DNA from: a virus
Lineage: Duplodnaviria; Caudoviricetes
Strand: one strand, 5' to 3'
Virus record (IMG/VR): IMGVR_UViG_3300027286_000002
Length of the DNA: 64,000 nt
Shown piece after piece: positions 1 to 64,000 of this stretch. The notes beneath the pieces are model-generated. The model saw only the letters and a list, made by a program, of their open reading frames with translations. It was not told where the DNA came from and did no database searches. How positions within the stretch are numbered: position 1 is the first letter of the stretch; each line of letters begins with the position of its first letter. Made by a program: the position numbers and the translations under genes.

Positions 1-2479
1 ATCCTCCAAAGATAGCAGAGAAAAGATCAATAACAATTTGTGGTGGACCGGGGATGACAACACATTGACCAATACCTAAAGAAGGAGCATTAGGTTTTTT
101 AGTAGCAGATAAGAAATCAGCAAGTAAACCATCTGTACCTTGTGAAACAACAAAAAGCATACCGACAGTTGCACCTAGATCTAAAGCGAAATTTAAGATA
201 GCATCTATAAATGCTTTTAGTTTAGCAATGATTCTTTGAATTTCTTGTATTCTCTTTTGCAAGACTTCAATAAAATCTTTAATCGCTTTAATAAGACCTT
301 CTAAACCTAAAGTTAAGGTTTCTACAAAAGCAATAATTTCATTTAAATAAGCTGTGAAATCAGGAAAGCCATCAATAAAGAATTTCACATTAAACCAAGC
401 ACCTGTTTCATTTAATACCTTCTGTGGTAAAGAAGTAAGCATCCGTCTAGCATTATCTACAATATCTTGATCTACCAAATCATACATAAGAGAAAGTTTA
501 GCAGTAGTCTTTACTTGTTCTTTTTCTGAAACACCTAATTTCTTTTCTGTGTATGCAGTAGGAAACAAAGGTTCGATTCTTCTTTCAAGACCTGTAGTTA
601 AGTAGATGATGTTATTAAATGCAGATCCTTCAACACGAGGTTTATTTGCCTTTAGAACTTCATCAAAAGAAGTATCGCCAAAGCTACCATAATTATTAGC
701 ATTCCCATGCACACCATACATATTATCTTCTATTAAGAAATCATAAAAACTTTTCTTTTGAATTTGATCGCCTACTTTAACATCTATTCTTTTTTCAGAA
801 AGAAATTCAATTGGCTCTTGCAATGCTATCAGTTGTGCTTCTGTTGGAAAAGGTAATTTATTTACTATGTTCTGAATGACAGCTAAAACATCTGATCTAA
901 AGCTATTCGCATCTTGATCAAATTTCACAAAGCTGGTGGCATTTGCCTGTCTATTGGCATATGCCATAAGATTGAATTTCACTTGTGATGGCAAATTGAA
1001 AAAATGAAACTTACTTGTACCATATAAATATGATTTGGCAAACTCAGCACTTTTTACACCAGCCTCTTGACCATTCAAATAATTCTTTTCATTTAAATAA
1101 TCACCTAAAATGAAAATAGCTAATGCCTCTCTTAAAGCATTGATATAATCTACACGATCATATTTAGGTAGCTTGGTTGAGATAGCATTAGAATTAGTAG
1201 AAACCAAACCTGTAACAATCCCATTAGAAACAATAGAGTTCCATAAGTATAAAGGAAGATTTTCTACAAGATCACTATCACTAAAACCTAAATCTGAACT
1301 TAAAGATAAAACTTCTACATATAAATCTTCTGCTTCACTTTCAGTTTGTTTATCAATAACAGTGATGCCATTTGTTGTATTGCCATCTACTTCATATGGT
1401 TTACTTGAATATGTGATTTTTTTAGGCAAATCTTTATATGGTATGGTTAAGCTATATGAATTACCTGTTAAGAAAGCACCTACTGCGAAAGGATTGTAGT
1501 AAAAAGATTTATTTGTCTTTTCTACCAAGTCTTGTGGCAGGATCACTTTATCATTAAAAAAATACTGATAACTAAAGGGATAACCTTTTTTAATAATGTC
1601 ATCAATAAAGTTTTCAAAATAAGGTATTACACGACTATCTTGAATGAGTGTTGGACTACTTAATAATGTAAATGACTTTCCATTTACAGTAACAGGCTTA
1701 TATAAACTTGCACCTATTTCTTGTGCAAGTTCAATATTAGTAGTTGTCTGTGCAGATTTAGTTCTTCTTAATAAACCTACTTTCACAGGCATAGTACTTA
1801 TATTTACTAAGAAAGCATCAGGTGGTACTACAAAAGATGGAAAAAAACTGTCTTGACTATTAGAAGGTGGTGTTAATTCCCAAGAGATTTTTAAACCTTC
1901 AGGTGTTTTAAGTTTTGAATTAGAGAAAGGAACTCCGAACTTTGAAACAAGTGTTGCTTTAACATTGGATGCGACTGGCAAACCACTATCTTCTAAAATT
2001 CCTGTAAATAGCTTTTTCAAATCATTAAATATTTTGATGAGTCTTAAAATCCCTTCTATATTAGAACCTGCGAATTGAAAAATACCAAGCACAACACTAT
2101 CTTTACTGATAACAGGTCTTGTTGTATCAGCTGGATTAGTAAACTTGTTTACCATCCTTTGCTCAAATGCTTGATATCCACCAGCATACACTTTATAGCC
2201 TTCATCAAAAACTCTTGGCAACATATCCAAATCGGTAGTTAAATAAAGACCTAAGTTTTGAAGATCTGAAATGATATTTTTAATAAGTGCAATAAGCTCT
2301 TTCAAAAGCAATAACAAAGGATTACTGAAATCTATTAGAAAGGCTTTCACAAATTCTAACACATTATTAAGAAAGGTAAGAAAGATATTAAGAGTAGCAA
2401 AGATGTTATCTACAATTGGTCTAACTTCTTTAAAGATGTCAGGTATTTTAGGTGTTTTAATAATTGACCATTCTGCCAT
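1..2479 (-). CDS. Large hypothetical protein (>826 aa, runs off the left edge), probably virion/tail-associated; absent from the supplied ORF track
   Basis: Manual translation from ATG at 2479 (directly after the TAA of the upstream ORF) gives MAEWSIIKTPKIPDIFKEV...GQCVVIPGPPQIVIDLFSAIFGG with no stop to the window edge; amphipathic helical N- and C-terminal blocks. Confidence 0.85.
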   Translation of the reverse strand, partial: MAEWSIIKTPKIPDIFKEVRPIVDNIFATLNIFLTFLNNVLEFVKAFLIDFSNPLLLLLKELIALIKNIISDLQNLGLYLTTDLDMLPRVFDEGYKVYAGGYQAFEQRMVNKFTNPADTTRPVISKDSVVLGIFQFAGSNIEGILRLIKIFNDLKKLFTGILEDSGLPVASNVKATLVSKFGVPFSNSKLKTPEGLKISWELTPPSNSQDSFFPSFVVPPDAFLVNISTMPVKVGLLRRTKSAQTTTNIELAQEIGASLYKPVTVNGKSFTLLSSPTLIQDSRVIPYFENFIDDIIKKGYPFSYQYFFNDKVILPQDLVEKTNKSFYYNPFAVGAFLTGNSYSLTIPYKDLPKKITYSSKPYEVDGNTTNGITVIDKQTESEAEDLYVEVLSLSSDLGFSDSDLVENLPLYLWNSIVSNGIVTGLVSTNSNAISTKLPKYDRVDYINALREALAIFILGDYLNEKNYLNGQEAGVKSAEFAKSYLYGTSKFHFFNLPSQVKFNLMAYANRQANATSFVKFDQDANSFRSDVLAVIQNIVNKLPFPTEAQLIALQEPIEFLSEKRIDVKVGDQIQKKSFYDFLIEDNMYGVHGNANNYGSFGDTSFDEVLKANKPRVEGSAFNNIIYLTTGLERRIEPLFPTAYTEKKLGVSEKEQVKTTAKLSLMYDLVDQDIVDNARRMLTSLPQKVLNETGAWFNVKFFIDGFPDFTAYLNEIIAFVETLTLGLEGLIKAIKDFIEVLQKRIQEIQRIIAKLKAFIDAILNFALDLGATVGMLFVVSQGTDGLLADFLSATKKPNAPSLGIGQCVVIPGPPQIVIDLFSAIFGG

Positions 2480-2677
2480 TTATTTTTTCTCTCTTTGATT
2501 TCTTTTTTGTGCTTCTAATCTTTCTAATTCCATTTGTGCTTTACTTAATTCCATTAAGTCTTTATCCAGCATAGATTGAAACATCTGCTTTAAACTTTCT
2601 AACTGATCTGTAAAGGATTTAACTTTTTCTTGATCTGGATTGATCTTGCTTTTCCATTCTGTCATTTTTAATCTCAC
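2480..2677 (-). CDS. Small coiled-coil hypothetical protein
   Basis: ORF abuts the next gene (TAA-ATG); heptad-like E/K/L-rich sequence. Confidence 0.7.
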   Translation of the reverse strand: MRLKMTEWKSKINPDQEKVKSFTDQLESLKQMFQSMLDKDLMELSKAQMELERLEAQKRNQREKK

Positions 2678-2754
2678 CTTTTTTCACATAAAGAACATTT
2701 AATAAAACAAATATAGTATAAGATACATATCTCTTTTAAATAAAGGAAAAGAAA

Positions 2755-3117
2755 ATGGCTTTAAAAACTCGTAAAGCAATACAAGTTCAAAATGCAATCC
2801 TACAAGACCTGCATCAAATCTTCTTAGAACTCGAAGAACCTGTAAGACCTTTCGTTTCTAATAATGAAACAAAAGAAGATCGTGATGGACAAACTTATAT
2901 TGTAGTGAAAAAAGACGACTTTGAAGATTACTTGGTGCTATGGATTAAAGAATATCAACATGACATTATTAATGTTAAGCATCCTATTGTGTCTGTTGGT
3001 TTTCCACTTGAAAACTTTGAAGTGAATGAAATTTCTCATATTCATAATGCAGATGACTATTACTTTTGGAAACAGGATGTCTTAAGAGAAAGGATTAAAA
3101 AAATTTTAGAAATTTAA
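2755..3117 (+). CDS. Hypothetical protein
   Basis: ORF with AAAGGA RBS upstream. Confidence 0.75.
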   Translation: MALKTRKAIQVQNAILQDLHQIFLELEEPVRPFVSNNETKEDRDGQTYIVVKKDDFEDYLVLWIKEYQHDIINVKHPIVSVGFPLENFEVNEISHIHNADDYYFWKQDVLRERIKKILEI

Positions 3118-3118
3118 A

Positions 3119-3155
3119 TGAACTTGCAATAATATCTTATGCAAAGTGTTATATA
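3119..3155 (+). promoter_or_regulatory. Putative phage promoter motif TGAACTTGCAAT-N-CTTAT-N-AGTGTTATAT, copy 1
   Basis: Same motif and spacing recur at 42131 and 43942; followed by AC-rich leader and AAAGGAG RBS. Confidence 0.65.
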
Positions 3156-3184
3156 AGTACAAACCTAAACAAAAAGGAGTTCTT

Positions 3185-3454
3185 ATGAACACTATCTTAA
3201 ATCAAATCAAATCTGTTGATCTAATCTCTTCTATTGATGTACTTGACTGTTCCGATACTGAACTAGAAAGTCTTCTTTACTGTGATAAAGGTAGTTTTTA
3301 CCTTTACAGTTATATATCTGATAATAACAAAATCGAAATCTCTTTAGATGTAGATGACAGTGAAAATGATGATATGTATCAAGTGTATCATAAGTCTTAT
3401 GATACATCTGATGATATTGCACAAGACCTTAAAACTTTTTTCTCTAACCTATAA
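3185..3454 (+). CDS. Small acidic hypothetical protein
   Basis: AAAGGAG RBS before ATG 3185; first gene after the promoter motif. Confidence 0.75.
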   Translation: MNTILNQIKSVDLISSIDVLDCSDTELESLLYCDKGSFYLYSYISDNNKIEISLDVDDSENDDMYQVYHKSYDTSDDIAQDLKTFFSNL

Positions 3455-3465
3455 GGACAAAAAAA

Positions 3466-4011
3466 ATGATCAAGTCAATCGATATTCTCTTTACTCTCTT
3501 ATCTATGTTAAACACCGAAACACCTGTCTTAGATACAGATGAAATCTGTAAACTAAACCAACTCTCAAATGTTATCTATTCCTATAGTGTAGAGAACACA
3601 TACTTTACTCAAGAGCAATCTGTGCAACATTTAATTGCACTTGCATGGAATGAAACTAGATTTTCTTTTGATACAGATCATATCACACCAAACTACTATG
3701 GTGAGGCTTGTGGTGTGTTTCAACAGACAGATAAATTAAGCATGAATAAATTTGATTGTGTTGATCTTTTACATCCTACTAGAGCAACCAAAGAGGCATT
3801 AGATCAATTGAAATACATAAAAGAAAGATGGGATGGCAAACTAGATAAAACCATCTGTCATTACTTTAGTGGCAATAGATGTGATGATAAAGCATCTGAA
3901 ACCTATGCAAGTAATCATAAAAATGCAAGACTTAAAGCAGTAGAGTTTTTAAAGAAATCTAAAAATATTGATCATTCTGAAATTAAGAAAGTAATAGAAA
4001 CCTGTCTTTAA
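3466..4011 (+). CDS. Lytic transglycosylase (SLT/lysozyme-like) protein
   Basis: IALAWNETRF (catalytic Glu motif), ACGVFQQ (GxxQ), CHYFSG (AYNxG-like); hydrophobic N-terminus. Confidence 0.65.
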   Translation: MIKSIDILFTLLSMLNTETPVLDTDEICKLNQLSNVIYSYSVENTYFTQEQSVQHLIALAWNETRFSFDTDHITPNYYGEACGVFQQTDKLSMNKFDCVDLLHPTRATKEALDQLKYIKERWDGKLDKTICHYFSGNRCDDKASETYASNHKNARLKAVEFLKKSKNIDHSEIKKVIETCL

Positions 4012-4049
4012 TATAATGAATTTGAATTTTTATAAAGGAGTACTTAAAA

Positions 4050-4217
4050 ATGAATTGCACGATCTGTGGCAAAAAATACCACGACCTGCCTAATGCTATC
4101 AAATGGACTGAAAGAGATGGTGGTGCTTGTGAACCTTGTGTACATAGACTTAGAAAAACCTTTGGCAAATACCATGAACATTTCATTACACATGAAAATA
4201 AGAAAGCTAAAAAATGA
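4050..4217 (+). CDS. Small CxxC...CxxC zinc-finger protein (55 aa), not in the ORF track
   Basis: AAGGAG RBS; MNCTICGKKY...GACEPCVHRL...; TGA overlaps the primase ATG (ATGA). Confidence 0.7.
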   Translation: MNCTICGKKYHDLPNAIKWTERDGGACEPCVHRLRKTFGKYHEHFITHENKKAKK

Positions 4218-4891
4218 ATTGGCTAGATGATTTTATCTCAATCCTGCCTTTAAGCACAGAGCATCAAAACTACTTAAATAAAAGAGGTGTGGATCAAAAC
4301 ACTAATGTTAATTTTAAAACCTTTGATATGGTAAACTTTAACATTCCGTGTGATCGATTTAAAGCAACCTTTGGCAAAGCAGGTGAAAAATTAAAAGACT
4401 GTTTAATCATCCCTGCTACCTGTCCAAAAGGTGAAACCTATGGATTTGAAGCAAGGTCTTGGGATGCAAATGGTAATAAAAAAGTTTTTAAATATATGCT
4501 AGATCGCAGTCAATGGATACCTTCTTTACTTAATGGACATGAAGTAGCTGAATCATTATGGTCTAATGGTGATGTTTATTTTGTTGAAGGTGTCTTTGAT
4601 ATGGTTGCTCTTAAAAAGGTTATCTCATATCCCAATGCAGTAGGCTGTACTATGAGAGCAGGTGTAGATGAATTAACAATCTCTTTAATCCAAAGGTTTG
4701 CTAATAAGATCAGTACTATTTATATGGCATACGATAATGACAACACAGGTAGATTGAAATCTAGTGATGCTATTTATAAATTCAAAAAGTTAGGTATTCG
4801 TGCTGTGGAATGTAAATATCGTGGCAAAGATCCAAATGAATTATGGACGATACAAGGAGATGCAGGTCTAAAAAGATACTTCCTATTTTAA
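4214..4891 (+). CDS. dnaG: DnaG-type primase catalytic (TOPRIM) subunit lacking the zinc-binding domain
   Basis: YLNKRG, YFVEGVFDMVAL, AYDNDNTGR (DxD), KDPNEL motifs; only 225 aa, no N-terminal CHC2. Confidence 0.8.
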   Translation: MNWLDDFISILPLSTEHQNYLNKRGVDQNTNVNFKTFDMVNFNIPCDRFKATFGKAGEKLKDCLIIPATCPKGETYGFEARSWDANGNKKVFKYMLDRSQWIPSLLNGHEVAESLWSNGDVYFVEGVFDMVALKKVISYPNAVGCTMRAGVDELTISLIQRFANKISTIYMAYDNDNTGRLKSSDAIYKFKKLGIRAVECKYRGKDPNELWTIQGDAGLKRYFLF

Positions 4892-4946
4892 TAATTCTTT
4901 TATCTTATTATATTTAGATATGAACACAATATGAAAGGTAATCAAA

Positions 4947-5345
4947 ATGAAGTATCTTATTTCATCTTTAAAGAATCGTTTAAATAAAATAGCAGGTGTT
5001 GAAAAGATTGCAGGTGGTCTTTTTAGTGAGATTTTTTTTAAGACTGTAGAAAAGCAATTGAAGTCTAATCCTGTGATTAAAAAATCAGAATATAAAGTAG
5101 CTGTGGATGATGATGCAGAAAGTATTGTTATTTATAAAGATGATCAAGAACTTGCATTAGTTTTTAGATTGATGTTAGAAAGTCCTAAAATTAATGGTTA
5201 TGCCATCTCTTGGGAAATCGCAGGATTTTCAAAGGTTTGGGATGGTAAAGAAAGCAATCTTACATCTGATGAAATTGAACAAGAACTCGTAGGTTATATT
5301 GTAAAGATGTTTAAACTCTCTTGGCAAAAAGGCTACCTTCAATAA
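4947..5345 (+). CDS. Hypothetical protein with basic leader ending KIAG (twice)
   Basis: ORF with AAAGG RBS; leader SSLKNRLNKIAG resembles STLKNRLKKAN of 60538. Confidence 0.75.
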   Translation: MKYLISSLKNRLNKIAGVEKIAGGLFSEIFFKTVEKQLKSNPVIKKSEYKVAVDDDAESIVIYKDDQELALVFRLMLESPKINGYAISWEIAGFSKVWDGKESNLTSDEIEQELVGYIVKMFKLSWQKGYLQ

Positions 5346-5350
5346 AATTT

Positions 5351-5389
5351 TGATATTCCCTTCTATTATAAAATAAAAAGGGAATATCA
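5351..5389 (+). promoter_or_regulatory. 12-bp perfect hairpin sequestering the RBS of 5391, with TATAAAATA in the loop
   Basis: TGATATTCCCTT (5351-5362) pairs with AAGGGAATATCA (5378-5389); ATG at 5391. Confidence 0.6.
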
Positions 5390-5390
5390 G

Positions 5391-6263
5391 ATGAGTAGAC
5401 AAGTTTTAATAAATAATGTAGTCAAAAGACATATCATTCGTTTAGCATCTATTGATGCTATTCGTGAAAGTAAAAAATATAAAACAGCTAGTGCTGGATA
5501 TGTTCGTTCTGAAATCACACCTGAAGTTTTAGAAGTTTTAGGCAATCATCTTTTCTATAAGACTGCTTTTATTAAAGACATTACTTCTTTATATGAAAAC
5601 ACTAAAAATTCTTTAATCCATATCTATGAAGAAATACAAAAGAAACCAAACAAATGGGAAGAAATTAAAAAAACCTTAAATCTCGATCCTAAAAATATTG
5701 GTTCTATGCTAATGGACTTGCCTAATTTTAAATCCAATTTTGGCAAGTGGTTAGAAAGTGTTATTAAAGATATACCTTTCTTAAACATCATGTATAAAGT
5801 GTCTAAATTAGAATATACACAAGCGAAACAATGGTTAGAGAACTTATATGCTAAACTACCTGCTAAAATCCAACAAGGTATAGATAAACTTAAAAATATG
5901 GCTACATCTGTTAAGGATTGGTTAGGAAAGATTTGGGATTTATTAAAAGAAAAAATTAAAAAGACAGATAACAAAGCAGTAAACATAGCTGTGTTTTTAG
6001 TCTATTTAGGTATTTCAAGAAAAATAGATGATGATACCTTTGCAAAGAAAAATCTAGTATCAGGACTAACAGGCAAATTAGATAGTGATCAGATACTAGA
6101 TGATTTACCTATGGATAAGTTAAGTGATTTCATATCTGCTCTTTTAGAGGATTTCATAGATATTGAAGATATTGTGAAATATAAGACTTTACCTTTTCAG
6201 ATTTATTTCCTTTATCAAGAAGGATATTTAGATGAAGAACTAAGAATATTGAAAGGACATTAG
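5391..6263 (+). CDS. Hypothetical protein, paralog 1 of a tandem triplet (KTAS leader)
   Basis: Shares leader, IYEE.QK.PN.WE..KK.L, and C-terminal FY.LYQ...LDE with 6266 and 7138. Confidence 0.8.
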   Translation: MSRQVLINNVVKRHIIRLASIDAIRESKKYKTASAGYVRSEITPEVLEVLGNHLFYKTAFIKDITSLYENTKNSLIHIYEEIQKKPNKWEEIKKTLNLDPKNIGSMLMDLPNFKSNFGKWLESVIKDIPFLNIMYKVSKLEYTQAKQWLENLYAKLPAKIQQGIDKLKNMATSVKDWLGKIWDLLKEKIKKTDNKAVNIAVFLVYLGISRKIDDDTFAKKNLVSGLTGKLDSDQILDDLPMDKLSDFISALLEDFIDIEDIVKYKTLPFQIYFLYQEGYLDEELRILKGH

Positions 6264-6265
6264 GA

Positions 6266-7141
6266 ATGAAAAGAGAAATTTTAATAAAACTTGCCTGTCA
6301 AATAGCAGTACATAAAAGCATTAAATATAAAACTGCATCACATTTAAGACAAGAACTTAATGCGACTACTTTAATACCTTTTGGCAATCAAATTGTTAAG
6401 TATGGTTCTATTAAAGGTCTTGTTGGTAAAATTAAACAAATCTATGAAGGTTTTCAAAAGATGCCAAACCTTTGGGAAAAGTTTAAAGAAAAATTAGGTA
6501 TCACTGCGACTAATGTTGTTTCTCTATATAAGCAACTTAATGAAAAGTTATCTGAATATCTTGAAGAAGGTAAAAAATGGATTGATGGACATAAACAGAA
6601 ACTAGCAAAAGAAAACAAGCTAATTTATTTTATGTTCTTATATGCAGAGAATGCACCTACAATAACAGGTTCTATAAAAACACTACTTGAAAAGATCAAT
6701 CCTGATAATTCATCTAAGCTGTCTAAAAAACTTAAACAATTATCAGATGGATTTGGAAACCTAAAAGACACAATAGATGAGTTCTTTAAAAAACATCCTG
6801 TTCTACATACAATCAGTATTCCTGCTAAAGCATATTTATTTTGGATCATTTGGGTCAATGTAGCTGAAGTCAGTTGGAAAATCACAGATATTATTAAAGG
6901 TTTTCTAGGTCAAATCTCATGGGGTGATCTTTTAGAATCACTACCTGAAAGTGGTTTAGGTTTTCTTATCCAAATCTTTATGCCTTTCATCCCAAGTGGC
7001 ATGGTTGCATCTTCTTTAAAGATAGGTTGGAATGCACTGATCATCCCTGCTATGGGTATACAATTTTATTATCTGTATCAACAACACTTAATAGATGAAC
7101 ATGGTAAACTGATTGAAAGTGAAGTAGAGAAACTAACATGA
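6266..7141 (+). CDS. Hypothetical protein with hydrophobic C-terminal helices, paralog 2 (KTAS leader)
   Basis: Extensive identity with 7138 (ELNATTLIPF.NQIVK, GWNALIIPAMG.QFYYLY). Confidence 0.85.
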   Translation: MKREILIKLACQIAVHKSIKYKTASHLRQELNATTLIPFGNQIVKYGSIKGLVGKIKQIYEGFQKMPNLWEKFKEKLGITATNVVSLYKQLNEKLSEYLEEGKKWIDGHKQKLAKENKLIYFMFLYAENAPTITGSIKTLLEKINPDNSSKLSKKLKQLSDGFGNLKDTIDEFFKKHPVLHTISIPAKAYLFWIIWVNVAEVSWKITDIIKGFLGQISWGDLLESLPESGLGFLIQIFMPFIPSGMVASSLKIGWNALIIPAMGIQFYYLYQQHLIDEHGKLIESEVEKLT

Positions 7142-8010
7142 AATATATAAAACTTGCCTGCATACAAGCAATAAAAGAAAGTAAAAAGATAAGGACAGCT
7201 AGTGCATATCAAGTTAGAAAAGAACTTAATGCGACTACCTTAATACCTTTTGCTAACCAAATTGTTAAACATGGTTCTCTTTTTGGACTAACAAGTAAAC
7301 TCAAAGATATTTATGAAAAGTACCAAGAGCAACCACAGATGTGGAATCTTTTTAAAAAGACTTTAGGTATTAATGCTATAGATAATGTTTCTCTATATCA
7401 CCAGCTTAATGATAAATTAGCAGGATATCTTGAACAAGGTAAAGAATGGGTCAATAAGCATAAACAACAGCTATCGGAAAAAAATAAGTATTTGTACTTT
7501 ATGTTCTTATATGCAGATAAAGCACCAACAGTAACAAGTTCAATAAACTATTTACTTGAAAGAGTAGATAGTGAAGAAAAGCAAATTATCATGCAGGCAT
7601 TTAAAAAATACAATGGTGGTTTTAATACCTTTGCAGAAATTATTGAAGATTTTTTTGATCATCATCCTGTTTTTGATGTCATGTCTATGCCTGCTAAAGC
7701 ATATGTATTTTGGTTAGTTTGGACAAATGTAACAGAAATAAGTTGGAAGGTTACAGATATCACTAAAGGATTTTTAGGTTTAATGTCATGGGGTGATCTT
7801 ATTCGTACTTTACCTGAAACAGGTTTAGGTTTACTTATTCAAGTATTTTGTCCTTTTATCCCAAGTGGAATGATTGCATCCTCTTTGAAGATAGGATGGA
7901 ATGCTTTAATAATACCTGCTATGGGTGCTCAATTTTATTATCTGTATCGCAGGCATTTAATAGATGAAAAAGGTAATCTAATTGAAAGTGAAGTTTTAAA
8001 ATTAGAATAG
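7138..8010 (+). CDS. Hypothetical protein with hydrophobic C-terminal helices, paralog 3 (RTAS leader)
   Basis: ATGA overlap with 6266; strong protein and DNA similarity to it. Confidence 0.85.
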   Translation: MKYIKLACIQAIKESKKIRTASAYQVRKELNATTLIPFANQIVKHGSLFGLTSKLKDIYEKYQEQPQMWNLFKKTLGINAIDNVSLYHQLNDKLAGYLEQGKEWVNKHKQQLSEKNKYLYFMFLYADKAPTVTSSINYLLERVDSEEKQIIMQAFKKYNGGFNTFAEIIEDFFDHHPVFDVMSMPAKAYVFWLVWTNVTEISWKVTDITKGFLGLMSWGDLIRTLPETGLGLLIQVFCPFIPSGMIASSLKIGWNALIIPAMGAQFYYLYRRHLIDEKGNLIESEVLKLE

Positions 8011-8090
8011 CATTTTTTAAGTAAATCAAATCCTTAATAATATAAGTAAATGGACAACAAAACTCTTCTTTTGTCAAAAGGAAAAAACAA

Positions 8091-9140
8091 ATGGAAGTCC
8101 ATTTTCATGTTAAACAAAACAGACAACATTTAAGATCATTGATCAGTTTGTCTAAAAAAAATAAAACATCTCGTGCAGTAAAATTTGAATGTTTTAATAA
8201 CACCATTAAAGCAACTGCTACAAATAATGATTTCATCTTGTCATGTATTTTAGACGGATCTATCTATGATGATGGTATTGTCTTTTTACCTACTGATGTT
8301 TTAGATAAAGCTATGAGATCATCTACTATCATTTTAAAAGATGATCGCATCTCTTATGGTGAAGAACCTGATGGTCTTTTCTCTCAAGGTGATATTGAAA
8401 CTGTTGAGTTTACTCAATTAGAATTTACTAGCAAAGAAGATGATTTTGAAACCTTTACAGGTAAAAAGATCAATCAAGCACAAGCGATTGAACTCGGATA
8501 TGCTCTTAAAAATGCTGTTCGTTTCTTATCCAAAGAAGAAGGAAAGAATAAAATCACAGGTGTTTATTATGATCCAACCAATCGTAATATCGTATCTACT
8601 GATGGTACTAAACTCTTTACTCAAAAGCTAACATTTGAATTTGTCAATCAAAAGGCTTTGATCCCTGCTGATGCTATTCCTATTCTTGCTGATAACCTTA
8701 TTAATGCTCATGCTAGTGTTAAGGATTGTCATTTGAATATCCAAAATGCGACTACAAGATATTCAATTTTGCTGGTGAATGAAAGTTTTCCAAACTACTT
8801 AAATGTCATGCCTAAAGATGCTGATCTTGAAAAGATCAATATCTCTGCTCGTGGCAAACAAGCATTATATGAAAGCGAAAAAGTGATTGATACACCTATT
8901 ATGAAAATAGATGTAGATGAAAGATCCACATTGAGATTGACCAATACAGAAAGTCAATATGTATGGCAAGAGAATGAATTTCAAGGTAAAGAACGATCTG
9001 TTAATTTCAATATTAACAACCTCACTCAAGTTCTAGCTTTAACTGAAAACATTTACTGCAATCCTAGAAACTTTTCATCTGCACCATTCTTATTTACAAA
9101 AGATAATGTTAAAATCTTATTGATGCCTACAAAAGTTTAA
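8091..9140 (+). CDS. dnaN: DNA polymerase III beta sliding clamp
   Basis: About 350 aa; IVSTDGTKL (VATDGHRL-like), FPNYLNVMP, C-terminal LLMPTKV (LIMPVR-like). Confidence 0.8.
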   Translation: MEVHFHVKQNRQHLRSLISLSKKNKTSRAVKFECFNNTIKATATNNDFILSCILDGSIYDDGIVFLPTDVLDKAMRSSTIILKDDRISYGEEPDGLFSQGDIETVEFTQLEFTSKEDDFETFTGKKINQAQAIELGYALKNAVRFLSKEEGKNKITGVYYDPTNRNIVSTDGTKLFTQKLTFEFVNQKALIPADAIPILADNLINAHASVKDCHLNIQNATTRYSILLVNESFPNYLNVMPKDADLEKINISARGKQALYESEKVIDTPIMKIDVDERSTLRLTNTESQYVWQENEFQGKERSVNFNINNLTQVLALTENIYCNPRNFSSAPFLFTKDNVKILLMPTKV

Positions 9141-9219
9141 AAAGTGATGGTATAATATAAAAAGATAGGCAATGTTGCTTATTAAAACACACACACACTT
9201 TTTTATAGGAATAATGATC

Positions 9220-9441
9220 ATGTCTGACAAAGTAAATGGTTATCAAATTCGTACAGATCTTTTACATTTAGCAACTCGTATTGTAGAAGAACAATCTCAA
9301 ACACAGCTTAAATTATTTGAAGCAAAATTACATATGGCAAAGTCTTTAGAAGATTTAGCCAAGCTAAATGCACCTGCCAATACAATTGAAGAAATTTTAT
9401 CTGTTGCTGATAAATTAAATCAATTCGTGCAAACTAAGTAG
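9220..9441 (+). CDS. Small hypothetical phage protein
   Basis: GYQIRTDLLHLA resembles a common uncharacterised phage N-terminus; AGGA RBS. Confidence 0.7.
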   Translation: MSDKVNGYQIRTDLLHLATRIVEEQSQTQLKLFEAKLHMAKSLEDLAKLNAPANTIEEILSVADKLNQFVQTK

Positions 9442-9706
9442 CATCATCAGGCAAACTTGTAGGATTAAGGATAGACTTATAATCTACTAAAATCCCATCA
9501 TACATAGGAATCCTGCGACCATCTTCTTGAAATCTTAAAGCAAATGCTTTGTGAATCTTAAAAATATCATCACTTGAATATCCATCTTCTGTAAGCATAT
9601 TGATAAAAACTTGAGTGCCTGCATATTTAGCTTGCACAATTAAATCTTCATCTGAAATTTGTGATACATACAAAATCCATTCTTTTAGTGTCTTTGGATC
9701 TTCCAT
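9434..9706 (-). CDS. Hypothetical protein
   Basis: ORF directly downstream of the giant helicase gene, same strand. Confidence 0.7.
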   Translation of the reverse strand: MEDPKTLKEWILYVSQISDEDLIVQAKYAGTQVFINMLTEDGYSSDDIFKIHKAFALRFQEDGRRIPMYDGILVDYKSILNPTSLPDDAT

Positions 9707-9708
9707 TT

Positions 9709-12700
9709 TTATTTATTGCCTTTCTTGCTTAGATCAAAAGGATTTAAAACAGGTTTCAAATCACCTCTCAATACTGCAATTTCTTTTTGTGTATTTTCTA
9801 AAGTTTTTTCATTTTCTAGTTCTTTAGTAATAGTAGTAAAAAGAGCATCGTCTTGTACTGCTAACATTCCCATTAAACTTTCAGATGATACTTCTTGATC
9901 TTCATCTGCATACTTTTTAGATGCTAATTTCATAGATGAAAGTTCAGGATTATTTTCTTTAAACATTTTTAAACTATCTAGAATAGCTACTCTTTCATTC
10001 ATATTAGCTTTGACAAGAACTTCTTTTAAGTCTTTCATATAAGTTTTTACAAGAGTAGATTTTTCTGATTTTGTTAACTGTGTTAAGATTTGATCTCTAA
10101 AGAACAAAAACCAACATTCAGTACTTTTAGTATCAAATGGATCTGTAGGTGCTGATAAATATTCTTCTAAAGTTTCAAAGCCTGCCTCTTTAACTTTTGC
10201 ATCTACATATTTAGTTAAATGCTTATATGACTTAGAATTGTCATCTAAAGATAAAGTAAGTTTTGTAGTACTACCAAAGAATTTCCATAGTTCTTCACCT
10301 GCTTTAACAACATTACCTTCAGAATCTGTAAAAGTGATTGCATAAAGATCTAAAAGACTATAAGTTTGTTGCTTGTAAACATCTGTCATTTCGGAAACAA
10401 GATAATAACATTTAGCTAGTTTTAAAAGCCACCAACCTGCACCATCTCTAAGGAAAGTAACAATTTGATGTTTTTGTTGAGAATTAAGTCCTTTAGTATC
10501 AGGATTTTTTAGTTTTGAAATTAAATCCAAAACACTTTCTTTATCTACTTTTACATCTACTGCTTTTGTTTTTAAACTTGCATTGTGTTCTTCGACTTTT
10601 TCAATATAGTTTTTCAATTCTTCCTGAAAAACCAATTGTGATTGTGCATCATTTCCTGCTGGTAGTGGTGAAACTAGATTAGTTGGATTTAAGAATTTTA
10701 ATACCAAATCAAAATTCTGTTGTAAAGGAGGATACTGTAGTGTAAGTATTAGCACAGTAGCATCATATCCAAACTTGGGCCAGATATAATAACCAATCAT
10801 AGGATTATGTCCTTGACCTTTTTTACCAAGTCCTGTTTCAGGATCAAAGCTATTAAAAGAACCACCACCATCTGTTACAAGTTCTTTTTTACCTGCCTTT
10901 TTACAAGCTACTAATTGAGAAAACAATGCTTTGTTTCCAATACTCTTTGGGGCACAAGTTGTTGTAAAAAACTCACAATTTTTTACTGAATCAGAATTGA
11001 CTGCTCTAATTTGTGATGCAATCCAATCGCCTTTTAACCTAATATGCTTTACATCAGGTACAGAAACACTACTTGTAATTTCAGCAGGTGTTACATTCAA
11101 AACACCTGATATACCTGAAACATCTAACTTTTCTTTCAATTCAGGTGTCAATACAGTAGTGCCTAATTGTTGTAGTATAGTTTTAATTGATGGATGATTA
11201 AAACGATTTGGATCTAAAACTGTATGCTTAACAGGATCTTCCTTCTTATTCTTAAAGTATTCATCAATTTCATTTGATGCTTCTCTTGTAGGCAAAATCG
11301 CTCTTGTAAATTCTTCTAAGTTTGGTGTTGTCATTTTATCACTTACAACACCATGTTCAATCGCACTGTAGTTTTCAGATAACTTGATAGCACCACTTTT
11401 TTTAATAATGTCATTAAAGAACTTCTGATCTGTTTCATGTACTAGACCTCTCAATTCATCTATTGACACTGTTGGTTTGCCTTTTTCATCATTAGGTGCT
11501 ACTGCATCTACCATCACTTCAAGAACTTCATTCTCCTGTCCTTGTCTAAATGCTCTTGCTGTTCTTTGCTTAATTTCTTCACTATCCCAACCATCTCTAT
11601 CTAAATGCACAACAGCTTTAAATTTTTGTAAATTAAATCCTCTTGCATAAGATGAATTACATACCATTGTAACTACTTGATCATTTTCTGCAATAAAGTT
11701 CTTAACAATCTTAATTGCCCATGTCATATCTACAGGCATATTTTTTACAGAAGGTTTAGCTACTGCACCTGTCTTTGACATTCTTTCTCTTTCAATCGCT
11801 TCAATTTGTTCTTCTGTTAAACGATTGATCTTAAAATTCTCTACATTGGTTTTTTTAGTAGCACGACCTTTCTTTAAAGGAACACCTGCCTGATAAAACA
11901 CAATCATATTAGATAAACAAAGAGCATGAATTTTTGTACGATGTCTCATAGAAATAGAAATGACTGTTTGTTTTGCTACATCATTATCTTCTGTGAAATA
12001 AATTGTTCGTTTAGATTCCTGTAAGAATTTAGTAGCTAAAGCTGTTGCTTGTTCTACCTTTGGATTTACAAAAGTATAAGTTTTTGGCTCAATGCCTTTC
12101 ATCTTATTATATTTTGCCATTGCTTTATGTGGATTTAAACTAAACAAGTGTAATAAAGCAATCTTATCCTTTAAATTACCAACTGCAATATCTTTTTCTT
12201 TTTGCAAGGTTACTGAAATATCTTCAGCATTTTGTGTCAATAAAGCAGAATACCTGTCTTTCATTTCTTTAAGCTGGTTTTTAATGCCACTTGCTACTTC
12301 TACATATGCCTTACCTACTTCAGGTGGCATATTTACAGCTGTGTTTAATTTCACTAAAGGTTTAAGTTGTTTTTTACCTACTGCCTCGTAATCCACATCC
12401 ATCTTATCTGCAAAGTAAGCATTTTGCTTTAACCAAATATTAAATTGATGTCTTGCTTCAGGTTTAATACCTACAAACTTGCCACCAATATTGATTGCAT
12501 ATTTATCTGCAAATGCTTTTTCTTTTGCAGGTTCAATAGGATTACCTGTAGATAAAGATACAAATCTAAATAAATCCATAGGTGATGTTTCTAATGCAGA
12601 TGCAGTTAGTAAAATCTTTCTTTTATGTTTTACTCCACTAATCGCTTGTGCTTTCTTTCCTGTTAAGGCTTCATTCACTTCATCAAAAATCATGCAGTAA

Positions 12701-15555
12701 TATTCATTTTCAAAATCAAACTTGCTTTCGTACATCTTAACAAATTCGGTATATCCAATTTCTTTTGCACGACTATCAATCTTTTTTTCTACATTCCCAG
12801 CTAATCCATCTGCTACATCTTCTGTTAAAAACTTTCTCACTTCACTTAAAAAGTTTCCTCTTAAAGCATCAGGACCCACAATTAAAAACTTTGCATCCTT
12901 TTCTTTTTTTGATCCCAATTGCATTGCAGTCACACCTACTAAGGTTTTACCTACACCTGTGTCTAATGCCATCACACCTTTTAAATCATTTGCATCTAAC
13001 CAAGCTAATGCCTCAACTTGCTTATTGTTAAATACAATGTTATCTTTAAATCCACCTATTGATACAGGTTTATATTTTTCTAAATTCTGTGCATTTAATG
13101 CTTTGTCTTTCTGTAAGACAATACCATAATACTTTTCTAATTCTTCATGTGCTTTTCTAGTCATCAAACAAGATCCTAAAGAATCTTTGATTGACTCATA
13201 ATCATCACCATCAAAATAATAAGTTACTCTTGTACCACTAATATTTTCAATTTCTTCAACTGATGCTCTTGTCTTCTTTAAATTCTTTAAAGCACCTCTT
13301 TCACCTTTAAAAGCATCACCTTTTGGTAATGCAATTACAAACCTGCCTTTAAACCATGTGATATATGGTTCTTCCAAAACATTATAATTGATCTTAATAT
13401 CACCACTCTCTACTTTAATACCTTCATAGATATTAATAATTTTACCATTTGCTCCAACAGAATAACATTTATTTTCGCTTGTTAATCTTCCTGTTGCATT
13501 TGCTAAATCTTCCACAGAGAAACCTTTCATTGGTCCCCTTGTGATAATATCTTTAGTAACACCTTTAATAGTAGTAGTCTTTACTTTGACCCAATGTGCA
13601 AATCTTAAAGGATTTGATGCCTTTGGTGTTGTATCATCAGATAATTCTACTTCTCTTTCTTCGCCCGGAAGTGCATCTACTACTGAATCAGGTAAATGAT
13701 CTATCACAATAGGTGGAATATTCATATCCAAATCTTCTGTTAATGGAATAGGATTTCCAATCTCATCAAATTTAAGTGTACCATCTTTTTTGGTTTCATA
13801 TTTAGGTACAGGCTCACCATTTTTAAAAATTACATTTCCTAATTCATCTTTTTCATAAATCACTCTTCTCTTGATATGCTTAAAGATTAATTGCTTTTGT
13901 TGTACTTCTTCACCATTTTGGTTTGTTACTGTAATCGTTCTGATTTCAGGAAAAGCATCTCTTAAAACCTTTGACTTAATTTGGACATCAAATTTCTTTT
14001 GTTGATAAACTTCATATGCAGATAAACCATTTTCGGATTCAATCACACCTAGCTTTTCACTATAAATGGTATGTGCTTTATCTAAAAAGTTCTTTTGTTC
14101 TTCTTTGATAGCTACCTTTAAAGTTTTACCTTTGACAATAGAATTTGGTTTTTCAAGTTCTTTAAGCTGTCCATATAATTGCTTTACTGCTCGCTTATTG
14201 ATTTGCATATCTGAATCAATAATTTCTTTTTCCATATTATATTCATCTAAAACATATTTAAATGAAGGCACATCCACTAAAGACACTAATTTTTCAAACA
14301 TCTCTTTATATGGATCTTGATCAATATCCCAACCTTGACTCAGAAAATAGTTTTGGCAAATTTGAGATAGCTTAAGATTACTATCAATCTTAAATTGCTT
14401 AAATTTTGTGATCAATGGTTTTAAAGATAGACCAATTGGTACAATATTGTTTTTTGCTATCATATATTCCATAAGATTAGCAAAGGTCAAATCCATATCT
14501 GTTTGAGATAAAATCTTTTTAATTACATCTTCTGTTGTACCTACGACTGATGTACTTAATAATTTGGCACTTAACTTCTTTTTAGCTAATTGATCCATTT
14601 TTACTAAGTAATCTTCTTCTTTGACTTCCGACATCGTATCAATGTCTAAATCAACAGGCAAATTCATTGTCTGTAAAAAGTCTAGTTTTCTTTTTTTAAT
14701 AACACCTGCAATCGTAGGCATATTTTTTGGATCATTTAAATATAAATCAAGACGATCACCATCTTCTAATTTAACTTCTGTAAATGCTCCGATTCCTGAT
14801 AACTTAGTCTTTAATTGAGCTTTTTCATACTCAACATATTTCTTCTTAATCGTATTTGCATTTTCTGCAATCACAACAGCAGGTATTGCTCCTGATACTT
14901 CTTTAAACACATCGTATTTTACACCTGTGCTTGTTACTTTTTGTGTGATCTCATATTGCAAACCTTTTGCTTTGCAAATTAAAGCAATCCATCCTGATAA
15001 TGACTTCAAACTTTCTTTGAAAAATGCTTGCTTACCTAAACGATTTGCCACATCAAAAGCACCTGCCATTAAAACAACTTTAGCTTTCTTAAAGACTTCT
15101 TCTTGTGAATTACTTGTTGGATTTCCTTGTCTCACAATGAACTCTAAATATCCTTCCCATACCTTTTGTAAATTCGTTTCAATGAAAGCATCTACTTTTT
15201 GAATATTTACTTTCAAGTCAATCCAAAGGTTTTTCAATTCCTCATCTTGTTCTTTTTCTCTGAAAAATCCCAAATAATACAGATATGCTTTTTCCATATC
15301 TTCATCTAAAGACCACTTAACTAAAGACTTATCTTTCGCTACCTGTGATACTCGATCATTAATATAATCGATTAAGTAATCTTCAAACTCTACCAATTGC
15401 TGGTAGTGATTAAAAACATAATTGCCATTTCCTTCGATCTTGCCTCTAGTAGTATCTCTACTAGACAATTGTGGAACTTTAAAAGCTAATAGAAAATTAG
15501 ATTTAAATGGATTGGCACTGCGATTTGGATTGTTTATCAATTTCACAACAGGCAT
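9709..15555 (-). CDS. Giant SNF2/SF2 helicase-domain protein (1948 aa) with a C-terminal GNAT-like region
   Basis: MALDTGVGKT (Walker A), IFDEVN (Walker B), LLTASALET, RGFNLQ...HLD..W....QRTARAFRQGQ; later PKSIGNKAL...GYYIWPKFGYDA. Confidence 0.8.
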   Translation of the reverse strand: MPVVKLINNPNRSANPFKSNFLLAFKVPQLSSRDTTRGKIEGNGNYVFNHYQQLVEFEDYLIDYINDRVSQVAKDKSLVKWSLDEDMEKAYLYYLGFFREKEQDEELKNLWIDLKVNIQKVDAFIETNLQKVWEGYLEFIVRQGNPTSNSQEEVFKKAKVVLMAGAFDVANRLGKQAFFKESLKSLSGWIALICKAKGLQYEITQKVTSTGVKYDVFKEVSGAIPAVVIAENANTIKKKYVEYEKAQLKTKLSGIGAFTEVKLEDGDRLDLYLNDPKNMPTIAGVIKKRKLDFLQTMNLPVDLDIDTMSEVKEEDYLVKMDQLAKKKLSAKLLSTSVVGTTEDVIKKILSQTDMDLTFANLMEYMIAKNNIVPIGLSLKPLITKFKQFKIDSNLKLSQICQNYFLSQGWDIDQDPYKEMFEKLVSLVDVPSFKYVLDEYNMEKEIIDSDMQINKRAVKQLYGQLKELEKPNSIVKGKTLKVAIKEEQKNFLDKAHTIYSEKLGVIESENGLSAYEVYQQKKFDVQIKSKVLRDAFPEIRTITVTNQNGEEVQQKQLIFKHIKRRVIYEKDELGNVIFKNGEPVPKYETKKDGTLKFDEIGNPIPLTEDLDMNIPPIVIDHLPDSVVDALPGEEREVELSDDTTPKASNPLRFAHWVKVKTTTIKGVTKDIITRGPMKGFSVEDLANATGRLTSENKCYSVGANGKIINIYEGIKVESGDIKINYNVLEEPYITWFKGRFVIALPKGDAFKGERGALKNLKKTRASVEEIENISGTRVTYYFDGDDYESIKDSLGSCLMTRKAHEELEKYYGIVLQKDKALNAQNLEKYKPVSIGGFKDNIVFNNKQVEALAWLDANDLKGVMALDTGVGKTLVGVTAMQLGSKKEKDAKFLIVGPDALRGNFLSEVRKFLTEDVADGLAGNVEKKIDSRAKEIGYTEFVKMYESKFDFENEYYCMIFDEVNEALTGKKAQAISGVKHKRKILLTASALETSPMDLFRFVSLSTGNPIEPAKEKAFADKYAINIGGKFVGIKPEARHQFNIWLKQNAYFADKMDVDYEAVGKKQLKPLVKLNTAVNMPPEVGKAYVEVASGIKNQLKEMKDRYSALLTQNAEDISVTLQKEKDIAVGNLKDKIALLHLFSLNPHKAMAKYNKMKGIEPKTYTFVNPKVEQATALATKFLQESKRTIYFTEDNDVAKQTVISISMRHRTKIHALCLSNMIVFYQAGVPLKKGRATKKTNVENFKINRLTEEQIEAIERERMSKTGAVAKPSVKNMPVDMTWAIKIVKNFIAENDQVVTMVCNSSYARGFNLQKFKAVVHLDRDGWDSEEIKQRTARAFRQGQENEVLEVMVDAVAPNDEKGKPTVSIDELRGLVHETDQKFFNDIIKKSGAIKLSENYSAIEHGVVSDKMTTPNLEEFTRAILPTREASNEIDEYFKNKKEDPVKHTVLDPNRFNHPSIKTILQQLGTTVLTPELKEKLDVSGISGVLNVTPAEITSSVSVPDVKHIRLKGDWIASQIRAVNSDSVKNCEFFTTTCAPKSIGNKALFSQLVACKKAGKKELVTDGGGSFNSFDPETGLGKKGQGHNPMIGYYIWPKFGYDATVLILTLQYPPLQQNFDLVLKFLNPTNLVSPLPAGNDAQSQLVFQEELKNYIEKVEEHNASLKTKAVDVKVDKESVLDLISKLKNPDTKGLNSQQKHQIVTFLRDGAGWWLLKLAKCYYLVSEMTDVYKQQTYSLLDLYAITFTDSEGNVVKAGEELWKFFGSTTKLTLSLDDNSKSYKHLTKYVDAKVKEAGFETLEEYLSAPTDPFDTKSTECWFLFFRDQILTQLTKSEKSTLVKTYMKDLKEVLVKANMNERVAILDSLKMFKENNPELSSMKLASKKYADEDQEVSSESLMGMLAVQDDALFTTITKELENEKTLENTQKEIAVLRGDLKPVLNPFDLSKKGNK

Positions 15556-15624
15556 TTTGCTTATCCTTTGTTTTAAGTGAAAATATGCTCTTTTATAATT
15601 ATGCTTGTAAATATAGATTTAATA

Positions 15625-16005
15625 TTAAATTTTCTCAATCTCATTCGTAATAGATAACTTGTCTGTACGATCCATCATAAACCATTCCACACTCACAGGT
15701 TCAAATTGTGCAAACTTTGCAAACACTGTTTCTTTGTCAAATTCCTTGCATGAATATACATCCAATTGAATTAAGCCGGGCACTGCTTCATCCCACACAT
15801 GAATCGCAATATGTGATGTTTCAATAATAGTCACTGCTGTTAAACCTCTATTGCCTGCCTTGTCAAGATACACAGCATGGGGTCCACTTAAAATCTTCAT
15901 GTCAATCGCTTGGATCAAATCCTTTAACCATGATTCAATCACATCTGTTGCCATAGGTGGCTTATTTACATAAGCACGGATTACAATATGTTGGTGTTGT
16001 AGCAT
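15625..16005 (-). CDS. speD: Pyruvoyl-dependent S-adenosylmethionine decarboxylase family proenzyme
   Basis: GLTAVTIIETSHIAIHVWDE and QLDVYSC motifs, 126 aa. Confidence 0.85.
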   Translation of the reverse strand: MLQHQHIVIRAYVNKPPMATDVIESWLKDLIQAIDMKILSGPHAVYLDKAGNRGLTAVTIIETSHIAIHVWDEAVPGLIQLDVYSCKEFDKETVFAKFAQFEPVSVEWFMMDRTDKLSITNEIEKI

Positions 16006-16076
16006 TTTACTACGACCTTTCTTTTTCTATTAAAAAAAATGAGTTTTTGCTTTATACAAATTTCTTTTAATCATTA

Positions 16077-16511
16077 TTAAAATTCTAACATCCGAACCAC
16101 TATATATCCCATTCGCCATGCTTGTATTAAATTCCTCTTTACCATACTCACATCACCATCTACACTAAAACACTCAGGACAATCCTTATTCCTAAAATCA
16201 CATTTTACTGTATATGATGGACATCCTTTCTTATCTGCACATACACTATTCTTTATCGGTATTAACTTTAAACATCCTTTCGGATCTCTTAATCCCTGCG
16301 ACTGCATTAATGTTTTCGCATCACCTCTTAATGCTCTGTCTATCACTTCCTCTGATATGACAGGCAATAATCTTTCCCATTCACTATCTTTTAATTCTAT
16401 ATACTCACCCCAATTGTCTACATTCTCTTTTGGTATTATTCTAGCTACCTTTGGATTACCATATCTCTCATCTGTTATCACACAAAAGATCATTCCATTT
16501 TCTCTATACAT
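16077..16511 (-). CDS. Hypothetical Cys-rich protein
   Basis: In the co-oriented replication operon; several Cys (CxxC-like) in the C-terminal half. Confidence 0.7.
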   Translation of the reverse strand: MYRENGMIFCVITDERYGNPKVARIIPKENVDNWGEYIELKDSEWERLLPVISEEVIDRALRGDAKTLMQSQGLRDPKGCLKLIPIKNSVCADKKGCPSYTVKCDFRNKDCPECFSVDGDVSMVKRNLIQAWRMGYIVVRMLEF

Positions 16512-16513
16512 TT

Positions 16514-16882
16514 TTAATTATATCCTTTTTTCTTATCTTCTATTGCCTTTACTGACTGCTCTACCATGTCTTGATCAAATATATCATGATCTGTGATCTG
16601 CTCTAATACCTTTTTACTTGCACATAAAATATAAGATAAGATTTTGGTTTGACCTTCTTCATTATTCACTATTAACTTATGATGTGGCAAAACATGAAAT
16701 ATATTTAAAAGCTGTCCTATCTTAATCCATACATTTAATAATTCCTGTTCACCTTCAAAATCATTTTGTCCAAAGTAATATGTCTGTGCTAACTGTGATA
16801 TTAAAAACTCAAATCCTTCTTGATTAAATACATCACTCGGTAGTAGTTCTTTATCTTCTTCATTGTTGTCTGTCATTTTCAA
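16514..16882 (-). CDS. Hypothetical protein
   Basis: Overlaps the upstream CHC2 gene; operon context. Confidence 0.7.
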   Translation of the reverse strand: MKMTDNNEEDKELLPSDVFNQEGFEFLISQLAQTYYFGQNDFEGEQELLNVWIKIGQLLNIFHVLPHHKLIVNNEEGQTKILSYILCASKKVLEQITDHDIFDQDMVEQSVKAIEDKKKGYN

Positions 16883-17384
16883 GTTTCCTGTATATCTTTA
16901 TCCATAGTTCAGGTTCTGTCTTTTTGGCAAACAATAAAAAATCTACTGCTTCCCATAACTTTAAACATTCCTTTAAAGATAATACTTTTTCTTTTGTAAT
17001 CCTTGACAACTTATTTATTGTTTTCGCCTGCCAATCAATTTCACTATCTTCTATATCCACATCTTTAAACACATCAGGTTTCTCATATTCCTGCCATTCG
17101 CTTAAACCATATTTCTTTTCTATCATCCTGCAAGCTACATTAAATTCCACACCTTCTTTTTCCATTACTGTTGATACTACATCTCTTACCTTGCCACAAG
17201 CAAAGCAATACCATGTCTTTGTATTATGGTAATATCTTGCACTAGGTTTTGTATCTACACCACTACCATGTAAATCACATGAAAATTGTTGATCAGATCC
17301 ATTCGTTCTTACATTATATCCATAAGCACCTAACACTTGATCTAAAGGTACTTGGTTTTTAATACGATCTGATCTTTTACTCAT
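16860..17384 (-). CDS. Stand-alone CHC2 zinc-finger (primase zinc-binding domain) protein
   Basis: FSCDLHG..DTKPSA.....WYCFACGK..DVVS.VMEKEGVEFNVA matches the DnaG ZBD pattern CPFH..E.TPS...F.CFGCG; adjacent to dnaB. Confidence 0.8.
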   Translation of the reverse strand: MSKRSDRIKNQVPLDQVLGAYGYNVRTNGSDQQFSCDLHGSGVDTKPSARYYHNTKTWYCFACGKVRDVVSTVMEKEGVEFNVACRMIEKKYGLSEWQEYEKPDVFKDVDIEDSEIDWQAKTINKLSRITKEKVLSLKECLKLWEAVDFLLFAKKTEPELWIKIYRKLENDRQQ

Positions 17385-17388
17385 TTTT

Positions 17389-18897
17389 CTATATCACATC
17401 TGTTAATGGATCTGCTTTTGCATTACCTGTTAATGGCAATAATGACAAATTATCACTGTTTGTGATTTTACCTGCAGGAAACAAAATGTTTGCATTAAAT
17501 GTAGGAAAGCCTGCTTGATCTCTACTCTTTAAACATTGATACTTAATTTGTTTCTGTTCTCTCACATCATTACCAAACCAATTTGCTATCACTATATCTG
17601 CTGATCGTTCTGCTTCATTTGCATAAGACAAGTGTGTTAATTGATACTCACCATTCTTTTTAAGAGCATCATTATAGCCATCACGACTAATCTGAAATAA
17701 ACATAACACAGGAATACCTTGACCACGATTAAAATTCATTGCCATTCTCTTTAAATCTCTAATGACTTCATTTAATCTTTCTGTGGTTGATCCATATTTA
17801 GTTCTACTTGCTAGTAACAAAGCATGGTCTACTACGATCAAATCTATCTTTTCTTTTTGACTTAATAACTCTGCTTTTGCTCTTAAATCTTCTACTGTGA
17901 AATCAAAGCTATCAGGATTATCTCCTTCTATATGAATTGCTCCATATTCACCATTTTCTCTACATTTCTTTAAATCAGGTACTACATAATTAAAAAAGAA
18001 ATCTTTCTCTTCTGCTGTTAGCTTGCCACCACGAACTTTAGATGGATCAATCCCTTCATATAATTCTACATTAGGTTTCTGTAATCCTAATGCTAAACGA
18101 ATATTCTTAAATTTAGAATGACAAGAATGAATACAATAAATTGATCTTCTTACTTGTGGATAGTGCATTTCTAATGAGAAATATAAAGTATTGGTCTTAT
18201 CCCAAGTAGCTTGTGAATATGCCCAATTTAATGCTGTCTTTGATTTAGCATGACCTGTAAAGCCAGCTAAAATATATAACTCTTTTTTTCTAAATCCACC
18301 TATCGCATCATCTATAATCTTAATACCTGTTGTAGGAATGACTTCTCTACCTGCCTCTTCTGCTTTTTGATATTCTTCTGCAAGGTCTTCTACATCTGTT
18401 AATACTTCACCACCTAGCTTTGATCCAAATGTAGGTGTCATCACTTCTACTAACTTATTAGATAAGAAACGACCTGCATCTCTTGCTCCTTTAAGAATAG
18501 TTTTATGGTTGCCTTTTTCTTTGACTTCTAAACCACTTTTAATAATTGTCTTAACATCTGTAATGGTATTTGACAATTTAATGATACGAGCCTCTTCTAC
18601 AAGGTTTTCAATTTCACTTAGGAAATTACCTTTATAGATAGGTGTAATAGATGCTAATGCACGAACACGATCTGAACATTCAAATTCATTTTGTGTTTCA
18701 AAGTGTTGTGTAATAGTAGCATGATCAGGTAAATGTCCGTGATTTGACATAAAACCTTTTACATAAGACCAAATCGCATTATCTTCTTTTGTTTCAAAGT
18801 TAAAAATGCTTTCTCTTAATGCCATGTAATTCATCTGCATTTGATTAATATCATCACCTAATCTTTGATCAGGCAATATACTTCTTAAAATCTTCAT
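17389..18897 (-). CDS. dnaB: Replicative DnaB-like helicase
   Basis: PTTGIKIIDDAIGGF, ILAGFTGHAKS, YFSLEM, IVVDHALLL, LFQISR, EAERSADIVI, CLKSR. Confidence 0.85.
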   Translation of the reverse strand: MKILRSILPDQRLGDDINQMQMNYMALRESIFNFETKEDNAIWSYVKGFMSNHGHLPDHATITQHFETQNEFECSDRVRALASITPIYKGNFLSEIENLVEEARIIKLSNTITDVKTIIKSGLEVKEKGNHKTILKGARDAGRFLSNKLVEVMTPTFGSKLGGEVLTDVEDLAEEYQKAEEAGREVIPTTGIKIIDDAIGGFRKKELYILAGFTGHAKSKTALNWAYSQATWDKTNTLYFSLEMHYPQVRRSIYCIHSCHSKFKNIRLALGLQKPNVELYEGIDPSKVRGGKLTAEEKDFFFNYVVPDLKKCRENGEYGAIHIEGDNPDSFDFTVEDLRAKAELLSQKEKIDLIVVDHALLLASRTKYGSTTERLNEVIRDLKRMAMNFNRGQGIPVLCLFQISRDGYNDALKKNGEYQLTHLSYANEAERSADIVIANWFGNDVREQKQIKYQCLKSRDQAGFPTFNANILFPAGKITNSDNLSLLPLTGNAKADPLTDVI

Positions 18898-18910
18898 GTT
18901 TTCTTATCTC

Positions 18911-19591
18911 TTAAATTTTAAGTGTTGGTACTTTTTTGTTTTCAACTTCTTGTTGCTCTACAAGTCTTATATTATTCCATCCTAATAATACATCTTCTAC
19001 ACCTCTTGACCATGCAATATGTCCTTCACATAATGGTCTGTTTGGATCAACTACAATCCAAGTAGGTTTATTAAGATGTTGTCTTAATTCTATTGTTTCT
19101 ATTAAGACTTCAGGCATAGCTGAATTTCTTGCCATCTTAACACCTAATCTCACTATTAAAAGACTTGGTGCTTCAGCCATATCTTCTAAACCACGAACTG
19201 TAATTTCTCTAGTGAAATCAGGATCAATAATATCACTTTGTGCTAATGAGATATTAGAAAGCCATGCACTCATTAAATTTGCATCAGATACAACTTTAAT
19301 AAAAAAGCTAGGATTCTTTTCTAAAAAGATTGCTCCTTTCAGATGAGAACATAATTCTGTTTTCTCTGCATGAACAATAATGTTTTCTTTTAGTTTACCT
19401 TTTAAAGGTGTAGCTTTTTTCGCTGGAAATTGACTTAAACCTGTCCAAGCTCTTTCACATTGATTTTTCAAATGTTCTTTTAATACACATGAACATTGAG
19501 CCATGATAGGTTCATTTCTATAATATTGACCACTAGGTACTAAACCTATGCCACCACATTTTTCACAAACTTTAGCCATTGTCTTTTGCAT
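18911..19591 (-). CDS. DnaC/IstB-like helicase loader with degenerate ATPase motifs
   Basis: N-terminal CEKCGG...CSC zinc motif; SLLIVRLG at the LLIIDDLG position; ELRQHLNKPTWI; directly upstream of dnaB; no GxxGxGK. Confidence 0.5.
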   Translation of the reverse strand: MQKTMAKVCEKCGGIGLVPSGQYYRNEPIMAQCSCVLKEHLKNQCERAWTGLSQFPAKKATPLKGKLKENIIVHAEKTELCSHLKGAIFLEKNPSFFIKVVSDANLMSAWLSNISLAQSDIIDPDFTREITVRGLEDMAEAPSLLIVRLGVKMARNSAMPEVLIETIELRQHLNKPTWIVVDPNRPLCEGHIAWSRGVEDVLLGWNNIRLVEQQEVENKKVPTLKI

Positions 19592-21191
19592 CCTCTAGTA
19601 AGCCATTGAAAATATCTTTGAGTTCTGTATCAGATACTCCTTCTATCTTATCTGATTCTTCATCGTTTTTCAGTCTTTTACCTAAAACATTTTCAATTAA
19701 ATCCATTTTACTTGCTAAGGCTTTCATTACACGATCATCAATAGTCTTTGGACAAACTAAATGATAACAAAATACACGATCATGAATACTACCGATACGA
19801 ATCATTCTACCAATGATTTGAAGATAATCACCTGCACTCCATGGGGAGTCATAAAAGATAACTGCTTTAGCTAACTGTAAATTAATACCTTCTGCCGCCG
19901 CCATTGTAATCAAGACGACCTTTACATCAGAATTTTCATCTTGAAATGCCTCTTGTGATTTCTTTCTCTCATCATCCTTTTCACCACCTGTAATTCTTAC
20001 ACTCTTAATTTTCTTTGCTGTTAGTTCTCTTTCCAAAACATCTATCATCTTCCTAAACCTTGAAAAGATAATTACCTTTTCTCCATCTAGTTCATCTTCT
20101 AGTAACTCAAATAAAGCATCCATTTTGCCACTATCACCTGTCGCATCTACAAGTTCTAAATGGTTTACAATCTGTTGACAATACATAACTGCTGTGAGTT
20201 TTGTTACTTCCTTTTGTTTGATCTCACCTGATTCAGCATCATATTTTTCTAATAGACCACTTAATGCTTCTTTATATTTTGATCTTTGTTGATCAGATAA
20301 TTCACATTCAATTCTCTTAGTAGTCAATGGTGGCAATTCACTCGCTACTTCATGTTTTGGTCTACCTACAAAGAAAGGATCAATCTTTTCTTTAAATGCT
20401 TCAATATCAGATTTCCTATGACCTACTACAAACTTAATTCTCTTTCTACCTATTTGCTTATCTACACATACACAGTAATTAGACATGAATACATTCTTGC
20501 TAGGCATAAGTCCGGGGACAGTTACTTTATAGATTGCCCATGCTTCCATAAGTCTATTTTTAATAATAGTAGCTGATAAAGACCATACCTTTTCTGCACT
20601 ACCAGATAAATGAGAACAAACTTGATGGATTTGAGAAGTATCGTTTTTAAAAGCAGTTGCCTCGTCAAAGACCATAACATTACCTGTGATAGGTTGAATA
20701 ATATCAAAATCAATCACACCTGTTCTATAACCTAAAATAAGAACTTTAGTAGTAGTACAGGCAAAGTAAGCATCATAAACCTTTTGTCTTTTCTTTTTAT
20801 CTCCACTGACAACAAAACAAGAGATACTACCATTGGTAAATTTCTCAAATTCACTTGCCCATTGGTTTAGAGCAGATTTAGTAGTCATAATGACAGCAGG
20901 CATATCAGGTCTTTTTTCCCATACATAGCATAGAGATGCTATGGTTTGAATCGTTTTACCTAACCCCGTGTCATCGCCAAGTACAAATCGTGGCATTGCA
21001 AGTAAATGCAGAATGCCTTGTAATTGATAGTTTCTTAATGTTAAAGGTTTGCCATTTGCCAAATGAGTTCTCAAGAATGAGTTTGCAGGCATTTTGATTT
21101 CTTGTTTAACACGAACTTCTCTTAATTTTTCAATAGTAGCAAGTAGCTTTGGATCTTTTAAATAATTCATTTTTAAGTAGTCATCTTTCAA
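19572..21191 (-). CDS. SNF2-family helicase/ATPase
   Basis: LRNYQLQG, LGDDTGLGKT, VFDEAT, LSATIIKN, KVIIFS, AAAEGINLQ, DSPW....LQIIGRMIRIG. Confidence 0.9.
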   Translation of the reverse strand: MKDDYLKMNYLKDPKLLATIEKLREVRVKQEIKMPANSFLRTHLANGKPLTLRNYQLQGILHLLAMPRFVLGDDTGLGKTIQTIASLCYVWEKRPDMPAVIMTTKSALNQWASEFEKFTNGSISCFVVSGDKKKRQKVYDAYFACTTTKVLILGYRTGVIDFDIIQPITGNVMVFDEATAFKNDTSQIHQVCSHLSGSAEKVWSLSATIIKNRLMEAWAIYKVTVPGLMPSKNVFMSNYCVCVDKQIGRKRIKFVVGHRKSDIEAFKEKIDPFFVGRPKHEVASELPPLTTKRIECELSDQQRSKYKEALSGLLEKYDAESGEIKQKEVTKLTAVMYCQQIVNHLELVDATGDSGKMDALFELLEDELDGEKVIIFSRFRKMIDVLERELTAKKIKSVRITGGEKDDERKKSQEAFQDENSDVKVVLITMAAAEGINLQLAKAVIFYDSPWSAGDYLQIIGRMIRIGSIHDRVFCYHLVCPKTIDDRVMKALASKMDLIENVLGKRLKNDEESDKIEGVSDTELKDIFNGLLEDAKDNG

Positions 21192-21242
21192 AGTGATAAT
21201 GAATGATCTACTTATAAGATATTTATCTATGCTTTACATCTA

Positions 21243-21689
21243 TTAAAGCACTTGTTTTTTTACAACACCTGTCATTGGTTTCCAAGTCAAAATAATATTA
21301 AACAGGATAGCATATTCAGTAGCTAGTGGTCTATTAGAATGTAAAAGTTTAAATGTTTGTTCTTGAATATAATCTGACTTGATATTAATTTGTTTTTGTT
21401 TTTCTTTAAGCCATGTTTTTTGAATCCATTTAATAATTTTACGAACAGCTGTGATTGCTCTTAAATAGATATCACCTGTATAGACAGGTTTTCTCTTAAT
21501 AGTACCATATTTAAGTTTAGCTATTCTAGTTAGCATAATATATGCTTGTGTTTGCTCGGATTTACCAACCTTTCTTTTAATAAAGAAGTACCAAGCAACA
21601 TTTGCTGAATCGGCATCACGACCAAAAAACTCTAAAATAAACTTAAACAGTTCATCTGTTTCAACATCTGTAAATTTAAAAATATCCAT
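21243..21689 (-). CDS. Hypothetical basic protein
   Basis: ORF in a minus-strand cluster. Confidence 0.65.
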   Translation of the reverse strand: MDIFKFTDVETDELFKFILEFFGRDADSANVAWYFFIKRKVGKSEQTQAYIMLTRIAKLKYGTIKRKPVYTGDIYLRAITAVRKIIKWIQKTWLKEKQKQINIKSDYIQEQTFKLLHSNRPLATEYAILFNIILTWKPMTGVVKKQVL

Positions 21690-21690
21690 T

Positions 21691-22155
21691 TTAACCTACC
21701 ATCCTTAGTCCAAGTTTGTTAATAAGTCTAATGTATAAATTCTTTACTTCGATTGCGACTTCTTTGCTTTTTGGATGATCTGCTTGATCTAAAGCACCTT
21801 CCCAATCACCTGCTAATAAAAGTTGAATGACTACATCACCATTCATTGGTTCATGAATCATGATCTTATTTCTTCTTTTTTCATTTAGAATTGTAGCAAT
21901 AATTCTATCTCTTGCTTGTTTTACTCTTGCACTATGCTTTTGAATATTGCCTATCAATATTCTACAGGTTTCATTTGATGCCATCTTAATAGCTGTATCA
22001 TAATCATTTGCCATTAAGACATCTACAATCTTTGGATCATCAAACTTTTCAATCGTAGCATATATATCTAATAAGGTTGCTATATTGTCTTCAGCATTTC
22101 TTGTAGGTAAAGAATGTGTTGAATATCCACCATAGGCTTTTTCTGATCTGTTCAT
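21691..22155 (-). CDS. Hypothetical protein
   Basis: AAAGGAG RBS; internal helical repeat (VLMANDYDTA / LLLAGDWEGA). Confidence 0.75.
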   Translation of the reverse strand: MNRSEKAYGGYSTHSLPTRNAEDNIATLLDIYATIEKFDDPKIVDVLMANDYDTAIKMASNETCRILIGNIQKHSARVKQARDRIIATILNEKRRNKIMIHEPMNGDVVIQLLLAGDWEGALDQADHPKSKEVAIEVKNLYIRLINKLGLRMVG

Positions 22156-22251
22156 TTTAAAACTCCTTTATGCAAAAGTAGTTTTCAATAAATATTTTAT
22201 TATTTTCTTAAGTATTAAATACTCTAATTTCAGAAAAAAGGATAGATCACC

Positions 22252-23025
22252 ATGTCTAAGAATCCAGATCAAAATCCACAAAATGTGGGTGGCTTTGATA
22301 TGCAAGGTACTAGCGAACTTTACAAATTTAATACATCACCAAATACTCGTGTTGCTCTTTCTCAAAAGGTAAGAATCCTAGCACCTACTTATGGTAAAAC
22401 AGGACAAACTGCTTTAAAGAAATATCAGTTAGGTGTTGTAGAAACTTTTTCTTATGAAGGTAATAGTAGATCTACAGAAGCTAGAAGAGGTATTGGTTTT
22501 GGTGATCAGATTGCAGAACTTGTACCCGGGCTCACTGATCCACCAACCATTTCTTTCACTCGTGCTTTATTTTATTTATCTAATGCTTTCCAAACGATTG
22601 GTTTTGCAGGTGGTGTAGACGGACCCGTAAGAAGTGTTAAGCATACTCGCTGGCCCTTTGATGTTGAAGAACAACTTGTGTTTAGTGATATTGCAGATAA
22701 TGAATCAGATGGTACAGATGGCAATACATATACTCAAGGTATTGTTAATGTAGATTACTCTGCTCAAAATGTTACTGAACCTGATGTCTCAGCATTTAGA
22801 TATTCTAAAAAAGTACACAAAGCTATTTTAACTTATTTTGAAACCTGTTGGTTGCACTCTATTGATCACTCTGTTGATATTAGTTCTGCACATATTATGG
22901 AAAATGTTGCTTGTGGTGTTACAGATGTACACGATGGTCTTTCTACTTATGGTGAGTTCTTATCTACAGGTAATAATCCTTATCTTGGTCAAGTTGCATC
23001 TAAACGATTCCCTGCATCTCGTTGA
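22252..23025 (+). CDS. Probable tail tube protein
   Basis: First gene of the tail operon; GVVETFS...RGIG...ELVPG...TISFTR beta-rich tube-like pattern. Confidence 0.55.
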   Translation: MSKNPDQNPQNVGGFDMQGTSELYKFNTSPNTRVALSQKVRILAPTYGKTGQTALKKYQLGVVETFSYEGNSRSTEARRGIGFGDQIAELVPGLTDPPTISFTRALFYLSNAFQTIGFAGGVDGPVRSVKHTRWPFDVEEQLVFSDIADNESDGTDGNTYTQGIVNVDYSAQNVTEPDVSAFRYSKKVHKAILTYFETCWLHSIDHSVDISSAHIMENVACGVTDVHDGLSTYGEFLSTGNNPYLGQVASKRFPASR

Positions 23026-23075
23026 TAATTTTATTGTATGATATAGATGACGATCTATAAAGGGAGAATATAAAT

Positions 23076-23681
23076 ATGTTTTTAAATGAAATCGCATCTG
23101 CATTTGATGATCTTATTAAAATTGGTAATCTCGAAAGACAAGTTACTATTGGCAATATTTCTTTAGTGCTTAAAACACTCACACCAGCTGATGAAATTGA
23201 AATCCAAAAAGTCATTAGTGCTTTTAGAAATGATGATACACTCGCAGTTGAGTTTATTGATGTGTTTAGAAAAGAAACTCTTTCAAGAGCAATCATTGAA
23301 GTGAATGGTAAAAATCTAAGAAATCTCACAGTCATTGAAACTGAAGAAAATTTAGATAATGGTGTTTCCATTAAGATCACCAAACAAGAAGCTATTATGA
23401 AAATGCTTGATAAATTACCTAAAGGTATTCTTGCACACCTGTTTAATGAAATGACTGCTTTAACAGAGCAATCTGAAAAACAAGTGGAAAGTTTATTGCA
23501 GGTTAAAGAAAAAGATAATCTTGTTGAGGCAGATTTATTAGAAAATAGAGCAAATACTTTAAGACAACAAGAAATTCAGAAAAAGAATGAAGAAAAGACC
23601 AAGCAAAGTTTGGCAACTTTAAATAATATTAAGCAACCAAATTTTAGTGATGCTTTAAAGGAAATCGGATCTGTTGAATAA
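23076..23681 (+). CDS. Probable tail assembly chaperone
   Basis: Between tube and tape measure; LVLKTLTPADE...LSRAIIEVNG...LFNEM pattern. Confidence 0.55.
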   Translation: MFLNEIASAFDDLIKIGNLERQVTIGNISLVLKTLTPADEIEIQKVISAFRNDDTLAVEFIDVFRKETLSRAIIEVNGKNLRNLTVIETEENLDNGVSIKITKQEAIMKMLDKLPKGILAHLFNEMTALTEQSEKQVESLLQVKEKDNLVEADLLENRANTLRQQEIQKKNEEKTKQSLATLNNIKQPNFSDALKEIGSVE

Positions 23682-23683
23682 AA

Positions 23684-24742
23684 ATGATAGATCATTATCA
23701 AGATTTAAGACAAGTCATTGAATATGGCTTTCTTTCTTTTAAAATACTTATCAATCACAGATATATTACTTTCAGATCACCATCTCTTAAAGATTTTGAA
23801 TTGATGGAATCTTATTCTTTAAGATCTGTAAGAGATATTATTCTTATCGCAAGGTGTATCTATTCTATTGGTTATGTCAAAATCAATCAAGACAGAGATT
23901 TCTATCAAATGATAGAATTTTGTAAAACCATTCCTATGTCATGTTTTAATAAGATTGTGCTTTATATATATGCAATCACTAATCGTTTAAGAAATGCAGG
24001 TATTTTACTTGAAGGATTTTGCTATGAAACTGAATCAAGACAGCTTTGGAAAACTTGGATGTCTAAAAATAGATTTCAAAAAGAAGTATCTGATGGTGCT
24101 TTTGATACTTTGCAACTCGCTTGGATTATATGGAATGAAAGTGAAGATTTAAAAGCTATAGAAGATTCACATTGGCAAAGGTCATTATTTGTAGCTAGTG
24201 CTATGGCATCAGGTGTAGATAAAATTAAAGCCAAATGGAAAAATCAAGAAGAATTGGAAAACAAGAGAAGAGAAGAAGTAAAGAAATATGCTCGCATGGG
24301 AAAACCTATGCCTAAAGATGCTAAAGGAGCTGTCCTAGATCAAAATGAAAAATTGATTGAAGAAATGAGAAGGTGGTTAGCTGGTGAAGAAGATGAACAT
24401 GATAAAGTGATTAGAGAACATAAAGAATTTATGAAAGAGCAAATCACTAAAGCTAAAACCTATGCAGAAGAACAAAGACAAATTGCTATTGAGAAAAAGG
24501 AAGAAATACAAGCTATACCATTGGTTGGTTATTCCTTAGATGATATAAAACAAAAGACAGGTGGAATAACACAATCAACAACAATAGGTGTGCATTTAAG
24601 TAAAGACAATGAAAAAGTATTAAATAAAATTATGGCAGATGCTCTTGTACCTGAGCCTTTAAATCCTGAACAAGATTCAATTTTCAATCAATCAAAAACA
24701 TCATTAATGGATAAAATTACACAAAGGCAACCAAAGATATAG
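23684..24742 (+). CDS. Probable second tail assembly chaperone / pre-tape-measure protein
   Basis: Position directly before tape measure; N-terminus similar in style to 23076; coiled-coil C-terminus. Confidence 0.45.
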   Translation: MIDHYQDLRQVIEYGFLSFKILINHRYITFRSPSLKDFELMESYSLRSVRDIILIARCIYSIGYVKINQDRDFYQMIEFCKTIPMSCFNKIVLYIYAITNRLRNAGILLEGFCYETESRQLWKTWMSKNRFQKEVSDGAFDTLQLAWIIWNESEDLKAIEDSHWQRSLFVASAMASGVDKIKAKWKNQEELENKRREEVKKYARMGKPMPKDAKGAVLDQNEKLIEEMRRWLAGEEDEHDKVIREHKEFMKEQITKAKTYAEEQRQIAIEKKEEIQAIPLVGYSLDDIKQKTGGITQSTTIGVHLSKDNEKVLNKIMADALVPEPLNPEQDSIFNQSKTSLMDKITQRQPKI

Positions 24743-24751
24743 GTAAAGAAC

Positions 24752-27700
24752 ATGGCAATTCCAAAGATGCAAATGACAATGGATCAGCTGAAAGATCTAA
24801 CCAAAAAAATTTCTGATACCGATAAAAGTCTTTTAGGTGTGATGAATACTATTGTGCATCAAGCAGAACTTGTGAAAAAAGCATCTGCTAATTTTAATGA
24901 TACTCTTGCTAAAGTGAATAGTAGAACTTTAGGTGATTATGAAGCTCAAAAGAAAAAACTAAAAGAAATCAATAAAATCAATAAGGATTTCCAAAAATCC
25001 GAAATGGAAATTTTAAATAATATCAAAAACCTTCAAGCAGTAGGATCTAAAGAATCAAGAAAACAAATCATTGAACAAAGACTTGAATTAAAGAATTTAC
25101 AAAAAGAACATGAAAAAATGTTTAATACTCAAAGGAGAGCATATGAAGAAATTGCCAAACAGAATTTAAAGATCATTAAAGACTTTGAAGATGGTATTGA
25201 AGAAATTAATCAAAATTTAGATAGTGCTTTTAAAGATGGAAATCTTTTCAAACAAATTTCTTCAATAGGTAGCGAATTACAAGAAGTTATAGAAACTGCT
25301 ATGGATGGTGGTATTGCAGGAATGGAAAAAATCCTATCATCTTCTTTAGGTGGCATCACTAAAGTCTTTCAAATAAGAGCATTAAAACTAGCTGAACAAG
25401 GTAAAAAAGATTTAGCTAGAATTACTGAATTAAAAAAAAGAGGTGCTAAATCAGGTGGTTCATCCGATGATGATAAAGAACTTACTACATTAGAATCAAG
25501 TAGAGTTAGTTCTGAAAAAGATGCTACAGGTATGTTAGCTATGAGTAAAGGTATGCAGATGCTTTCTGTAGGTGTAATGGGTGTTGTCACTGCCTTTAAA
25601 ATGATGATTGATGCTGAATCTAAAGTTAAAGAATTTAATAAAGATATGTTGAACGATGCAGGTGGTTCTTTATCTTTTCTTAAACATAGTCAAGAAGGTT
25701 TAGCTAGTAGTTTAAATACCTATCGTGAAGGTTTTGCTAAAATGGCAAACACTGTAGGTATGAAAGCTGATGAGATCAAATCTCAATTTATTGCTCTACA
25801 AGACACTACTTTCTTCAATAAAGAAACACTTAAAGATTTTGATGGTTTTGAAAGAGCATTTAAAACACTATCTACTTATTCTAAAGGTCTTGGTCTTTCT
25901 ATTTCTGAAACAACAGAAATTGCTGAATCTTTTGTTGATAGTATGGCTATCGATACATCTACACAAGATGGTATGGAAACTTTATCTTCTGCTTTTCAAA
26001 GTATTGGTTTCTTTGCAAGCAAATCTAATATCTCTACCAAAGCATTTACCAACCAGCTTAAAGAGGCTAATGCTAAATCTACTAGCTTTAATAAGTCTAT
26101 TGTTCAAACTGCATCTGTTATGTTTAAAGTTAATAAAGCATTAGGTGCAAATCGAGCAAAAGACTTCTTTGAAGGATTTGAGGATCAAAAAGAAAAAGAA
26201 TATGCAGATCTTATTAAAAACCTTGCAATGGCTGGAGGTCCCGCAAGCGAAACGATGCAAAAAATTATGCGACAAAATGCTATTACAAGTGCAGGTGGTC
26301 TTCAAAAAGCAATTAGCAGTGATGAAGAAAAAAAAGCATTTGAAAAAGCATCTAAAGAATCAGGTTTAAATCTCGATCTCACTAAAAGTAATGAAGAAAT
26401 TATGACACAATTACAAGGTGTTGATCTAACAAGCGATGCTTTTGTTAAATTCATAAGTACTTTAGAAGATTCAGGTATTGGTAATGCCTCTGCTTTAATT
26501 GAAAAAGTACAAGCAGGTGTTAGATCTGCTCAAGGTGTTGGTAAAGATAAAGGATTTGAAGAACAATCATTAGCTTTAAGAGAACTTTCTATGGGTGGTC
26601 AATATGCAATGAAATTTGCTGAAGCAAAAGCTATTATTGAAACAGGTGCAGGTAAAGGTAAAACAATTAGTCAATTAGATGAAAAAGTTTTAGAAACAGT
26701 TAAAACTGCTCTCAAAGGTCAAGGCAAAACTGAAAAAGAAATCAATACTTTAATTTCTTTAGATCAAAGAGCAAGAGGTGATTTTAGCAAAGCACAAGAA
26801 ATCCAAGCTAAATATGCAAGTGCTAGTGCTGAGGACAAACAAAAAATGGATGAAGATTTAGCTAAAATGGGTTTAATGATGAATGCTCAAGGTGAACTTG
26901 TTACTAAAAATACACAGCAACTCGTTAAATCTACTGAAGATATGTATGTCGCAACAGGTGAAATTTTTAGTGAGGAACAAAAAGCAAGAGAACCTAAAGT
27001 TAAATCTGAACAGGATCTTATGAAAGATCAAATAGATGCTACTTGGGGTATGGGTGATCGTCTTGAAGCTACCTTCGGTGTTTATCTTGAACAGCTTAAT
27101 ACTTATGTTGCTAAAATCTTATCTTATATTTCATCTTGGTTTGGCACTCAAACAAATCAAGAAATGAAAACTCAACAAAGACTACAAGAAGAAAAAATTG
27201 ACCAACAAAAGCGATACGATAAACAAATTAAAGAAGAAACAGATAAAATCGCTCAACTTAAAAAGACAGGTGGCAGTGCAGATGAAGTTGCGAAAAGTGA
27301 AAAAAGAATTGCTGAACTTTCTAAACTTAAAGAATCTAGTCAAAGCGAACTAGAACTTCTACAAAAAGGTGCTACTTTATTAGGAAATAAAAAACAACAA
27401 GAACTCCAACTTGCTACTACTAAAAGAGATGTTGCTAGTAAAGCATTTGGTGCTGGCACAGCAGGTGCTAAATTAGGTGCTTTAAAAGAAAGTTTAGGCA
27501 AATCTACAGATCAAGAAGTTTTAGATTTATTAGATGAAATGAGAGATATTTATGAAAACAAAGATGATGAAGATGCTACTGAAGAAGAATTAAAAAAACT
27601 TGCTGACTTTGAAGAAAAAGTTAAAGCATCAGGTCTACAATTACAACTCGATTCTACTTTAGGTACTGAATATGCTAAAATCTTTGATGATCAAGGTAGA

Positions 27701-28522
27701 GCTTTATTTGAATCTATTGAAGGTTATATGAGTGATACAAATAAAGTGAACACGGATGTTTTACATAAAGAACTTCTTAGTTCACAAAATAATCAAAAAG
27801 AAATTTCAGGTTTCTTTGAAGAAATTGGTGCTAAAACTCAAGAGGATGCTCTAAAAATATTAGAGTCTTATCGTAGTGATATTTTAGAGCAAGAAAATGA
27901 TCCTTACTTTAATAAACTTACTAAAGAACAGGAAGAACAAAAAAAGAAAATTGAAGATGCTATGAAAAAGCATGGCATCCAAACTAATTTTGAATCCGAT
28001 TATCTAACTTCAAATTTATCCTTATCTAAAGGCGATGAAAAGTTTCTTCGAACAAGTCATGGTGAAGGTCAATATGTATCAGACACAATGAAAGATGTTT
28101 TTAATCCAGCTTTATTTGCTAAAGCACAAACAGAAGAAAATAAAAAAAATAGAAAAGAAACTGTCGATACTACTGCTGAAGGTATTCAACAAGGTTTAGA
28201 AAAACACGAACTTAGTAAAACTCAATTTGATGCAAGTGGCAATCCTATACCTGCTCTACCTATGCAGGATTTTATTTGGCGAGAAAAAGGTGGTCTACAA
28301 TCATTCTCACCTCAAGATAATGTCATTGGTTTTAAAGATCAAGGTAAAATGGGTTCTGCTATCAATTCTATGATGGCAGGCAATACTACTAATAATAACA
28401 ATAATGCTCGTGCTATGTTTAATATCAATATCAATGGTGGTAATAAAGATGAAGTTCTTAAAACTATTACTGATGCTCTTAAAAGAGCAGGTGTTGTTAC
28501 TGAACGAACTTCTTATGCTTAA
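24752..28522 (+). CDS. Tape measure protein
   Basis: 1256 aa helical/coiled-coil, central hydrophobic segment, C-terminal FSPQDNVIG...FNININGG; position in the tail operon. Confidence 0.75.
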   Translation: MAIPKMQMTMDQLKDLTKKISDTDKSLLGVMNTIVHQAELVKKASANFNDTLAKVNSRTLGDYEAQKKKLKEINKINKDFQKSEMEILNNIKNLQAVGSKESRKQIIEQRLELKNLQKEHEKMFNTQRRAYEEIAKQNLKIIKDFEDGIEEINQNLDSAFKDGNLFKQISSIGSELQEVIETAMDGGIAGMEKILSSSLGGITKVFQIRALKLAEQGKKDLARITELKKRGAKSGGSSDDDKELTTLESSRVSSEKDATGMLAMSKGMQMLSVGVMGVVTAFKMMIDAESKVKEFNKDMLNDAGGSLSFLKHSQEGLASSLNTYREGFAKMANTVGMKADEIKSQFIALQDTTFFNKETLKDFDGFERAFKTLSTYSKGLGLSISETTEIAESFVDSMAIDTSTQDGMETLSSAFQSIGFFASKSNISTKAFTNQLKEANAKSTSFNKSIVQTASVMFKVNKALGANRAKDFFEGFEDQKEKEYADLIKNLAMAGGPASETMQKIMRQNAITSAGGLQKAISSDEEKKAFEKASKESGLNLDLTKSNEEIMTQLQGVDLTSDAFVKFISTLEDSGIGNASALIEKVQAGVRSAQGVGKDKGFEEQSLALRELSMGGQYAMKFAEAKAIIETGAGKGKTISQLDEKVLETVKTALKGQGKTEKEINTLISLDQRARGDFSKAQEIQAKYASASAEDKQKMDEDLAKMGLMMNAQGELVTKNTQQLVKSTEDMYVATGEIFSEEQKAREPKVKSEQDLMKDQIDATWGMGDRLEATFGVYLEQLNTYVAKILSYISSWFGTQTNQEMKTQQRLQEEKIDQQKRYDKQIKEETDKIAQLKKTGGSADEVAKSEKRIAELSKLKESSQSELELLQKGATLLGNKKQQELQLATTKRDVASKAFGAGTAGAKLGALKESLGKSTDQEVLDLLDEMRDIYENKDDEDATEEELKKLADFEEKVKASGLQLQLDSTLGTEYAKIFDDQGRALFESIEGYMSDTNKVNTDVLHKELLSSQNNQKEISGFFEEIGAKTQEDALKILESYRSDILEQENDPYFNKLTKEQEEQKKKIEDAMKKHGIQTNFESDYLTSNLSLSKGDEKFLRTSHGEGQYVSDTMKDVFNPALFAKAQTEENKKNRKETVDTTAEGIQQGLEKHELSKTQFDASGNPIPALPMQDFIWREKGGLQSFSPQDNVIGFKDQGKMGSAINSMMAGNTTNNNNNARAMFNININGGNKDEVLKTITDALKRAGVVTERTSYA

Positions 28523-28544
28523 TAGAAAGAAAGGATATGTTTAA

Positions 28545-29141
28545 ATGCCTAGCTTAAATGATCTTAATAATGGATCAGGTGTTAGACCTGTCATTTTTGA
28601 TATTGTTGCTCCTGATGGATACACTTCTCTCTTAAATGATGGTCAATCTGATCTTAGACTTGTTCTTCAAGTCAATCCATCCAATCTTAAATTCTCTTAC
28701 ACTAAAAAAATCACTCGTACTCAAACCTTTGGTGGATTTATTGAAACTCATTGGGGCGATGAACCTATCACCACTAATATCGAAACTGCTACAGGTGGTT
28801 TTATCCGTGTAGGTACAGGTACATCTGCTATCACAGGTGCTGTTCCTAGTGTAGGTGGTTCTAATTTAGATACAGGTACTCGAATGGATACTCTTGCCTA
28901 TGATAAATATTTAGATTTCCTTGCTCTATTCCATAACAATGGTGCTTTATATGATGCCTTTGGCAATATTGTTGTGCATGGTAGAATTAAAATGTCTTTT
29001 AATGGTGGTACATGGTTTGGTTGGTTTCAAACCTTTACTGTTACTGATAGTATTGAAACTCCATATAGCTTTGCTTTAAGTGCAGGCTTTCAAATCGAAA
29101 GAGAAGTACATGAAATCCGAACTCAAATGGGAGGTTTTTAA
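28545..29141 (+). CDS. Tube-like baseplate/tail initiator protein
   Basis: VNPSNL..Y.K....QT.GG....WGDE motif, follows tape measure; paralogous to 29145. Confidence 0.6.
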   Translation: MPSLNDLNNGSGVRPVIFDIVAPDGYTSLLNDGQSDLRLVLQVNPSNLKFSYTKKITRTQTFGGFIETHWGDEPITTNIETATGGFIRVGTGTSAITGAVPSVGGSNLDTGTRMDTLAYDKYLDFLALFHNNGALYDAFGNIVVHGRIKMSFNGGTWFGWFQTFTVTDSIETPYSFALSAGFQIEREVHEIRTQMGGF

Positions 29142-29144
29142 AAT

Positions 29145-30212
29145 ATGAAACCTACTCTTGATATTAGTCAATTTTCCCAATTGGCAACAGGTGAACTCTT
29201 TCAAATGTATAGCAATGAAGTATCTAATGGTGGTTATCCTGTAGATACTGCTGATCCTGTTGCTCGTTCTTATTCACCTTTTGTTATGTATATCGAACCA
29301 CCTGCTATTATCTTTCCTAAAACAATAAGAAAACAAAGTGAAATCTCTTCTACTAAAATCCCACCTTTTGCATCACCTTTAAGAAATAGAGCATATCTAG
29401 CTACTAATGTTAATAGTCTTAATGGTGCATCTATTTCTTCTAATGCTAAAAATCCTATTTACTCTTTTAATAGTCAAGTTACTGAAAATAATACTTCTCA
29501 AGCTGGTCTTTCAGATCGTTTAATGGCTTTAGATATTGTAGATCAATTTAAACAATTAAGAGATTTGCCACCACTCGTCTTTCTTTCTAATCCACAATCA
29601 CTAGGCTTAACCTTTACTAAAGTCCAACAATATTCCGAACGAACTAGATTTGGTTATGTTTTTCAAGCATGGGGTGAAGATTTACCTGATCTCGATATTC
29701 AATGCAAATCAGGTGCTTTTATTGCCTATGGTGATCCAAGTAAAACTGCCACAGGTTTGCAATTCGCATCTATGAGAGATAGTGCCAGCTTTAGACAAAT
29801 ACTTGCTATCCTTGCCATGTATCGTAATGGTGCTACCATCCGTGATCGTGTTGGTAGATCTGAAATGATACATGAAGTTGGTCGCTTTGTTATTGAATAT
29901 GATGGTACTAGATATAAAGGCAGTCTTGAATCCTTTGACTATGGTTATGATGAAGCACAAATGCTTGGTGGTATGGATTTTAACTTTAAAATGAAAGTTC
30001 ATGAAATGACTTATTTTGAGCCTACTAAAGCACAAAATACTGCCACACCTAAAACAAATCTTGATGCTGATAAAATAGAACTTACTCAAAACGATATTAT
30101 TGAGGATAACCAAACTACTAAACCTGTTGGATCAGGTGTTTTACTTCCTACAGAGCAAAGCCAACAAACTCAAGTCAATGCTTTGTTTACTTCATCCCAA
30201 CAAGGACAATAA
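29145..30212 (+). CDS. Second tube-like baseplate/tail initiator protein
   Basis: SNPQSL..F.K.....RT.FG....WGED aligns with 28545. Confidence 0.55.
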   Translation: MKPTLDISQFSQLATGELFQMYSNEVSNGGYPVDTADPVARSYSPFVMYIEPPAIIFPKTIRKQSEISSTKIPPFASPLRNRAYLATNVNSLNGASISSNAKNPIYSFNSQVTENNTSQAGLSDRLMALDIVDQFKQLRDLPPLVFLSNPQSLGLTFTKVQQYSERTRFGYVFQAWGEDLPDLDIQCKSGAFIAYGDPSKTATGLQFASMRDSASFRQILAILAMYRNGATIRDRVGRSEMIHEVGRFVIEYDGTRYKGSLESFDYGYDEAQMLGGMDFNFKMKVHEMTYFEPTKAQNTATPKTNLDADKIELTQNDIIEDNQTTKPVGSGVLLPTEQSQQTQVNALFTSSQQGQ

Positions 30213-30213
30213 C

Positions 30214-33200
30214 ATGAGTACTACTACTAAAGGCACTAGCTTTGTTAATACTTCAAGAATTGAAAATAGACCTTATGCAGGATCATGGAAACCTAATTTT
30301 AGAAAAGTACATACATGGTCACCCGATGCTCTTGTCTATATTAATGGTGATACTGCTTTAATAGGCTGTCAAGAATGTAAAAATAAAATAGATTTCCAAC
30401 CTTTTATTACATCTGTTAATGTTGAAGCAGGTAATACATCTTCATCATCATCATCTTCTATTAATTTTTCTATACCTAAACATCATGGTGATAGCATCTT
30501 TAAAGATGGTACTTTTATTTTATGTGTAGGCTTAGAGATCAATGTCTATTATCGTGGTTTTTTTAATGTCCAGAATTTAGTTGAATCAGAAATCATTGAT
30601 TATGGTGATGAAGAATATGATTTAGCTGATCTACAAATGAAACCTTATTATCCTGTCTTTCATGGTGTTGTTACAAGTGTAAATTACACATATAGTGGTG
30701 GCTTTTATTCAGGCAGTTTATCGTGTAATGGTTTATTACATTTTTGGCAATATCAACATATCATCACACAATCAGCATCACTTGAATCTGTACCTAATGC
30801 TCAAATGCAACCTACAGGTCATGTGTTCACAGGCTGGACACCACATCAAATTATTAAATATCTATTTAAAGATCGTGGTGGGGCTCAAAAAAATGATTTA
30901 GGTTATGTAATCAATGGTGTTAGTAATTTATCTTCTCAAGGTGGTGATGAACTTTGGCAACAAGCATTACAATATTGGGAAACTAGATTTTCTCAAGGTC
31001 TTTATAATTTAAGAATGTATGGTGCATCAGGCAATCTTCTTACTAATGGTGCAGATGCTTATATAGATCAGCTTATTGTTAATAGTGGTTCTTTAAGTCC
31101 TAGATCTCAAAATGGTTTACCTACAATGAACTCTCAACAAAGAGTAGATAACACTCTTGATCCTAGAGTTCTTAGACAATATGATTTAATTGAAGTACCT
31201 TTGACAGGTACAGACACAGAACAAATACAACCTTTTACTTTAGATGTTGGCAGTGTTGGTCAATTTGATTCTTATCAATCTACTTATGAAACTAAATTAG
31301 GTATTGCAGATACTGTCGTTGAAAAAACAAATTGGGAATTTTTTCAAGATGTAGATGGTGATCTTGTTTTTAAACCACCTATGTTTAATCTTAATGTTAA
31401 AGGTAATCGTGTCTATACTATTAAACCTGAAGATATTGTAGATTTAGGTTTTACTCAAAAAGAACCTAATGCTACCTATGTTGTCTGTAAAGGTAGTATG
31501 TTTGGCAATATGACAGGTCTTGTAGATAACCAACAAATTGCACCTCAAGCACAATATGTAGATTATCGTTTAGTTGCTAAATTTGGATGGCGAGAAAATC
31601 AATTTGATGCCACTCATATTAAAGATCCTAAATCTGCTTTCTATATGGCATCTGCTAAACTTGATCTTCTTAATAAAGATGTTGAAGGCTGTACACTCAC
31701 TATTCCTTTAAGACCTGAATTAAAAGCAGGTTATCCTATCTATATTGAACATATAGATTGCTTTTATTATGTAGAAGCTGTTAGTCATTCTTTTTCTTTT
31801 GGTGGTGATTGCACTACTTCTTTAACTCTTGTTTGCAGAAGAAAGAAATTTATCCTGCCCGGCAGTTCTAACACTTCTTATGCACAAGACAGTAGTAAAG
31901 CTGTCGATCTAGCTAATATCTCTCAGCCTAATAAATATCTCAATTCTTTAGACACGGAAGGCAATGTTCGTGTCTGTGGTTTTCCTAATGTAGTTATGGC
32001 TATTGACCAAACTAAAATCAATCCTACTTCTTTACCATCAGGTCAAGATAATATTGAAATCTCTACACCTGAACATCTTAATATGCTTATCCTTGAAGCA
32101 CATAATGCAGGTATTTTACAAATTGCACCTCAAGCATCTAGTGATTTAAATAAAGGTAATCCTCTATTTAATGGACCCTTCTTTGTTAGAAATCCTGCTA
32201 GTACAGATGGTGAAGGTGAAATCATAGGTATTCTTGATGTTAAAGATGCTACAAGTCAATTAGGAACACAAGCTAGTATATCACCTAATAACTCTACTAA
32301 TGCAGTCCAACCTAAAGATAATTCTATTAAAGGTAATGATTTGAGCCAAGATCAAATTGCTAGTAATGAACTTAATGTACAAAACCAATCTCTACCTGAT
32401 GAAATACCTACTACATCTGTAGATATTGGACAACAACAATCTATTGCAGATAAGAAAGTCACTTTAAGTCAATTGGTAGATCTTGTTAAATCATATAGAT
32501 CATCAAATACAACAGCTTTTGGTCAAGGCAGTAAAGCAAATATCCTTGCAAATTTAGCTACAAGAAAATCTACCTTTGGTGGTGCTGTCGCTGGACATTA
32601 TAGATATTATAGTTGCTCTCATCCTGATGTTCAAATGCAAGGTGCAATTGAAATATCAGTAAAGAAAGGCAAAGTAGATTTTAAGCAACCACCTAGAATA
32701 GAGGCTAATCCCAATCTTAAAAATGTAAATGTTGTAATGCCTGATCCTACTAATGCTAATACTGATGGTAATCTTATTGAATTTGTAGATGATCCTAATT
32801 TTGTTAAGACAGGTATTCGTATCTTTAAGAACATTGGACAACCACAGGAAATTGTACCTACAAGTGAAATCAAAGGTCTTGCTTTTCAAAAGATAGATTT
32901 AGAGATACCTACTACTGTTATTACAGAGCAAACTCAAGGCACACCTATGGGAAAAATGACAGGTATTTCTTATTCTCAAATTGCCAAAATTATCCGTGAT
33001 CAATTATTTAGTAATGGTAGACCTTTATTAAGAGAAAAGAAGATTGGTGCTAATGATCCACAAATCAATAAGAATATTTGCGAAGTTTTATTTGATAAAG
33101 ATAAAATAGATGATATAAATGAGGATATTTTCCAAGCATATGCAAATGGTTCTTTATGTGATGGTGATGGCAAATCTCTTGTAGGTGATTATATAGAAAT

Positions 33201-34671
33201 TAATGGTGAAGGTATCCAAAGGATTCTAGGTGTTGCGATTAGAGAATGGTCAAGAGATATTTATGATGCACCTGTATCACCTGATAAAATAGGTGTTGCA
33301 AATGCTCGTCTTGATCCTGCTAATCAAAGATGGTGTGCAACACCAAGTAAAACATATTTAGATATATATACAGGACGAGATTATCGTTATGATTGTCAAG
33401 TCGCATGGTGTGGTCTTTTTGCTCAATATTGCATTAAAGAAAGTGGTGCAATTAAACCTAGTGTTTATGATGGTGGATTTTTAGGTGGATGTGGTGGCAT
33501 TTTTAGTAAATGGGGAAATACTCCTAGATTTATCGATTACTATAAAAATAAAAATGCAGAAATCAAAGTAGGTGATATTGTTATCTTTAATGGTATTGAT
33601 AGTGAAACAGGTGCACCCACTAATAAATCTGCTGAACATGGTAAACATATTGCTCTTTGTGCTGAAATCCATCAAGATTATATTATCTGTGTAGATGGTA
33701 ATTCGTTTGGACTACATCCAGATGGTAAAGAAGGTACAGGTGTTGTTAAAACTAAACGAAAAAAAGATATTATTTGGTATCTTTATCGTTTCCTTCCTGA
33801 AGATTTTATTCCACCTGCTCAAACTCCAAAAGCTAATCCTAATGACAGTGTCTATAAAATTAAACTTAATAACATTGTTACTAACCTTATGGCTAAACTA
33901 GAAAAAAAACATTCTGTACTTACTGATCTTAAAAAAGCTAAAGAAAATCCACAAGCTGTCCAAAATGTCTTTAATACTCAAGGTGAAAATATTGATAAAC
34001 TTCAAAAAGATTTAAAAATCCTTTTAAGTCTTACAGGTGGTTTTAATCTCACTCCAAGTAATAGTCTTGCTAGTGGTGCAGGTGCTTATAATAATGATCC
34101 TACTGTTATGCCTGTTTTCCCTGTATCTGATGAATATGGTTATGAAGTATTTGGTAGTTATCCTTATGGCAGAGGATTGACTTTAAGAAAAAATGGATCT
34201 TTTGAAAAACTATTAAAGAAAGATAAAACATCTTCTGTAAATTTAGAGGACACTAAAGAAGATGTTGCAGGCAGTGAACTTGCTAATGTCACTATTCAAG
34301 AAGGTAGCAATACAATTAAAAATGCAGTCAATTCAGATGCGAATTTAAATAAAGAAATGTCTACAAATATTATTGATAGTGGTCTTGCTAACCAGCCTGT
34401 AAATCAAACTTCTGTTGATCAAGGTCTTATTATTGAATCCGTGCCAAAGAAACTTCAAGATATTACTCCAAACTTTGATCAAAAAGGTAATGTCTGTGAT
34501 TGTAGATCTTATGATAGAGATTTACAGCTTTTAGGTATAAGTCTTGATGGTGCATATAACTATGTCAATGTTGGTCAAGAACAACTTGTTAAGAAAATGG
34601 CTAACGATAACTTCTCTAAAGCTGAAGTTTGGCAATCTAACCAAAGCAAATTAATAGGTGGTGGCAAATGA
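30214..34671 (+). CDS. Baseplate hub protein with inserted CHAP/NlpC-P60-like amidase domain
   Basis: Hub-like WEFFQDVDGDLVFKPP and LRPELKAGYP..FYYVEAVSHSF; insert AWCGLFAQYC...GDIVIF...HIALC...DGNS; likely start ATG 30214. Confidence 0.7.
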   Translation: MSTTTKGTSFVNTSRIENRPYAGSWKPNFRKVHTWSPDALVYINGDTALIGCQECKNKIDFQPFITSVNVEAGNTSSSSSSSINFSIPKHHGDSIFKDGTFILCVGLEINVYYRGFFNVQNLVESEIIDYGDEEYDLADLQMKPYYPVFHGVVTSVNYTYSGGFYSGSLSCNGLLHFWQYQHIITQSASLESVPNAQMQPTGHVFTGWTPHQIIKYLFKDRGGAQKNDLGYVINGVSNLSSQGGDELWQQALQYWETRFSQGLYNLRMYGASGNLLTNGADAYIDQLIVNSGSLSPRSQNGLPTMNSQQRVDNTLDPRVLRQYDLIEVPLTGTDTEQIQPFTLDVGSVGQFDSYQSTYETKLGIADTVVEKTNWEFFQDVDGDLVFKPPMFNLNVKGNRVYTIKPEDIVDLGFTQKEPNATYVVCKGSMFGNMTGLVDNQQIAPQAQYVDYRLVAKFGWRENQFDATHIKDPKSAFYMASAKLDLLNKDVEGCTLTIPLRPELKAGYPIYIEHIDCFYYVEAVSHSFSFGGDCTTSLTLVCRRKKFILPGSSNTSYAQDSSKAVDLANISQPNKYLNSLDTEGNVRVCGFPNVVMAIDQTKINPTSLPSGQDNIEISTPEHLNMLILEAHNAGILQIAPQASSDLNKGNPLFNGPFFVRNPASTDGEGEIIGILDVKDATSQLGTQASISPNNSTNAVQPKDNSIKGNDLSQDQIASNELNVQNQSLPDEIPTTSVDIGQQQSIADKKVTLSQLVDLVKSYRSSNTTAFGQGSKANILANLATRKSTFGGAVAGHYRYYSCSHPDVQMQGAIEISVKKGKVDFKQPPRIEANPNLKNVNVVMPDPTNANTDGNLIEFVDDPNFVKTGIRIFKNIGQPQEIVPTSEIKGLAFQKIDLEIPTTVITEQTQGTPMGKMTGISYSQIAKIIRDQLFSNGRPLLREKKIGANDPQINKNICEVLFDKDKIDDINEDIFQAYANGSLCDGDGKSLVGDYIEINGEGIQRILGVAIREWSRDIYDAPVSPDKIGVANARLDPANQRWCATPSKTYLDIYTGRDYRYDCQVAWCGLFAQYCIKESGAIKPSVYDGGFLGGCGGIFSKWGNTPRFIDYYKNKNAEIKVGDIVIFNGIDSETGAPTNKSAEHGKHIALCAEIHQDYIICVDGNSFGLHPDGKEGTGVVKTKRKKDIIWYLYRFLPEDFIPPAQTPKANPNDSVYKIKLNNIVTNLMAKLEKKHSVLTDLKKAKENPQAVQNVFNTQGENIDKLQKDLKILLSLTGGFNLTPSNSLASGAGAYNNDPTVMPVFPVSDEYGYEVFGSYPYGRGLTLRKNGSFEKLLKKDKTSSVNLEDTKEDVAGSELANVTIQEGSNTIKNAVNSDANLNKEMSTNIIDSGLANQPVNQTSVDQGLIIESVPKKLQDITPNFDQKGNVCDCRSYDRDLQLLGISLDGAYNYVNVGQEQLVKKMANDNFSKAEVWQSNQSKLIGGGK

Positions 34672-36890
34672 GTAATACTACTCTCACTAATAATTTAAGA
34701 AATGAACTTGCTCCTAAATCATCTTCTCAAGGATGGTCTAAACTTTCTATCTCTCTCGCAAGCATTATTAAAGTTTATGCTGAAGAACTTAGATGTGATA
34801 TTAAAGTTGTGCAAGGTGAAAAAGATGAACCTATTTATTCAGGTGTTGAAATTATCCTGCCTGCTTTTGGTGCTAGACATTTCTTAGGTGCTATTCCTGA
34901 TATTAATGATCTTTGTATTGTAGGCTGGATGTCTGCTGATCAAGATGGGAAAAGAAAACCTGCTATTTTAGGTTGGTTTCCCAAATCACCTTTTCTAGGA
35001 CATGATTGGTTGCCTACTCAATCTACTACTACTGAAGAAGGTATGCTCAATACACCTAAAGATAGAATTGAACTTAAAGGTATTAGTCATCGTATTAGAA
35101 ATAAATTAAGACACTTTCAAGCTGGCAATATTGGTGCATCTTCATCTCAAGGCTCTGATCTTGTTTTAGATGAAAGTGTTTTATTATCTAATAGGCGAGC
35201 AAATGAAATTAGATTGAGAGATCAAGATCAAGCATTTGTTGTAAGATCCCAACAACAATTCCATACAATGAGTGGTGCTAGAATTTATGGTGGCATTGTT
35301 CAAAGAGATGCTAGAACTTTACCTAAAGAACTTATCTCTGATGGTAGTGATTGGTCTGATCCATATCAATTAGATGTAGATGGCAAACCTAAAAGAAATT
35401 TTAAAAATGATACTGTTTCACAGGATAACTATAAACCACACCATCTTTTTAGAAAAGAAAGTCTTAATGAAAAAAACAACTTTGAGAAAGATGATGGTTT
35501 CATCACTGTTGATCCATATAAATTCGTTTACAATGCTAACCTTGTTAATGAGTTTTTTGAAAATGAAAGTGAAACTAGAAGTCTTGTTTATGGTGGCAAA
35601 GCTATTCTTAGATTAAATACAGAAGGCAAAGCATCTTTTAATACTAACATGGCTACTGAATATCGTATCGAACTTAATCACTTAACTGATGGCACTTTAC
35701 CTGTATCTGAACAGACAGATGGTTTTGATTCTGATAGACTGCCTGATGTTAAAGAAAGCAAAGATAAATTACCTTTTGTTGAATTTGTTTTAGGTTCTGT
35801 AGTCGGTAATGAAGCATTTACTTTAACAGGTAAAGATTTATATGGTAAACCTTTATCACCTAAAATTGAATTTGGTGCAGGTTCTTCTCTTGTAGATGCT
35901 TCTACTTTAGATTTACAAGAACATTCTGCTACTTTATTAAAAGTACAACCTGTTGTTGGTGGTGATCCTGCATCTTTTATTTCTTTTACCAAAGGTGGTG
36001 CTTTAAGAGCATTTATAGGTAATGCTACTACTGAATATGGCATTAAGGCTAAAGTCAATAGTGGTGTTGGTCTATCTGCTCAAAAAGTAAATGTTCAAAC
36101 TACAGGTAATTTGGATATGAACTTAGGTGGACAGGTTTCTCTTAATGCTGGCAACAATGTAGATTTAAAATCCAATAAAGTTATTAATATTAATGCAGTC
36201 AATACGATCAATCTTAGCTCTAATGAAAGAATAAACTTATCTGCTCCTGTTGTAAATTTAGCTGATGCAGGTCAAGTTGTACTTAAATCTCAAAGTGCTT
36301 TAAATTTTGGTAGTGCTGAATCAATCAATATTTCAGCTAAAGGTAAAAATGAAACCATTATGGGTGGTTCAAGTACTACCATTAGTGGACCCAAAGACTT
36401 TAATATGTTAAGTGGACCGCCACGATCTACAAAGATTTTGGCATCACCTGCAACAGGTCAAGTCGCAGGTATTGTAGATGAAAAGGTTGTTGCTTTTGGT
36501 GATGAACTTAATACTTATTTGACTACTAGCAATATTACCGATCTCATTACATCAGGTACTAAAAATACTGTCATTGGTGCAGGTGCTTTAAATATGACTG
36601 TTGGAGCAAATGCTATTAATCTTACACCTGCAAGTGCAATAATAAATGCTACTGCAGGTGTAGCTACTGTGAATGCTTTAAGTGGTATTGCTACTCTCAA
36701 TGGTGTTGCTAGTGCAGTAGTTAATAGTGAAGTTGTTACTACCATTCGTGGTGGTGGTGCTTTAGTTTTATCTAGTAAAGGTACAAGTGTTGGTTTTATT
36801 ATGTGTGGATCAGATAGAGATACTGTCACAGGCTTGCCATATGTAGCATTAGGTTTAATTCCAAGAGGTCATGTTTTAGCTATTGGTTGA
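34668..36890 (+). CDS. Baseplate central spike (gp5/VgrG-like)
   Basis: N-terminal OB-like GAIPDINDLCIVGW, then a long beta-helix-like small-residue repeat; ATGA overlap with the hub. Confidence 0.65.
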   Translation: MSNTTLTNNLRNELAPKSSSQGWSKLSISLASIIKVYAEELRCDIKVVQGEKDEPIYSGVEIILPAFGARHFLGAIPDINDLCIVGWMSADQDGKRKPAILGWFPKSPFLGHDWLPTQSTTTEEGMLNTPKDRIELKGISHRIRNKLRHFQAGNIGASSSQGSDLVLDESVLLSNRRANEIRLRDQDQAFVVRSQQQFHTMSGARIYGGIVQRDARTLPKELISDGSDWSDPYQLDVDGKPKRNFKNDTVSQDNYKPHHLFRKESLNEKNNFEKDDGFITVDPYKFVYNANLVNEFFENESETRSLVYGGKAILRLNTEGKASFNTNMATEYRIELNHLTDGTLPVSEQTDGFDSDRLPDVKESKDKLPFVEFVLGSVVGNEAFTLTGKDLYGKPLSPKIEFGAGSSLVDASTLDLQEHSATLLKVQPVVGGDPASFISFTKGGALRAFIGNATTEYGIKAKVNSGVGLSAQKVNVQTTGNLDMNLGGQVSLNAGNNVDLKSNKVININAVNTINLSSNERINLSAPVVNLADAGQVVLKSQSALNFGSAESINISAKGKNETIMGGSSTTISGPKDFNMLSGPPRSTKILASPATGQVAGIVDEKVVAFGDELNTYLTTSNITDLITSGTKNTVIGAGALNMTVGANAINLTPASAIINATAGVATVNALSGIATLNGVASAVVNSEVVTTIRGGGALVLSSKGTSVGFIMCGSDRDTVTGLPYVALGLIPRGHVLAIG

Positions 36891-36955
36891 TCTTAATAAT
36901 TTATTTATATCTTTGTGATTAACAAAAACCAATTCTTTTTTAAAGGACATAACAA

Positions 36956-37984
36956 ATGGTAATCAATGAAATCTATCGTATTGCAAAACAAACCAAAGGC
37001 AGTAGTGCTTTACAAAAGGCTTGTTTAAGAGCATTAACAGCTAAACCAAATATGAGAAGAAAAGCTAATGTTGGCAATATTGATGGTCAACTACAAGCAT
37101 TAACAGAACTTCCTGCAAATGAACAAAAAGAAGTCAAAGTAGGTGTTTTAAGTGAAATCGTAAATAAAGTTAAAGTCCAAATGCAATCTCATATAGATGC
37201 AGGTGCTTTAGATACCTTTAAAGATCTAATCAAAGAAACAGGTCTTGCGAATAAAATTCGTAGAGGTGAAAAGATTATTACTGCACCTTCAAATCCACTT
37301 GAAAAAAAGATTAGTGAAAAAGCTAAAAGTTTTGCAGATGTTTCAGATAGCATTGCTTTTCTAGGTCGTATTACTCAAGCAGAATCACCTGAAGAAATTG
37401 TTAAAGCACTTGATATTTCTATGGATGAATTTGAAGGATACCTTTCTGTACTTTTAGGTAAAAAAGTCACAGGTCTTATTGGTGGTGGTTGGAGAAAGTT
37501 TTACTCTGCTATTGCTGAAATTAAAGAAGTATATAAGTTATTTACTGTTGAACTTGCAATGACACTTTTAGAAGCTAGTGTTTTTAGTTTTGTAGTTATG
37601 GCTTTTGGTGGTGGTTCTTTTATGGATATTCTTCATAGTATCGGACATGGCATTAAAGAAGTTCTCTATATTGTCATCTTGTCTGTTTTATTATTGGATA
37701 TTAAAGATTCCGCCCAATTCATTCGCAAACAAGATATTTTAATTAAAGCTATTCCTATTGTGCTTTTTAATGATTTAATTCGTGCATTAAAATGGTCTTG
37801 GAATAAAATCTCTACTTTCTTTAGTAAAATCGTTTCTAATACTGTTGCTTTCTTTGATTCATGGTTTGGTGATGATGAAGAAGTTGAAACATCTAATCCC
37901 AAAGTTGCTGTCTTTAGAGAAACCTTAAGACTTGCATCTGTTAATCCTGTTTTCCATCAACGAGTTTTAGAACTTTTAGATTGA
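36956..37984 (+). CDS. Hydrophobic hypothetical protein with basic leader (RKAN) and trailer (KVAV..RLAS); paralog of 61018
   Basis: Shared C-terminal P....ND...A.KW..NK....F.....W..DEE block with 61018. Confidence 0.8.
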   Translation: MVINEIYRIAKQTKGSSALQKACLRALTAKPNMRRKANVGNIDGQLQALTELPANEQKEVKVGVLSEIVNKVKVQMQSHIDAGALDTFKDLIKETGLANKIRRGEKIITAPSNPLEKKISEKAKSFADVSDSIAFLGRITQAESPEEIVKALDISMDEFEGYLSVLLGKKVTGLIGGGWRKFYSAIAEIKEVYKLFTVELAMTLLEASVFSFVVMAFGGGSFMDILHSIGHGIKEVLYIVILSVLLLDIKDSAQFIRKQDILIKAIPIVLFNDLIRALKWSWNKISTFFSKIVSNTVAFFDSWFGDDEEVETSNPKVAVFRETLRLASVNPVFHQRVLELLD

Positions 37985-38526
37985 ACTTTCTTTTTTCTTT
38001 GAATATTTAATTTCTTTTCTCTTTGCATTAAATCATAAGCATGAAACTTTTGTTTCGCATCTAATTTCATATTCCCTTCTATTGTAGCAAATCCACTGTC
38101 TTTATCTATTCGTCTTGATGTCAATCCTATTACCCCCGGCATCAATGCTTTCACTAGCTTTGGATCTATCATATTAATTGATATATCCCATACCATTGCT
38201 AAAACCATTGGTGAACATACCTTTAATGGTTTACCATCATATTCGCATGGCATCTTTTCTTTATATAAAGATGCACCTGATCCTGTCTGTAATTCCATAT
38301 CAAAGAAATACACTTCCTTTGGCTCAACATTCAAAAATGGAAAATTAAAATGCAAATGCAAATTCTTATCGCCAAACACAGGTCTAATTTCTGTGATGGT
38401 TTGCCAGCCATGTATCACTATTTGCAAGTCTTTTGATTCTACTAACCTGCTAATAAATTCTTGTTCTACTTCTGTAAGTGGAATATAGATATGCTTATTA
38501 TTGCCACCACCAAAGATATTACTCAT
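37957..38526 (-). CDS. Hypothetical protein
   Basis: Likely start MSNIFGGG at 38526; convergent with 36956. Confidence 0.7.
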   Translation of the reverse strand: MSNIFGGGNNKHIYIPLTEVEQEFISRLVESKDLQIVIHGWQTITEIRPVFGDKNLHLHFNFPFLNVEPKEVYFFDMELQTGSGASLYKEKMPCEYDGKPLKVCSPMVLAMVWDISINMIDPKLVKALMPGVIGLTSRRIDKDSGFATIEGNMKLDAKQKFHAYDLMQREKKLNIQRKKKVQSKSSKTR

Positions 38527-38527
38527 T

Positions 38528-38764
38528 TTATTTAATCCCTTCAGGTTTCTCTTCAAAATCACAGGTTTCAGGTTCTGTATCACATTGGTTATTGCAATCA
38601 CATTTTGGCAATTCACATTTAAAAGGCGAATTTGAATACTTTACTTTTTCATCTTTTGTTAATGCACACCAATCAGCTTTTGATCTCACTTCTTTATGTT
38701 TGTCTTGTGCTGGTGATTTGAGTATCAAACTCACTAATAAAAGCAATCCTAATAAATATTTCAT
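38528..38764 (-). CDS. Small secreted Cys-rich protein
   Basis: Signal-peptide-like MKYLLGLLLLVSLILKSPAQ followed by 6 Cys. Confidence 0.65.
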   Translation of the reverse strand: MKYLLGLLLLVSLILKSPAQDKHKEVRSKADWCALTKDEKVKYSNSPFKCELPKCDCNNQCDTEPETCDFEEKPEGIK

Positions 38765-38837
38765 ATTTGACCTTTCTTAGGTGTATAATGTCTTTATATT
38801 ATACATACAATAAAAGAGATACAAAAAGGATTTTATT

Positions 38838-39026
38838 ATGGCTATGATGAAAACAGGCACACCTGCTACTCAAGTGAATACAGAAACTGTTCGTGGTTAT
38901 CAAGATGGTTTACAAGGCACATCTAATCCACCTTCTGATCCTGTGCAATTACAATTCTATAATCAAGGTTTTGATCTAGGTCAAAAAGTTAAGAATGGAC
39001 AGGCTCAAGCACCTATTTGGGCATAA
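38838..39026 (+). CDS. Small hypothetical protein
   Basis: AAAAGGA RBS; two GY/F.DG/LG repeats. Confidence 0.7.
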   Translation: MAMMKTGTPATQVNTETVRGYQDGLQGTSNPPSDPVQLQFYNQGFDLGQKVKNGQAQAPIWA

Positions 39027-39098
39027 GATCAATATTTCTTTTATTAAATCAATCTTAATAGAATAGAGAAAATCCACTTTCACAAAAGGACAAATAAA

Positions 39099-39485
39099 AT
39101 GATCCGTAGAAATCCTACTTCTTCTTTGAGAACTCGTTTAGCTTCTCAATATAAGAGAGCAAATCCTGCTCTCAAGCAAGAATATGCAAAAACAATCCAA
39201 ATTATTAAAAACCAAATGGGGAAACTTCTAAAAGATGGTGATCTTTTTTTACAAAAAAGATATCAACAACTTGAAGATCAAATGCCCTGGGACCAATTGT
39301 ATCATCTCCATGCAGAATTGACAGGCGAACAACTTGATCTTGAGGATATCAAGTATAATATTCTAACTCAATGGCAAGACTTAGCTTATAGTTTAACACC
39401 TTCACTTCCTGTGGAATCTACTAAGGACTTTGAAGAACTTATGTCATCTTTAGATCAACTTAAGAATGATGTAATTAAGAGATAA
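39099..39485 (+). CDS. Hypothetical protein with basic leader (SLRTRLASQYKRAN)
   Basis: AAAGGA RBS; leader motif. Confidence 0.75.
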   Translation: MIRRNPTSSLRTRLASQYKRANPALKQEYAKTIQIIKNQMGKLLKDGDLFLQKRYQQLEDQMPWDQLYHLHAELTGEQLDLEDIKYNILTQWQDLAYSLTPSLPVESTKDFEELMSSLDQLKNDVIKR

Positions 39486-39578
39486 ACCTTTGGCACAAAC
39501 TATCGAATCCTAAAATCTTTGCTTATTTTCATATAAAATTCTCTTTCTCAATACTTTATTTATATCATTCTTATTAAA

Positions 39579-39654
39579 TGTAGTCGCCTCCTGCAATTAG
39601 GTGTTCCTTGTTCGTTCGCACGAAACGATCCTACAAAAATTCGTGCATCCTAAT
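39579..39654. ncRNA. Candidate structured RNA (GC-enriched intergenic element with nested and crossing stems)
   Basis: 34/76 GC; ATTAGG/CCTAAT, GCACGAA/TTCGTGC and TGTAG/CTACA complementary pairs. Confidence 0.3.
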
Positions 39655-39655
39655 C

Positions 39656-40591
39656 TTAAAAAAGAGAATGCAATCCTTGATTTGGTGTAGCTATTGGCTT
39701 TTTAGGTTTAGAAATGGGTGTTCCAATTTTTCTTAATTTTAAATTTCCATTAAAAAAATCACATACTCTTTGTGTGGCAATATTAGAATACTTTTCATCT
39801 CTATCTATACTCATAGCTTTACGATTATTTTTAATGGATGCAATCAAAGTTGAGCCTACTCCACCAAAAGGATCAAGTATCCAATCATCTTCATCTGTAA
39901 ATGCCAAAACACACCTTTCTGCAATTTCTACAGGAAATTGACAAGGATGCTCTGTTTTTTCAGGATGTGCATTTTTCACATTAGGTACATCAAATATACC
40001 TTTTTCAAATTCGTTTTCTATTATTTCCCAAAAATCAGATGGATTTTTACCTAAAGGATTTCCACTAAGTTGTCCTTTTTTCGGTCCTTTAAAATGTTTT
40101 TTATCTGGATATAAAGAAGGTACTCTAATAGAGTCAAGATTGAAAGTATAGTCTTTAGTTTTTGTAAACCATAATAAAACTTCATACCTACCTGATAGCT
40201 TTTTTGTGCTATGTAAGCCATGCTCAAAATGCCATACTATACGATTTCTAAGCTGTAAACCTAGCTTCTTACAAATAGGATAAAAATAAAAATCTAAAGG
40301 AAACATTTCACCATTATTTACAAAAGTGCCTACCTGTAATACTAAACTGCCATTTGAATGTAGTATTCTAACTAATTCTACAAGTATATTTTCTTGCCAT
40401 TCTAAATAGACATCTAGTTTGGTTTGAGTTTCATATGACTTACCTATATTATAAGGTGGTGATGTCAAAATAAGTTTGAATTTCTCATTAGGCAAATTCT
40501 TAATCTCTTCTAAACTGTCTTTTGTAGCAATTACAATTGAACTGTCCTCTTCAAAACTATTAGATATTTCAAAATAAGATTTCATTAACAA
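39656..40591 (-). CDS. Beta-class amino DNA methyltransferase (probably N4-cytosine)
   Basis: LILTSPPYNIG (motif IV) precedes HPCQFP and WILDPFGGVGST (motif I). Confidence 0.85.
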   Translation of the reverse strand: MLMKSYFEISNSFEEDSSIVIATKDSLEEIKNLPNEKFKLILTSPPYNIGKSYETQTKLDVYLEWQENILVELVRILHSNGSLVLQVGTFVNNGEMFPLDFYFYPICKKLGLQLRNRIVWHFEHGLHSTKKLSGRYEVLLWFTKTKDYTFNLDSIRVPSLYPDKKHFKGPKKGQLSGNPLGKNPSDFWEIIENEFEKGIFDVPNVKNAHPEKTEHPCQFPVEIAERCVLAFTDEDDWILDPFGGVGSTLIASIKNNRKAMSIDRDEKYSNIATQRVCDFFNGNLKLRKIGTPISKPKKPIATPNQGLHSLF

Positions 40592-40661
40592 TTTCCTTTT
40601 TTTGTTTACTGATACATATAATAAGTTTATGTATATTATACAAACTAAAGAAAGATACCCT

Positions 40662-41081
40662 ATGAAATACCTTGCCTGCTTTTTATTCTTTCCCTTATAT
40701 ACTTTTGCTCAAGAAGATAAAGACTACCTTTTATCACCTTTGATTTTTCAACATGAAAACCAACTTGCTAAAACTGCTGAAACCATTAAAGAATCTGCCA
40801 AAGTAGATCTCAGTAGCCTTGCCATATTACCTTTCTTAAATGATAATGTTAAGAAATTAGAAAAACTACTCGTTGAAAAAGATAACCTGCTTAGAGAAAA
40901 AGATGCTGAAATTTTAAGACTTATCCAAGTCAATAACCAAATTGCTATCGAAAAGAAAGAATGTGAAGTAGATTTTAAACACTGTAAAAATGGAAACTAC
41001 CTACAATTAGGTGTATCAGGTTTAGCTACTGTTGCTACTGTTGTCACCAGCTTTGTTTGTTATCCTTCTAATCCTAATTAA
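40662..41081 (+). CDS. Exported coiled-coil protein with C-terminal hydrophobic helix
   Basis: Signal peptide MKYLACFLFFPLYTFAQ; coiled coil; C-terminal LGVSGLATVATVVTSFVCY. Confidence 0.65.
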   Translation: MKYLACFLFFPLYTFAQEDKDYLLSPLIFQHENQLAKTAETIKESAKVDLSSLAILPFLNDNVKKLEKLLVEKDNLLREKDAEILRLIQVNNQIAIEKKECEVDFKHCKNGNYLQLGVSGLATVATVVTSFVCYPSNPN

Positions 41082-42057
41082 AGATGTGTGCTTGACTTTC
41101 TGCATATGCTTGATTACTAATCTCTACCCACTTTGCTGTTAATTGCAATTCTCTAATATTCCTTGCTCCACTATAGCTTAATCCACTCTTAATATTAATT
41201 GCTATCTCATCTAATATATCTAACACTGATCCTTTGTAATTCACTTGATGACTTACACCTTCTACTGATCTTACATTTCCTCGCCATTGAGATTGTGCTT
41301 CTTTACTTGCCATACCTACATACTTCTTATATTTATTACCTTGTTCATCTGTATGTACTCTACCCGGGGCTTCATCTGTACCTGCTAAATATGAACCTAA
41401 CATGACAAAATCTGCACCACCTGCCAAACACTTTACCATATCACCTGTTGTCTTAATTCCACCATCTGCAATAATAGGTTTTTCATATGTAGATTTAGCA
41501 CAATCAAAAACACTAGCTAATGTAGGAATACCATGTCCTGTTTGAATACGAGTAGTACAAATAGAACCACCACCTATACCTACACGAACTGCATCTGCAC
41601 CATGATCTATTAAAAACTCATATCCATCTTGTGTAGCTACATTGCCAGCTATTACATAAATGTCTTTATGTCTTGCTTTCAATTCTTTTAATGTATCACC
41701 TACGATTTTAGTATGACCATGTGCAACATCTAAACAAAAGGTTGTGATGCCTGCATTAATAAACTTGTCTATACTGTCTAGTTCATTACAGCCAAAAGCA
41801 ACACAGGCTTTATTAGCATTAAAAGAAAGATGAGTACGATCAACAATACTATTATATCTATGAATGATACCAAGACCACCTTTAGATTGCATTGCGATTG
41901 CCATCTCTGTTTCTGTGACAGTAGTCATTGGTGATGAGATAATAGGTAAAGCATATTTCTGATTACCAAGAGATGAACTTAAATCAATTTCATCTCTTGA
42001 TGCGATACTAGAATATTGAGGTGAAATGAGATAGTCATTGAAAGTCTTTAATAGCAT
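41074..42057 (-). CDS. IMP dehydrogenase/GMP reductase family protein without CBS domains
   Basis: SSPM, DVAHGH, AGNVAT, VGIGGGSICTTR, IIADGGI, VMLGSYLAG..EAPG, GMAS, EGV; AAGGAG RBS before ATG 42057. Confidence 0.9.
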   Translation of the reverse strand: MLLKTFNDYLISPQYSSIASRDEIDLSSSLGNQKYALPIISSPMTTVTETEMAIAMQSKGGLGIIHRYNSIVDRTHLSFNANKACVAFGCNELDSIDKFINAGITTFCLDVAHGHTKIVGDTLKELKARHKDIYVIAGNVATQDGYEFLIDHGADAVRVGIGGGSICTTRIQTGHGIPTLASVFDCAKSTYEKPIIADGGIKTTGDMVKCLAGGADFVMLGSYLAGTDEAPGRVHTDEQGNKYKKYVGMASKEAQSQWRGNVRSVEGVSHQVNYKGSVLDILDEIAINIKSGLSYSGARNIRELQLTAKWVEISNQAYAESQAHIFN

Positions 42058-42130
42058 TTGTAGATACTCCTTTTTAAACAAAGAAATTATACATTGAAAA
42101 CAGATAAGACAAAATAAAAATATTTTTAAG

Positions 42131-42166
42131 TGAACTTGCAATTATTCTTATTCCTAAGTGTTATAT
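42131..42166 (+). promoter_or_regulatory. Putative phage promoter motif, copy 2
   Basis: TGAACTTGCAATTATTCTTATTCCTAAGTGTTATAT. Confidence 0.65.
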
Positions 42167-42204
42167 CTACATCAGAACAGATAACACAGAAAGGACAAAG
42201 CAAA

Positions 42205-42591
42205 ATGCTTAACCAACTCTCAAACGAAAGCACAGTAAACATGAAAACAGAACTTGATTGCATGATTGGTGAAATCTTGATGACTTGTTTAGAAACAAAT
42301 AATGATATTTCTAATATTTTACATCTCAGCAATGGATATGAAAATTCAGAATTTGTTGAAGATTTACACAAGTCTTACCTTATTGGCAATAGGAAGTTTG
42401 ACCTTCAAACAACATTCAGATGTGAAACTCAATTGTGTACAGATGATGATGAAACATATATCCTATATGGATTTATTAAAGACCTTTCAACTGATATGGA
42501 ATTTTCTGAATTTCCACTTACCACAATTTCTGATTTTGCAGATCACTTCAAAAATGAACTTAACAAGTTTATACAAATGAACTTGAGATAA
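42205..42591 (+). CDS. Acidic hypothetical protein
   Basis: AAAGGA RBS; first gene after the promoter motif. Confidence 0.7.
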   Translation: MLNQLSNESTVNMKTELDCMIGEILMTCLETNNDISNILHLSNGYENSEFVEDLHKSYLIGNRKFDLQTTFRCETQLCTDDDETYILYGFIKDLSTDMEFSEFPLTTISDFADHFKNELNKFIQMNLR

Positions 42592-42610
42592 AGAAAGGAC
42601 ATAGCAAAAG

Positions 42611-42808
42611 ATGCTTAGTCAAAACACCATTATTCAAATGTTCGATAAAGACATTTTAATCAGCGAAGAAACATTAGTTTCTTTTGTTGAAAAAAATCAA
42701 GATAATGAAGAAATGCTTGATGCAATACACCTTTTAAAACACTTCGGTGAAATCCAAATCACAACAGATGCAGGTGATCTTACTCTCACTCTTAAACTTA
42801 AAGATTAA
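42611..42808 (+). CDS. Small hypothetical protein
   Basis: AAAGGA RBS; operon context. Confidence 0.7.
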   Translation: MLSQNTIIQMFDKDILISEETLVSFVEKNQDNEEMLDAIHLLKHFGEIQITTDAGDLTLTLKLKD

Positions 42809-42811
42809 AAA

Positions 42812-43435
42812 ATGGAAAAGTACAACCTTAAATTCACTACCGATTTACAAGCGATTGCTGATGAAATCACATATCACAATGATGATAGCATTAGCCTTAT
42901 TACTGAAAAGGATATTGAAGTTTTCTTAAAGACTTTTGAAGGATCAGGCAAACTAACATTCTCTTATGGTATCTCTTATTTAAGATCAAGAATGACTAAT
43001 GACTATGAAAGTTTAAAATCACTTGTTGAACTTAGAAAAAAAGACATTGAAGAAAAACTAAAACAAAATGAAAGTATTCTGAAAATCACAGATGCTTTAA
43101 ATTCTGTTGGCACTATGCTGGATGAAACCACTATCAATTCATTTCCTTTAAGTGATTATCGTCAAAGTCTTGATGCTTTAATTGAGAAACTTGAAAAAGA
43201 TTATTGTATTTCTGTGGAAGATGATGATTTAACAAAGCCACTTACTGAAGCAGGCAAAGAGATGTTCGCTTTCTTAGATGCTTTAGAAAGTGAAATCAAA
43301 ACTGAAAGTGAAGATGAAATTTTAATGCCACCTAAAGAAGAGATTGCAGAACTTGTTAAGAAAATCTTTTTAGATTATGACTTGGCTACATATCTTATTT
43401 TTGAAGCTAGAAAATTTGAAAGAACTAGAAATTAA
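42812..43435 (+). CDS. Acidic coiled-coil hypothetical protein
   Basis: Operon context. Confidence 0.75.
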   Translation: MEKYNLKFTTDLQAIADEITYHNDDSISLITEKDIEVFLKTFEGSGKLTFSYGISYLRSRMTNDYESLKSLVELRKKDIEEKLKQNESILKITDALNSVGTMLDETTINSFPLSDYRQSLDALIEKLEKDYCISVEDDDLTKPLTEAGKEMFAFLDALESEIKTESEDEILMPPKEEIAELVKKIFLDYDLATYLIFEARKFERTRN

Positions 43436-43450
43436 GAAAGGAAAACTTTT

Positions 43451-43933
43451 ATGGGTTTAGATAACTTTTGGCTCATTCCTAAACAAACTGAAGAAAATCT
43501 TGCAGTATTTTCTAAAGCACCACAAACTCAAGAATCACCTGAAAATGTTGATTTTGAAAATGTTTACTATCATGGCAAACATCCTATTAGTCTTGTAGGT
43601 GGTTTATTTACAAGTGATGGCAATGGATCATTTAGAGGTAAATATTACCTATCTATGTGTGATGCCATGCTAAAAGAAAATAGCTGGTTATATAACTTTC
43701 ATTTTAAATCTGAAATTGAAGATGCCTATAGCCAAATGAGTACATACCTTGATAAGTTCCTAAGTGAAGATGCTGAACAGCATTGGGAAGAATTTATTAA
43801 AGCAGGTAAACAAACTGTTGTAGACCATTATGGTTTTTTTGATGAATACACTATGGATGAAGCAATTGATTTTATCCGTATGTTTGAATATTACTCTACT
43901 GTTGAAAACATCTGTCTTAGTGCTTGGTATTAA
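43451..43933 (+). CDS. Hypothetical protein (MGLD-type N-terminus common in phages)
   Basis: AAAGGA RBS; MGLDNFW...FRGKYY...AWY. Confidence 0.75.
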   Translation: MGLDNFWLIPKQTEENLAVFSKAPQTQESPENVDFENVYYHGKHPISLVGGLFTSDGNGSFRGKYYLSMCDAMLKENSWLYNFHFKSEIEDAYSQMSTYLDKFLSEDAEQHWEEFIKAGKQTVVDHYGFFDEYTMDEAIDFIRMFEYYSTVENICLSAWY

Positions 43934-43941
43934 TTTTTTTC

Positions 43942-43977
43942 TGAACTTGCAATAAAAACTTATCTTTAGTGTTTTAC
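43942..43977 (+). promoter_or_regulatory. Putative phage promoter motif, copy 3
   Basis: TGAACTTGCAATAAAAACTTATCTTTAGTGTTTTAC, same spacing as copies 1 and 2. Confidence 0.6.
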
Positions 43978-44014
43978 ATATCATCCAAACAACAACCAAA
44001 GGATAAAATCCATT

Positions 44015-44350
44015 ATGGATAAAATCATTTCCCAAAAGCAAATTCTTGAATGCAAAATAAATGTTGTCTTAGATACAGCATTTAACAAAAACACTGACAT
44101 TCAAGAAATCAAGTACCTTAGTGGTGCAAATACTCATGACAAAACCTATCTCATTTTTAGAATGACAGGTACTCAAAAGATTGGCATTGAAATCCTACTC
44201 TGTGATGAATATGGAGAAGATTTCATTCTCTTTAAAATCATTAAGGGAAACCAAGAAGTCATTCAATATGAATACTTCTCTTTAGATGGAAATTCTACCA
44301 TTGAACACTTTATCCAACTCTTTCAAAATGAACTCAATAAAAGGATTTAA
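44015..44350 (+). CDS. Hypothetical protein
   Basis: AAAGGA RBS after the promoter motif. Confidence 0.7.
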   Translation: MDKIISQKQILECKINVVLDTAFNKNTDIQEIKYLSGANTHDKTYLIFRMTGTQKIGIEILLCDEYGEDFILFKIIKGNQEVIQYEYFSLDGNSTIEHFIQLFQNELNKRI

Positions 44351-44355
44351 TAAAA

Positions 44356-44604
44356 ATGGATTTACATTTTATTACTGAAAACACTAGAACTGTCATCTAT
44401 AACACACCTAGACTTTCAGGTCTTGTTGCAGATTTATCTCTTGGCAAATATTCTTTAAGATATATCCTTGAAAAAGAAGATATGGATGCAGTCCTTGAAT
44501 GTCTTACTACAGATGAAAATGATCTTGAACTTAACTTTTTGATTGACACTCTTAAAACATATTCAAAATTTAATGGTGTTGCAATCCCTGATTACAACCA
44601 ATAA
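44356..44604 (+). CDS. Hypothetical protein
   Basis: AAAGGA RBS; operon context. Confidence 0.7.
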   Translation: MDLHFITENTRTVIYNTPRLSGLVADLSLGKYSLRYILEKEDMDAVLECLTTDENDLELNFLIDTLKTYSKFNGVAIPDYNQ

Positions 44605-47600
44605 CTAATTTTTCCTAAAGTACATCCTTGTAAATAAAACTAAAATACCTAACATCATTATCAAATTAGTCGCTTGATCTACATTTTGACAACTGCCACC
44701 TTGAAACTTTGTCTTTTTCGTATTCCCTTTATCTTCATACATCACAGGCACTAAATCATAATCCACCAATCTCATATCTCTTATCATCTGATCTATATCT
44801 ATTTGCTTATTTACTGCCATATCACTCACTGACATATCGCTTACATTCATATCACCTGCATTCACTAAATTATTGCCATTTAATACTCTTATCCTAAATG
44901 ACTGTTCTGTTCGTCCACCATCATACATATAATGATCATCTGCACCTTGATAATCTAATGCTATTAAATTTACACTTGCTTCTGTTCCTGCTAAATTACT
45001 AGGCACTTGCCACTCTAATCTAAATAAATTATCATCTATTTGCTCTACTGTCATTTCTGTTGGCGATCCTGCACCTAACTTCATCTCTATTAAATCAAAT
45101 GCTCCTTGATCTTTTACTCGTATATCATATTTATATGTCCTGCCTGCATATGCTATCATATCAGGTACACTTATAAACACAGGTGCTACATTTGATACAT
45201 GAACTCTAATCTTATTGTAATATCCATAAGGTGAAATCATCTTTATTGTGTAGATACCATCATCTTCAAATAAATAAGACACTTCTTCACCTTGCTTATT
45301 TGCCTCGTTTTCTAATAACCATAAATAATCACTTGTCAGATCCGATTCAAGATTACAATTTTCTAAATTCACTTTCGGATTGTCTAATTCTTCTGCACTT
45401 AAAATCACACACCTGCCTTCTTCACTTTGCACATTATCTACTGTTAATAACCATGACTGCACATCAATCTGTTTAATAACTTCTGTTGTTGTATTTGACC
45501 ACTCATCATAAATCAAAATCTTCACAGGTAATAAGCCTGCTCTCTGTGCTTCATATGTTTTACTGCCATTCCAACTTCTCTCTCTTTCAAGTATGCCATC
45601 CATCTCAAAGTCTATCGTATATAACAAATCATCCACATCAGGATCATCTGCTAAAACATTTAAAGAAATCATACCATCATCTTGCCATACCTGTACTTCA
45701 TTTACTTCTGTTGGATGATTGACCACCTGCACTTCTTTTGTAAATACTTCAGATTGCTTATTAGATGTGAAACCTTTGACCTTTATTAAATATGGTGTTT
45801 CTTTCCAAGCATATTTATGTTCTAAATAAGAATTAACAGTACCATCATTCCAATCTACTTCATAGCTTTGAAAATAAGTATCACTAATAACTCTTAAACT
45901 CACTACACCACCTACACCTATTTCAACATCTACATCTGAAATCACAGGTACAGGTGTAGGCTCAATATTTAAAGACACTTCTGTTTCTACATTTGACCAA
46001 AGATCTTTTACTTTAAGATATATTGTATGTTGCTGATTCACATCCAAATTAAAAATCTCTAAGTTCGTTCTTTCTTCATAGTCTTGATCTGCATTTACTT
46101 TCCAATAATACTTAAAAGCATTCGTATCAGGATCACTCGCATTAGCCACTATTAAATAACTACCACCTGCTAGTAAATGTTTATTAATGTTTAAGATTGT
46201 AGGTGCATCCACTATTTGAATTTGTGTTGAGATTGTAGTGTTTAAACCACTTGTATCTTTAACTGTGATTAAAGCAAGATAAGGTTCTGTTTGATATGGC
46301 AAATCAAAATCTAGTTTAGTAAATACTTGATCATGTACTCTCACTTCATAAGATAACTCATCACCATTTGGATCAGTAGCATCTACTACTAACCAGCATT
46401 TACCTGCATATCCAATAAGACTTGTTACTGCATTTATCACAGGTGGCAAGTTTTCCATAAAGTTTAAAGTTTCTAAATTTTTTGTAGCTTGTGATCCTAT
46501 ACTATCTATCACTCGCACACTTGGACTAAAACTACCATAGGATGAATATGTATAAACAAAAATGCCTGTGTTATTTACCATAGATGTACTACCATCACCT
46601 GCATTAAATTCATATTGCAAACTGTCATTATCCATATCAGTAGCATTTACAAAGACAGTTACTAGATTTGTATTCCGTGTTATATCTACATCTAAAATGA
46701 CAGGTGCTTGATTTCCTGTATCTATAATTGTTGTGTATTCTGTTGCTAATCCTAAATTGTCTTTTACCATAATGCTTACAGGTGTTGTATCACTGCTCGC
46801 TTTAAAGGTATATGTATTAAGACTGCTATTTACTACTTCTAAATATGCACTGTCATTTATATCTATAGTATAGATTAAACTACTTGCTTTCTCAAATGAA
46901 TAAGGTTTACTAACTGTTTCACTAGCATCTGAACCATCAAAAGCATTTAAAGTAAAAATACCTGTACCTGTGCTTAATATATATGGTGTTATATATGGTG
47001 GTGTATCTATAACAATATTGTCATTAAAGGTTGCTGTGATAAATGGATCATAATCTGTAATCGTAGCTAAGGCTCTCACTTCTATTAAAGGATTTGGTTG
47101 TGCATAAACTTGAATCTCATAAAATCCATTTCCTTGTTTTTCTATTTGCACGGATGAAATGATAGGATTTAGATTTCTATGTTCAACTGAAATCTCTTGA
47201 ATGACAGGTGGAAGGTTTGGCACTTCGATATAAATGTTTTTTGTTGAAACAAGACCACCTGCATCTGTGGCTGTGATTTTAATCGTATCTACTCTAAATC
47301 CATCACCTATAGGAATATATTCATAAATGCCTGTGGAAATCTCATTTAAACTGCCTTGTCCTGATAAGACTTCTACTTGATAAGACACACTTAAAGATTC
47401 AGGATCAAATGATTGGTTAAGATTAATAAGATTATTAAGAACATCTTCTACAATGACAGGTGGCTGTGTATTTGGCAAGATATTAACAATTACAGATCCA
47501 AAGCTACATAAAGAGCAATCTGTTTTTTCTACACCATCAAGACAAGCATCTGTCCATTGACCATCATCACAAATTTTAAAAGGTATAGAAATCTTAGATA

Positions 47601-49710
47601 AGTTATTAGGTACTAGATAAGACGATTCGCTTGTAGTAAAAACTCCATCAAGGTTTGAATCAAATTCCACAGAAGAAATAAAATCTTTAGGATGGTTTGG
47701 ATAAGGATCTTGATTGCTATCTGCATCATAAGACAGGTTAGCATTTAAAGTGATGGTTTGACCTGTATATCCTGTAAAGGTTTGAGCAATAGCAATAGGT
47801 GCATGGTTATATTTACTGATGCTTATAGATACTGCATTTTCATCATCTACAATACGATTAAGATTATCAATCGTTCTTAAAATGACTTTTTGTTTAATGG
47901 TTTGTCCCCAACTGACATCATTTGTATATGTATATGTAAATTTTTCATTTAGATCATTAGTAGTAAAATCCCATACGATCTCATTACTGTCTATCTTACC
48001 ATTCGCATTAAGATCTTCTGTTAATAAATCATCTACAACATTCCATTTAAATTGCACAATGCTAACTTCAGGATCAAGTGCATAAGACCATGAATGATCA
48101 AAAGTGACAGGTGTGTTAGGTGATATTAATTGTGGTGTTGCTTTGGCATAAGGTTGAACTTCTAACCATGATTGAATGATTTGAGTAATAACAGATGTTT
48201 TTTCATTAGTAGAGAAAGAACCTGCCCATAGCCAATTACCTGTCCAAGTCCAAGTCGCATTAGCTTGTTGTTTAGATGCACCATTAGAATTTTTAGTGGC
48301 ATTTTTACCTGTGAGAAAGAAATCTGTATATTCATTAGACCAATGAGTACCATTAGGTAAATAAGTTATTTCTGGCGAAAAAGATCTAAGACCTTTTGTA
48401 GAAGCATAGATGTAGTAAAGACCCCAATGGCTGTTATCAGTAACATACCAAGATTGGATAGCATTAATAGAAGCATTAACTTGTGCATTTGTATTTAAAT
48501 CCTCGTTTTCTGTCCAGCCATAACCAACAAGAGTATTACCTGCTAGTTTGCCATTACCATTTCCATCATAATAACATATACCATTTGGACAATAAAGTGA
48601 CAGCCAATCTCTTTGTTTTGTTTTAAAACTTTCATAATCTACATTATTAAATTTTCTTTTAAGAATACGAATGGCTTCAGGTGCCCAACCATTTGTTGAG
48701 GCATCGTCTGTAACACCTGCCATATTACTGCAAGTGTAAAACCATGCACCATCAGATGTAGTACATTGTAAAAGACCATCTATAATGTCTTGACCAATAT
48801 TTTTAAGATCATTGCCAAAAATACCTTGTCTACCTACAGGTGAAATATAAGATGAGTTGCCAAAATTTGCCAAAGGCTCAGACCATGCTGTTGATTCATA
48901 GCTAGACCAAAACCAAGCACTTAAATTATTAGTCGCAACAAATTCCATTCCTTTACCTGCATTACCTAATGTATCTGTATCTGTAAATCCTATGTTCTTT
49001 AATTGCATTGTAGATAAAATAGAATGTAGTCCACATTGAGTAAAGTGTCTATAATATGGATCATTATCTCTATTAAGACCAAAGCCATGTCCTCTTCTTA
49101 AAAAAACATTTAATGCCATACCTGTGGAATATAAAGTTTGATTACCTGCTACATAACAAAGATGTTCATTATGTCCAAGTGAATCATTGCCTTTATGGAT
49201 AGCTTGTCTAAATAAATACCATAAGGCTATATCTACTGCTCTACTAGAATAAATTTGTCTTGTAAGATTTAGGTTGCCATCGTTCGCTGTGCAATTTGCA
49301 TTTAAAGGATCATTATAGTAATTATCACAGATACGATCTACATGAATAAGAACAGGCATAGTAGCTGTGGCAATTTCACTGCCACAAGTCACTTCTACTT
49401 TAGGATAAATATAAGTATTACCTAAAGCATTAGGATATTGATATGCTAAATGTAAAGGTGCAAAAAATGAATTACCAGCGATTGATGTACTTGTTTCACT
49501 AGCATCATTAAAATCACCATCACCATTTACATCCCAACGATAAGAATAAGAGTTACATCCTTCAGCAATAGCTTGTAAATGAGTAGGTAAACCATTTACT
49601 GCGATATGTGGAATATCAGGATTAGATTGCACATAAGGAATAGTAGATACTTTAAGTTGAGCGAATGCAACATAAGGTATCAAGAGAAAAAGAAAAAATG
49701 TTTTGTTCAT
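44605..49710 (-). CDS. Large secreted surface protein: alpha-barrel-like N-domain, PKD/Ig-like repeats, MYXO-CTERM-like anchor
   Basis: Signal peptide MNKTFFLFLLIPYVAFAQ; repeats N..P.I...A.D.D.D.L.Y.W/F..GDG; DM-rich linker; GGSC + hydrophobic helix + RMYFRKN. Confidence 0.75.
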   Translation of the reverse strand: MNKTFFLFLLIPYVAFAQLKVSTIPYVQSNPDIPHIAVNGLPTHLQAIAEGCNSYSYRWDVNGDGDFNDASETSTSIAGNSFFAPLHLAYQYPNALGNTYIYPKVEVTCGSEIATATMPVLIHVDRICDNYYNDPLNANCTANDGNLNLTRQIYSSRAVDIALWYLFRQAIHKGNDSLGHNEHLCYVAGNQTLYSTGMALNVFLRRGHGFGLNRDNDPYYRHFTQCGLHSILSTMQLKNIGFTDTDTLGNAGKGMEFVATNNLSAWFWSSYESTAWSEPLANFGNSSYISPVGRQGIFGNDLKNIGQDIIDGLLQCTTSDGAWFYTCSNMAGVTDDASTNGWAPEAIRILKRKFNNVDYESFKTKQRDWLSLYCPNGICYYDGNGNGKLAGNTLVGYGWTENEDLNTNAQVNASINAIQSWYVTDNSHWGLYYIYASTKGLRSFSPEITYLPNGTHWSNEYTDFFLTGKNATKNSNGASKQQANATWTWTGNWLWAGSFSTNEKTSVITQIIQSWLEVQPYAKATPQLISPNTPVTFDHSWSYALDPEVSIVQFKWNVVDDLLTEDLNANGKIDSNEIVWDFTTNDLNEKFTYTYTNDVSWGQTIKQKVILRTIDNLNRIVDDENAVSISISKYNHAPIAIAQTFTGYTGQTITLNANLSYDADSNQDPYPNHPKDFISSVEFDSNLDGVFTTSESSYLVPNNLSKISIPFKICDDGQWTDACLDGVEKTDCSLCSFGSVIVNILPNTQPPVIVEDVLNNLINLNQSFDPESLSVSYQVEVLSGQGSLNEISTGIYEYIPIGDGFRVDTIKITATDAGGLVSTKNIYIEVPNLPPVIQEISVEHRNLNPIISSVQIEKQGNGFYEIQVYAQPNPLIEVRALATITDYDPFITATFNDNIVIDTPPYITPYILSTGTGIFTLNAFDGSDASETVSKPYSFEKASSLIYTIDINDSAYLEVVNSSLNTYTFKASSDTTPVSIMVKDNLGLATEYTTIIDTGNQAPVILDVDITRNTNLVTVFVNATDMDNDSLQYEFNAGDGSTSMVNNTGIFVYTYSSYGSFSPSVRVIDSIGSQATKNLETLNFMENLPPVINAVTSLIGYAGKCWLVVDATDPNGDELSYEVRVHDQVFTKLDFDLPYQTEPYLALITVKDTSGLNTTISTQIQIVDAPTILNINKHLLAGGSYLIVANASDPDTNAFKYYWKVNADQDYEERTNLEIFNLDVNQQHTIYLKVKDLWSNVETEVSLNIEPTPVPVISDVDVEIGVGGVVSLRVISDTYFQSYEVDWNDGTVNSYLEHKYAWKETPYLIKVKGFTSNKQSEVFTKEVQVVNHPTEVNEVQVWQDDGMISLNVLADDPDVDDLLYTIDFEMDGILERERSWNGSKTYEAQRAGLLPVKILIYDEWSNTTTEVIKQIDVQSWLLTVDNVQSEEGRCVILSAEELDNPKVNLENCNLESDLTSDYLWLLENEANKQGEEVSYLFEDDGIYTIKMISPYGYYNKIRVHVSNVAPVFISVPDMIAYAGRTYKYDIRVKDQGAFDLIEMKLGAGSPTEMTVEQIDDNLFRLEWQVPSNLAGTEASVNLIALDYQGADDHYMYDGGRTEQSFRIRVLNGNNLVNAGDMNVSDMSVSDMAVNKQIDIDQMIRDMRLVDYDLVPVMYEDKGNTKKTKFQGGSCQNVDQATNLIMMLGILVLFTRMYFRKN

Positions 49711-49811
49711 ATATGGATCTACCTTTGTTAAGTTTAACAAAGGTTTAAAAATTTAATAATCATTAAAAGAATAACCTAATAGTAAACTTATTTTTCACAA
49801 AGGATATAAAA

Positions 49812-50651
49812 ATGCCTGTTTCTTATGTTGATATTACAAGAGAAGAATTGGAAGAATGGTTAGATAGTTTGCCAAATAAATGGACAAAAGATCCACGAAT
49901 GGCAGGTATCTACTATATTCATTTATCAGATGTAGTAGCAGTTAAGCTATCATCTACACAAACTGCAAGCAGTGGATCTATGGGATATGCTGAAGGTTCA
50001 ATGAAGTTAAGTCTTGTGAGTTTAGTAACAAAGCAGTTATTAAATAAGAAAGATGCAGATCGTTCACATTTCAAAAGAACTTTAAATTGGAAAAAAACAT
50101 GGAAAGATGGTGTAGAGCATTGGTCTTCTGTGTATAACAATGCCAAAGGTTTTTATGACAGGATTGCAGAGATTGAAGATCGTGTAGAATATAAGAAAAA
50201 TCTGTTAGAAGATATTGAAAGTGTTTATGGTTGGGAAAAGAATACTTTCTTAACTAGTATGCACGAAAAAGTCACAAATAATAATATTTTGACTGTTGCT
50301 CAGGAAGATGCGATTGCTAAGTTTTTAAGAAACAAAGCAGAACCAAAGAAAACCTTTGAACCTAGACCATCATTTGAACCTAGACCATCATTTGAGCCAA
50401 GTAGACCTACTTATGAAAGACCTGTATCTACACCAAAGACATATACAGATGCTCCATCTGCTATTAAAGGTATTGTAATGACACCTGAACAAGAAAGAGC
50501 AATGGCAAGATTGGTAGCTTTAACAGAAGTAGCATCACCTGTGGATAAGACATATACTTTGATTATGATTAATAAAGCAAGACAAGGTATTAAACTGTCA
50601 AATGAAGAAAAACAAAAACTTTTAGGTCTTTTAAAAGATTACAACATTTAA
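49812..50651 (+). CDS. Hypothetical protein with FEPRPS linker repeats
   Basis: AAAGGA RBS; long clean ORF. Confidence 0.8.
   Translation: MPVSYVDITREELEEWLDSLPNKWTKDPRMAGIYYIHLSDVVAVKLSSTQTASSGSMGYAEGSMKLSLVSLVTKQLLNKKDADRSHFKRTLNWKKTWKDGVEHWSSVYNNAKGFYDRIAEIEDRVEYKKNLLEDIESVYGWEKNTFLTSMHEKVTNNNILTVAQEDAIAKFLRNKAEPKKTFEPRPSFEPRPSFEPSRPTYERPVSTPKTYTDAPSAIKGIVMTPEQERAMARLVALTEVASPVDKTYTLIMINKARQGIKLSNEEKQKLLGLLKDYNI
50355..50407 (+). repeat. 18-bp tandem repeat (2 exact copies plus 1 degenerate) encoding FEPRPS
   Basis: TTTGAACCTAGACCATCA twice, then TTTGAGCCAAGTAGACC. Confidence 0.9.
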
Positions 50652-50672
50652 CATAAAAAAGGATGTTATAAA

Positions 50673-53600
50673 ATGGCAATTAAAAGAGCAAATGACGAAC
50701 AAGATGAAATCGTTGATAAAAAGACACTGCTAGATTTGAGCAGATTTCTTTTGATTTTAGATAGATGTGTAGAATTAGGTACAGAGATGCCTGCTGATTT
50801 ATTAGCAGAAGGTTTTGAACTATATCGTTTAAACATTAATGGCATCAATGAAATTGGTGGACTGTTTTTTGATGAGATTGTATCAACAGTACAAAAACTC
50901 AATCCACTTTACACTAAATATCGTTCAGCTAAAAAAACATACAGTTCTGAAAGTTTACAACTTAGAATAGGTTTAATTGAAAGCTGTTTTAGATATTTAA
51001 GTACAAACAGTGCAGAAATTCTCAAGTTTGGTGAAAATGATCCTTTAATGATCAATTACATTAAAGATATTAATCAAGGTGTGCTTGAAAAAAAGACCAA
51101 ACAAAGTTTGAAAAATTTGATCAATATTCCATCATTCTTATATTTAAAGACAAGTGCCAAATCACCTACATCTTGGATTAAGAAATTGATTGATGCTAAT
51201 ATTACCAATTCAAGTGAAGTGGAAAAATTAGATCAAATGATTGCGATCAAAGAAAGCTATATCAATATTGCTACTGAAATCAGAGAGTTTGATACAAAAG
51301 CTAGATCTTTAAATCCAAACACTAAAGAATATATTGATATTCAAGATGCAAGAAGAGAAAAACTTCAAGCACTCATCACTGAAATTTATGAAAATGAAGG
51401 TAAAGATGCTAAAAGTATTTTAAATTCTTTAACAAGCACCATTCACAGTACAGATACACATATCACTGAAACAGGTAAAAGATTAAATCTAACACCTGAA
51501 CAAGAACTTGCTATGACTGTAGAAGGTAAAGCAATCATCGCCGCAGGTGCAGGCTCAGGTAAAACTCGTGTTCTTGCAGGTCGTGTTGCATGGCTTATTA
51601 AAGAAAAAGGTGTACCTGCTAATAAAATCATGGCAACATCTTTTACTAGAAACTCTGCTATTGAATTAAAAGAAAGAATCCAAAAACCTGAATTTGCAGG
51701 TGAAGGTGCTATCTATGGTGATGGTTTTGGTACATCACATTCTATTGCATATAGAATTTTAATGAAGAATACCAAAGACAATAATAAAGTAGATCATGCT
51801 TTAGACGGCAAGTTAGTGGATATTGCTCTTAATCAAATTGAAATGTCACCTAATGTTCCTAAAAATCAAGTAGGCAAATTTTCTAATAAGCCTATGTTTG
51901 ATCAATATACAGAACAAGACATTAATAACTATATTCAGATCATCAATAACTTTATGGGATATGCTAACTATTTCATGAATGATCCAAATACAAATCCTCA
52001 AGAAAAACAAGTTTTAGCTAAAGATATTGCTCTCTTGAATGTCATTCAAAAAAATAAAATCTTGCCTTATGATCTAGATGCTAGTCAAAAAGAATATCTT
52101 AATAGCATGATCAATTCTGAAAGAGGCAAGAAAGTTTTTGGTAAATTACTTGCTCAAGATAAACTTGAGAATTTAGAAAGACTTCAAAAGTTTGGTAAAT
52201 CAAATAAAACATCTGCTAAAAACTTTGAAGATCTTGAAGCTGAAGCTGATAAAAGTGAAAAAGGTTTGCCAGCGAAAGACTCACCATATTTTAAAAATAC
52301 ACCTGCCAATATGTGGTTTAATTTAGGTTTAAATGGATCTGATATTGAAGTTCAAAAGAACATTTTAAAGAATAATAAATTGTTTCAAGAATTATATAGT
52401 TTAGAAAAAGATATGGAAAACTACACAGATAAAAGACAATCTGATTGGTTTCATAAAAAAGTATCTCAATTTTACAACAATGTAATGTCTGTAAAACAAG
52501 TTAAAGAAATGTTGCCACCTAACTTTCTTAATAATGCTTTAGTCGCAGTCTATGGTGCTTATTTATGGCTTAAAGAAAATGATACTACATTTAGAGGTTA
52601 TTGCAGTGGTGATGACCAACTTGTTAAGACCATTGGATTACTTGTAAAGAAACCTGCTCTTTTAGCATCTTTACAAAGACAATATTCTCATATCATGGTG
52701 GACGAAGCACAAGACTTAAATCAATCTCAACATATCTTCTTTGGTTTAATTGCAGGCACTATCAATCCTGCGAACTTAATGCAATATACAGATGATGAAA
52801 TGCAACTCGTTGTGAAAGATCAAAATAAACCTGATGTTAAATCTAAAGTTTATGGTCGCATGAGAGCAGAATCTTATGTTTTGATTGGTGATGATAAACA
52901 AGCGATTTATGAATTTAGAGGTGCTACACCTAAAGAATTTATTGGTAAATCTGATCTTCTTAATGGTGGTTTCCAAACTGCTATCATTCCTACCAATTTT
53001 AGAAGTGGTGGTGATATTGTAGATACTGCTAATAAACTCATCTCTTATAATGAACAAATTCCTATGACTTGTGTTTCTGTTCCAGCTAAAGGCACAGGTT
53101 CTATTTATTATGAAGTAACACCTGATACTACTTTTAATAGTGATGCTATTCGCTTAATAGAAGAAATTAAAACACATATTGAATTAGGTGGAAAAGCAGA
53201 AGATTATGGTGTTGCTACTAGATCTAAGAGAGAAGCATATCCTTTCTTATTGCAAGCATTAAAAGAAAAGATTCCTTTCCGATCACAAACCAATCCTTTA
53301 ATGAAAAGCAATTTTAAGAATGTATTCAAATGGCTAAATTTTATTAGTTTGCCTGATTCTGCTGTAGATGAACTTAATAACTATGTTTTAACTTTGCATA
53401 ACACAGGACCCACTTACTTTTTAGGTGAAAAGAACTTCAATGTTGTTGTTAGGGATTTATTGCAAAGTAAAAAGAATGTTAATCTCTTAACTGATCTTTC
53501 TGAGGATAATTTTCCTATCACTGAAACATCTGTTCGTAAAAATGTTGAAGTTTATCTTAGAACTCTTAAACAAGCTAGACGAATTACAGGTAGTCCTATA

Positions 53601-54242
53601 GATTGTTTTAATTCTTTATTGCTGTTAAAAGATCAAAAAAAGGTGATTGATAGAGCAACACAAAGAGAAAAACTTAGAGATTTCGCTGAAGCCTTTTTCC
53701 CAAAAACTAGATCAGATGGTGCAGAGGATGAGGAGGCTGAAGATACATCAGCAGATTTAGATATTATGAAATCTCTTATCAATTTTAGAGATAATCCAGC
53801 TATCACTACTTTAAGAGATGCGATGAAAGAAATTACTAAATATATTACTCAAGTCGCTGAAGCTAAAGAAAAGAATACAGGTATGCTTATTGACACCATG
53901 CACCAATGGAAAGGTTTGGAATGTAAAAACCTAACCACCATTTTCTCTAGTCAATTCCCAAGAGATAAAAAAGAAGAAATGACAGATAAAGAGCATGAAG
54001 CTGAAGTAGCATCTGAAAGACGATTAGCTTATGTTGCTCTTACTCGTGGTCAAGATTCTGTTAGAGTACTTGCTACTAATGTTAAGAGAACTTGGGATTC
54101 AGCTAATAAAACTTGGAAATATGTTACTGTTCCTGTATCAAGATTTATTGAAGAAGGCTGTATTCCACAAAAAGAATCTCAAGATAAGACATCTTCTCTT
54201 GATTTTTCAAATCTTATTCATGCTATGGTATTTGAAAAATAA
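50673..54242 (+). CDS. uvrD: UvrD/Rep/PcrA-type SF1A helicase with long N-terminal extension and internal insertion
   Basis: LTPEQ, AGAGSGKT, SFTR.SA.ELKER, TSHSIAYRIL, MVDEAQDLN, IGDDKQAIYEFRGA, NFRS, TMHQWKGLE, ERRLAYVALTRG. Confidence 0.9.
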   Translation: MAIKRANDEQDEIVDKKTLLDLSRFLLILDRCVELGTEMPADLLAEGFELYRLNINGINEIGGLFFDEIVSTVQKLNPLYTKYRSAKKTYSSESLQLRIGLIESCFRYLSTNSAEILKFGENDPLMINYIKDINQGVLEKKTKQSLKNLINIPSFLYLKTSAKSPTSWIKKLIDANITNSSEVEKLDQMIAIKESYINIATEIREFDTKARSLNPNTKEYIDIQDARREKLQALITEIYENEGKDAKSILNSLTSTIHSTDTHITETGKRLNLTPEQELAMTVEGKAIIAAGAGSGKTRVLAGRVAWLIKEKGVPANKIMATSFTRNSAIELKERIQKPEFAGEGAIYGDGFGTSHSIAYRILMKNTKDNNKVDHALDGKLVDIALNQIEMSPNVPKNQVGKFSNKPMFDQYTEQDINNYIQIINNFMGYANYFMNDPNTNPQEKQVLAKDIALLNVIQKNKILPYDLDASQKEYLNSMINSERGKKVFGKLLAQDKLENLERLQKFGKSNKTSAKNFEDLEAEADKSEKGLPAKDSPYFKNTPANMWFNLGLNGSDIEVQKNILKNNKLFQELYSLEKDMENYTDKRQSDWFHKKVSQFYNNVMSVKQVKEMLPPNFLNNALVAVYGAYLWLKENDTTFRGYCSGDDQLVKTIGLLVKKPALLASLQRQYSHIMVDEAQDLNQSQHIFFGLIAGTINPANLMQYTDDEMQLVVKDQNKPDVKSKVYGRMRAESYVLIGDDKQAIYEFRGATPKEFIGKSDLLNGGFQTAIIPTNFRSGGDIVDTANKLISYNEQIPMTCVSVPAKGTGSIYYEVTPDTTFNSDAIRLIEEIKTHIELGGKAEDYGVATRSKREAYPFLLQALKEKIPFRSQTNPLMKSNFKNVFKWLNFISLPDSAVDELNNYVLTLHNTGPTYFLGEKNFNVVVRDLLQSKKNVNLLTDLSEDNFPITETSVRKNVEVYLRTLKQARRITGSPIDCFNSLLLLKDQKKVIDRATQREKLRDFAEAFFPKTRSDGAEDEEAEDTSADLDIMKSLINFRDNPAITTLRDAMKEITKYITQVAEAKEKNTGMLIDTMHQWKGLECKNLTTIFSSQFPRDKKEEMTDKEHEAEVASERRLAYVALTRGQDSVRVLATNVKRTWDSANKTWKYVTVPVSRFIEEGCIPQKESQDKTSSLDFSNLIHAMVFEK

Positions 54243-54272
54243 TTGCTTTTTTAAAAATTATCAGTATTCTAT

Positions 54273-54346
54273 TTTTTTGTGATTGCTAGTATCCATTAGC
54301 TTTTCCGTCTGTATGACATAGGCAGGTATCACAAAAAACTATGTCA
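54273..54346. other. Intergenic multi-stem inverted-repeat element with an alternative pairing
   Basis: TTTTTTGTGAT/ATCACAAAAAA enclosing two hairpins; TGACATAG/CTATGTCA alternative stem. Confidence 0.4.
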
Positions 54347-54398
54347 CCTATCTAAATCTTTTGTTATAAGCATATCCAACTTAAACAAAGGATTTAAA

Positions 54399-54668
54399 AT
54401 GATTAATGAATTGCTTGAAATCATTTATGATAATATTGAACATTCAGATATTCTTGTATCTAATCTCAAAAATGAATCAGATGCTTTGGTCGTCTACCTT
54501 GCAGATGTAAATGAATTTTATGATAAGATTTTTATCACAGATATTAAAGACCAGCCTAATAAATATTCTATTCGTTTTGAATATCGATACAAACCTAGCA
54601 ACTCTTGGATCATTAACAAAGAAACTTTAGGTGCTTTTTTAAGAAAGCATACTACTTTAATGTGCTAA
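54399..54668 (+). CDS. Hypothetical protein
   Basis: AAAGGA RBS. Confidence 0.7.
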   Translation: MINELLEIIYDNIEHSDILVSNLKNESDALVVYLADVNEFYDKIFITDIKDQPNKYSIRFEYRYKPSNSWIINKETLGAFLRKHTTLMC

Positions 54669-55126
54669 CATCCTTCTGTGCTTTCATCTGTTATACCTAA
54701 ACGAGTTTTTAAATACATAATATTTTCTTCATTTATTGTCTTAAGTATAGCTTTTCTTTCTTTATCTTCATTATTAGAATGAAATACTAGCTGTAAACAA
54801 TCAGGTGTATCTTTGCGATTAATAAACACCACTACATCTTCTCTATCTTTATATTTAGATTGTATTTCATTATATATAGACATGGCAAATTGCAAATCAT
54901 GTGGCAGAAAAACAATAACCTTTGAATGGTCTTCTTTATCTATCTTAAAAGAATTAAGATATTCCTTTTTAGAGAAACGATAAAAGAATTTAGACCTTTC
55001 TCTAAAAGTTAAATCATATACATTTAAACGATACCTGTCACCATATCGTTTTAAGATGTTTGTTTTATCCGTGCAGTATGTTAGAGCATTTAAAGCAAGT
55101 TCTTTATCTTCAAAGTAGATATACAT
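54665..55126 (-). CDS. Hypothetical protein
   Basis: AAAGGA RBS before ATG 55126. Confidence 0.7.
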   Translation of the reverse strand: MYIYFEDKELALNALTYCTDKTNILKRYGDRYRLNVYDLTFRERSKFFYRFSKKEYLNSFKIDKEDHSKVIVFLPHDLQFAMSIYNEIQSKYKDREDVVVFINRKDTPDCLQLVFHSNNEDKERKAILKTINEENIMYLKTRLGITDESTEGC

Positions 55127-55186
55127 TTTTATAATCCTTTTATATGCACAATCTCTATTAAACAAAATACAAAGGACTTAGTAAAG

Positions 55187-55438
55187 ATGTTTAAACGATT
55201 TGCACGAAATCTTAAAGTAGATAATGCTATTCATGGTATTGATGAAATGCTGGATGAAATTATGGAAATCCAAATTGAATTTCAAGAAGATAGACAAAAT
55301 ATCCCTTCTTCTGAATTTCAATATGGTCTTGCTTTTCAACAATCTTTAGGCACTATTCCACAGGCACTTAAAGCTATTGCTGAAGCTGAAAAACAACTTA
55401 ACATTGCTAAAAACATTTTCTTAAAACAAACAAGGTAG
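55187..55438 (+). CDS. Small helical hypothetical protein
   Basis: AAAGGA RBS. Confidence 0.75.
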   Translation: MFKRFARNLKVDNAIHGIDEMLDEIMEIQIEFQEDRQNIPSSEFQYGLAFQQSLGTIPQALKAIAEAEKQLNIAKNIFLKQTR

Positions 55439-55446
55439 ATAAACAC

Positions 55447-56040
55447 ATGAGAAAATTAAGAATTTTAAAAGCTAAACTAGATCTTATTAAAAACAAGTTT
55501 ATGGATATTGACACTTCTGTTATCAAACAACATCCTGAAGATAAAGATGAGATTTGGAATATGTATGAGAAATCATACAAGTCTATTGGTATGCACTTAA
55601 ACCAAGACACTTTATTTAAATATGATGATTTTGTTTTAAAAGATATTGATGAAGATCCATATGCTGATTTATTTATTAGCATGACAGATACACCACATGG
55701 CAAAAAATTAGGTATTGCAGGCAATGATGGCAGTCCTGAAGCAATACAAGCTATTAAAGAAGCTATTGCTACTTATTTGCATAAACAAGGCTACTTTGCT
55801 GAACTTTCTTTAAAGACAGAATATATTGCTCAAAAGCATGGTGTTCCTTTTATTGACAATCAAGAAATTGTTGAGAAAGTTTTAGGTAAGCCTGTTGATT
55901 GGGAAGGTGATGGTTATTACTCAAGACAATTAGGTGAAATGGGAAATGTATCTAAAAGACTTTATGGATTTCCTAAAGGTGTTTCACCTGAACTCTTAAA
56001 AGATAGTCATAGATTTCAAGGTGCTATTAAAAGTCATTAA
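55447..56040 (+). CDS. Hypothetical protein
   Basis: AAGGT RBS; DIDEDPYAD..F..T..GKKLG..G.DGS pattern. Confidence 0.75.
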   Translation: MRKLRILKAKLDLIKNKFMDIDTSVIKQHPEDKDEIWNMYEKSYKSIGMHLNQDTLFKYDDFVLKDIDEDPYADLFISMTDTPHGKKLGIAGNDGSPEAIQAIKEAIATYLHKQGYFAELSLKTEYIAQKHGVPFIDNQEIVEKVLGKPVDWEGDGYYSRQLGEMGNVSKRLYGFPKGVSPELLKDSHRFQGAIKSH

Positions 56041-56097
56041 TACTTTTTTTATAGATATTTTTATTATGAAACCTACTCTCAAAAAAGGACTAACATT

Positions 56098-57471
56098 ATG
56101 TTAAACATGATTTCTTTTTTAAAAATGCTCATCAGCATTTTAACAAAAAAAACCAAAAACGAATGGAAATTTAAAATTCAAAATGGTGGTGTTATTTCAG
56201 GTGTACATACAATCTCAGGACTAGAACTTCTTTTAGAATTTAAAAGTAGACCTGTAGATATGGGAATGTCTGTTCTAGTGAATTTAATGATTACATCTAA
56301 TGATCCACAAGAAACCATAGAAGATACTAGAAATGAATACCTAATTACAGTGGACAATCAAATTCAAGATACTCTTGTTGTTGCTGATTGGATTATGGAA
56401 GGTCTAACATATGCAGAAAGAGCATGGTATCGTGGTTACTATCGTACTGCATCTACTCAAAAAACTTCTAATGATACTAGCAATCAAATCCTTGAACTAT
56501 TAGGTGGTAGAGATAATATCAAATCTTTCACTAATGGTGGTTCTGTTCAGATACTTTCAGGAAATAAAGGAATTATTTTCCCTAGACAACTTCCTTATGG
56601 TAAAGGCGATAAAATTTATTACATCCATGTCTTAGCAAATAACAATGGAAGTTATGATGTAAACTTTTTAGGTGCAGGTAAAACACCTAATGTTAAAAAG
56701 AGTTTAAAAGATGTGCCTGCAGAAAATCTTTTATTTGAGATTATGGAAAATGCTTATAGTGGTCGTACTGCTTCTACTCAAAAAACTTCTAATGAAATTG
56801 GCAATCAAATCCTTGAACTGTTAGGTGGAAATAGAACTTTAAAAATGATGGCAGGTGCAAAACAATTTGTTGGTATGCCTAATGGTGTTCAAATCCATAT
56901 TCCTAGAACAGGCAAAGGCATTGGTTTGATTATGATTACTCTTAATGGATCTGATAGCTATGATTTAAAGTTTTATAGTCCTTTCAGTTCAAAAACATTT
57001 GATCGTAAAGTCAAGAGTAGTGAAAATGATGTACCTGTAGAAAAATTGCTTTCTACTGTTGAATATCATACAGGTCTTTCTTTACGAGTACCTAAAATTG
57101 AACAAATACCAACTCCTCCAAATTGGAGTTTATTTGGTAGAAAAGCAGGCGAATTTGAAAATCCTGTAATTAATGGTGCTGATGATGTTATTAACCTTTT
57201 AGGTGGTGAAGAAAAAATTAAGTCTATGATGTATGGTTCTCATATTGCTAGATCTAATAAAGCTATGGGTGGTATTATTTTTTCAGTTCCTCTTGTTTTT
57301 GGTGTTGGTGTTGAACATATAGGTATCTTCTTAAATGATTTAGGTACATATAATATTGATTTCTATGGGAAAATGAAAAGTACTACACCTAATTTTAAAA
57401 AGAGATTGATCAATATACCTGCTGATAAAGTTAAAATGGCTATTGCAAAATATGCCAAACTTTATTTCTAA
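56098..57471 (+). CDS. Protein with three tandem copies of an uncharacterised (QILELLGG) domain separated by RTAS/RKAG linkers
   Basis: NQILELLGG twice and DVINLLGG, each followed by I.F..P......I......G.Y...F.G/S. Confidence 0.8.
   Translation: MLNMISFLKMLISILTKKTKNEWKFKIQNGGVISGVHTISGLELLLEFKSRPVDMGMSVLVNLMITSNDPQETIEDTRNEYLITVDNQIQDTLVVADWIMEGLTYAERAWYRGYYRTASTQKTSNDTSNQILELLGGRDNIKSFTNGGSVQILSGNKGIIFPRQLPYGKGDKIYYIHVLANNNGSYDVNFLGAGKTPNVKKSLKDVPAENLLFEIMENAYSGRTASTQKTSNEIGNQILELLGGNRTLKMMAGAKQFVGMPNGVQIHIPRTGKGIGLIMITLNGSDSYDLKFYSPFSSKTFDRKVKSSENDVPVEKLLSTVEYHTGLSLRVPKIEQIPTPPNWSLFGRKAGEFENPVINGADDVINLLGGEEKIKSMMYGSHIARSNKAMGGIIFSVPLVFGVGVEHIGIFLNDLGTYNIDFYGKMKSTTPNFKKRLINIPADKVKMAIAKYAKLYF
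56443..56795 (+). repeat. 32-bp direct repeat (56443-56474 and 56764-56795, one mismatch) encoding RTASTQKTSN
   Basis: CGTACTGC(A/T)TCTACTCAAAAAACTTCTAATGA, followed in both copies by CAATCAAATCCTTGAACT.TTAGGTGG. Confidence 0.9.
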
Positions 57472-57474
57472 TCA

Positions 57475-57711
57475 TTATTTATCTAAATCCAAATCAAAAT
57501 CTTTATTCATAAACACAGGTGCATCTTCAAAATATGGCAAGGATCTTAATACATTGTATTCAAACCATTCCAATGCCTCTTCATAAGACCATTCATTAAT
57601 TCGCATGAATGTTTCCAATACTAACTCTGTGTCATAGACTGCACAATCTGCATCATATAAAACACCTACTACACATTTATCAAATTCATCTCTTGGATCT
57701 AGCAATTTCAT
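57475..57711 (-). CDS. Conserved small acidic phage protein
   Basis: FDKCVVG...AVYD.....YEEALEWFEYN.....P.F pattern. Confidence 0.65.
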   Translation of the reverse strand: MKLLDPRDEFDKCVVGVLYDADCAVYDTELVLETFMRINEWSYEEALEWFEYNVLRSLPYFEDAPVFMNKDFDLDLDK

Positions 57712-57776
57712 TTTTTTCAAATCTTTTTTTTGTTTAATATGTTTATCTATTATATACAAGACAAAGGATATCTAAA

Positions 57777-58769
57777 ATGAAATATCTTGCTAAAGAACGA
57801 TCTGATGAAGAAAAAAAAGAAATCTATGATAAGTGGAAAAAACTTATCAATATGTCAGAAAAAGAATTAAAAGAATGGGGCGATAATCCAGATCACCTTG
57901 AAGCTTCTTTAAATAGAGAAGAGGCTAAAGATAATGGCAAAATCCAATCAGGTTATGATTCTTTTCATCGTATTAAAAGAAGAAAAGACAAACCTTTTGA
58001 AGATTGGACTGCTCAAGATTTTGATAATGCTAGTCAAGAGAATGGTTTTAATGGTCGTATGCTTGGTGGATCACCCGGGCAACCTGTAGGTTCAACAGGT
58101 AGAAGTAAATGGGAAATCTCTTTAAGAAATTGGGGACATGATCCATCTAAAGCTAGTAGTCCTGCATATAGCAAATGGAAAAAATGGAAAAAAGATAATG
58201 AAGAAGAGATTAAAAAATCCAAAGCTAAAAAAGAAGCATCTCTTATCATGCGAGCATATAAATTAAGTTATCTTTTTGATAACACAAGTAGTCTTAGAAC
58301 TGCCTGCATGAATTGTCTTATCTCATCTACACCACAGACAAAAACAGCTTTTAAAAATGAGTTAATAAAAGTAGCTAGTAGAAACCATGTGTTTAATGAA
58401 AGCATAGTGAATAATACCTTTGCTATGAGAAAAGCCACTACATTAAGCCAAATCAAAACAGGTTTAAATCCTAATATCGTAGCTAGTGATAAACAAATCA
58501 CAGGTGAATTTAATGGTAAAAATAAAGTAAATACCTTTCAAGTAGGTGAGTATCAAGTCAATGTTCTAGTCGATACCAATAACAATGTATTTACAAATTG
58601 TGATTGTGGATTTTGGAAATATCAAGGTGCTGAGTATCATGCAAAACAAGACGGATATTTATTAGGTGATCCACAAGGCACTGCTGATAAACCACAAGTC
58701 AAAGATCCAAAGGGAAACAATAAGCTATGTAAACACACATTAGCTGTTTTAGAAAGGATTATCAAATGA
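57777..58769 (+). CDS. Two-domain protein: DUF3140-like N-domain plus SWIM zinc finger, with internal basic tag
   Basis: WKKLINMS..EL..W...SLRNWGHDP; CDC...CKH; internal SLRTAC...KTAF...KVAS...RKAT. Confidence 0.65.
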   Translation: MKYLAKERSDEEKKEIYDKWKKLINMSEKELKEWGDNPDHLEASLNREEAKDNGKIQSGYDSFHRIKRRKDKPFEDWTAQDFDNASQENGFNGRMLGGSPGQPVGSTGRSKWEISLRNWGHDPSKASSPAYSKWKKWKKDNEEEIKKSKAKKEASLIMRAYKLSYLFDNTSSLRTACMNCLISSTPQTKTAFKNELIKVASRNHVFNESIVNNTFAMRKATTLSQIKTGLNPNIVASDKQITGEFNGKNKVNTFQVGEYQVNVLVDTNNNVFTNCDCGFWKYQGAEYHAKQDGYLLGDPQGTADKPQVKDPKGNNKLCKHTLAVLERIIK

Positions 58770-59638
58770 ATAAGCAAGGTTGTATTGTTGCTCTAGGTCA
58801 ATGGAATGATGATCGTGTTCTTTTTAAGAATAGAGATCGTAATTATAGAAATTGCATAACATTCCACCATGAATTAAGACATGGTGTAGAAGTCTTATAT
58901 TTTAAAGATGCTCTCACAGGATGGATAGAAGGTATGAATCAATATGGCATAGGTATTATTAATGCTACTCTTATGCCTTCAATAGATGAAAGTCGCTTGA
59001 AAGATTCAGCTAAAGGTGATGGTGAAATTATTCTTAAAGCACTAGAACAAAAAACTGTTGAAGATGCTATGGATATGATTTGTGGATATAAGAATGGACT
59101 ATATGGACATACAATTATATCTAATGCAGATAAGTCATATTCAGTAGAGCATTTTGAAGGTGAAGAACCTGTCTGTAAAGAAATTAATCCAAATGAAGAT
59201 GTTCATGTAAGAACAAATCATGGTATAGATATTCCTCATGCAGGTGTACAAAATGGTAATGGTAGAAAATCCACTATCACTAGAAGATTAAGAGCATTAA
59301 AAGCATTAAGAAATACTGAAAGTAAAGAAAGCATTATTGAGAATATCTATAAATACAGACCAAATGGTTTTGATGATCCACATAATATGGTTAGGAATCT
59401 ACCAAATGGTTTAAAGACAGGCTGTCAATATGTGATTGATCCACAAGAGAAAACATTTAATTTTTATACCTTACCATACAAGGTTAGGATTTTAGGATAT
59501 AAGTGTAATGTAGTGAAACCACGATTGAAATTAAATTTGTTTAGGATTTGTAAAGAAGATGGTCAAGGTAATTTTAAATTAGAACCATACAAAATACCAA
59601 AAGAAACCAATCCATTCTTAAAAGGTAAATGGAGATGA
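58766..59638 (+). CDS. Ntn-hydrolase (peptidase C45/acylase-like) with N-terminal Cys nucleophile
   Basis: GCIVAL...FKNRDR...EGMNQYGIGIIN...RTNH. Confidence 0.65.
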   Translation: MNKQGCIVALGQWNDDRVLFKNRDRNYRNCITFHHELRHGVEVLYFKDALTGWIEGMNQYGIGIINATLMPSIDESRLKDSAKGDGEIILKALEQKTVEDAMDMICGYKNGLYGHTIISNADKSYSVEHFEGEEPVCKEINPNEDVHVRTNHGIDIPHAGVQNGNGRKSTITRRLRALKALRNTESKESIIENIYKYRPNGFDDPHNMVRNLPNGLKTGCQYVIDPQEKTFNFYTLPYKVRILGYKCNVVKPRLKLNLFRICKEDGQGNFKLEPYKIPKETNPFLKGKWR

Positions 59639-60060
59639 TATATTTTGCTTATGGTAGTAATACCAATCCTAAAGTTATGTTATCAAGAATACCGAATGCA
59701 CAATTTTATGGTAGGTATAGTCTAAAAGATTGGGAATTAAGATTTGCAGGACATTCTAGAAACCATCGTCAAAATGGTGTTTTAGATATTAAACCAAATC
59801 CTAATTCTACAGTACATGGTATTTTATGGCAGATACCTGATGATAGCATCTCTTCTTTAGATCATGAAGAAGGATGTAAATACCATCACTTTTCTTTTTT
59901 ATTAAACACAGGTGAAAAAGCATTTAGCTACACAATGGTAAGAGATGCTATGAAAAATAAACCACATTTAGAATATGTGGATATCGTATTAAATGGATAT
60001 AAGTTATTTGGTTTGCCAAAACAAGATGTTATGCTTGCCTACTACAAATCCCTTGTATAA
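59629..60060 (+). CDS. Gamma-glutamylcyclotransferase (AIG2/GGCT) family protein
   Basis: YFAYGSN, V.GILW, LDHEEG, P...Y...VL.GY...GLP. Confidence 0.85.
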   Translation: MEMIYFAYGSNTNPKVMLSRIPNAQFYGRYSLKDWELRFAGHSRNHRQNGVLDIKPNPNSTVHGILWQIPDDSISSLDHEEGCKYHHFSFLLNTGEKAFSYTMVRDAMKNKPHLEYVDIVLNGYKLFGLPKQDVMLAYYKSLV

Positions 60061-60086
60061 TTAAAATAAAACAAAGGAATATTAAA

Positions 60087-60479
60087 ATGCCTTCTTACAG
60101 CTATATCTGCAAAGAATGTGAACATGAATTTAATGTCACTAAAAAAATCTCTGAATACAATAAACCTGAAGCTTGTCCTGAATGTTCTGCGAATGACTGT
60201 ACAAGACAAATCACTATGCCACAAGTCATGTTTAAAGGTGATAGCTGGATAGATAAGAATAATCGTATCAGTAAACAGATGTCAGATAAAAATAAGAAAC
60301 TTGCTGTTAGAGAAAATGAAATGAAGAGAGATGCACCTAGTGTTAAGCTAGTACCTAATGTAAATGGTGAAAGAGTAGATTCTTGGTCGGATGCTCAAAA
60401 ACTTGCCAAAGATTTAGGCAAGAATACAGAAAGCTATAGTGAACTTGTTAAGAAAGAAGATACCTTAAAGAAAAGTTAA
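60087..60479 (+). CDS. FmdB-type zinc-ribbon protein
   Basis: MPSYSYICKECEHEF...CPECS...F.G..W. Confidence 0.8.
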   Translation: MPSYSYICKECEHEFNVTKKISEYNKPEACPECSANDCTRQITMPQVMFKGDSWIDKNNRISKQMSDKNKKLAVRENEMKRDAPSVKLVPNVNGERVDSWSDAQKLAKDLGKNTESYSELVKKEDTLKKS

Positions 60480-60537
60480 TAATGTTTTAATATAAGATAT
60501 ATTATGTATATAACCTCTTTTCAAAGGATTAAAGCAA

Positions 60538-60948
60538 ATGGCAAAGTTATCTACTCTTAAAAATAGATTAAAGAAAGCGAATGAAATGCTTTCACATACC
60601 ATGTTTGATGAATATGATTTTAATCAAGATCAAATGATTGGTCGTGATGAATGGGAAGGCAATGATGATATGTTTTCTTTATTAGATAGCAATAAAGATG
60701 AATATCTTGATTCAGATGAAATTTCTCAAGGTGTTGGTCAATCTTTTTCTCGTTATGCGAAAGATGAAGAATATTTAACACCACAAGAAATTGCAGATAT
60801 TATGGGTGGTACTTTAGTGTCTGTTAAGCCTGCTAAAACTGCTCGTACTAAAAAAGCAGAAAGTGAAAGATATTTAACACCACAAGAGATCGCTGATATT
60901 ATGGGTGGTAAACTTGTATCTGTTAAGACTGCTCGTAAAAGATTTTAA
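60538..60948 (+). CDS. EF-hand-like protein with basic leader and a duplicated C-terminal 20 aa motif
   Basis: DFNQDQMIGRDE and DSNKDEYLDSDE loops; YLTPQEIADIMGG.LVSVK twice, 99 bp apart. Confidence 0.7.
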   Translation: MAKLSTLKNRLKKANEMLSHTMFDEYDFNQDQMIGRDEWEGNDDMFSLLDSNKDEYLDSDEISQGVGQSFSRYAKDEEYLTPQEIADIMGGTLVSVKPAKTARTKKAESERYLTPQEIADIMGGKLVSVKTARKRF

Positions 60949-61017
60949 TATTAAATTTATATTTTAATCCTTGTTTGTTATAAAAAACATTCACTTAAAA
61001 AACAAGGATGGTCAAAA

Positions 61018-62001
61018 ATGAATCGCTCTCAAACGATTGCTACTTTATATAAGTTATCTTTCCAAACACCTAAAGGTCATTCTTTAAGACAGGCTTGTCT
61101 TATTGCTATGGGTAAAGTTCGTGTTGCTAGTGATGCCAAAGTTGAAACTATTGTTGAAGATTTAGCTGATGCACCTAAAGATGTTCAGAATGAAGCTAAA
61201 TTAAATCTAGTTGCTGAAGCTATGGTTTCTACTGTAGAAGAACATGAAAAGAAACTTGCACCTAAAGGTCTAAATAAAATCAAAGCATGGATTAAAAAAC
61301 ATAGTGTTACTATTCAAAATATCCAAAATAAAAACTTTGCTGTAGTATCTGCTCCTGTTGATGCAGTTTCTATTGCTTTTGAGGTTATTGATCTTAATCT
61401 CAATAAAACAAAAAGTGGTGGCGATATTTCAGGTACTATTGCTTTTATTGCATCTGTTCTTTCTGCTGAAAGTGCTGAAGATCTTTTAAAAGCTGAAAGT
61501 AAAGAATGGGAAAAATTTAAACCTTATCTACCTACTTTCTTAGGTTTAGGTGCAGTCGCTGTTGAAGAAAATTGGATCAGTATCCAAAAATATGCTTTGA
61601 AATATGGATATGAAGCTCTTCATGCTGTTGAAATGTGGTTGCATGGTGCATCTTGGTTAAAAGTAGCAGGTGCTGTTGCAGGATCTTTTGCAGTCATTTT
61701 GACTCTTTGTCTTTTGTTCGGATCACATAATGTTTATATGCTCTTGAAAAAAGCCGCCGCTTTGGTATTTGGTCTACCTATGGCTGTTATTAATGATGTC
61801 CTTAGTGCTGTCAAATGGGGATATAATAAAGTTAAAGGTATCTTTGATGATGCAGGTGCTAAACTTAAAGCATGGTGGGATGAAGAAGAAGAAACTGTTG
61901 TTAAGAAAACTGCCAATCGTCTTGTTATCCGTGAATTTAAAAAACTCGCTATGCAAGATGAAAAATTCTATCGTTTAGCCTCTCAAACATTTGCTCTTTA
62001 A
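61018..62001 (+). CDS. Hydrophobic hypothetical protein with basic leader (RVAS) and trailer (KKTAN..KLA); paralog of 36956
   Basis: Leader SLRQACL resembles ALQKACL of 36956; shared C-terminal block. Confidence 0.8.
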   Translation: MNRSQTIATLYKLSFQTPKGHSLRQACLIAMGKVRVASDAKVETIVEDLADAPKDVQNEAKLNLVAEAMVSTVEEHEKKLAPKGLNKIKAWIKKHSVTIQNIQNKNFAVVSAPVDAVSIAFEVIDLNLNKTKSGGDISGTIAFIASVLSAESAEDLLKAESKEWEKFKPYLPTFLGLGAVAVEENWISIQKYALKYGYEALHAVEMWLHGASWLKVAGAVAGSFAVILTLCLLFGSHNVYMLLKKAAALVFGLPMAVINDVLSAVKWGYNKVKGIFDDAGAKLKAWWDEEEETVVKKTANRLVIREFKKLAMQDEKFYRLASQTFAL

Positions 62002-62057
62002 TATTCTTTTAATTAAATCCTGTCTTTTATAATATTATCAATAAAGGATTTAATTTT

Positions 62058-62774
62058 ATGTCAAGAGGAAGATTAGCACCTAGTCTTAATGCTAGATCTA
62101 AAGGTCTAGTAGATATGTCTTTAAAAAATGATTTACTTAGAGCAATGGATCAAATTGAAGTAGCTGGTGCTAGTAATGTCACTACTGCCTATAATAATCC
62201 CAAATCTATGTTTACTGTTAAAGTTGGATCTTCTTTCCGATCTATCACTATTAAAACTACTAAAACTTTAGCTGATGAAAATAATAGAGATTTAACAAGA
62301 TGGATTTTTGATCCAAATGACTATGCAGATACACTACCTGTTAATCCATTAGACACTAAACTTCCATCGGATACTGATGTTCTTTATATCCGTGTTCGTG
62401 GAAAATATAGACATAACCAACAATGGTCTGATTATGGACCCATCATTTGTGTTCCACCATTTGATTTCTTTACTACTGCTCATCCTGTCTTTACCTTTAC
62501 AGGTACTGCACCTGCTTTAGCTGATGAACCTGATGTAATGGATTTTGGTACAATGAATATTCATTTACCTTATTTCTCACATACCATTAGTGTTTTGAAT
62601 TTAGATGATACAGATTCAAGTTATGTTGCTTTTCACCCGGGCATGAATCCTACCATCATTAGACCTTATGGTGAAATTGGTTTAACAGGTGGTGGAGCAC
62701 CCGAACTGTTTATTGCAGGTGCAGGTGATGAAATTAGATTTACTGTTAGAATGGTTTTAGTAAATCATTCTTAA
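62058..62774 (+). CDS. Hypothetical beta-rich protein, probably virion structural
   Basis: AAAGGA RBS; beta-strand-rich composition. Confidence 0.65.
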   Translation: MSRGRLAPSLNARSKGLVDMSLKNDLLRAMDQIEVAGASNVTTAYNNPKSMFTVKVGSSFRSITIKTTKTLADENNRDLTRWIFDPNDYADTLPVNPLDTKLPSDTDVLYIRVRGKYRHNQQWSDYGPIICVPPFDFFTTAHPVFTFTGTAPALADEPDVMDFGTMNIHLPYFSHTISVLNLDDTDSSYVAFHPGMNPTIIRPYGEIGLTGGGAPELFIAGAGDEIRFTVRMVLVNHS

Positions 62775-62830
62775 TAAACATTTAATAATTATTCTTTAAT
62801 AAGAAAGATTATACAAAAGGAGATACCGAA

Positions 62831-63511
62831 ATGCCTTATGTGCTACCAAGAAGAACTGACTTGCAAGATGGTGCAATTCAAATCAAAGATTTGTTTTTCA
62901 ATAAATCTCAATATAAACCTGCTACTGAACCTTATCCACAGGGTCCTCTTTATGTTCGTGCATCTGATTTAAACATGAAAGGTCATACTGCACCTATCAT
63001 TGTATCTAATGGTGATGAAAGATCATTTCTTAGAGATACTCATGGCTTACTCGCTTATGTTCTCGTTTATGTAGATAATGATGCTACTGCTTTGACAAAA
63101 GCACAAGCTATTGCTGTTGTTGAAGCTATTCAACAAGAAGTTATTGATGGCAATGCTCTTGATGATATTGAAGCTATTGTTGAAAATATCAATGGTGATT
63201 ACACTTTCAATGGCAGTACAGAAGATGTTCTTCGTATTTTAGCAGGTGATAAGTTTGAATTTAATGCAGGTGTTAAATTCCAAGATGACAATGGTGATTA
63301 TGTTGTACCTATGGGTGTAGGTAGTTTTTCTACACCTAATGATAGAAAACTTATCAATGGCGATACTACTTGGGAAACTAGCCTTTCTGAAGGTGAACTT
63401 TACCAATATTCTACTAATGTGAAAACCTATGCAGGTAAAACACAATTAGATTCAGCTGATAATGAAATCCCTTTAATCATCGTTTACCAAAACGATGGAA
63501 CTTTAGCTTAA
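62831..63511 (+). CDS. Probable virion structural protein, paralog of 63539
   Basis: RRTDLQDG.IQIKDL...SQY.P..EP.PQGP.Y shared with the next gene. Confidence 0.7.
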   Translation: MPYVLPRRTDLQDGAIQIKDLFFNKSQYKPATEPYPQGPLYVRASDLNMKGHTAPIIVSNGDERSFLRDTHGLLAYVLVYVDNDATALTKAQAIAVVEAIQQEVIDGNALDDIEAIVENINGDYTFNGSTEDVLRILAGDKFEFNAGVKFQDDNGDYVVPMGVGSFSTPNDRKLINGDTTWETSLSEGELYQYSTNVKTYAGKTQLDSADNEIPLIIVYQNDGTLA

Positions 63512-63538
63512 TCCTTTAATGGATATGGAGTAAAAATT

Positions 63539-64000
63539 ATGTTTATTACTTTGAAAAGAACTGACATTCCTAATGGAACTTTGCTAATCCGTGACTTGTG
63601 GCCCAACCAATCACAATATAATCCTGTGATTGATCCTCTTCCACAGGGTCCTTTCTATCTTAGCAATCCTTCTAATAACACTGTTGCTACTAAATCTAAT
63701 GGTGATCAAAGAACTATTAGTAAAACCACTACAGGTTTAAGTGCTTATCTTATTGCTACTATTGAAGGTGATGTTGTTGCACCTGATAATTTAGCTATGA
63801 CTGCCACTGAAGCTAATAACTCTGCTAATGCTATTATTGCTCGTATGCAAGCTGGTAATGGTCTTACTGTTGCTGAAGTGAATGTTATTCTCAAAGCACA
63901 AATTGCAGGTGCTGAAAATAGAGGTATTGGCGAAGGCAATTCTACAGGTAGATTAGTAGATATTCTTGCTATCCTTGCAGGTGCTACCTTTACTTTGCCT
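63539..64000 (+). CDS. Probable virion structural protein (runs off the right edge), paralog of 62831; absent from the ORF track
   Basis: GGAG RBS; MFITLKRTDIPNGTLLIRDLWPNQSQYNPVIDPLPQGPFY..., open to 64000. Confidence 0.8.
   Translation, partial: MFITLKRTDIPNGTLLIRDLWPNQSQYNPVIDPLPQGPFYLSNPSNNTVATKSNGDQRTISKTTTGLSAYLIATIEGDVVAPDNLAMTATEANNSANAIIARMQAGNGLTVAEVNVILKAQIAGAENRGIGEGNSTGRLVDILAILAGATFTLP

Follow-up and report, generated by a model that had tools for sequence, protein, structure and literature searches.

We found that an uncultured freshwater jumbo phage (~300 kb) was purged of the word CCAGD and its reverse complement HCTGG across the 64-kb window studied here (the whole stretch of DNA that was analysed), probably because cleavage by host restriction endonucleases selected against it. 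The window contains 11 CCAGD/HCTGG, compared to 95–160 expected under codon-aware nulls, and 57 CCAG/CTGG, compared to 229 expected after synonymous shuffling or 146 after dinucleotide-preserving shuffling. Resolved by the fifth base, observed and expected counts were 1 and 75 for CCAGT (O/E 0.01), 9 and 70 for CCAGA (O/E 0.13), 1 and 16 for CCAGG (O/E 0.06), and 46 and 70 for CCAGC. Because CCAGC is tolerated, the surviving CTGG is mostly GCTGG (46 of the 57 CCAG/CTGG), as had been noticed by eye. Depletion extended to both strands and all codon phases (sense CCAGD: 7, 0, and 1 vs 51, 10, and 7 expected; antisense HCTGG: 1, 2, and 0 vs 71, 11, and 10 expected). The neighbouring words CCAA, CCAC, CCAT, TCAG, ACAG, and GCAG occurred at least as often as expected. 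The remaining CCAGD/CCWGG sites are spread evenly along the window, and no regional clustering of surviving sites was detected in the window or in the related genomes G003, G008, and G012.

A sequence-only reading of the window had proposed avoidance of CCWGG, the Dcm/EcoRII/MvaI-type target, under strong selection by a host restriction or methyl-sensing system. The avoidance itself was confirmed. The single raw occurrence compares to 15.5 ± 2.7 (minimum 9) expected after synonymous shuffling within genes, 13.4 ± 2.6 (minimum 7) after synonymous, dinucleotide-preserving shuffling, and 47 ± 7 after codon permutation (300 shuffles each), and to 19 expected by a maximal-order Markov model. None of 300 shuffles had one CCWGG or fewer, and the O/E of 0.06–0.07 is far from the value near 1 that the reading had named as refutation under a codon-aware null. 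It was also right that GGWCC is not avoided (15 vs 16–17 expected). Selection by a sequence-specific defence at the DNA level is well supported, but CCWGG is not the word singled out: CCAGT and CCAGA are equally depleted. Since both forms of CCWGG contain CCAGD/HCTGG, its loss follows from theirs, and CCWGG is a sub-word without a signal of its own in the window.

All ten Pro-Gly dipeptides in called genes are encoded by CCC- or CCG-GGN (p ~1e-13), despite a strong overall preference for CCT (n = 443) and CCA (n = 232) over CCC (n = 28) and CCG (n = 12), i.e., CCT/CCA make up 94% of all proline codons. This codon choice had been described correctly, as had nine of the ten Pro-Gly positions and the location of the sole CCWGG (Table 1). 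CCSGG occurs at 10 places (14 overlapping hits). The Pro-Gly dipeptide is itself about four-fold rare (10 vs 43 expected), and Ala-Ala is found three times vs 73 expected. No homologue of the ORF that carries the sole CCWGG was present in sister genome G001 or the other relatives compared. A recent acquisition of this site, with its relative-less ORF adjoining a methyltransferase insertion, was considered and rejected, as ORFs that G001 lacks contain no excess of leftover sites of avoided words (3 vs 8.2 expected).

Table 1. Pro-Gly codon pairs, the only CCWGG, and the methyltransferase gene of the window.
Feature	Coordinates	Strand	Remarks
Pro-Gly CCC-GGT	47..52	-	CCAGG at aligned place in G001
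Pro-Gly CCG-GGC	13663..13668	-	codon reading
Pro-Gly CCC-GGC	15775..15780	-	codon reading
Pro-Gly CCC-GGA	20511..20516	-	CCAGG at aligned place in G001
Pro-Gly CCC-GGG	22525..22530	+	CCAGG in G001
Pro-Gly CCC-GGC	31858..31863	+	CCTGG in G001
Pro-Gly CCG-GGG	38134..38139	-	placed at 38155 by the sequence-only reading
Sole CCWGG (CCTGG)	39286..39290	+	CCC-TGG, Pro-Trp, in ORF 39099-39485
Beta-class N6-adenine/N4-cytosine DNA methyltransferase gene	39656..40591	-	Pfam PF01555, 4.4e-48
Pro-Gly CCG-GGT	41362..41367	-	CCTGG in G001
Pro-Gly CCC-GGG	58074..58079	+	CCAGG in G001
Pro-Gly CCG-GGC	62637..62642	+	CCTGG in G001

The natural comparison is with G001, which forms a group with the window (support 99/97) and is syntenic and ~80% identical to it. 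CCAG occurs 1342 times in G001 vs 1310 expected, so that its O/E is 1.02 vs 0.25 in the window and the avoided set varies even between these close relatives; CCWGG is present 91 times vs 103–107 expected. Only six of 132 aligned G001 CCAGD sites (5%) persist in the window, compared to 35–62% for seven control 5-mers. The changes at these 132 sites are dominated by A/T swaps at the third letter (n = 76), compared to 14 C>T and 13 G>A, which supports removal by synonymous change rather than mutational bias. A syntenic pair of this kind, opposite for one word, amounts to a natural experiment, in which the loss of a target can be followed one site at a time through rewritten codon pairs and even rewritten dipeptides.

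The purge runs mainly via silent codon choice. Thr-Gly is encoded in the window with ACT 0 and ACA 90 times (G001: 173 and 236) and Ser-Gly with TCT once and TCA 33 times (G001: 143 and 38), while Ala-Gly uses GCT 16 and GCA 89 times. Before Trp, codons ending in AC, TC, or CC are nearly absent from the window and common in G001. The escape from NCT-GGN to NCA-GGN (e.g., ACT-GG to ACA-GG) accounts for the abundance of CAGG/CCTG that the sequence-only reading had pointed out (452 vs 294–377 expected). This escape is closed to Pro-Gly, because CCT-GG contains CTGG and CCA-GG contains CCAG, and the window falls back on the rare CCC (n = 6) and CCG (n = 4), with no CCT or CCA (G001: 52 and 31). 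Removal reaches the protein level too: at orthologous CCWGG places, seven of 14 became CCSGG in the window and about half differ by Gly/Ala or Pro/Ala/Gln replacement.

Depletion of CCAG is not confined to the window. All clade members sampled show it apart from G001, across G+C contents of 32–50%, with O/E values of 0.08–0.74 in ten other clade genomes and up to 12-fold depletion (G003, 130 vs 1566 expected). Bacillus phage G and the more distant LR745208, which served as method controls, had at least the expected number of CCAG. Across the clade, CCAGT is the CCAG 5-mer whose removal is most consistent (O/E 0.01–0.56), and the fifth-base profiles differ among genomes. G007 has no CCWGG (58 expected), with CCAGA (67 vs 130) and CCAGC (47 vs 75) only halved; in G002, CCWGG is at expectation (48 vs 44) and CCAGA, CCAGC, and CCAGT are depleted. 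In the window and G007, both of which avoid CCWGG, the proline codon of Pro-Gly is always CCS; in G001, G002, G004, and G011, all of which avoid CCSGG/CCGG, it is always CCW. With twelve genomes compared, this mirror-image choice is an unusually clear display of codon usage driven by defence. Other words that differ by clade genome are ACGT, GCGC, GTCTC, GATC, and AATT.

Strand symmetry, phase independence, silent switches, absence of the depletion from G001, and its variability among relatives together argue for DNA-level selection by a sequence-specific host defence. The window is thus a case of restriction-site avoidance, a phenomenon of known kind that does not require a specific EcoRII/Dcm target; this avoidance is textbook knowledge, and the CCWGG gap itself is ordinary. 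The topic was reportedly treated earlier by Sharp (1986) and Rocha (2001). Avoidance of recognition sites is an established phage strategy, as surveyed for non-temperate dsDNA phages (Rusinov et al. 2018, PMC6286503), and among orthodox Type II sites, avoidance is equally frequent for palindromic and non-palindromic ones (PMC4687349). As in other phages, words in the window are depleted on both strands, mostly synonymously, and the set differs between relatives. Unlike in the usual case, the strongest word is an asymmetric 4/5-mer (CCAG/CCAGD) and not a palindrome, and about 30 minimal words, the CCAG group among them, were strongly avoided together, with consequences for proteins (Pro-Gly, Ala-Ala).

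The selecting agent would be host restriction directed at a CCAG core, by a single enzyme or by several. CCWGG is the target of Dcm/EcoRII/BstNI/MvaI-type systems and a very common restriction-modification specificity, phages T3 and T7 are refractory to EcoRII through sparse sites, and BspNCI recognises CCAGA. The near absence of CCWGG resembles the EcoRII/BstNI/MvaI/Dcm case, in that 64 kb with one site would be cut poorly by an enzyme that needs two, such as EcoRII; it differs in that CCAGT and CCAGA are depleted to the same extent and the enrichment of CCSGG arises only through escape. Known enzymes may match three of the four CCAG 5-mers (BsrI, EcoRII/BstNI-type, and BspNCI). To our knowledge, no enzyme recognises CCAG or CCAGD alone. 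BsrI (ACTGG 1/-1) belongs to the BsmI/BsrI group of Type IIS enzymes (PMC2831314). No other CCAG 5-mer of the window was removed as completely as its site, but BsrI accounts for only one of three avoided 5-mers. The sister sites of this group (GAATGC, GCAATG, GCAGTG) showed no notable avoidance in the window. Enzymes with 5-bp sites would have to act on one phage in threes to cover the full pattern. A literature search returned no CCAG-specific enzyme or methylated CCAG motif; the only CCAG-containing site met there was TCCAGG of GmeII (REBASE, in a table of PMC6329791).

G001 may have escaped the same pressure through DNA methylation by its five C5-methyltransferases, or by having a host without the enzyme(s). 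Bacillus phages SPR and phi3T carry multispecific C5-methyltransferases and methylate their own DNA instead of avoiding sites. Similarly, G001 keeps CCAG and CCWGG, whereas the syntenic 64 kb of the window has no C5-methyltransferase, although the rest of its genome may carry some, and is purged. This parallel rests on one genome pair, and the C5-methyltransferases would be tied to the lack of avoidance by that single contrast. A single methyltransferase was found in the window (Table 1); among solved relatives, M.RsrI is closest to it (3e-23). Its gene is inserted relative to G001, where a C5-methyltransferase lies ~1 kb further on instead.

As a tentative proposal, CCAG/CTGG could be the core of an undescribed, widespread restriction family in the hosts of this freshwater jumbo phage clade, with an asymmetric 4-bp core and a variable fifth base, from which G001 would have escaped alternatively by C5 methylation. 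The clade genomes would then record undescribed restriction specificities in the negative. Clade-wide depletion of an asymmetric 4/5-mer under selection points to restriction specificities in uncultured freshwater bacteria.

A CCWGG-specific system (EcoRII/MvaI-type or a Dcm-methylation-sensing enzyme) that selects against CCWGG independently of other CCAG is rather unlikely. The commonness of this specificity speaks for it, as does the behaviour of CCWGG as a separate word in G007 and G002. In the window, however, CCAGG is no more depleted than CCAGT or CCAGA, which leaves no residue for a CCWGG-only agent, and the Thr-Gly, Ser-Gly, and Trp-context switches are not attributable to it. We consider it very unlikely that the clade avoids a CCAG-directed nuclease of its own, e.g., for degradation of host DNA, which G001 lost. 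The clade-wide depletion fits a phage-borne cause equally well, but no nuclease candidate was found among the window genes, and fifth-base preferences differ among relatives. The only window genes kept in avoiders and missing from G001 encode an Ntn-hydrolase (AAT/C45) and a gamma-glutamyl cyclotransferase-like (GGACT-like) protein; neither is a nuclease, and a phage-borne nuclease tracking avoidance was rejected on this single contrast.

Mutational decay, by deamination of 5-methylated cytosines in CCAG/CCWGG or biased very-short-patch (VSP) repair, is highly improbable. The window is strongly depleted in CpG (rho 0.29) with an excess of TpG/CpA, and C5-methyltransferases are present in relatives, yet losses were not mainly C>T or G>A transitions, and the mostly silent A/T swaps at orthologous sites rule out deamination. 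VSP repair should generate CCWGG/CCAG rather than remove them (PMC4687349), the sole C5-methyltransferase-rich relative is the one that retains CCAG, and the window encodes no such enzyme. A translational effect disfavouring NCT-GGN and CCA-GNN in decoding is just as improbable: codon-pair bias occurs in bacteria and the bulk of the signal lies at codon junctions, but word and reverse complement are equally depleted in all three phases, and no bias is seen in G001, which matches the window in gene set and base composition.

Host restriction remains our preferred explanation. A megablast search of the window against phage records gave no match. Relatives of its GMP reductase give no host signal; they are scattered over many phyla, the best (45% identity) being on small Bdellovibrio-labelled MAG contigs. 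Among 6-bp palindromes, ATGCAT (0 vs 23 expected), AAGCTT (2 vs 32), and GAATTC (0 vs 16) were also avoided in the window.

The word under avoidance in the window is CCAGD (HCTGG on the other strand), which is wider than the CCWGG proposed by the sequence-only reading and is contained in both of its forms. CCWGG itself occurs once. Shuffling the 63 called genes in three ways, with 300 shuffles per way, gave expectations of 15.5 ± 2.7 (synonymous codons shuffled within each gene), 13.4 ± 2.6 (synonymous shuffle keeping every dinucleotide), and 47 ± 7 (free codon permutation). No shuffle reached one or fewer copies under any null, so the avoidance is real and its observed/expected ratio is not near 1. 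GGWCC, read as common, is indeed not avoided (15 seen, 16–17 expected). The reading that Pro-Gly avoids CCT and CCA also held: all ten dipeptides use CCC or CCG (hypergeometric probability about 1e-13), while Pro codons overall comprise CCT 443, CCA 232, CCC 28, and CCG 12. CCSGG is present at 10 places. The Pro-Gly dipeptide is itself scarce (10 vs 43 ± 6 expected from within-protein shuffles).

Ranking of all 4- to 6-mers against two synonymous nulls identified CCAG/CTGG as the most avoided 4-mer, with 57 copies vs 231 (synonymous) or 146 (dinucleotide-preserving) expected. By fifth base, and with expectations in the same order, the counts were CCAGT 1 (75, 42), CCAGA 9 (70, 39), CCAGG 1 (16, 14), and CCAGC 46 (70, 51). 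CCAGG is no more strongly depleted than its sibling 5-mers, and the proposed CCWGG-specific target fails the specificity test in the window; the CCAGD purge is instead a very clean example of a known phenomenon. CCAA, CCAC, CCAT, TCAG, ACAG, and GCAG are at or above expectation. Across the three codon phases, CCAGD occurs 7, 0, and 1 times in sense orientation (51, 10, and 7 expected) and 1, 2, and 0 times in antisense orientation (71, 11, and 10 expected). Depletion in both orientations and in every phase shows that the avoidance acts on duplex DNA and rules out an mRNA or decoding effect as its cause.

The sister genome of the window in the helicase tree (support 99/97) is G001 (IMGVR_UViG_3300046779_001841; 316 kb, 31.1% G+C, estimated complete), which shares a syntenic region of ~80% nucleotide identity with it. 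G001 does not avoid CCAG (1342 vs about 1310 expected), has 91 CCWGG vs 103–107 expected, and shows no CAGG excess. Within 38.9 kb of aligned columns, the window reads identically at only 6 of the 132 CCAGD sites of G001 (5%), compared with 35–62% retention of seven control 5-mers. Methylcytosine deamination is excluded as the cause, since changes at these 132 sites include 76 A/T swaps at the third letter vs 14 C>T and 13 G>A. Seven of the 14 aligned G001 CCWGG sites read CCSGG in the window; the remaining seven show differences of Gly/Ala or Pro/Ala/Gln type.

The same purge is visible in codon choice. Thr-Gly is written with ACT 0 and ACA 90 times in the window (173 and 236 in G001), Ser-Gly with TCT 1 and TCA 33 (143 and 38), Ala-Gly with GCT 16 and GCA 89 (170 and 224), and Pro-Gly with CCT 0, CCA 0, CCC 6, and CCG 4 (52, 31, 1, and 0). 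Some GCT is kept at Ala-Gly because GCTGG is the tolerated form, and Pro-Gly takes CCC or CCG because either common Pro codon would make the avoided word. Codons before Trp end in AC in no case, in TC once, and in CC once, while eight ending in GC remain. The high abundance of CAGG/CCTG that had been read by eye was borne out (452 vs 294 expected) and is an escape product, as NCT-GG becomes NCA-GG.

Under the identical synonymous-shuffle null, ten further clade contigs (71–376 kb, 32–48% G+C) had CCAG observed/expected ratios of 0.08 (G003, 130 vs 1566 expected), 0.17 (G008), 0.28 (G012), 0.33 (G007 and G014), 0.36 (G006), 0.38 (G009), 0.43 (G002), 0.49 (G011), and 0.74 (G004). On the tree, CCAG is depleted in all sampled members but G001, which is therefore the outlier, whereas the window is typical. 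No CCAG depletion was seen under a simpler dinucleotide null in Bacillus phage G or in LR745208 (485 kb, more distantly related); the signal is thus not general to large or AT-rich phages. The fifth base varies: G007 removed CCAGG (0/58) and CCAGT (2/85) and just halved CCAGA and CCAGC, G002 kept CCAGG (48/44) with the other three depleted, and G003 removed all four CCAGN words. Pro-Gly codons are CCC/CCG only in the window and G007, and CCT/CCA only in G001, G002, G004, and G011, where CCGG/CCSGG is avoided instead.

The pattern shows all the hallmarks of recognition-site avoidance. No enzyme with CCAG alone as its target is known to us, and none came up in literature searches. EcoRII/BstNI-type specificity covers CCAGG, and that of BspNCI covers CCAGA. 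BsrI has the specificity ACTGG, covering CCAGT (PMC2831314). We infer one or more restriction enzymes as the selecting agent. A 4-bp CCAG enzyme acting together with methylation of some sub-words (e.g. CCAGC) by the phage is a serious candidate; several related 5-bp specificities are somewhat more probable because the fifth-base profiles are heterogeneous. Recognition-site avoidance is an established anti-restriction strategy (PMC6286503), and orthodox Type II sites in host genomes are avoided equally often whether palindromic or not (PMC4687349).

G001 encodes five C5-cytosine methyltransferases (positions 3928-5016, 5031-6125, 179736-180881, 231418-232182, and 310256-311353 of G001), for which no counterparts were found within the 64-kb window. 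That G001 keeps CCAG and has these genes suggests, from one contrast, that methylation is an alternative to avoidance as a means of escape. The two genomes carry differing methyltransferase insertions at the same syntenic spot. The lone CCWGG of the window lies inside an orphan ORF adjoining its insertion; a recent, not-yet-cleaned acquisition is not supported as explanation, as ORFs that G001 lacks show no enrichment of the remaining avoided words. The gene-content comparison yielded no nuclease that is present or absent in step with CCAG avoidance. Adjacent AAT/C45 and AIG2-like genes of the window are both cleanly deleted in G001; nine other clade genomes share the former and four the latter. 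Loss of this pair coincides with G001 as the only non-avoider, a single contrast.

Coordinates of features in the window and in G001
Feature	Window	G001	Remark
Syntenic region		181.7-250.8 kb	
Only CCWGG (CCTGG)	39286		codons CCC-TGG (Pro-Trp)
Spot with methyltransferase insertions	39548-41075	230765-232849	
N6/N4-type methyltransferase (PF01555, M.RsrI-like)	39656-40591		insertion, missing from G001
C5-type methyltransferase (PF00145)		231418-232182	insertion ~1 kb further on
AAT/C45 Ntn-hydrolase-like (PF03417) and gamma-glutamyl cyclotransferase/AIG2-like (PF06094/PF13772) genes	58766-60060		adjacent
GMP reductase/IMPDH-family gene	41074-42141		PF00478, 4.7e-93
Three tandem ORFs	5391-6263, 6266-7141, 7138-8010		~290 aa each

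Other words are avoided as well. RCGY (ACGT, ACGC/GCGT, GCGC) is absent from the window (~178 expected, synonymous shuffle), as is CGCG, and CpG rho is 0.29. G001 also lacks ACGT (0/~320) and keeps some ACGC and GCGC; further words avoided in both genomes are ATGCAT (0/108 in G001), AAGCTT (0/106), GAATTC (1/77), GTCTC (3/~160), and GCWGC (1/38; 0 in the window). Ala-Ala (3 vs ~73 expected) and Gly-Pro (14 vs 43) are scarce in the window, so the word purge reshapes protein sequence too. GGAG/CTCC is low in the window (56 vs 188); since both strands are affected, avoiding internal Shine-Dalgarno-like sites does not by itself account for this. It is also low in G001 (380/870) but not in higher-GC relatives. 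Avoidance of ACGT, GCGC, CTGCAG, GTCTC, GATC, and AATT toggles between genomes, and the avoidance profile differs genome by genome in the clade: AATT is strongly avoided in the higher-GC relatives G004, G011, G012, and G003 (e.g. G011 87/815, G004 207/1311), GATC in G007 only (40/224), and GTCTC and GAGCT in the window and G001 only.

No deposited phage genome closely matched the window (31.8% G+C, ~96% coding). Its products include DnaB-like and SNF2-type helicases, a tail protein, very large structural-type proteins, GMP reductase, and a single beta-class DNA methyltransferase. A search of IMG/VR with its helicase gave 31 loci, the longest contig among them measuring 376 kb, which identifies the window as part of an uncultured jumbo phage. 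The nearest genome matches of the GMP reductase are just 45% identical and spread across many phyla. The three tandem ORFs lack a Pfam or PHROG match (Pfam tried on one of the three) and are missing from G001; they have relatives of weak to moderate identity (21–56%) in G002, G004, and G011, and two of them also in G012.

What the first reader, a model, noticed from the sequence alone, without database searches (positions are those of the whole stretch)
4947..62001. Shared basic helical tag ending in [KR]-x-A-[SNG] on about a dozen unrelated proteins: candidate capsid-loading/maturation signal
Seen: otherwise unrelated ORFs carry a 15-40 aa basic leader, trailer or linker with a helix (I.[RK]LA, SL[RK].AC/RL) and a [KR]-[TVKIRL]-A-[SNG] motif. 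Examples: 4947 LKNRLNKIAG; 5391 IIRLAS..KYKTAS; 6266 LIKLAC..KYKTAS; 7138 IKLAC..IRTAS; 36956 LQKACL..RRKAN and C-terminal KVAV..LRLAS; 39099 SLRTRLASQYKRAN; 56098 RTAS twice plus RKAG; 57777 SLRTAC..KVAS..RKAT; 60538 LKNRLKKAN; 61018 SLRQACL..RVAS and KKTAN; weaker ones at the C-termini of 9709 (MKLASKKYA) and UvrD (KTSS). The replication genes dnaB, dnaN and the primase parts show no such leader. Established: T4 internal proteins use a short capsid-targeting peptide that the prohead protease removes. Inference: this is a modular address and/or protease site defining a packaged, injected protein cargo of membrane proteins, helicases, EF-hand and SWIM proteins.
Basis: partly seen in the sequence, partly recalled or inferred. 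Interest (0 to 1): 0.8.

Follow-up and report, generated by a model that had tools for sequence, protein, structure and literature searches.

The report
Head-protease cut-site tags on phage proteins
A giant freshwater phage marks about ten otherwise unrelated proteins with short basic tags ending in Lys/Arg-x-Ala-Ser/Asn/Gly, and the same signal fills its capsid scaffold and flanks its head-maturation protease, so the tags are most likely protease cut sites on proteins loaded into the capsid, a known principle with a new code.

Summary
[KR]-x-A-[SNG] occurs 16 times in the first 40 residues of the window's proteins against 2.9±1.7 in shuffles. After collapsing paralogues, 10 of 60 families carry it against 2.6±1.6. 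The motif was fixed beforehand and the enrichment repeats in 60 genes beyond the window and in a distant relative.

I walked along near-identical contigs to the head module, about 36-46 kb past the window's end. The 690-aa acidic scaffold-like protein holds 21 copies (2.1 expected). The capsid protein has KLAS at residues 27-30. The head protease has a herpesvirus-assemblin/T4-gp21 fold, with sites at residue 25 and straight after its catalytic domain. The latter is conserved in 77 homologues (K/R 71/77, Ala 71/77), including phage G and Tunturi_5.

Best reading: this is the cut-site code of the prohead protease, in the P3-x-P1 register of T4 and phiKZ but ending in Ala|Ser as in herpesviruses. 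The basic leaders probably also act as capsid addresses; one family's leader is 68-84% conserved against 35% for its body. Cleavage, packaging and injection are inferred, not shown.

Several single hits are chance (UvrD N-terminus, ORFs 49812 and 59629, thymidine kinase P-loop). Other first-stage readers noted this motif elsewhere in this genome. The scan also found analogous leader codes, with other motifs, in at least 30 other genomes.

The parts
4947..5012 (+). N-terminal leader of ORF 4947-5345 (aa 1-22), short type S-S-L-K-x-R-L ... KIAG twice
   Evidence: net charge +4
5391..5489 (+). N-terminal leader of family-A paralogue 5391-6263 (aa 1-33), RLAS and KTAS
6266..6337 (+). N-terminal leader of family-A paralogue 6266-7141 (aa 1-24), KLAC and KTAS
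   Evidence: leader pattern kept in 27 homologues down to 31% identity
7138..7200 (+). N-terminal leader of family-A paralogue 7138-8010 (aa 1-21), KLAC and RTAS
36956..37066 (+). N-terminal leader of family-B membrane protein 36956-37984 (aa 1-37), QKAC and RKAN
   Evidence: the columns invariant across the family lie mostly in this leader and in the C-tail
37889..37984 (+). C-terminal tail of 36956-37984 with RLAS
39099..39161 (+). N-terminal leader of orphan ORF 39099-39485 (aa 1-21), S-S-L-R-T-R-L-A-S-Q-Y-K-R-A-N
   Evidence: no homologues outside this phage
56443..56454 (+). RTAS linker before domain copy 1 in ORF 56098-57471
56764..56775 (+). RTAS linker before domain copy 2 (phrog_9437 domain, aa 234-330)
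   Evidence: the domain is a stand-alone 96-aa protein in relative L001
57139..57150 (+). RKAG linker before domain copy 3
58230..58439 (+). Internal tag module of ORF 57777-58769 (aa 152-221: KEAS, RTAC, KVAS, RKAT) between a DUF3140-like N-domain and a SWIM zinc-finger domain
60538..60579 (+). N-terminal leader of EF-hand protein 60538-60948 (aa 1-14), S-T-L-K-N-R-L-K-K-A-N
   Evidence: (KKAS in the 80%-identical orthologue)
61018..61128 (+). N-terminal leader of family-B membrane protein 61018-62001 (aa 1-37), RQAC and RVAS
   Evidence: 84% and 68% identical in homologues whose bodies are 36% and 35% identical
61906..62001 (+). C-terminal tail of 61018-62001 with KTAN and RLAS
   Evidence: 58% and 55% identical in the same homologues
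9919..9930 (-). KLAS 72 aa from the C-terminus of the 1948-aa helicase-like protein (weak candidate)
   Evidence: conservation not tested

Best explanation
The window is part of a ~350-kb, 31% G+C, uncultivated freshwater phage. [KR]-x-A followed by S/N/G (C in some leaders; A or S in relatives) is the recognition site of its prohead (head-maturation) protease, a serine protease with the herpesvirus-assemblin/T4-gp21 fold. I read the register as P3 = Lys/Arg, P1 = Ala, with the cut before Ser/Asn/Gly.

The protease carries such sites at its own N-terminus and directly after its catalytic domain. The acidic scaffold-like protein is studded with them, including one 21 residues before its conserved C-terminal tail. 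The major capsid protein has one about 30 residues from its start.

The tagged proteins in the window carry the same sites at the end of a basic 14-37-residue leader, in a C-terminal tail, or in linkers between domains. They include two families of membrane proteins, an EF-hand protein, a SWIM-finger protein, a three-domain polyprotein and small orphans.

Inferred mechanism: the basic leaders bind the acidic scaffold core while the prohead assembles, so the proteins are enclosed. The protease then trims leaders, tails and linkers and chops up the scaffold. The mature proteins stay in the head and leave with the DNA.

Shown: motif enrichment, its positions, its conservation, and the identity and fold of the protease. 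Inferred: the scissile bond, the addressing role, packaging and injection.
For: 1. Terminal enrichment in the window: 16 against 2.9±1.7; paralogue-collapsed, 10 of 60 families against 2.6±1.6.

2. Replication with the motif fixed beforehand. In 60 genes beyond the window in near-identical contigs: N-terminal 14 against 2.9±1.8 and C-terminal 10 against 2.9±1.8. Without protease, scaffold and capsid protein: 11 against 2.7 and 9 against 2.7. In a 44% G+C relative: 11 against 2.4±1.5.

3. Head module of the close relative (L009). The 498-aa protein matches phrog_18299 'head maturation protease' (E 2e-14) and the capsid protein matches phrog_2522 (E 6e-51). The scaffold-like 690-aa protein holds 21 sites against 2.13±1.48.

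4. The protease model (pLDDT 79) best matches VZV protease (Z 9.7), T4 gp21 (Z 8.8) and HCMV protease (Z 7.2). T4 gp21 is also the top Foldseek hit.

5. In 77 aligned homologues of the protease, the site after the catalytic domain has K/R in 71, Ala in 71 and Ser in 39. The N-terminal site has Arg in 54, Ala in 41 and Ser/Ala in 51.

6. The same pattern occurs in cultured or assembled relatives. Tunturi_5: protease KVAS, scaffold 9 against 2.5, 'DNA ejection protein' 14 against 3.8, capsid protein KLAA-S. Phage G gp19: KVAS after the domain. LR745208.1 (54% G+C): same gene order, scaffold 11 against 3.2.

7. The scaffold's C-terminal tail and the [KR]-[TV]-A-S site before it are conserved between phages of 31% and 54% G+C, while the middle of the protein is not.

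8. Tags are conserved in orthologues: 57777, 60538, family A and family B. The family-B leader is much better conserved than its body.

9. Tags sit at domain junctions.

10. The principle is established for T4 (capsid targeting sequence, gp21; PMC9026906) and for SPN3US (A-x-E, N-terminal propeptides; PMC10052503).
Against: No proteomic or biochemical data exist for this phage or, as far as I could find, for any member of this protease family, so cleavage at the motif is inferred.

The scissile bond is not determined; a cut elsewhere in or near the motif would fit the sequence data equally well.

The protease, scaffold and capsid genes were read from near-identical relatives, not from the window's own contig.

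The strong conservation of the family-B leader and tail could mean that they function in the mature protein and are not removed.

The phage G capsid protein lacks the strict motif at the homologous place.

The four-residue pattern gives chance hits.

A co-folding test of protease and leader gave no answer.
Confidence: 0.7

Rival explanations
1. The motif is the protease's site only in the head-module proteins. The leaders and tails on the window's proteins are a shared, shuffled helical module that works in the mature proteins (oligomerisation, or membrane or scaffold binding) and is not removed.
For: The family-B leader and tail are the best conserved parts of the protein. Families A and B have hydrophobic, probably membrane-spanning segments. 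There is no evidence of processing.
Against: The leaders end in exactly the motif that fills the scaffold. The motif is enriched at termini of unrelated proteins in three data sets. It lies in linkers between domains that exist as separate proteins elsewhere.
Confidence: 0.15
2. The tags are cut or recognised by another enzyme: a host signal peptidase (A-x-A), a Prp-type protease as for ribosomal protein L27 and staphylococcal phage 80alpha (from my own knowledge), or one of the phage's zinc metallopeptidases noted by another first-stage reader.
For: Ala at P1 with a small P1' residue also suits signal peptidase I. A nine-gene metallopeptidase array is reported about 50 kb beyond the window (unchecked).
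Against: By inspection the leaders have no hydrophobic core. The motif's best conserved occurrences are in the prohead protease itself and in its neighbouring scaffold, which is the signature of self- and scaffold-processing.
Confidence: 0.07
3. Chance or composition: a basic, Ala- and Ser-containing pattern in an AT-rich proteome, inflated by paralogues.
For: The pattern is short. Several hits are demonstrably chance. Paralogues contribute 6 of the 16 N-terminal hits.
Against: Shuffles that keep each protein's composition, local N-terminal shuffles, paralogue collapse and three independent replications all reject it.
Confidence: 0.02

Closest known systems
Phage T4 capsid targeting sequence (CTS) of internal proteins IPI-III and Alt, removed by prohead protease gp21 (PMC9026906)
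   Same: A short N-terminal peptide on otherwise unrelated proteins ends in the cut site of an assemblin-fold prohead protease. The same site occurs in the scaffold core, the capsid protein and the protease itself. Specificity lies at P3 and P1.
   Different: T4's code is L/I-x-E with a cut after Glu. Here it is K/R-x-A followed by a small residue. The leaders here are longer (14-37 aa), strongly basic and often hold two or three sites. Tags also occur at C-termini and between domains. The cargo includes membrane proteins.
Giant phages SPN3US, phiKZ and 201phi2-1: protease gp245/gp175 cutting after A-x-E or S/A/G-x-E in many head and ejection proteins (PMC10052503, PMC5694885)
   Same: A giant phage whose many head-internal proteins carry N-terminal propeptides defined by one protease motif. 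Propeptides can hold several sites.
   Different: The motif differs (acidic P1 there, Ala here). No sequence similarity of the protease was detected by Pfam. Here nothing has been verified by mass spectrometry.
Herpesvirus assemblin with its release (R) and maturational (M) sites (PMC4498786; the consensus (V/L/I)-x-A|S is from my own knowledge)
   Same: The fold matches (VZV protease Z 9.7). Ala-Ser lies at the presumed cut. There is a site straight after the catalytic domain, followed by a C-terminal extension, and a site about 20 residues before the conserved C-terminal tail of the scaffold.
   Different: P3 is basic here rather than a hydrophobic P4. Protease and scaffold are separate genes, not nested in-frame genes. 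No sequence-level membership was found.
Leader and protease codes found earlier by this scan in other uncultivated phages, such as [KR]-x-[FY]-S (e1-3233626, e1-2903700) and L/I-x-E leaders (e1-3862018)
   Same: The same logic: one motif ends the leaders of many proteins and recurs in the scaffold, the capsid protein and the protease. The K-x-F-S code shares the basic P3 and the Ser at P1'.
   Different: P1 is Ala here, not Phe/Tyr or Glu. I did not test those findings.

Membership tests
Prohead-protease-processed head proteins with targeting propeptides (T4 CTS type, as a functional class) | The phage encodes a prohead protease of the assemblin/gp21 fold next to the scaffold and capsid genes | tested here: met
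   L009 5518-7014: phrog_18299, E 2e-14. Fold matches VZV protease (Z 9.7) and T4 gp21 (Z 8.8). Read from a near-identical relative, not from the window.
Prohead-protease-processed head proteins with targeting propeptides (T4 CTS type, as a functional class) | One short motif ends the leaders of unrelated proteins and recurs in the scaffold, the capsid protein and the protease | tested here: met
Prohead-protease-processed head proteins with targeting propeptides (T4 CTS type, as a functional class) | Proteins are cut at the motif in mature virions | not testable with these tools
   No proteomic data. The Tunturi_5 paper reports no mass spectrometry. The phage G proteomics paper used fully tryptic searches.
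Prohead-protease-processed head proteins with targeting propeptides (T4 CTS type, as a functional class) | The leader is sufficient to load a foreign protein into the capsid | not testable with these tools
   Needs a cultivable relative and fusion constructs
T4 or phiKZ sequence code (L/I-x-E or A/S/G-x-E) | Glu at P1 | tested here: not met
   The conserved sites have Ala at that position: 71 of 77 after the protease domain
Herpesvirus assemblin (peptidase S21) system | Assemblin fold | tested here: met
   1vzv Z 9.7, 8j3s Z 7.2, 1fl1 Z 5.8. Z values are moderate; the top two stand above unrelated MCE-domain rows at Z about 6.
Herpesvirus assemblin (peptidase S21) system | Sequence membership in the family | tested here: not met
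   No Pfam hit. No match of the family profile to any PDB sequence.
Herpesvirus assemblin (peptidase S21) system | Cut between Ala and Ser at a release site after the protease domain and at a maturation site near the scaffold's C-terminus | tested here: inconclusive
   Motifs lie at the corresponding places (KVAS 267-270 of the protease; RTAS 667-670 of the 690-aa scaffold). The bond that is cut is unknown.
Sec-type signal peptide | Hydrophobic core of about 10-15 residues between a basic start and an A-x-A site | tested here: not met
   By inspection of the leaders, charged residues interrupt every leader

The most novel reading that the evidence does not exclude
A family of at least 1,783 representative assemblin-fold head proteases, found in huge freshwater and soil phages, phage G, Tunturi_5 and cluster C mycobacteriophages, shares an undescribed specificity: basic P3, Ala P1 and a small P1', which is herpesvirus-like at the cut. 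In this clade a transferable, multi-site basic leader or linker module loads dozens of proteins into the capsid, including membrane proteins and polyproteins. If so, the injected proteome of these uncultivated phages could be read from sequence alone.
Probability: 0.45. Interest if true: 0.7.

Novelty: new variant of a known kind. Interest (0 to 1): 0.55.

Why it matters
If the code is real, it gives a sequence rule for predicting which proteins a large clade of huge phages packs into the capsid and delivers with the DNA. That clade includes cultivable phage G, Tunturi_5 and cluster C mycobacteriophages.

It points to unusual cargo (membrane proteins, an EF-hand protein, a SWIM-finger protein, cleavable polyproteins).

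It adds a herpesvirus-like Ala|Ser specificity to the phage side of the assemblin family, which bears on the shared origin of phage and herpesvirus capsid maturation.

It would also offer a new tag for loading foreign proteins into large phage capsids.

The principle itself is well known from T4 and phiKZ-like phages, and this scan has met it repeatedly.

Tried and rejected
Attempts that led nowhere:
- No whole genome is held for the window.
- The window has no DNA-level relative among deposited phages or in viral contigs.
- Records behind my loci could not be searched whole, so I walked 10 kb at a time with the look-up of encoding contigs.
- Pfam and PHROGs gave nothing for most tagged proteins.
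- ORF 39099 has no homologues outside this phage.
- An Atlas search for ORF 61018 gave only a weak, unnamed lead.
- AlphaFold2 of ORF 61018 was poor (mean pLDDT 40.6). Only the leader and tail reach 56-72 and are helical.
- Co-folding of the protease domain with the leader of ORF 39099 gave no verdict, which is neither support nor evidence against.
- The protease family profile hits no PDB sequence.
- L015, fetched to find the helicase orthologue, has a different gene order, so the helicase's C-terminal KLAS remains untested.

Hits rejected as tags:
- UvrD N-terminal KRAN and ORF 49812 RMAG are not conserved.
- ORF 59629 RFAG lies inside the cyclotransferase-like protein (judged from its sequence; no family search was run on it).
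- Thymidine kinase GKTAN is the P-loop.

Hits left undecided: those near the ends of the tail-module proteins 24752 and 30100, because tail proteins are not expected substrates of a prohead protease.

Full report
What the window is. The 64-kb window has 31% G+C and is densely coded. It holds:
- replication genes: DnaB-type helicase, SNF2 helicase, UvrD, sliding clamp;
- a tail module: chaperone-like, tape-measure-sized and CHAP-bearing proteins;
- many ORFs with no family.

One tagged protein has 99%-identical copies on a 350,655-bp metagenomic contig, a 69%-identical copy on a 316,221-bp contig, and 39-42%-identical copies elsewhere. The DNA occurs in river, lake and freshwater metagenomes of 20 studies. 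So this is an uncultivated giant freshwater phage.

The observation. Counts:
- [KR].A[SNG] occurs 43 times in about 20,700 residues against 27.4±5.2 in shuffles.
- 16 lie in the first 40 residues against 2.9±1.7, reached by none of 2000 shuffles.
- Shuffling only the N-terminal 43 residues gives the same result.
- With one member kept per paralogue family, 10 of 60 families have an N-terminal hit against 2.6±1.6.

The leaders carry a net charge of +4 to +8.

Beyond the four-residue pattern there is real homology. Families 5391/6266/7138 and 36956/61018 and the middle of 57777 share a module with L-[KR]-x-A-C, then [KR]-x-A-[SN] 10-20 residues later. ORFs 4947, 39099 and 60538 share a shorter S-[ST]-L-[KR]-x-R-L start.

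I walked along contigs that encode identical proteins to about 48 kb beyond the window. With the motif fixed beforehand, 60 genes there have 14 N-terminal hits against 2.9±1.8 and 10 C-terminal hits against 2.9±1.8. Without protease, scaffold and capsid protein the counts are still 11 and 9 against 2.7. A more distant relative (44% G+C, 316,823 bp) has 11 N-terminal hits in 31 genes against 2.4±1.5. Many terminal tags there have the form [KR]-[ILV]-A-S-x-Y.

The head module. About 36-46 kb beyond the window's end (as read on L009) lie, in order:
- the portal;
- a 222-aa protein starting with S-S-L-K-T-R-I-K-R-A-S;
- a 1178-aa Lys/Glu-rich protein;
- a 498-aa protein;
- a 690-aa acidic protein;
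- a 213-aa protein;
- a 293-aa protein.

The 498-aa protein matches the PHROG family 'head maturation protease' (E 2e-14) and the 293-aa protein matches 'major head protein' (E 6e-51). The 690-aa protein holds 21 copies of the motif against 2.13±1.48. The protease has four: RVAS at 25, KVAS at 267, KQAS at 405 and RLAS at 451. The capsid protein has KLAS at 27-30.

The protease family. A full search found 1,783 representatives at E up to 0.001 and 321 at E up to 1e-30. In 77 aligned homologues of ordinary length:
- the site just after the catalytic domain has K/R in 71, Ala in 71 and Ser in 39;
- the N-terminal site has Arg in 54, Ala in 41, and Ser or Ala next in 51.

The AlphaFold2 model of residues 1-276 (pLDDT 79) best matches varicella-zoster protease (Z 9.7), T4 gp21 (Z 8.8) and cytomegalovirus protease (Z 7.2). 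T4 gp21 also heads the Foldseek list, at a weak E-value. The enzyme therefore has the assemblin/gp21 fold. The catalytic residues were not assigned; invariant candidates are H58, H130, S181 and H232.

Relatives. Deposited phages with this protease include Tunturiibacter phage Tunturi_5 (41% identity), an assembled 485-kb phage LR745208.1 (58%), Bacillus phage G gp19 (34%), BcepSauron and cluster C mycobacteriophages.
- Tunturi_5: the protease ends its domain with KVAS; the next gene has 9 sites against 2.5; the annotated DNA ejection protein has 14 against 3.8; the capsid protein has K-L-A-A-S at the homologous place.
- Phage G gp19 has KVAS after the domain, but its capsid protein lacks the strict motif.
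- LR745208.1 (54% G+C) has the same gene order and a scaffold with 11 sites against 3.2.

Its scaffold is alignable to ours only over the N-terminal 140 residues and the last 47. The last 47 contain [RK]-[TV]-A-S followed by a conserved tail, L-S-K-L-W-E-S-A-P-D-x-S-K-x-F. This places a cut site just before the part of a scaffold that normally holds the capsid protein, as at the herpesvirus maturational site (PMC4498786).

In relatives the residue after Ala is often Ala. In this phage it never is, because Ala-Ala is almost absent from the proteome (see below).

Conservation and modularity of the tags.
- In family B, the leader (residues 1-38) is 84% and 68% identical in two homologues whose bodies are 36% and 35% identical. 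The C-terminal tail is 58% and 55% identical.
- In 27 homologues of family A, the leader keeps its pattern down to 31% identity, with Ser sometimes replacing the last Ala.
- One homologue, P0180, consists of the N-domain of ORF 57777 (70% identity over 139 residues), the tag module, and a family-A body (44% over 282 residues).
- In ORF 56098 the motif lies in the linkers before each of three copies of a domain. In the 69% relative that domain is a free-standing 96-residue protein.
- The tags of 57777 and 60538 are kept in that relative, whereas the UvrD and 49812 hits are not.

Mechanism. The simplest reading is that [KR]-x-A is the P3-x-P1 recognition of the prohead protease. This is the same register as L/I-x-E in T4 and A-x-E in SPN3US (PMC9026906, PMC10052503). 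The cut would fall before a small residue, as in herpesvirus assemblins (own knowledge).

Self-sites bracket the catalytic domain, and the scaffold is cut to pieces and released from the shell. Proteins whose leaders, tails or linkers carry the site are trimmed inside the prohead.

That the leaders also address the proteins to the prohead is an inference from three points: their strong conservation, their positive charge opposite a very acidic scaffold, and the T4 precedent. Packaging and injection rest on analogy only.

Rivals are a shared helical module that is not removed, another protease, and chance. They are weighed in the fields above. Chance is excluded.

Comparison and novelty. The kind of system is known from T4 and phiKZ-like phages. 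This scan has reported analogous leader codes in at least 30 other genomes, among them a [KR]-x-[FY]-S code. Other first-stage readers noted the present motif in other windows of this genome, including in the capsid protein, scaffold and protease. I used that as a lead and verified it.

New here are:
- the code itself;
- its conservation across a very large protease family that includes cultivable phages;
- the multi-site leaders, C-terminal tags and linker use;
- the membrane-protein cargo.

I found no paper describing this specificity in the library searched, which is not proof that none exists.

Noticed in passing
whole window: Ala-Ala dipeptides are almost absent: 3 against about 76 expected from composition. 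GCNGC occurs 5 times against 60.5±8 in shuffles. All five are GCCGC, so GCWGC is absent altogether. This looks like avoidance of a restriction site, strong enough to shape the proteome. It explains why the residue after the motif's Ala is never Ala here but often is in relatives. Relatives L001, L003 and L009 also have only 3 GCNGC each in about 21 kb.
   Followed up: partly
56098-57471 (+); L003 5825-6877; L001 7815-8105: The copy number of a phrog_9437 domain varies. The window has three copies joined by motif-bearing linkers (457 aa). The 99%-identical relative has a 350-aa protein. The 69% relative has a single free-standing 96-aa domain.
   Followed up: partly
58766-59638 (+) and 59629-60060 (+): An Ntn-hydrolase-like protein (Pfam AAT, E 1e-6) and a gamma-glutamyl-cyclotransferase-like protein lie among the tagged genes. 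The second identification comes from its sequence and from an AIG2_2 hit on the orthologue in L006. The cyclotransferase-like gene is missing from the close relative L003.
   Followed up: no
L009 11032-11982; protease homologues P0012, P0015, P0041, P0051 and others: A LAGLIDADG homing endonuclease gene follows the capsid gene. Many protease homologues are 860-1850 aa long, with the protease match split into 3-6 stretches, as expected of inteins or other insertions.
   Followed up: no
P0180 (metagenomic protein, 443 aa): A natural fusion of the DUF3140-like N-domain of ORF 57777 to a family-A membrane protein through the tag module. That N-domain is thus a recurrent partner placed upstream of tagged cargo.
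   Followed up: partly
41074-42141 (-) and 39656-40591 (-): An IMP dehydrogenase/GMP reductase family gene (E 5e-93) and an N6/N4 DNA methylase (E 4e-48) lie between structural and tagged genes.
   Followed up: no
L014 (Mycobacterium phage Alice gp90, 1511 aa): In cluster C mycobacteriophages the homologous protease domain is the N-terminal part of a 1511-aa protein just upstream of the capsid gene. It has 17 [KR].A[SNGA] against 6.0±2.3, so it may be a protease-scaffold fusion using the same code.
   Followed up: partly
60538-60948 (+), C-terminal half: The EF-hand protein ends in two copies of a 25-30-residue repeat (Y-L-T-P-Q-E-I-A-D-I-M-G-G ... V-S-V-K), each followed by K-T-A-R. The 80% orthologue has one copy.
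   Followed up: no
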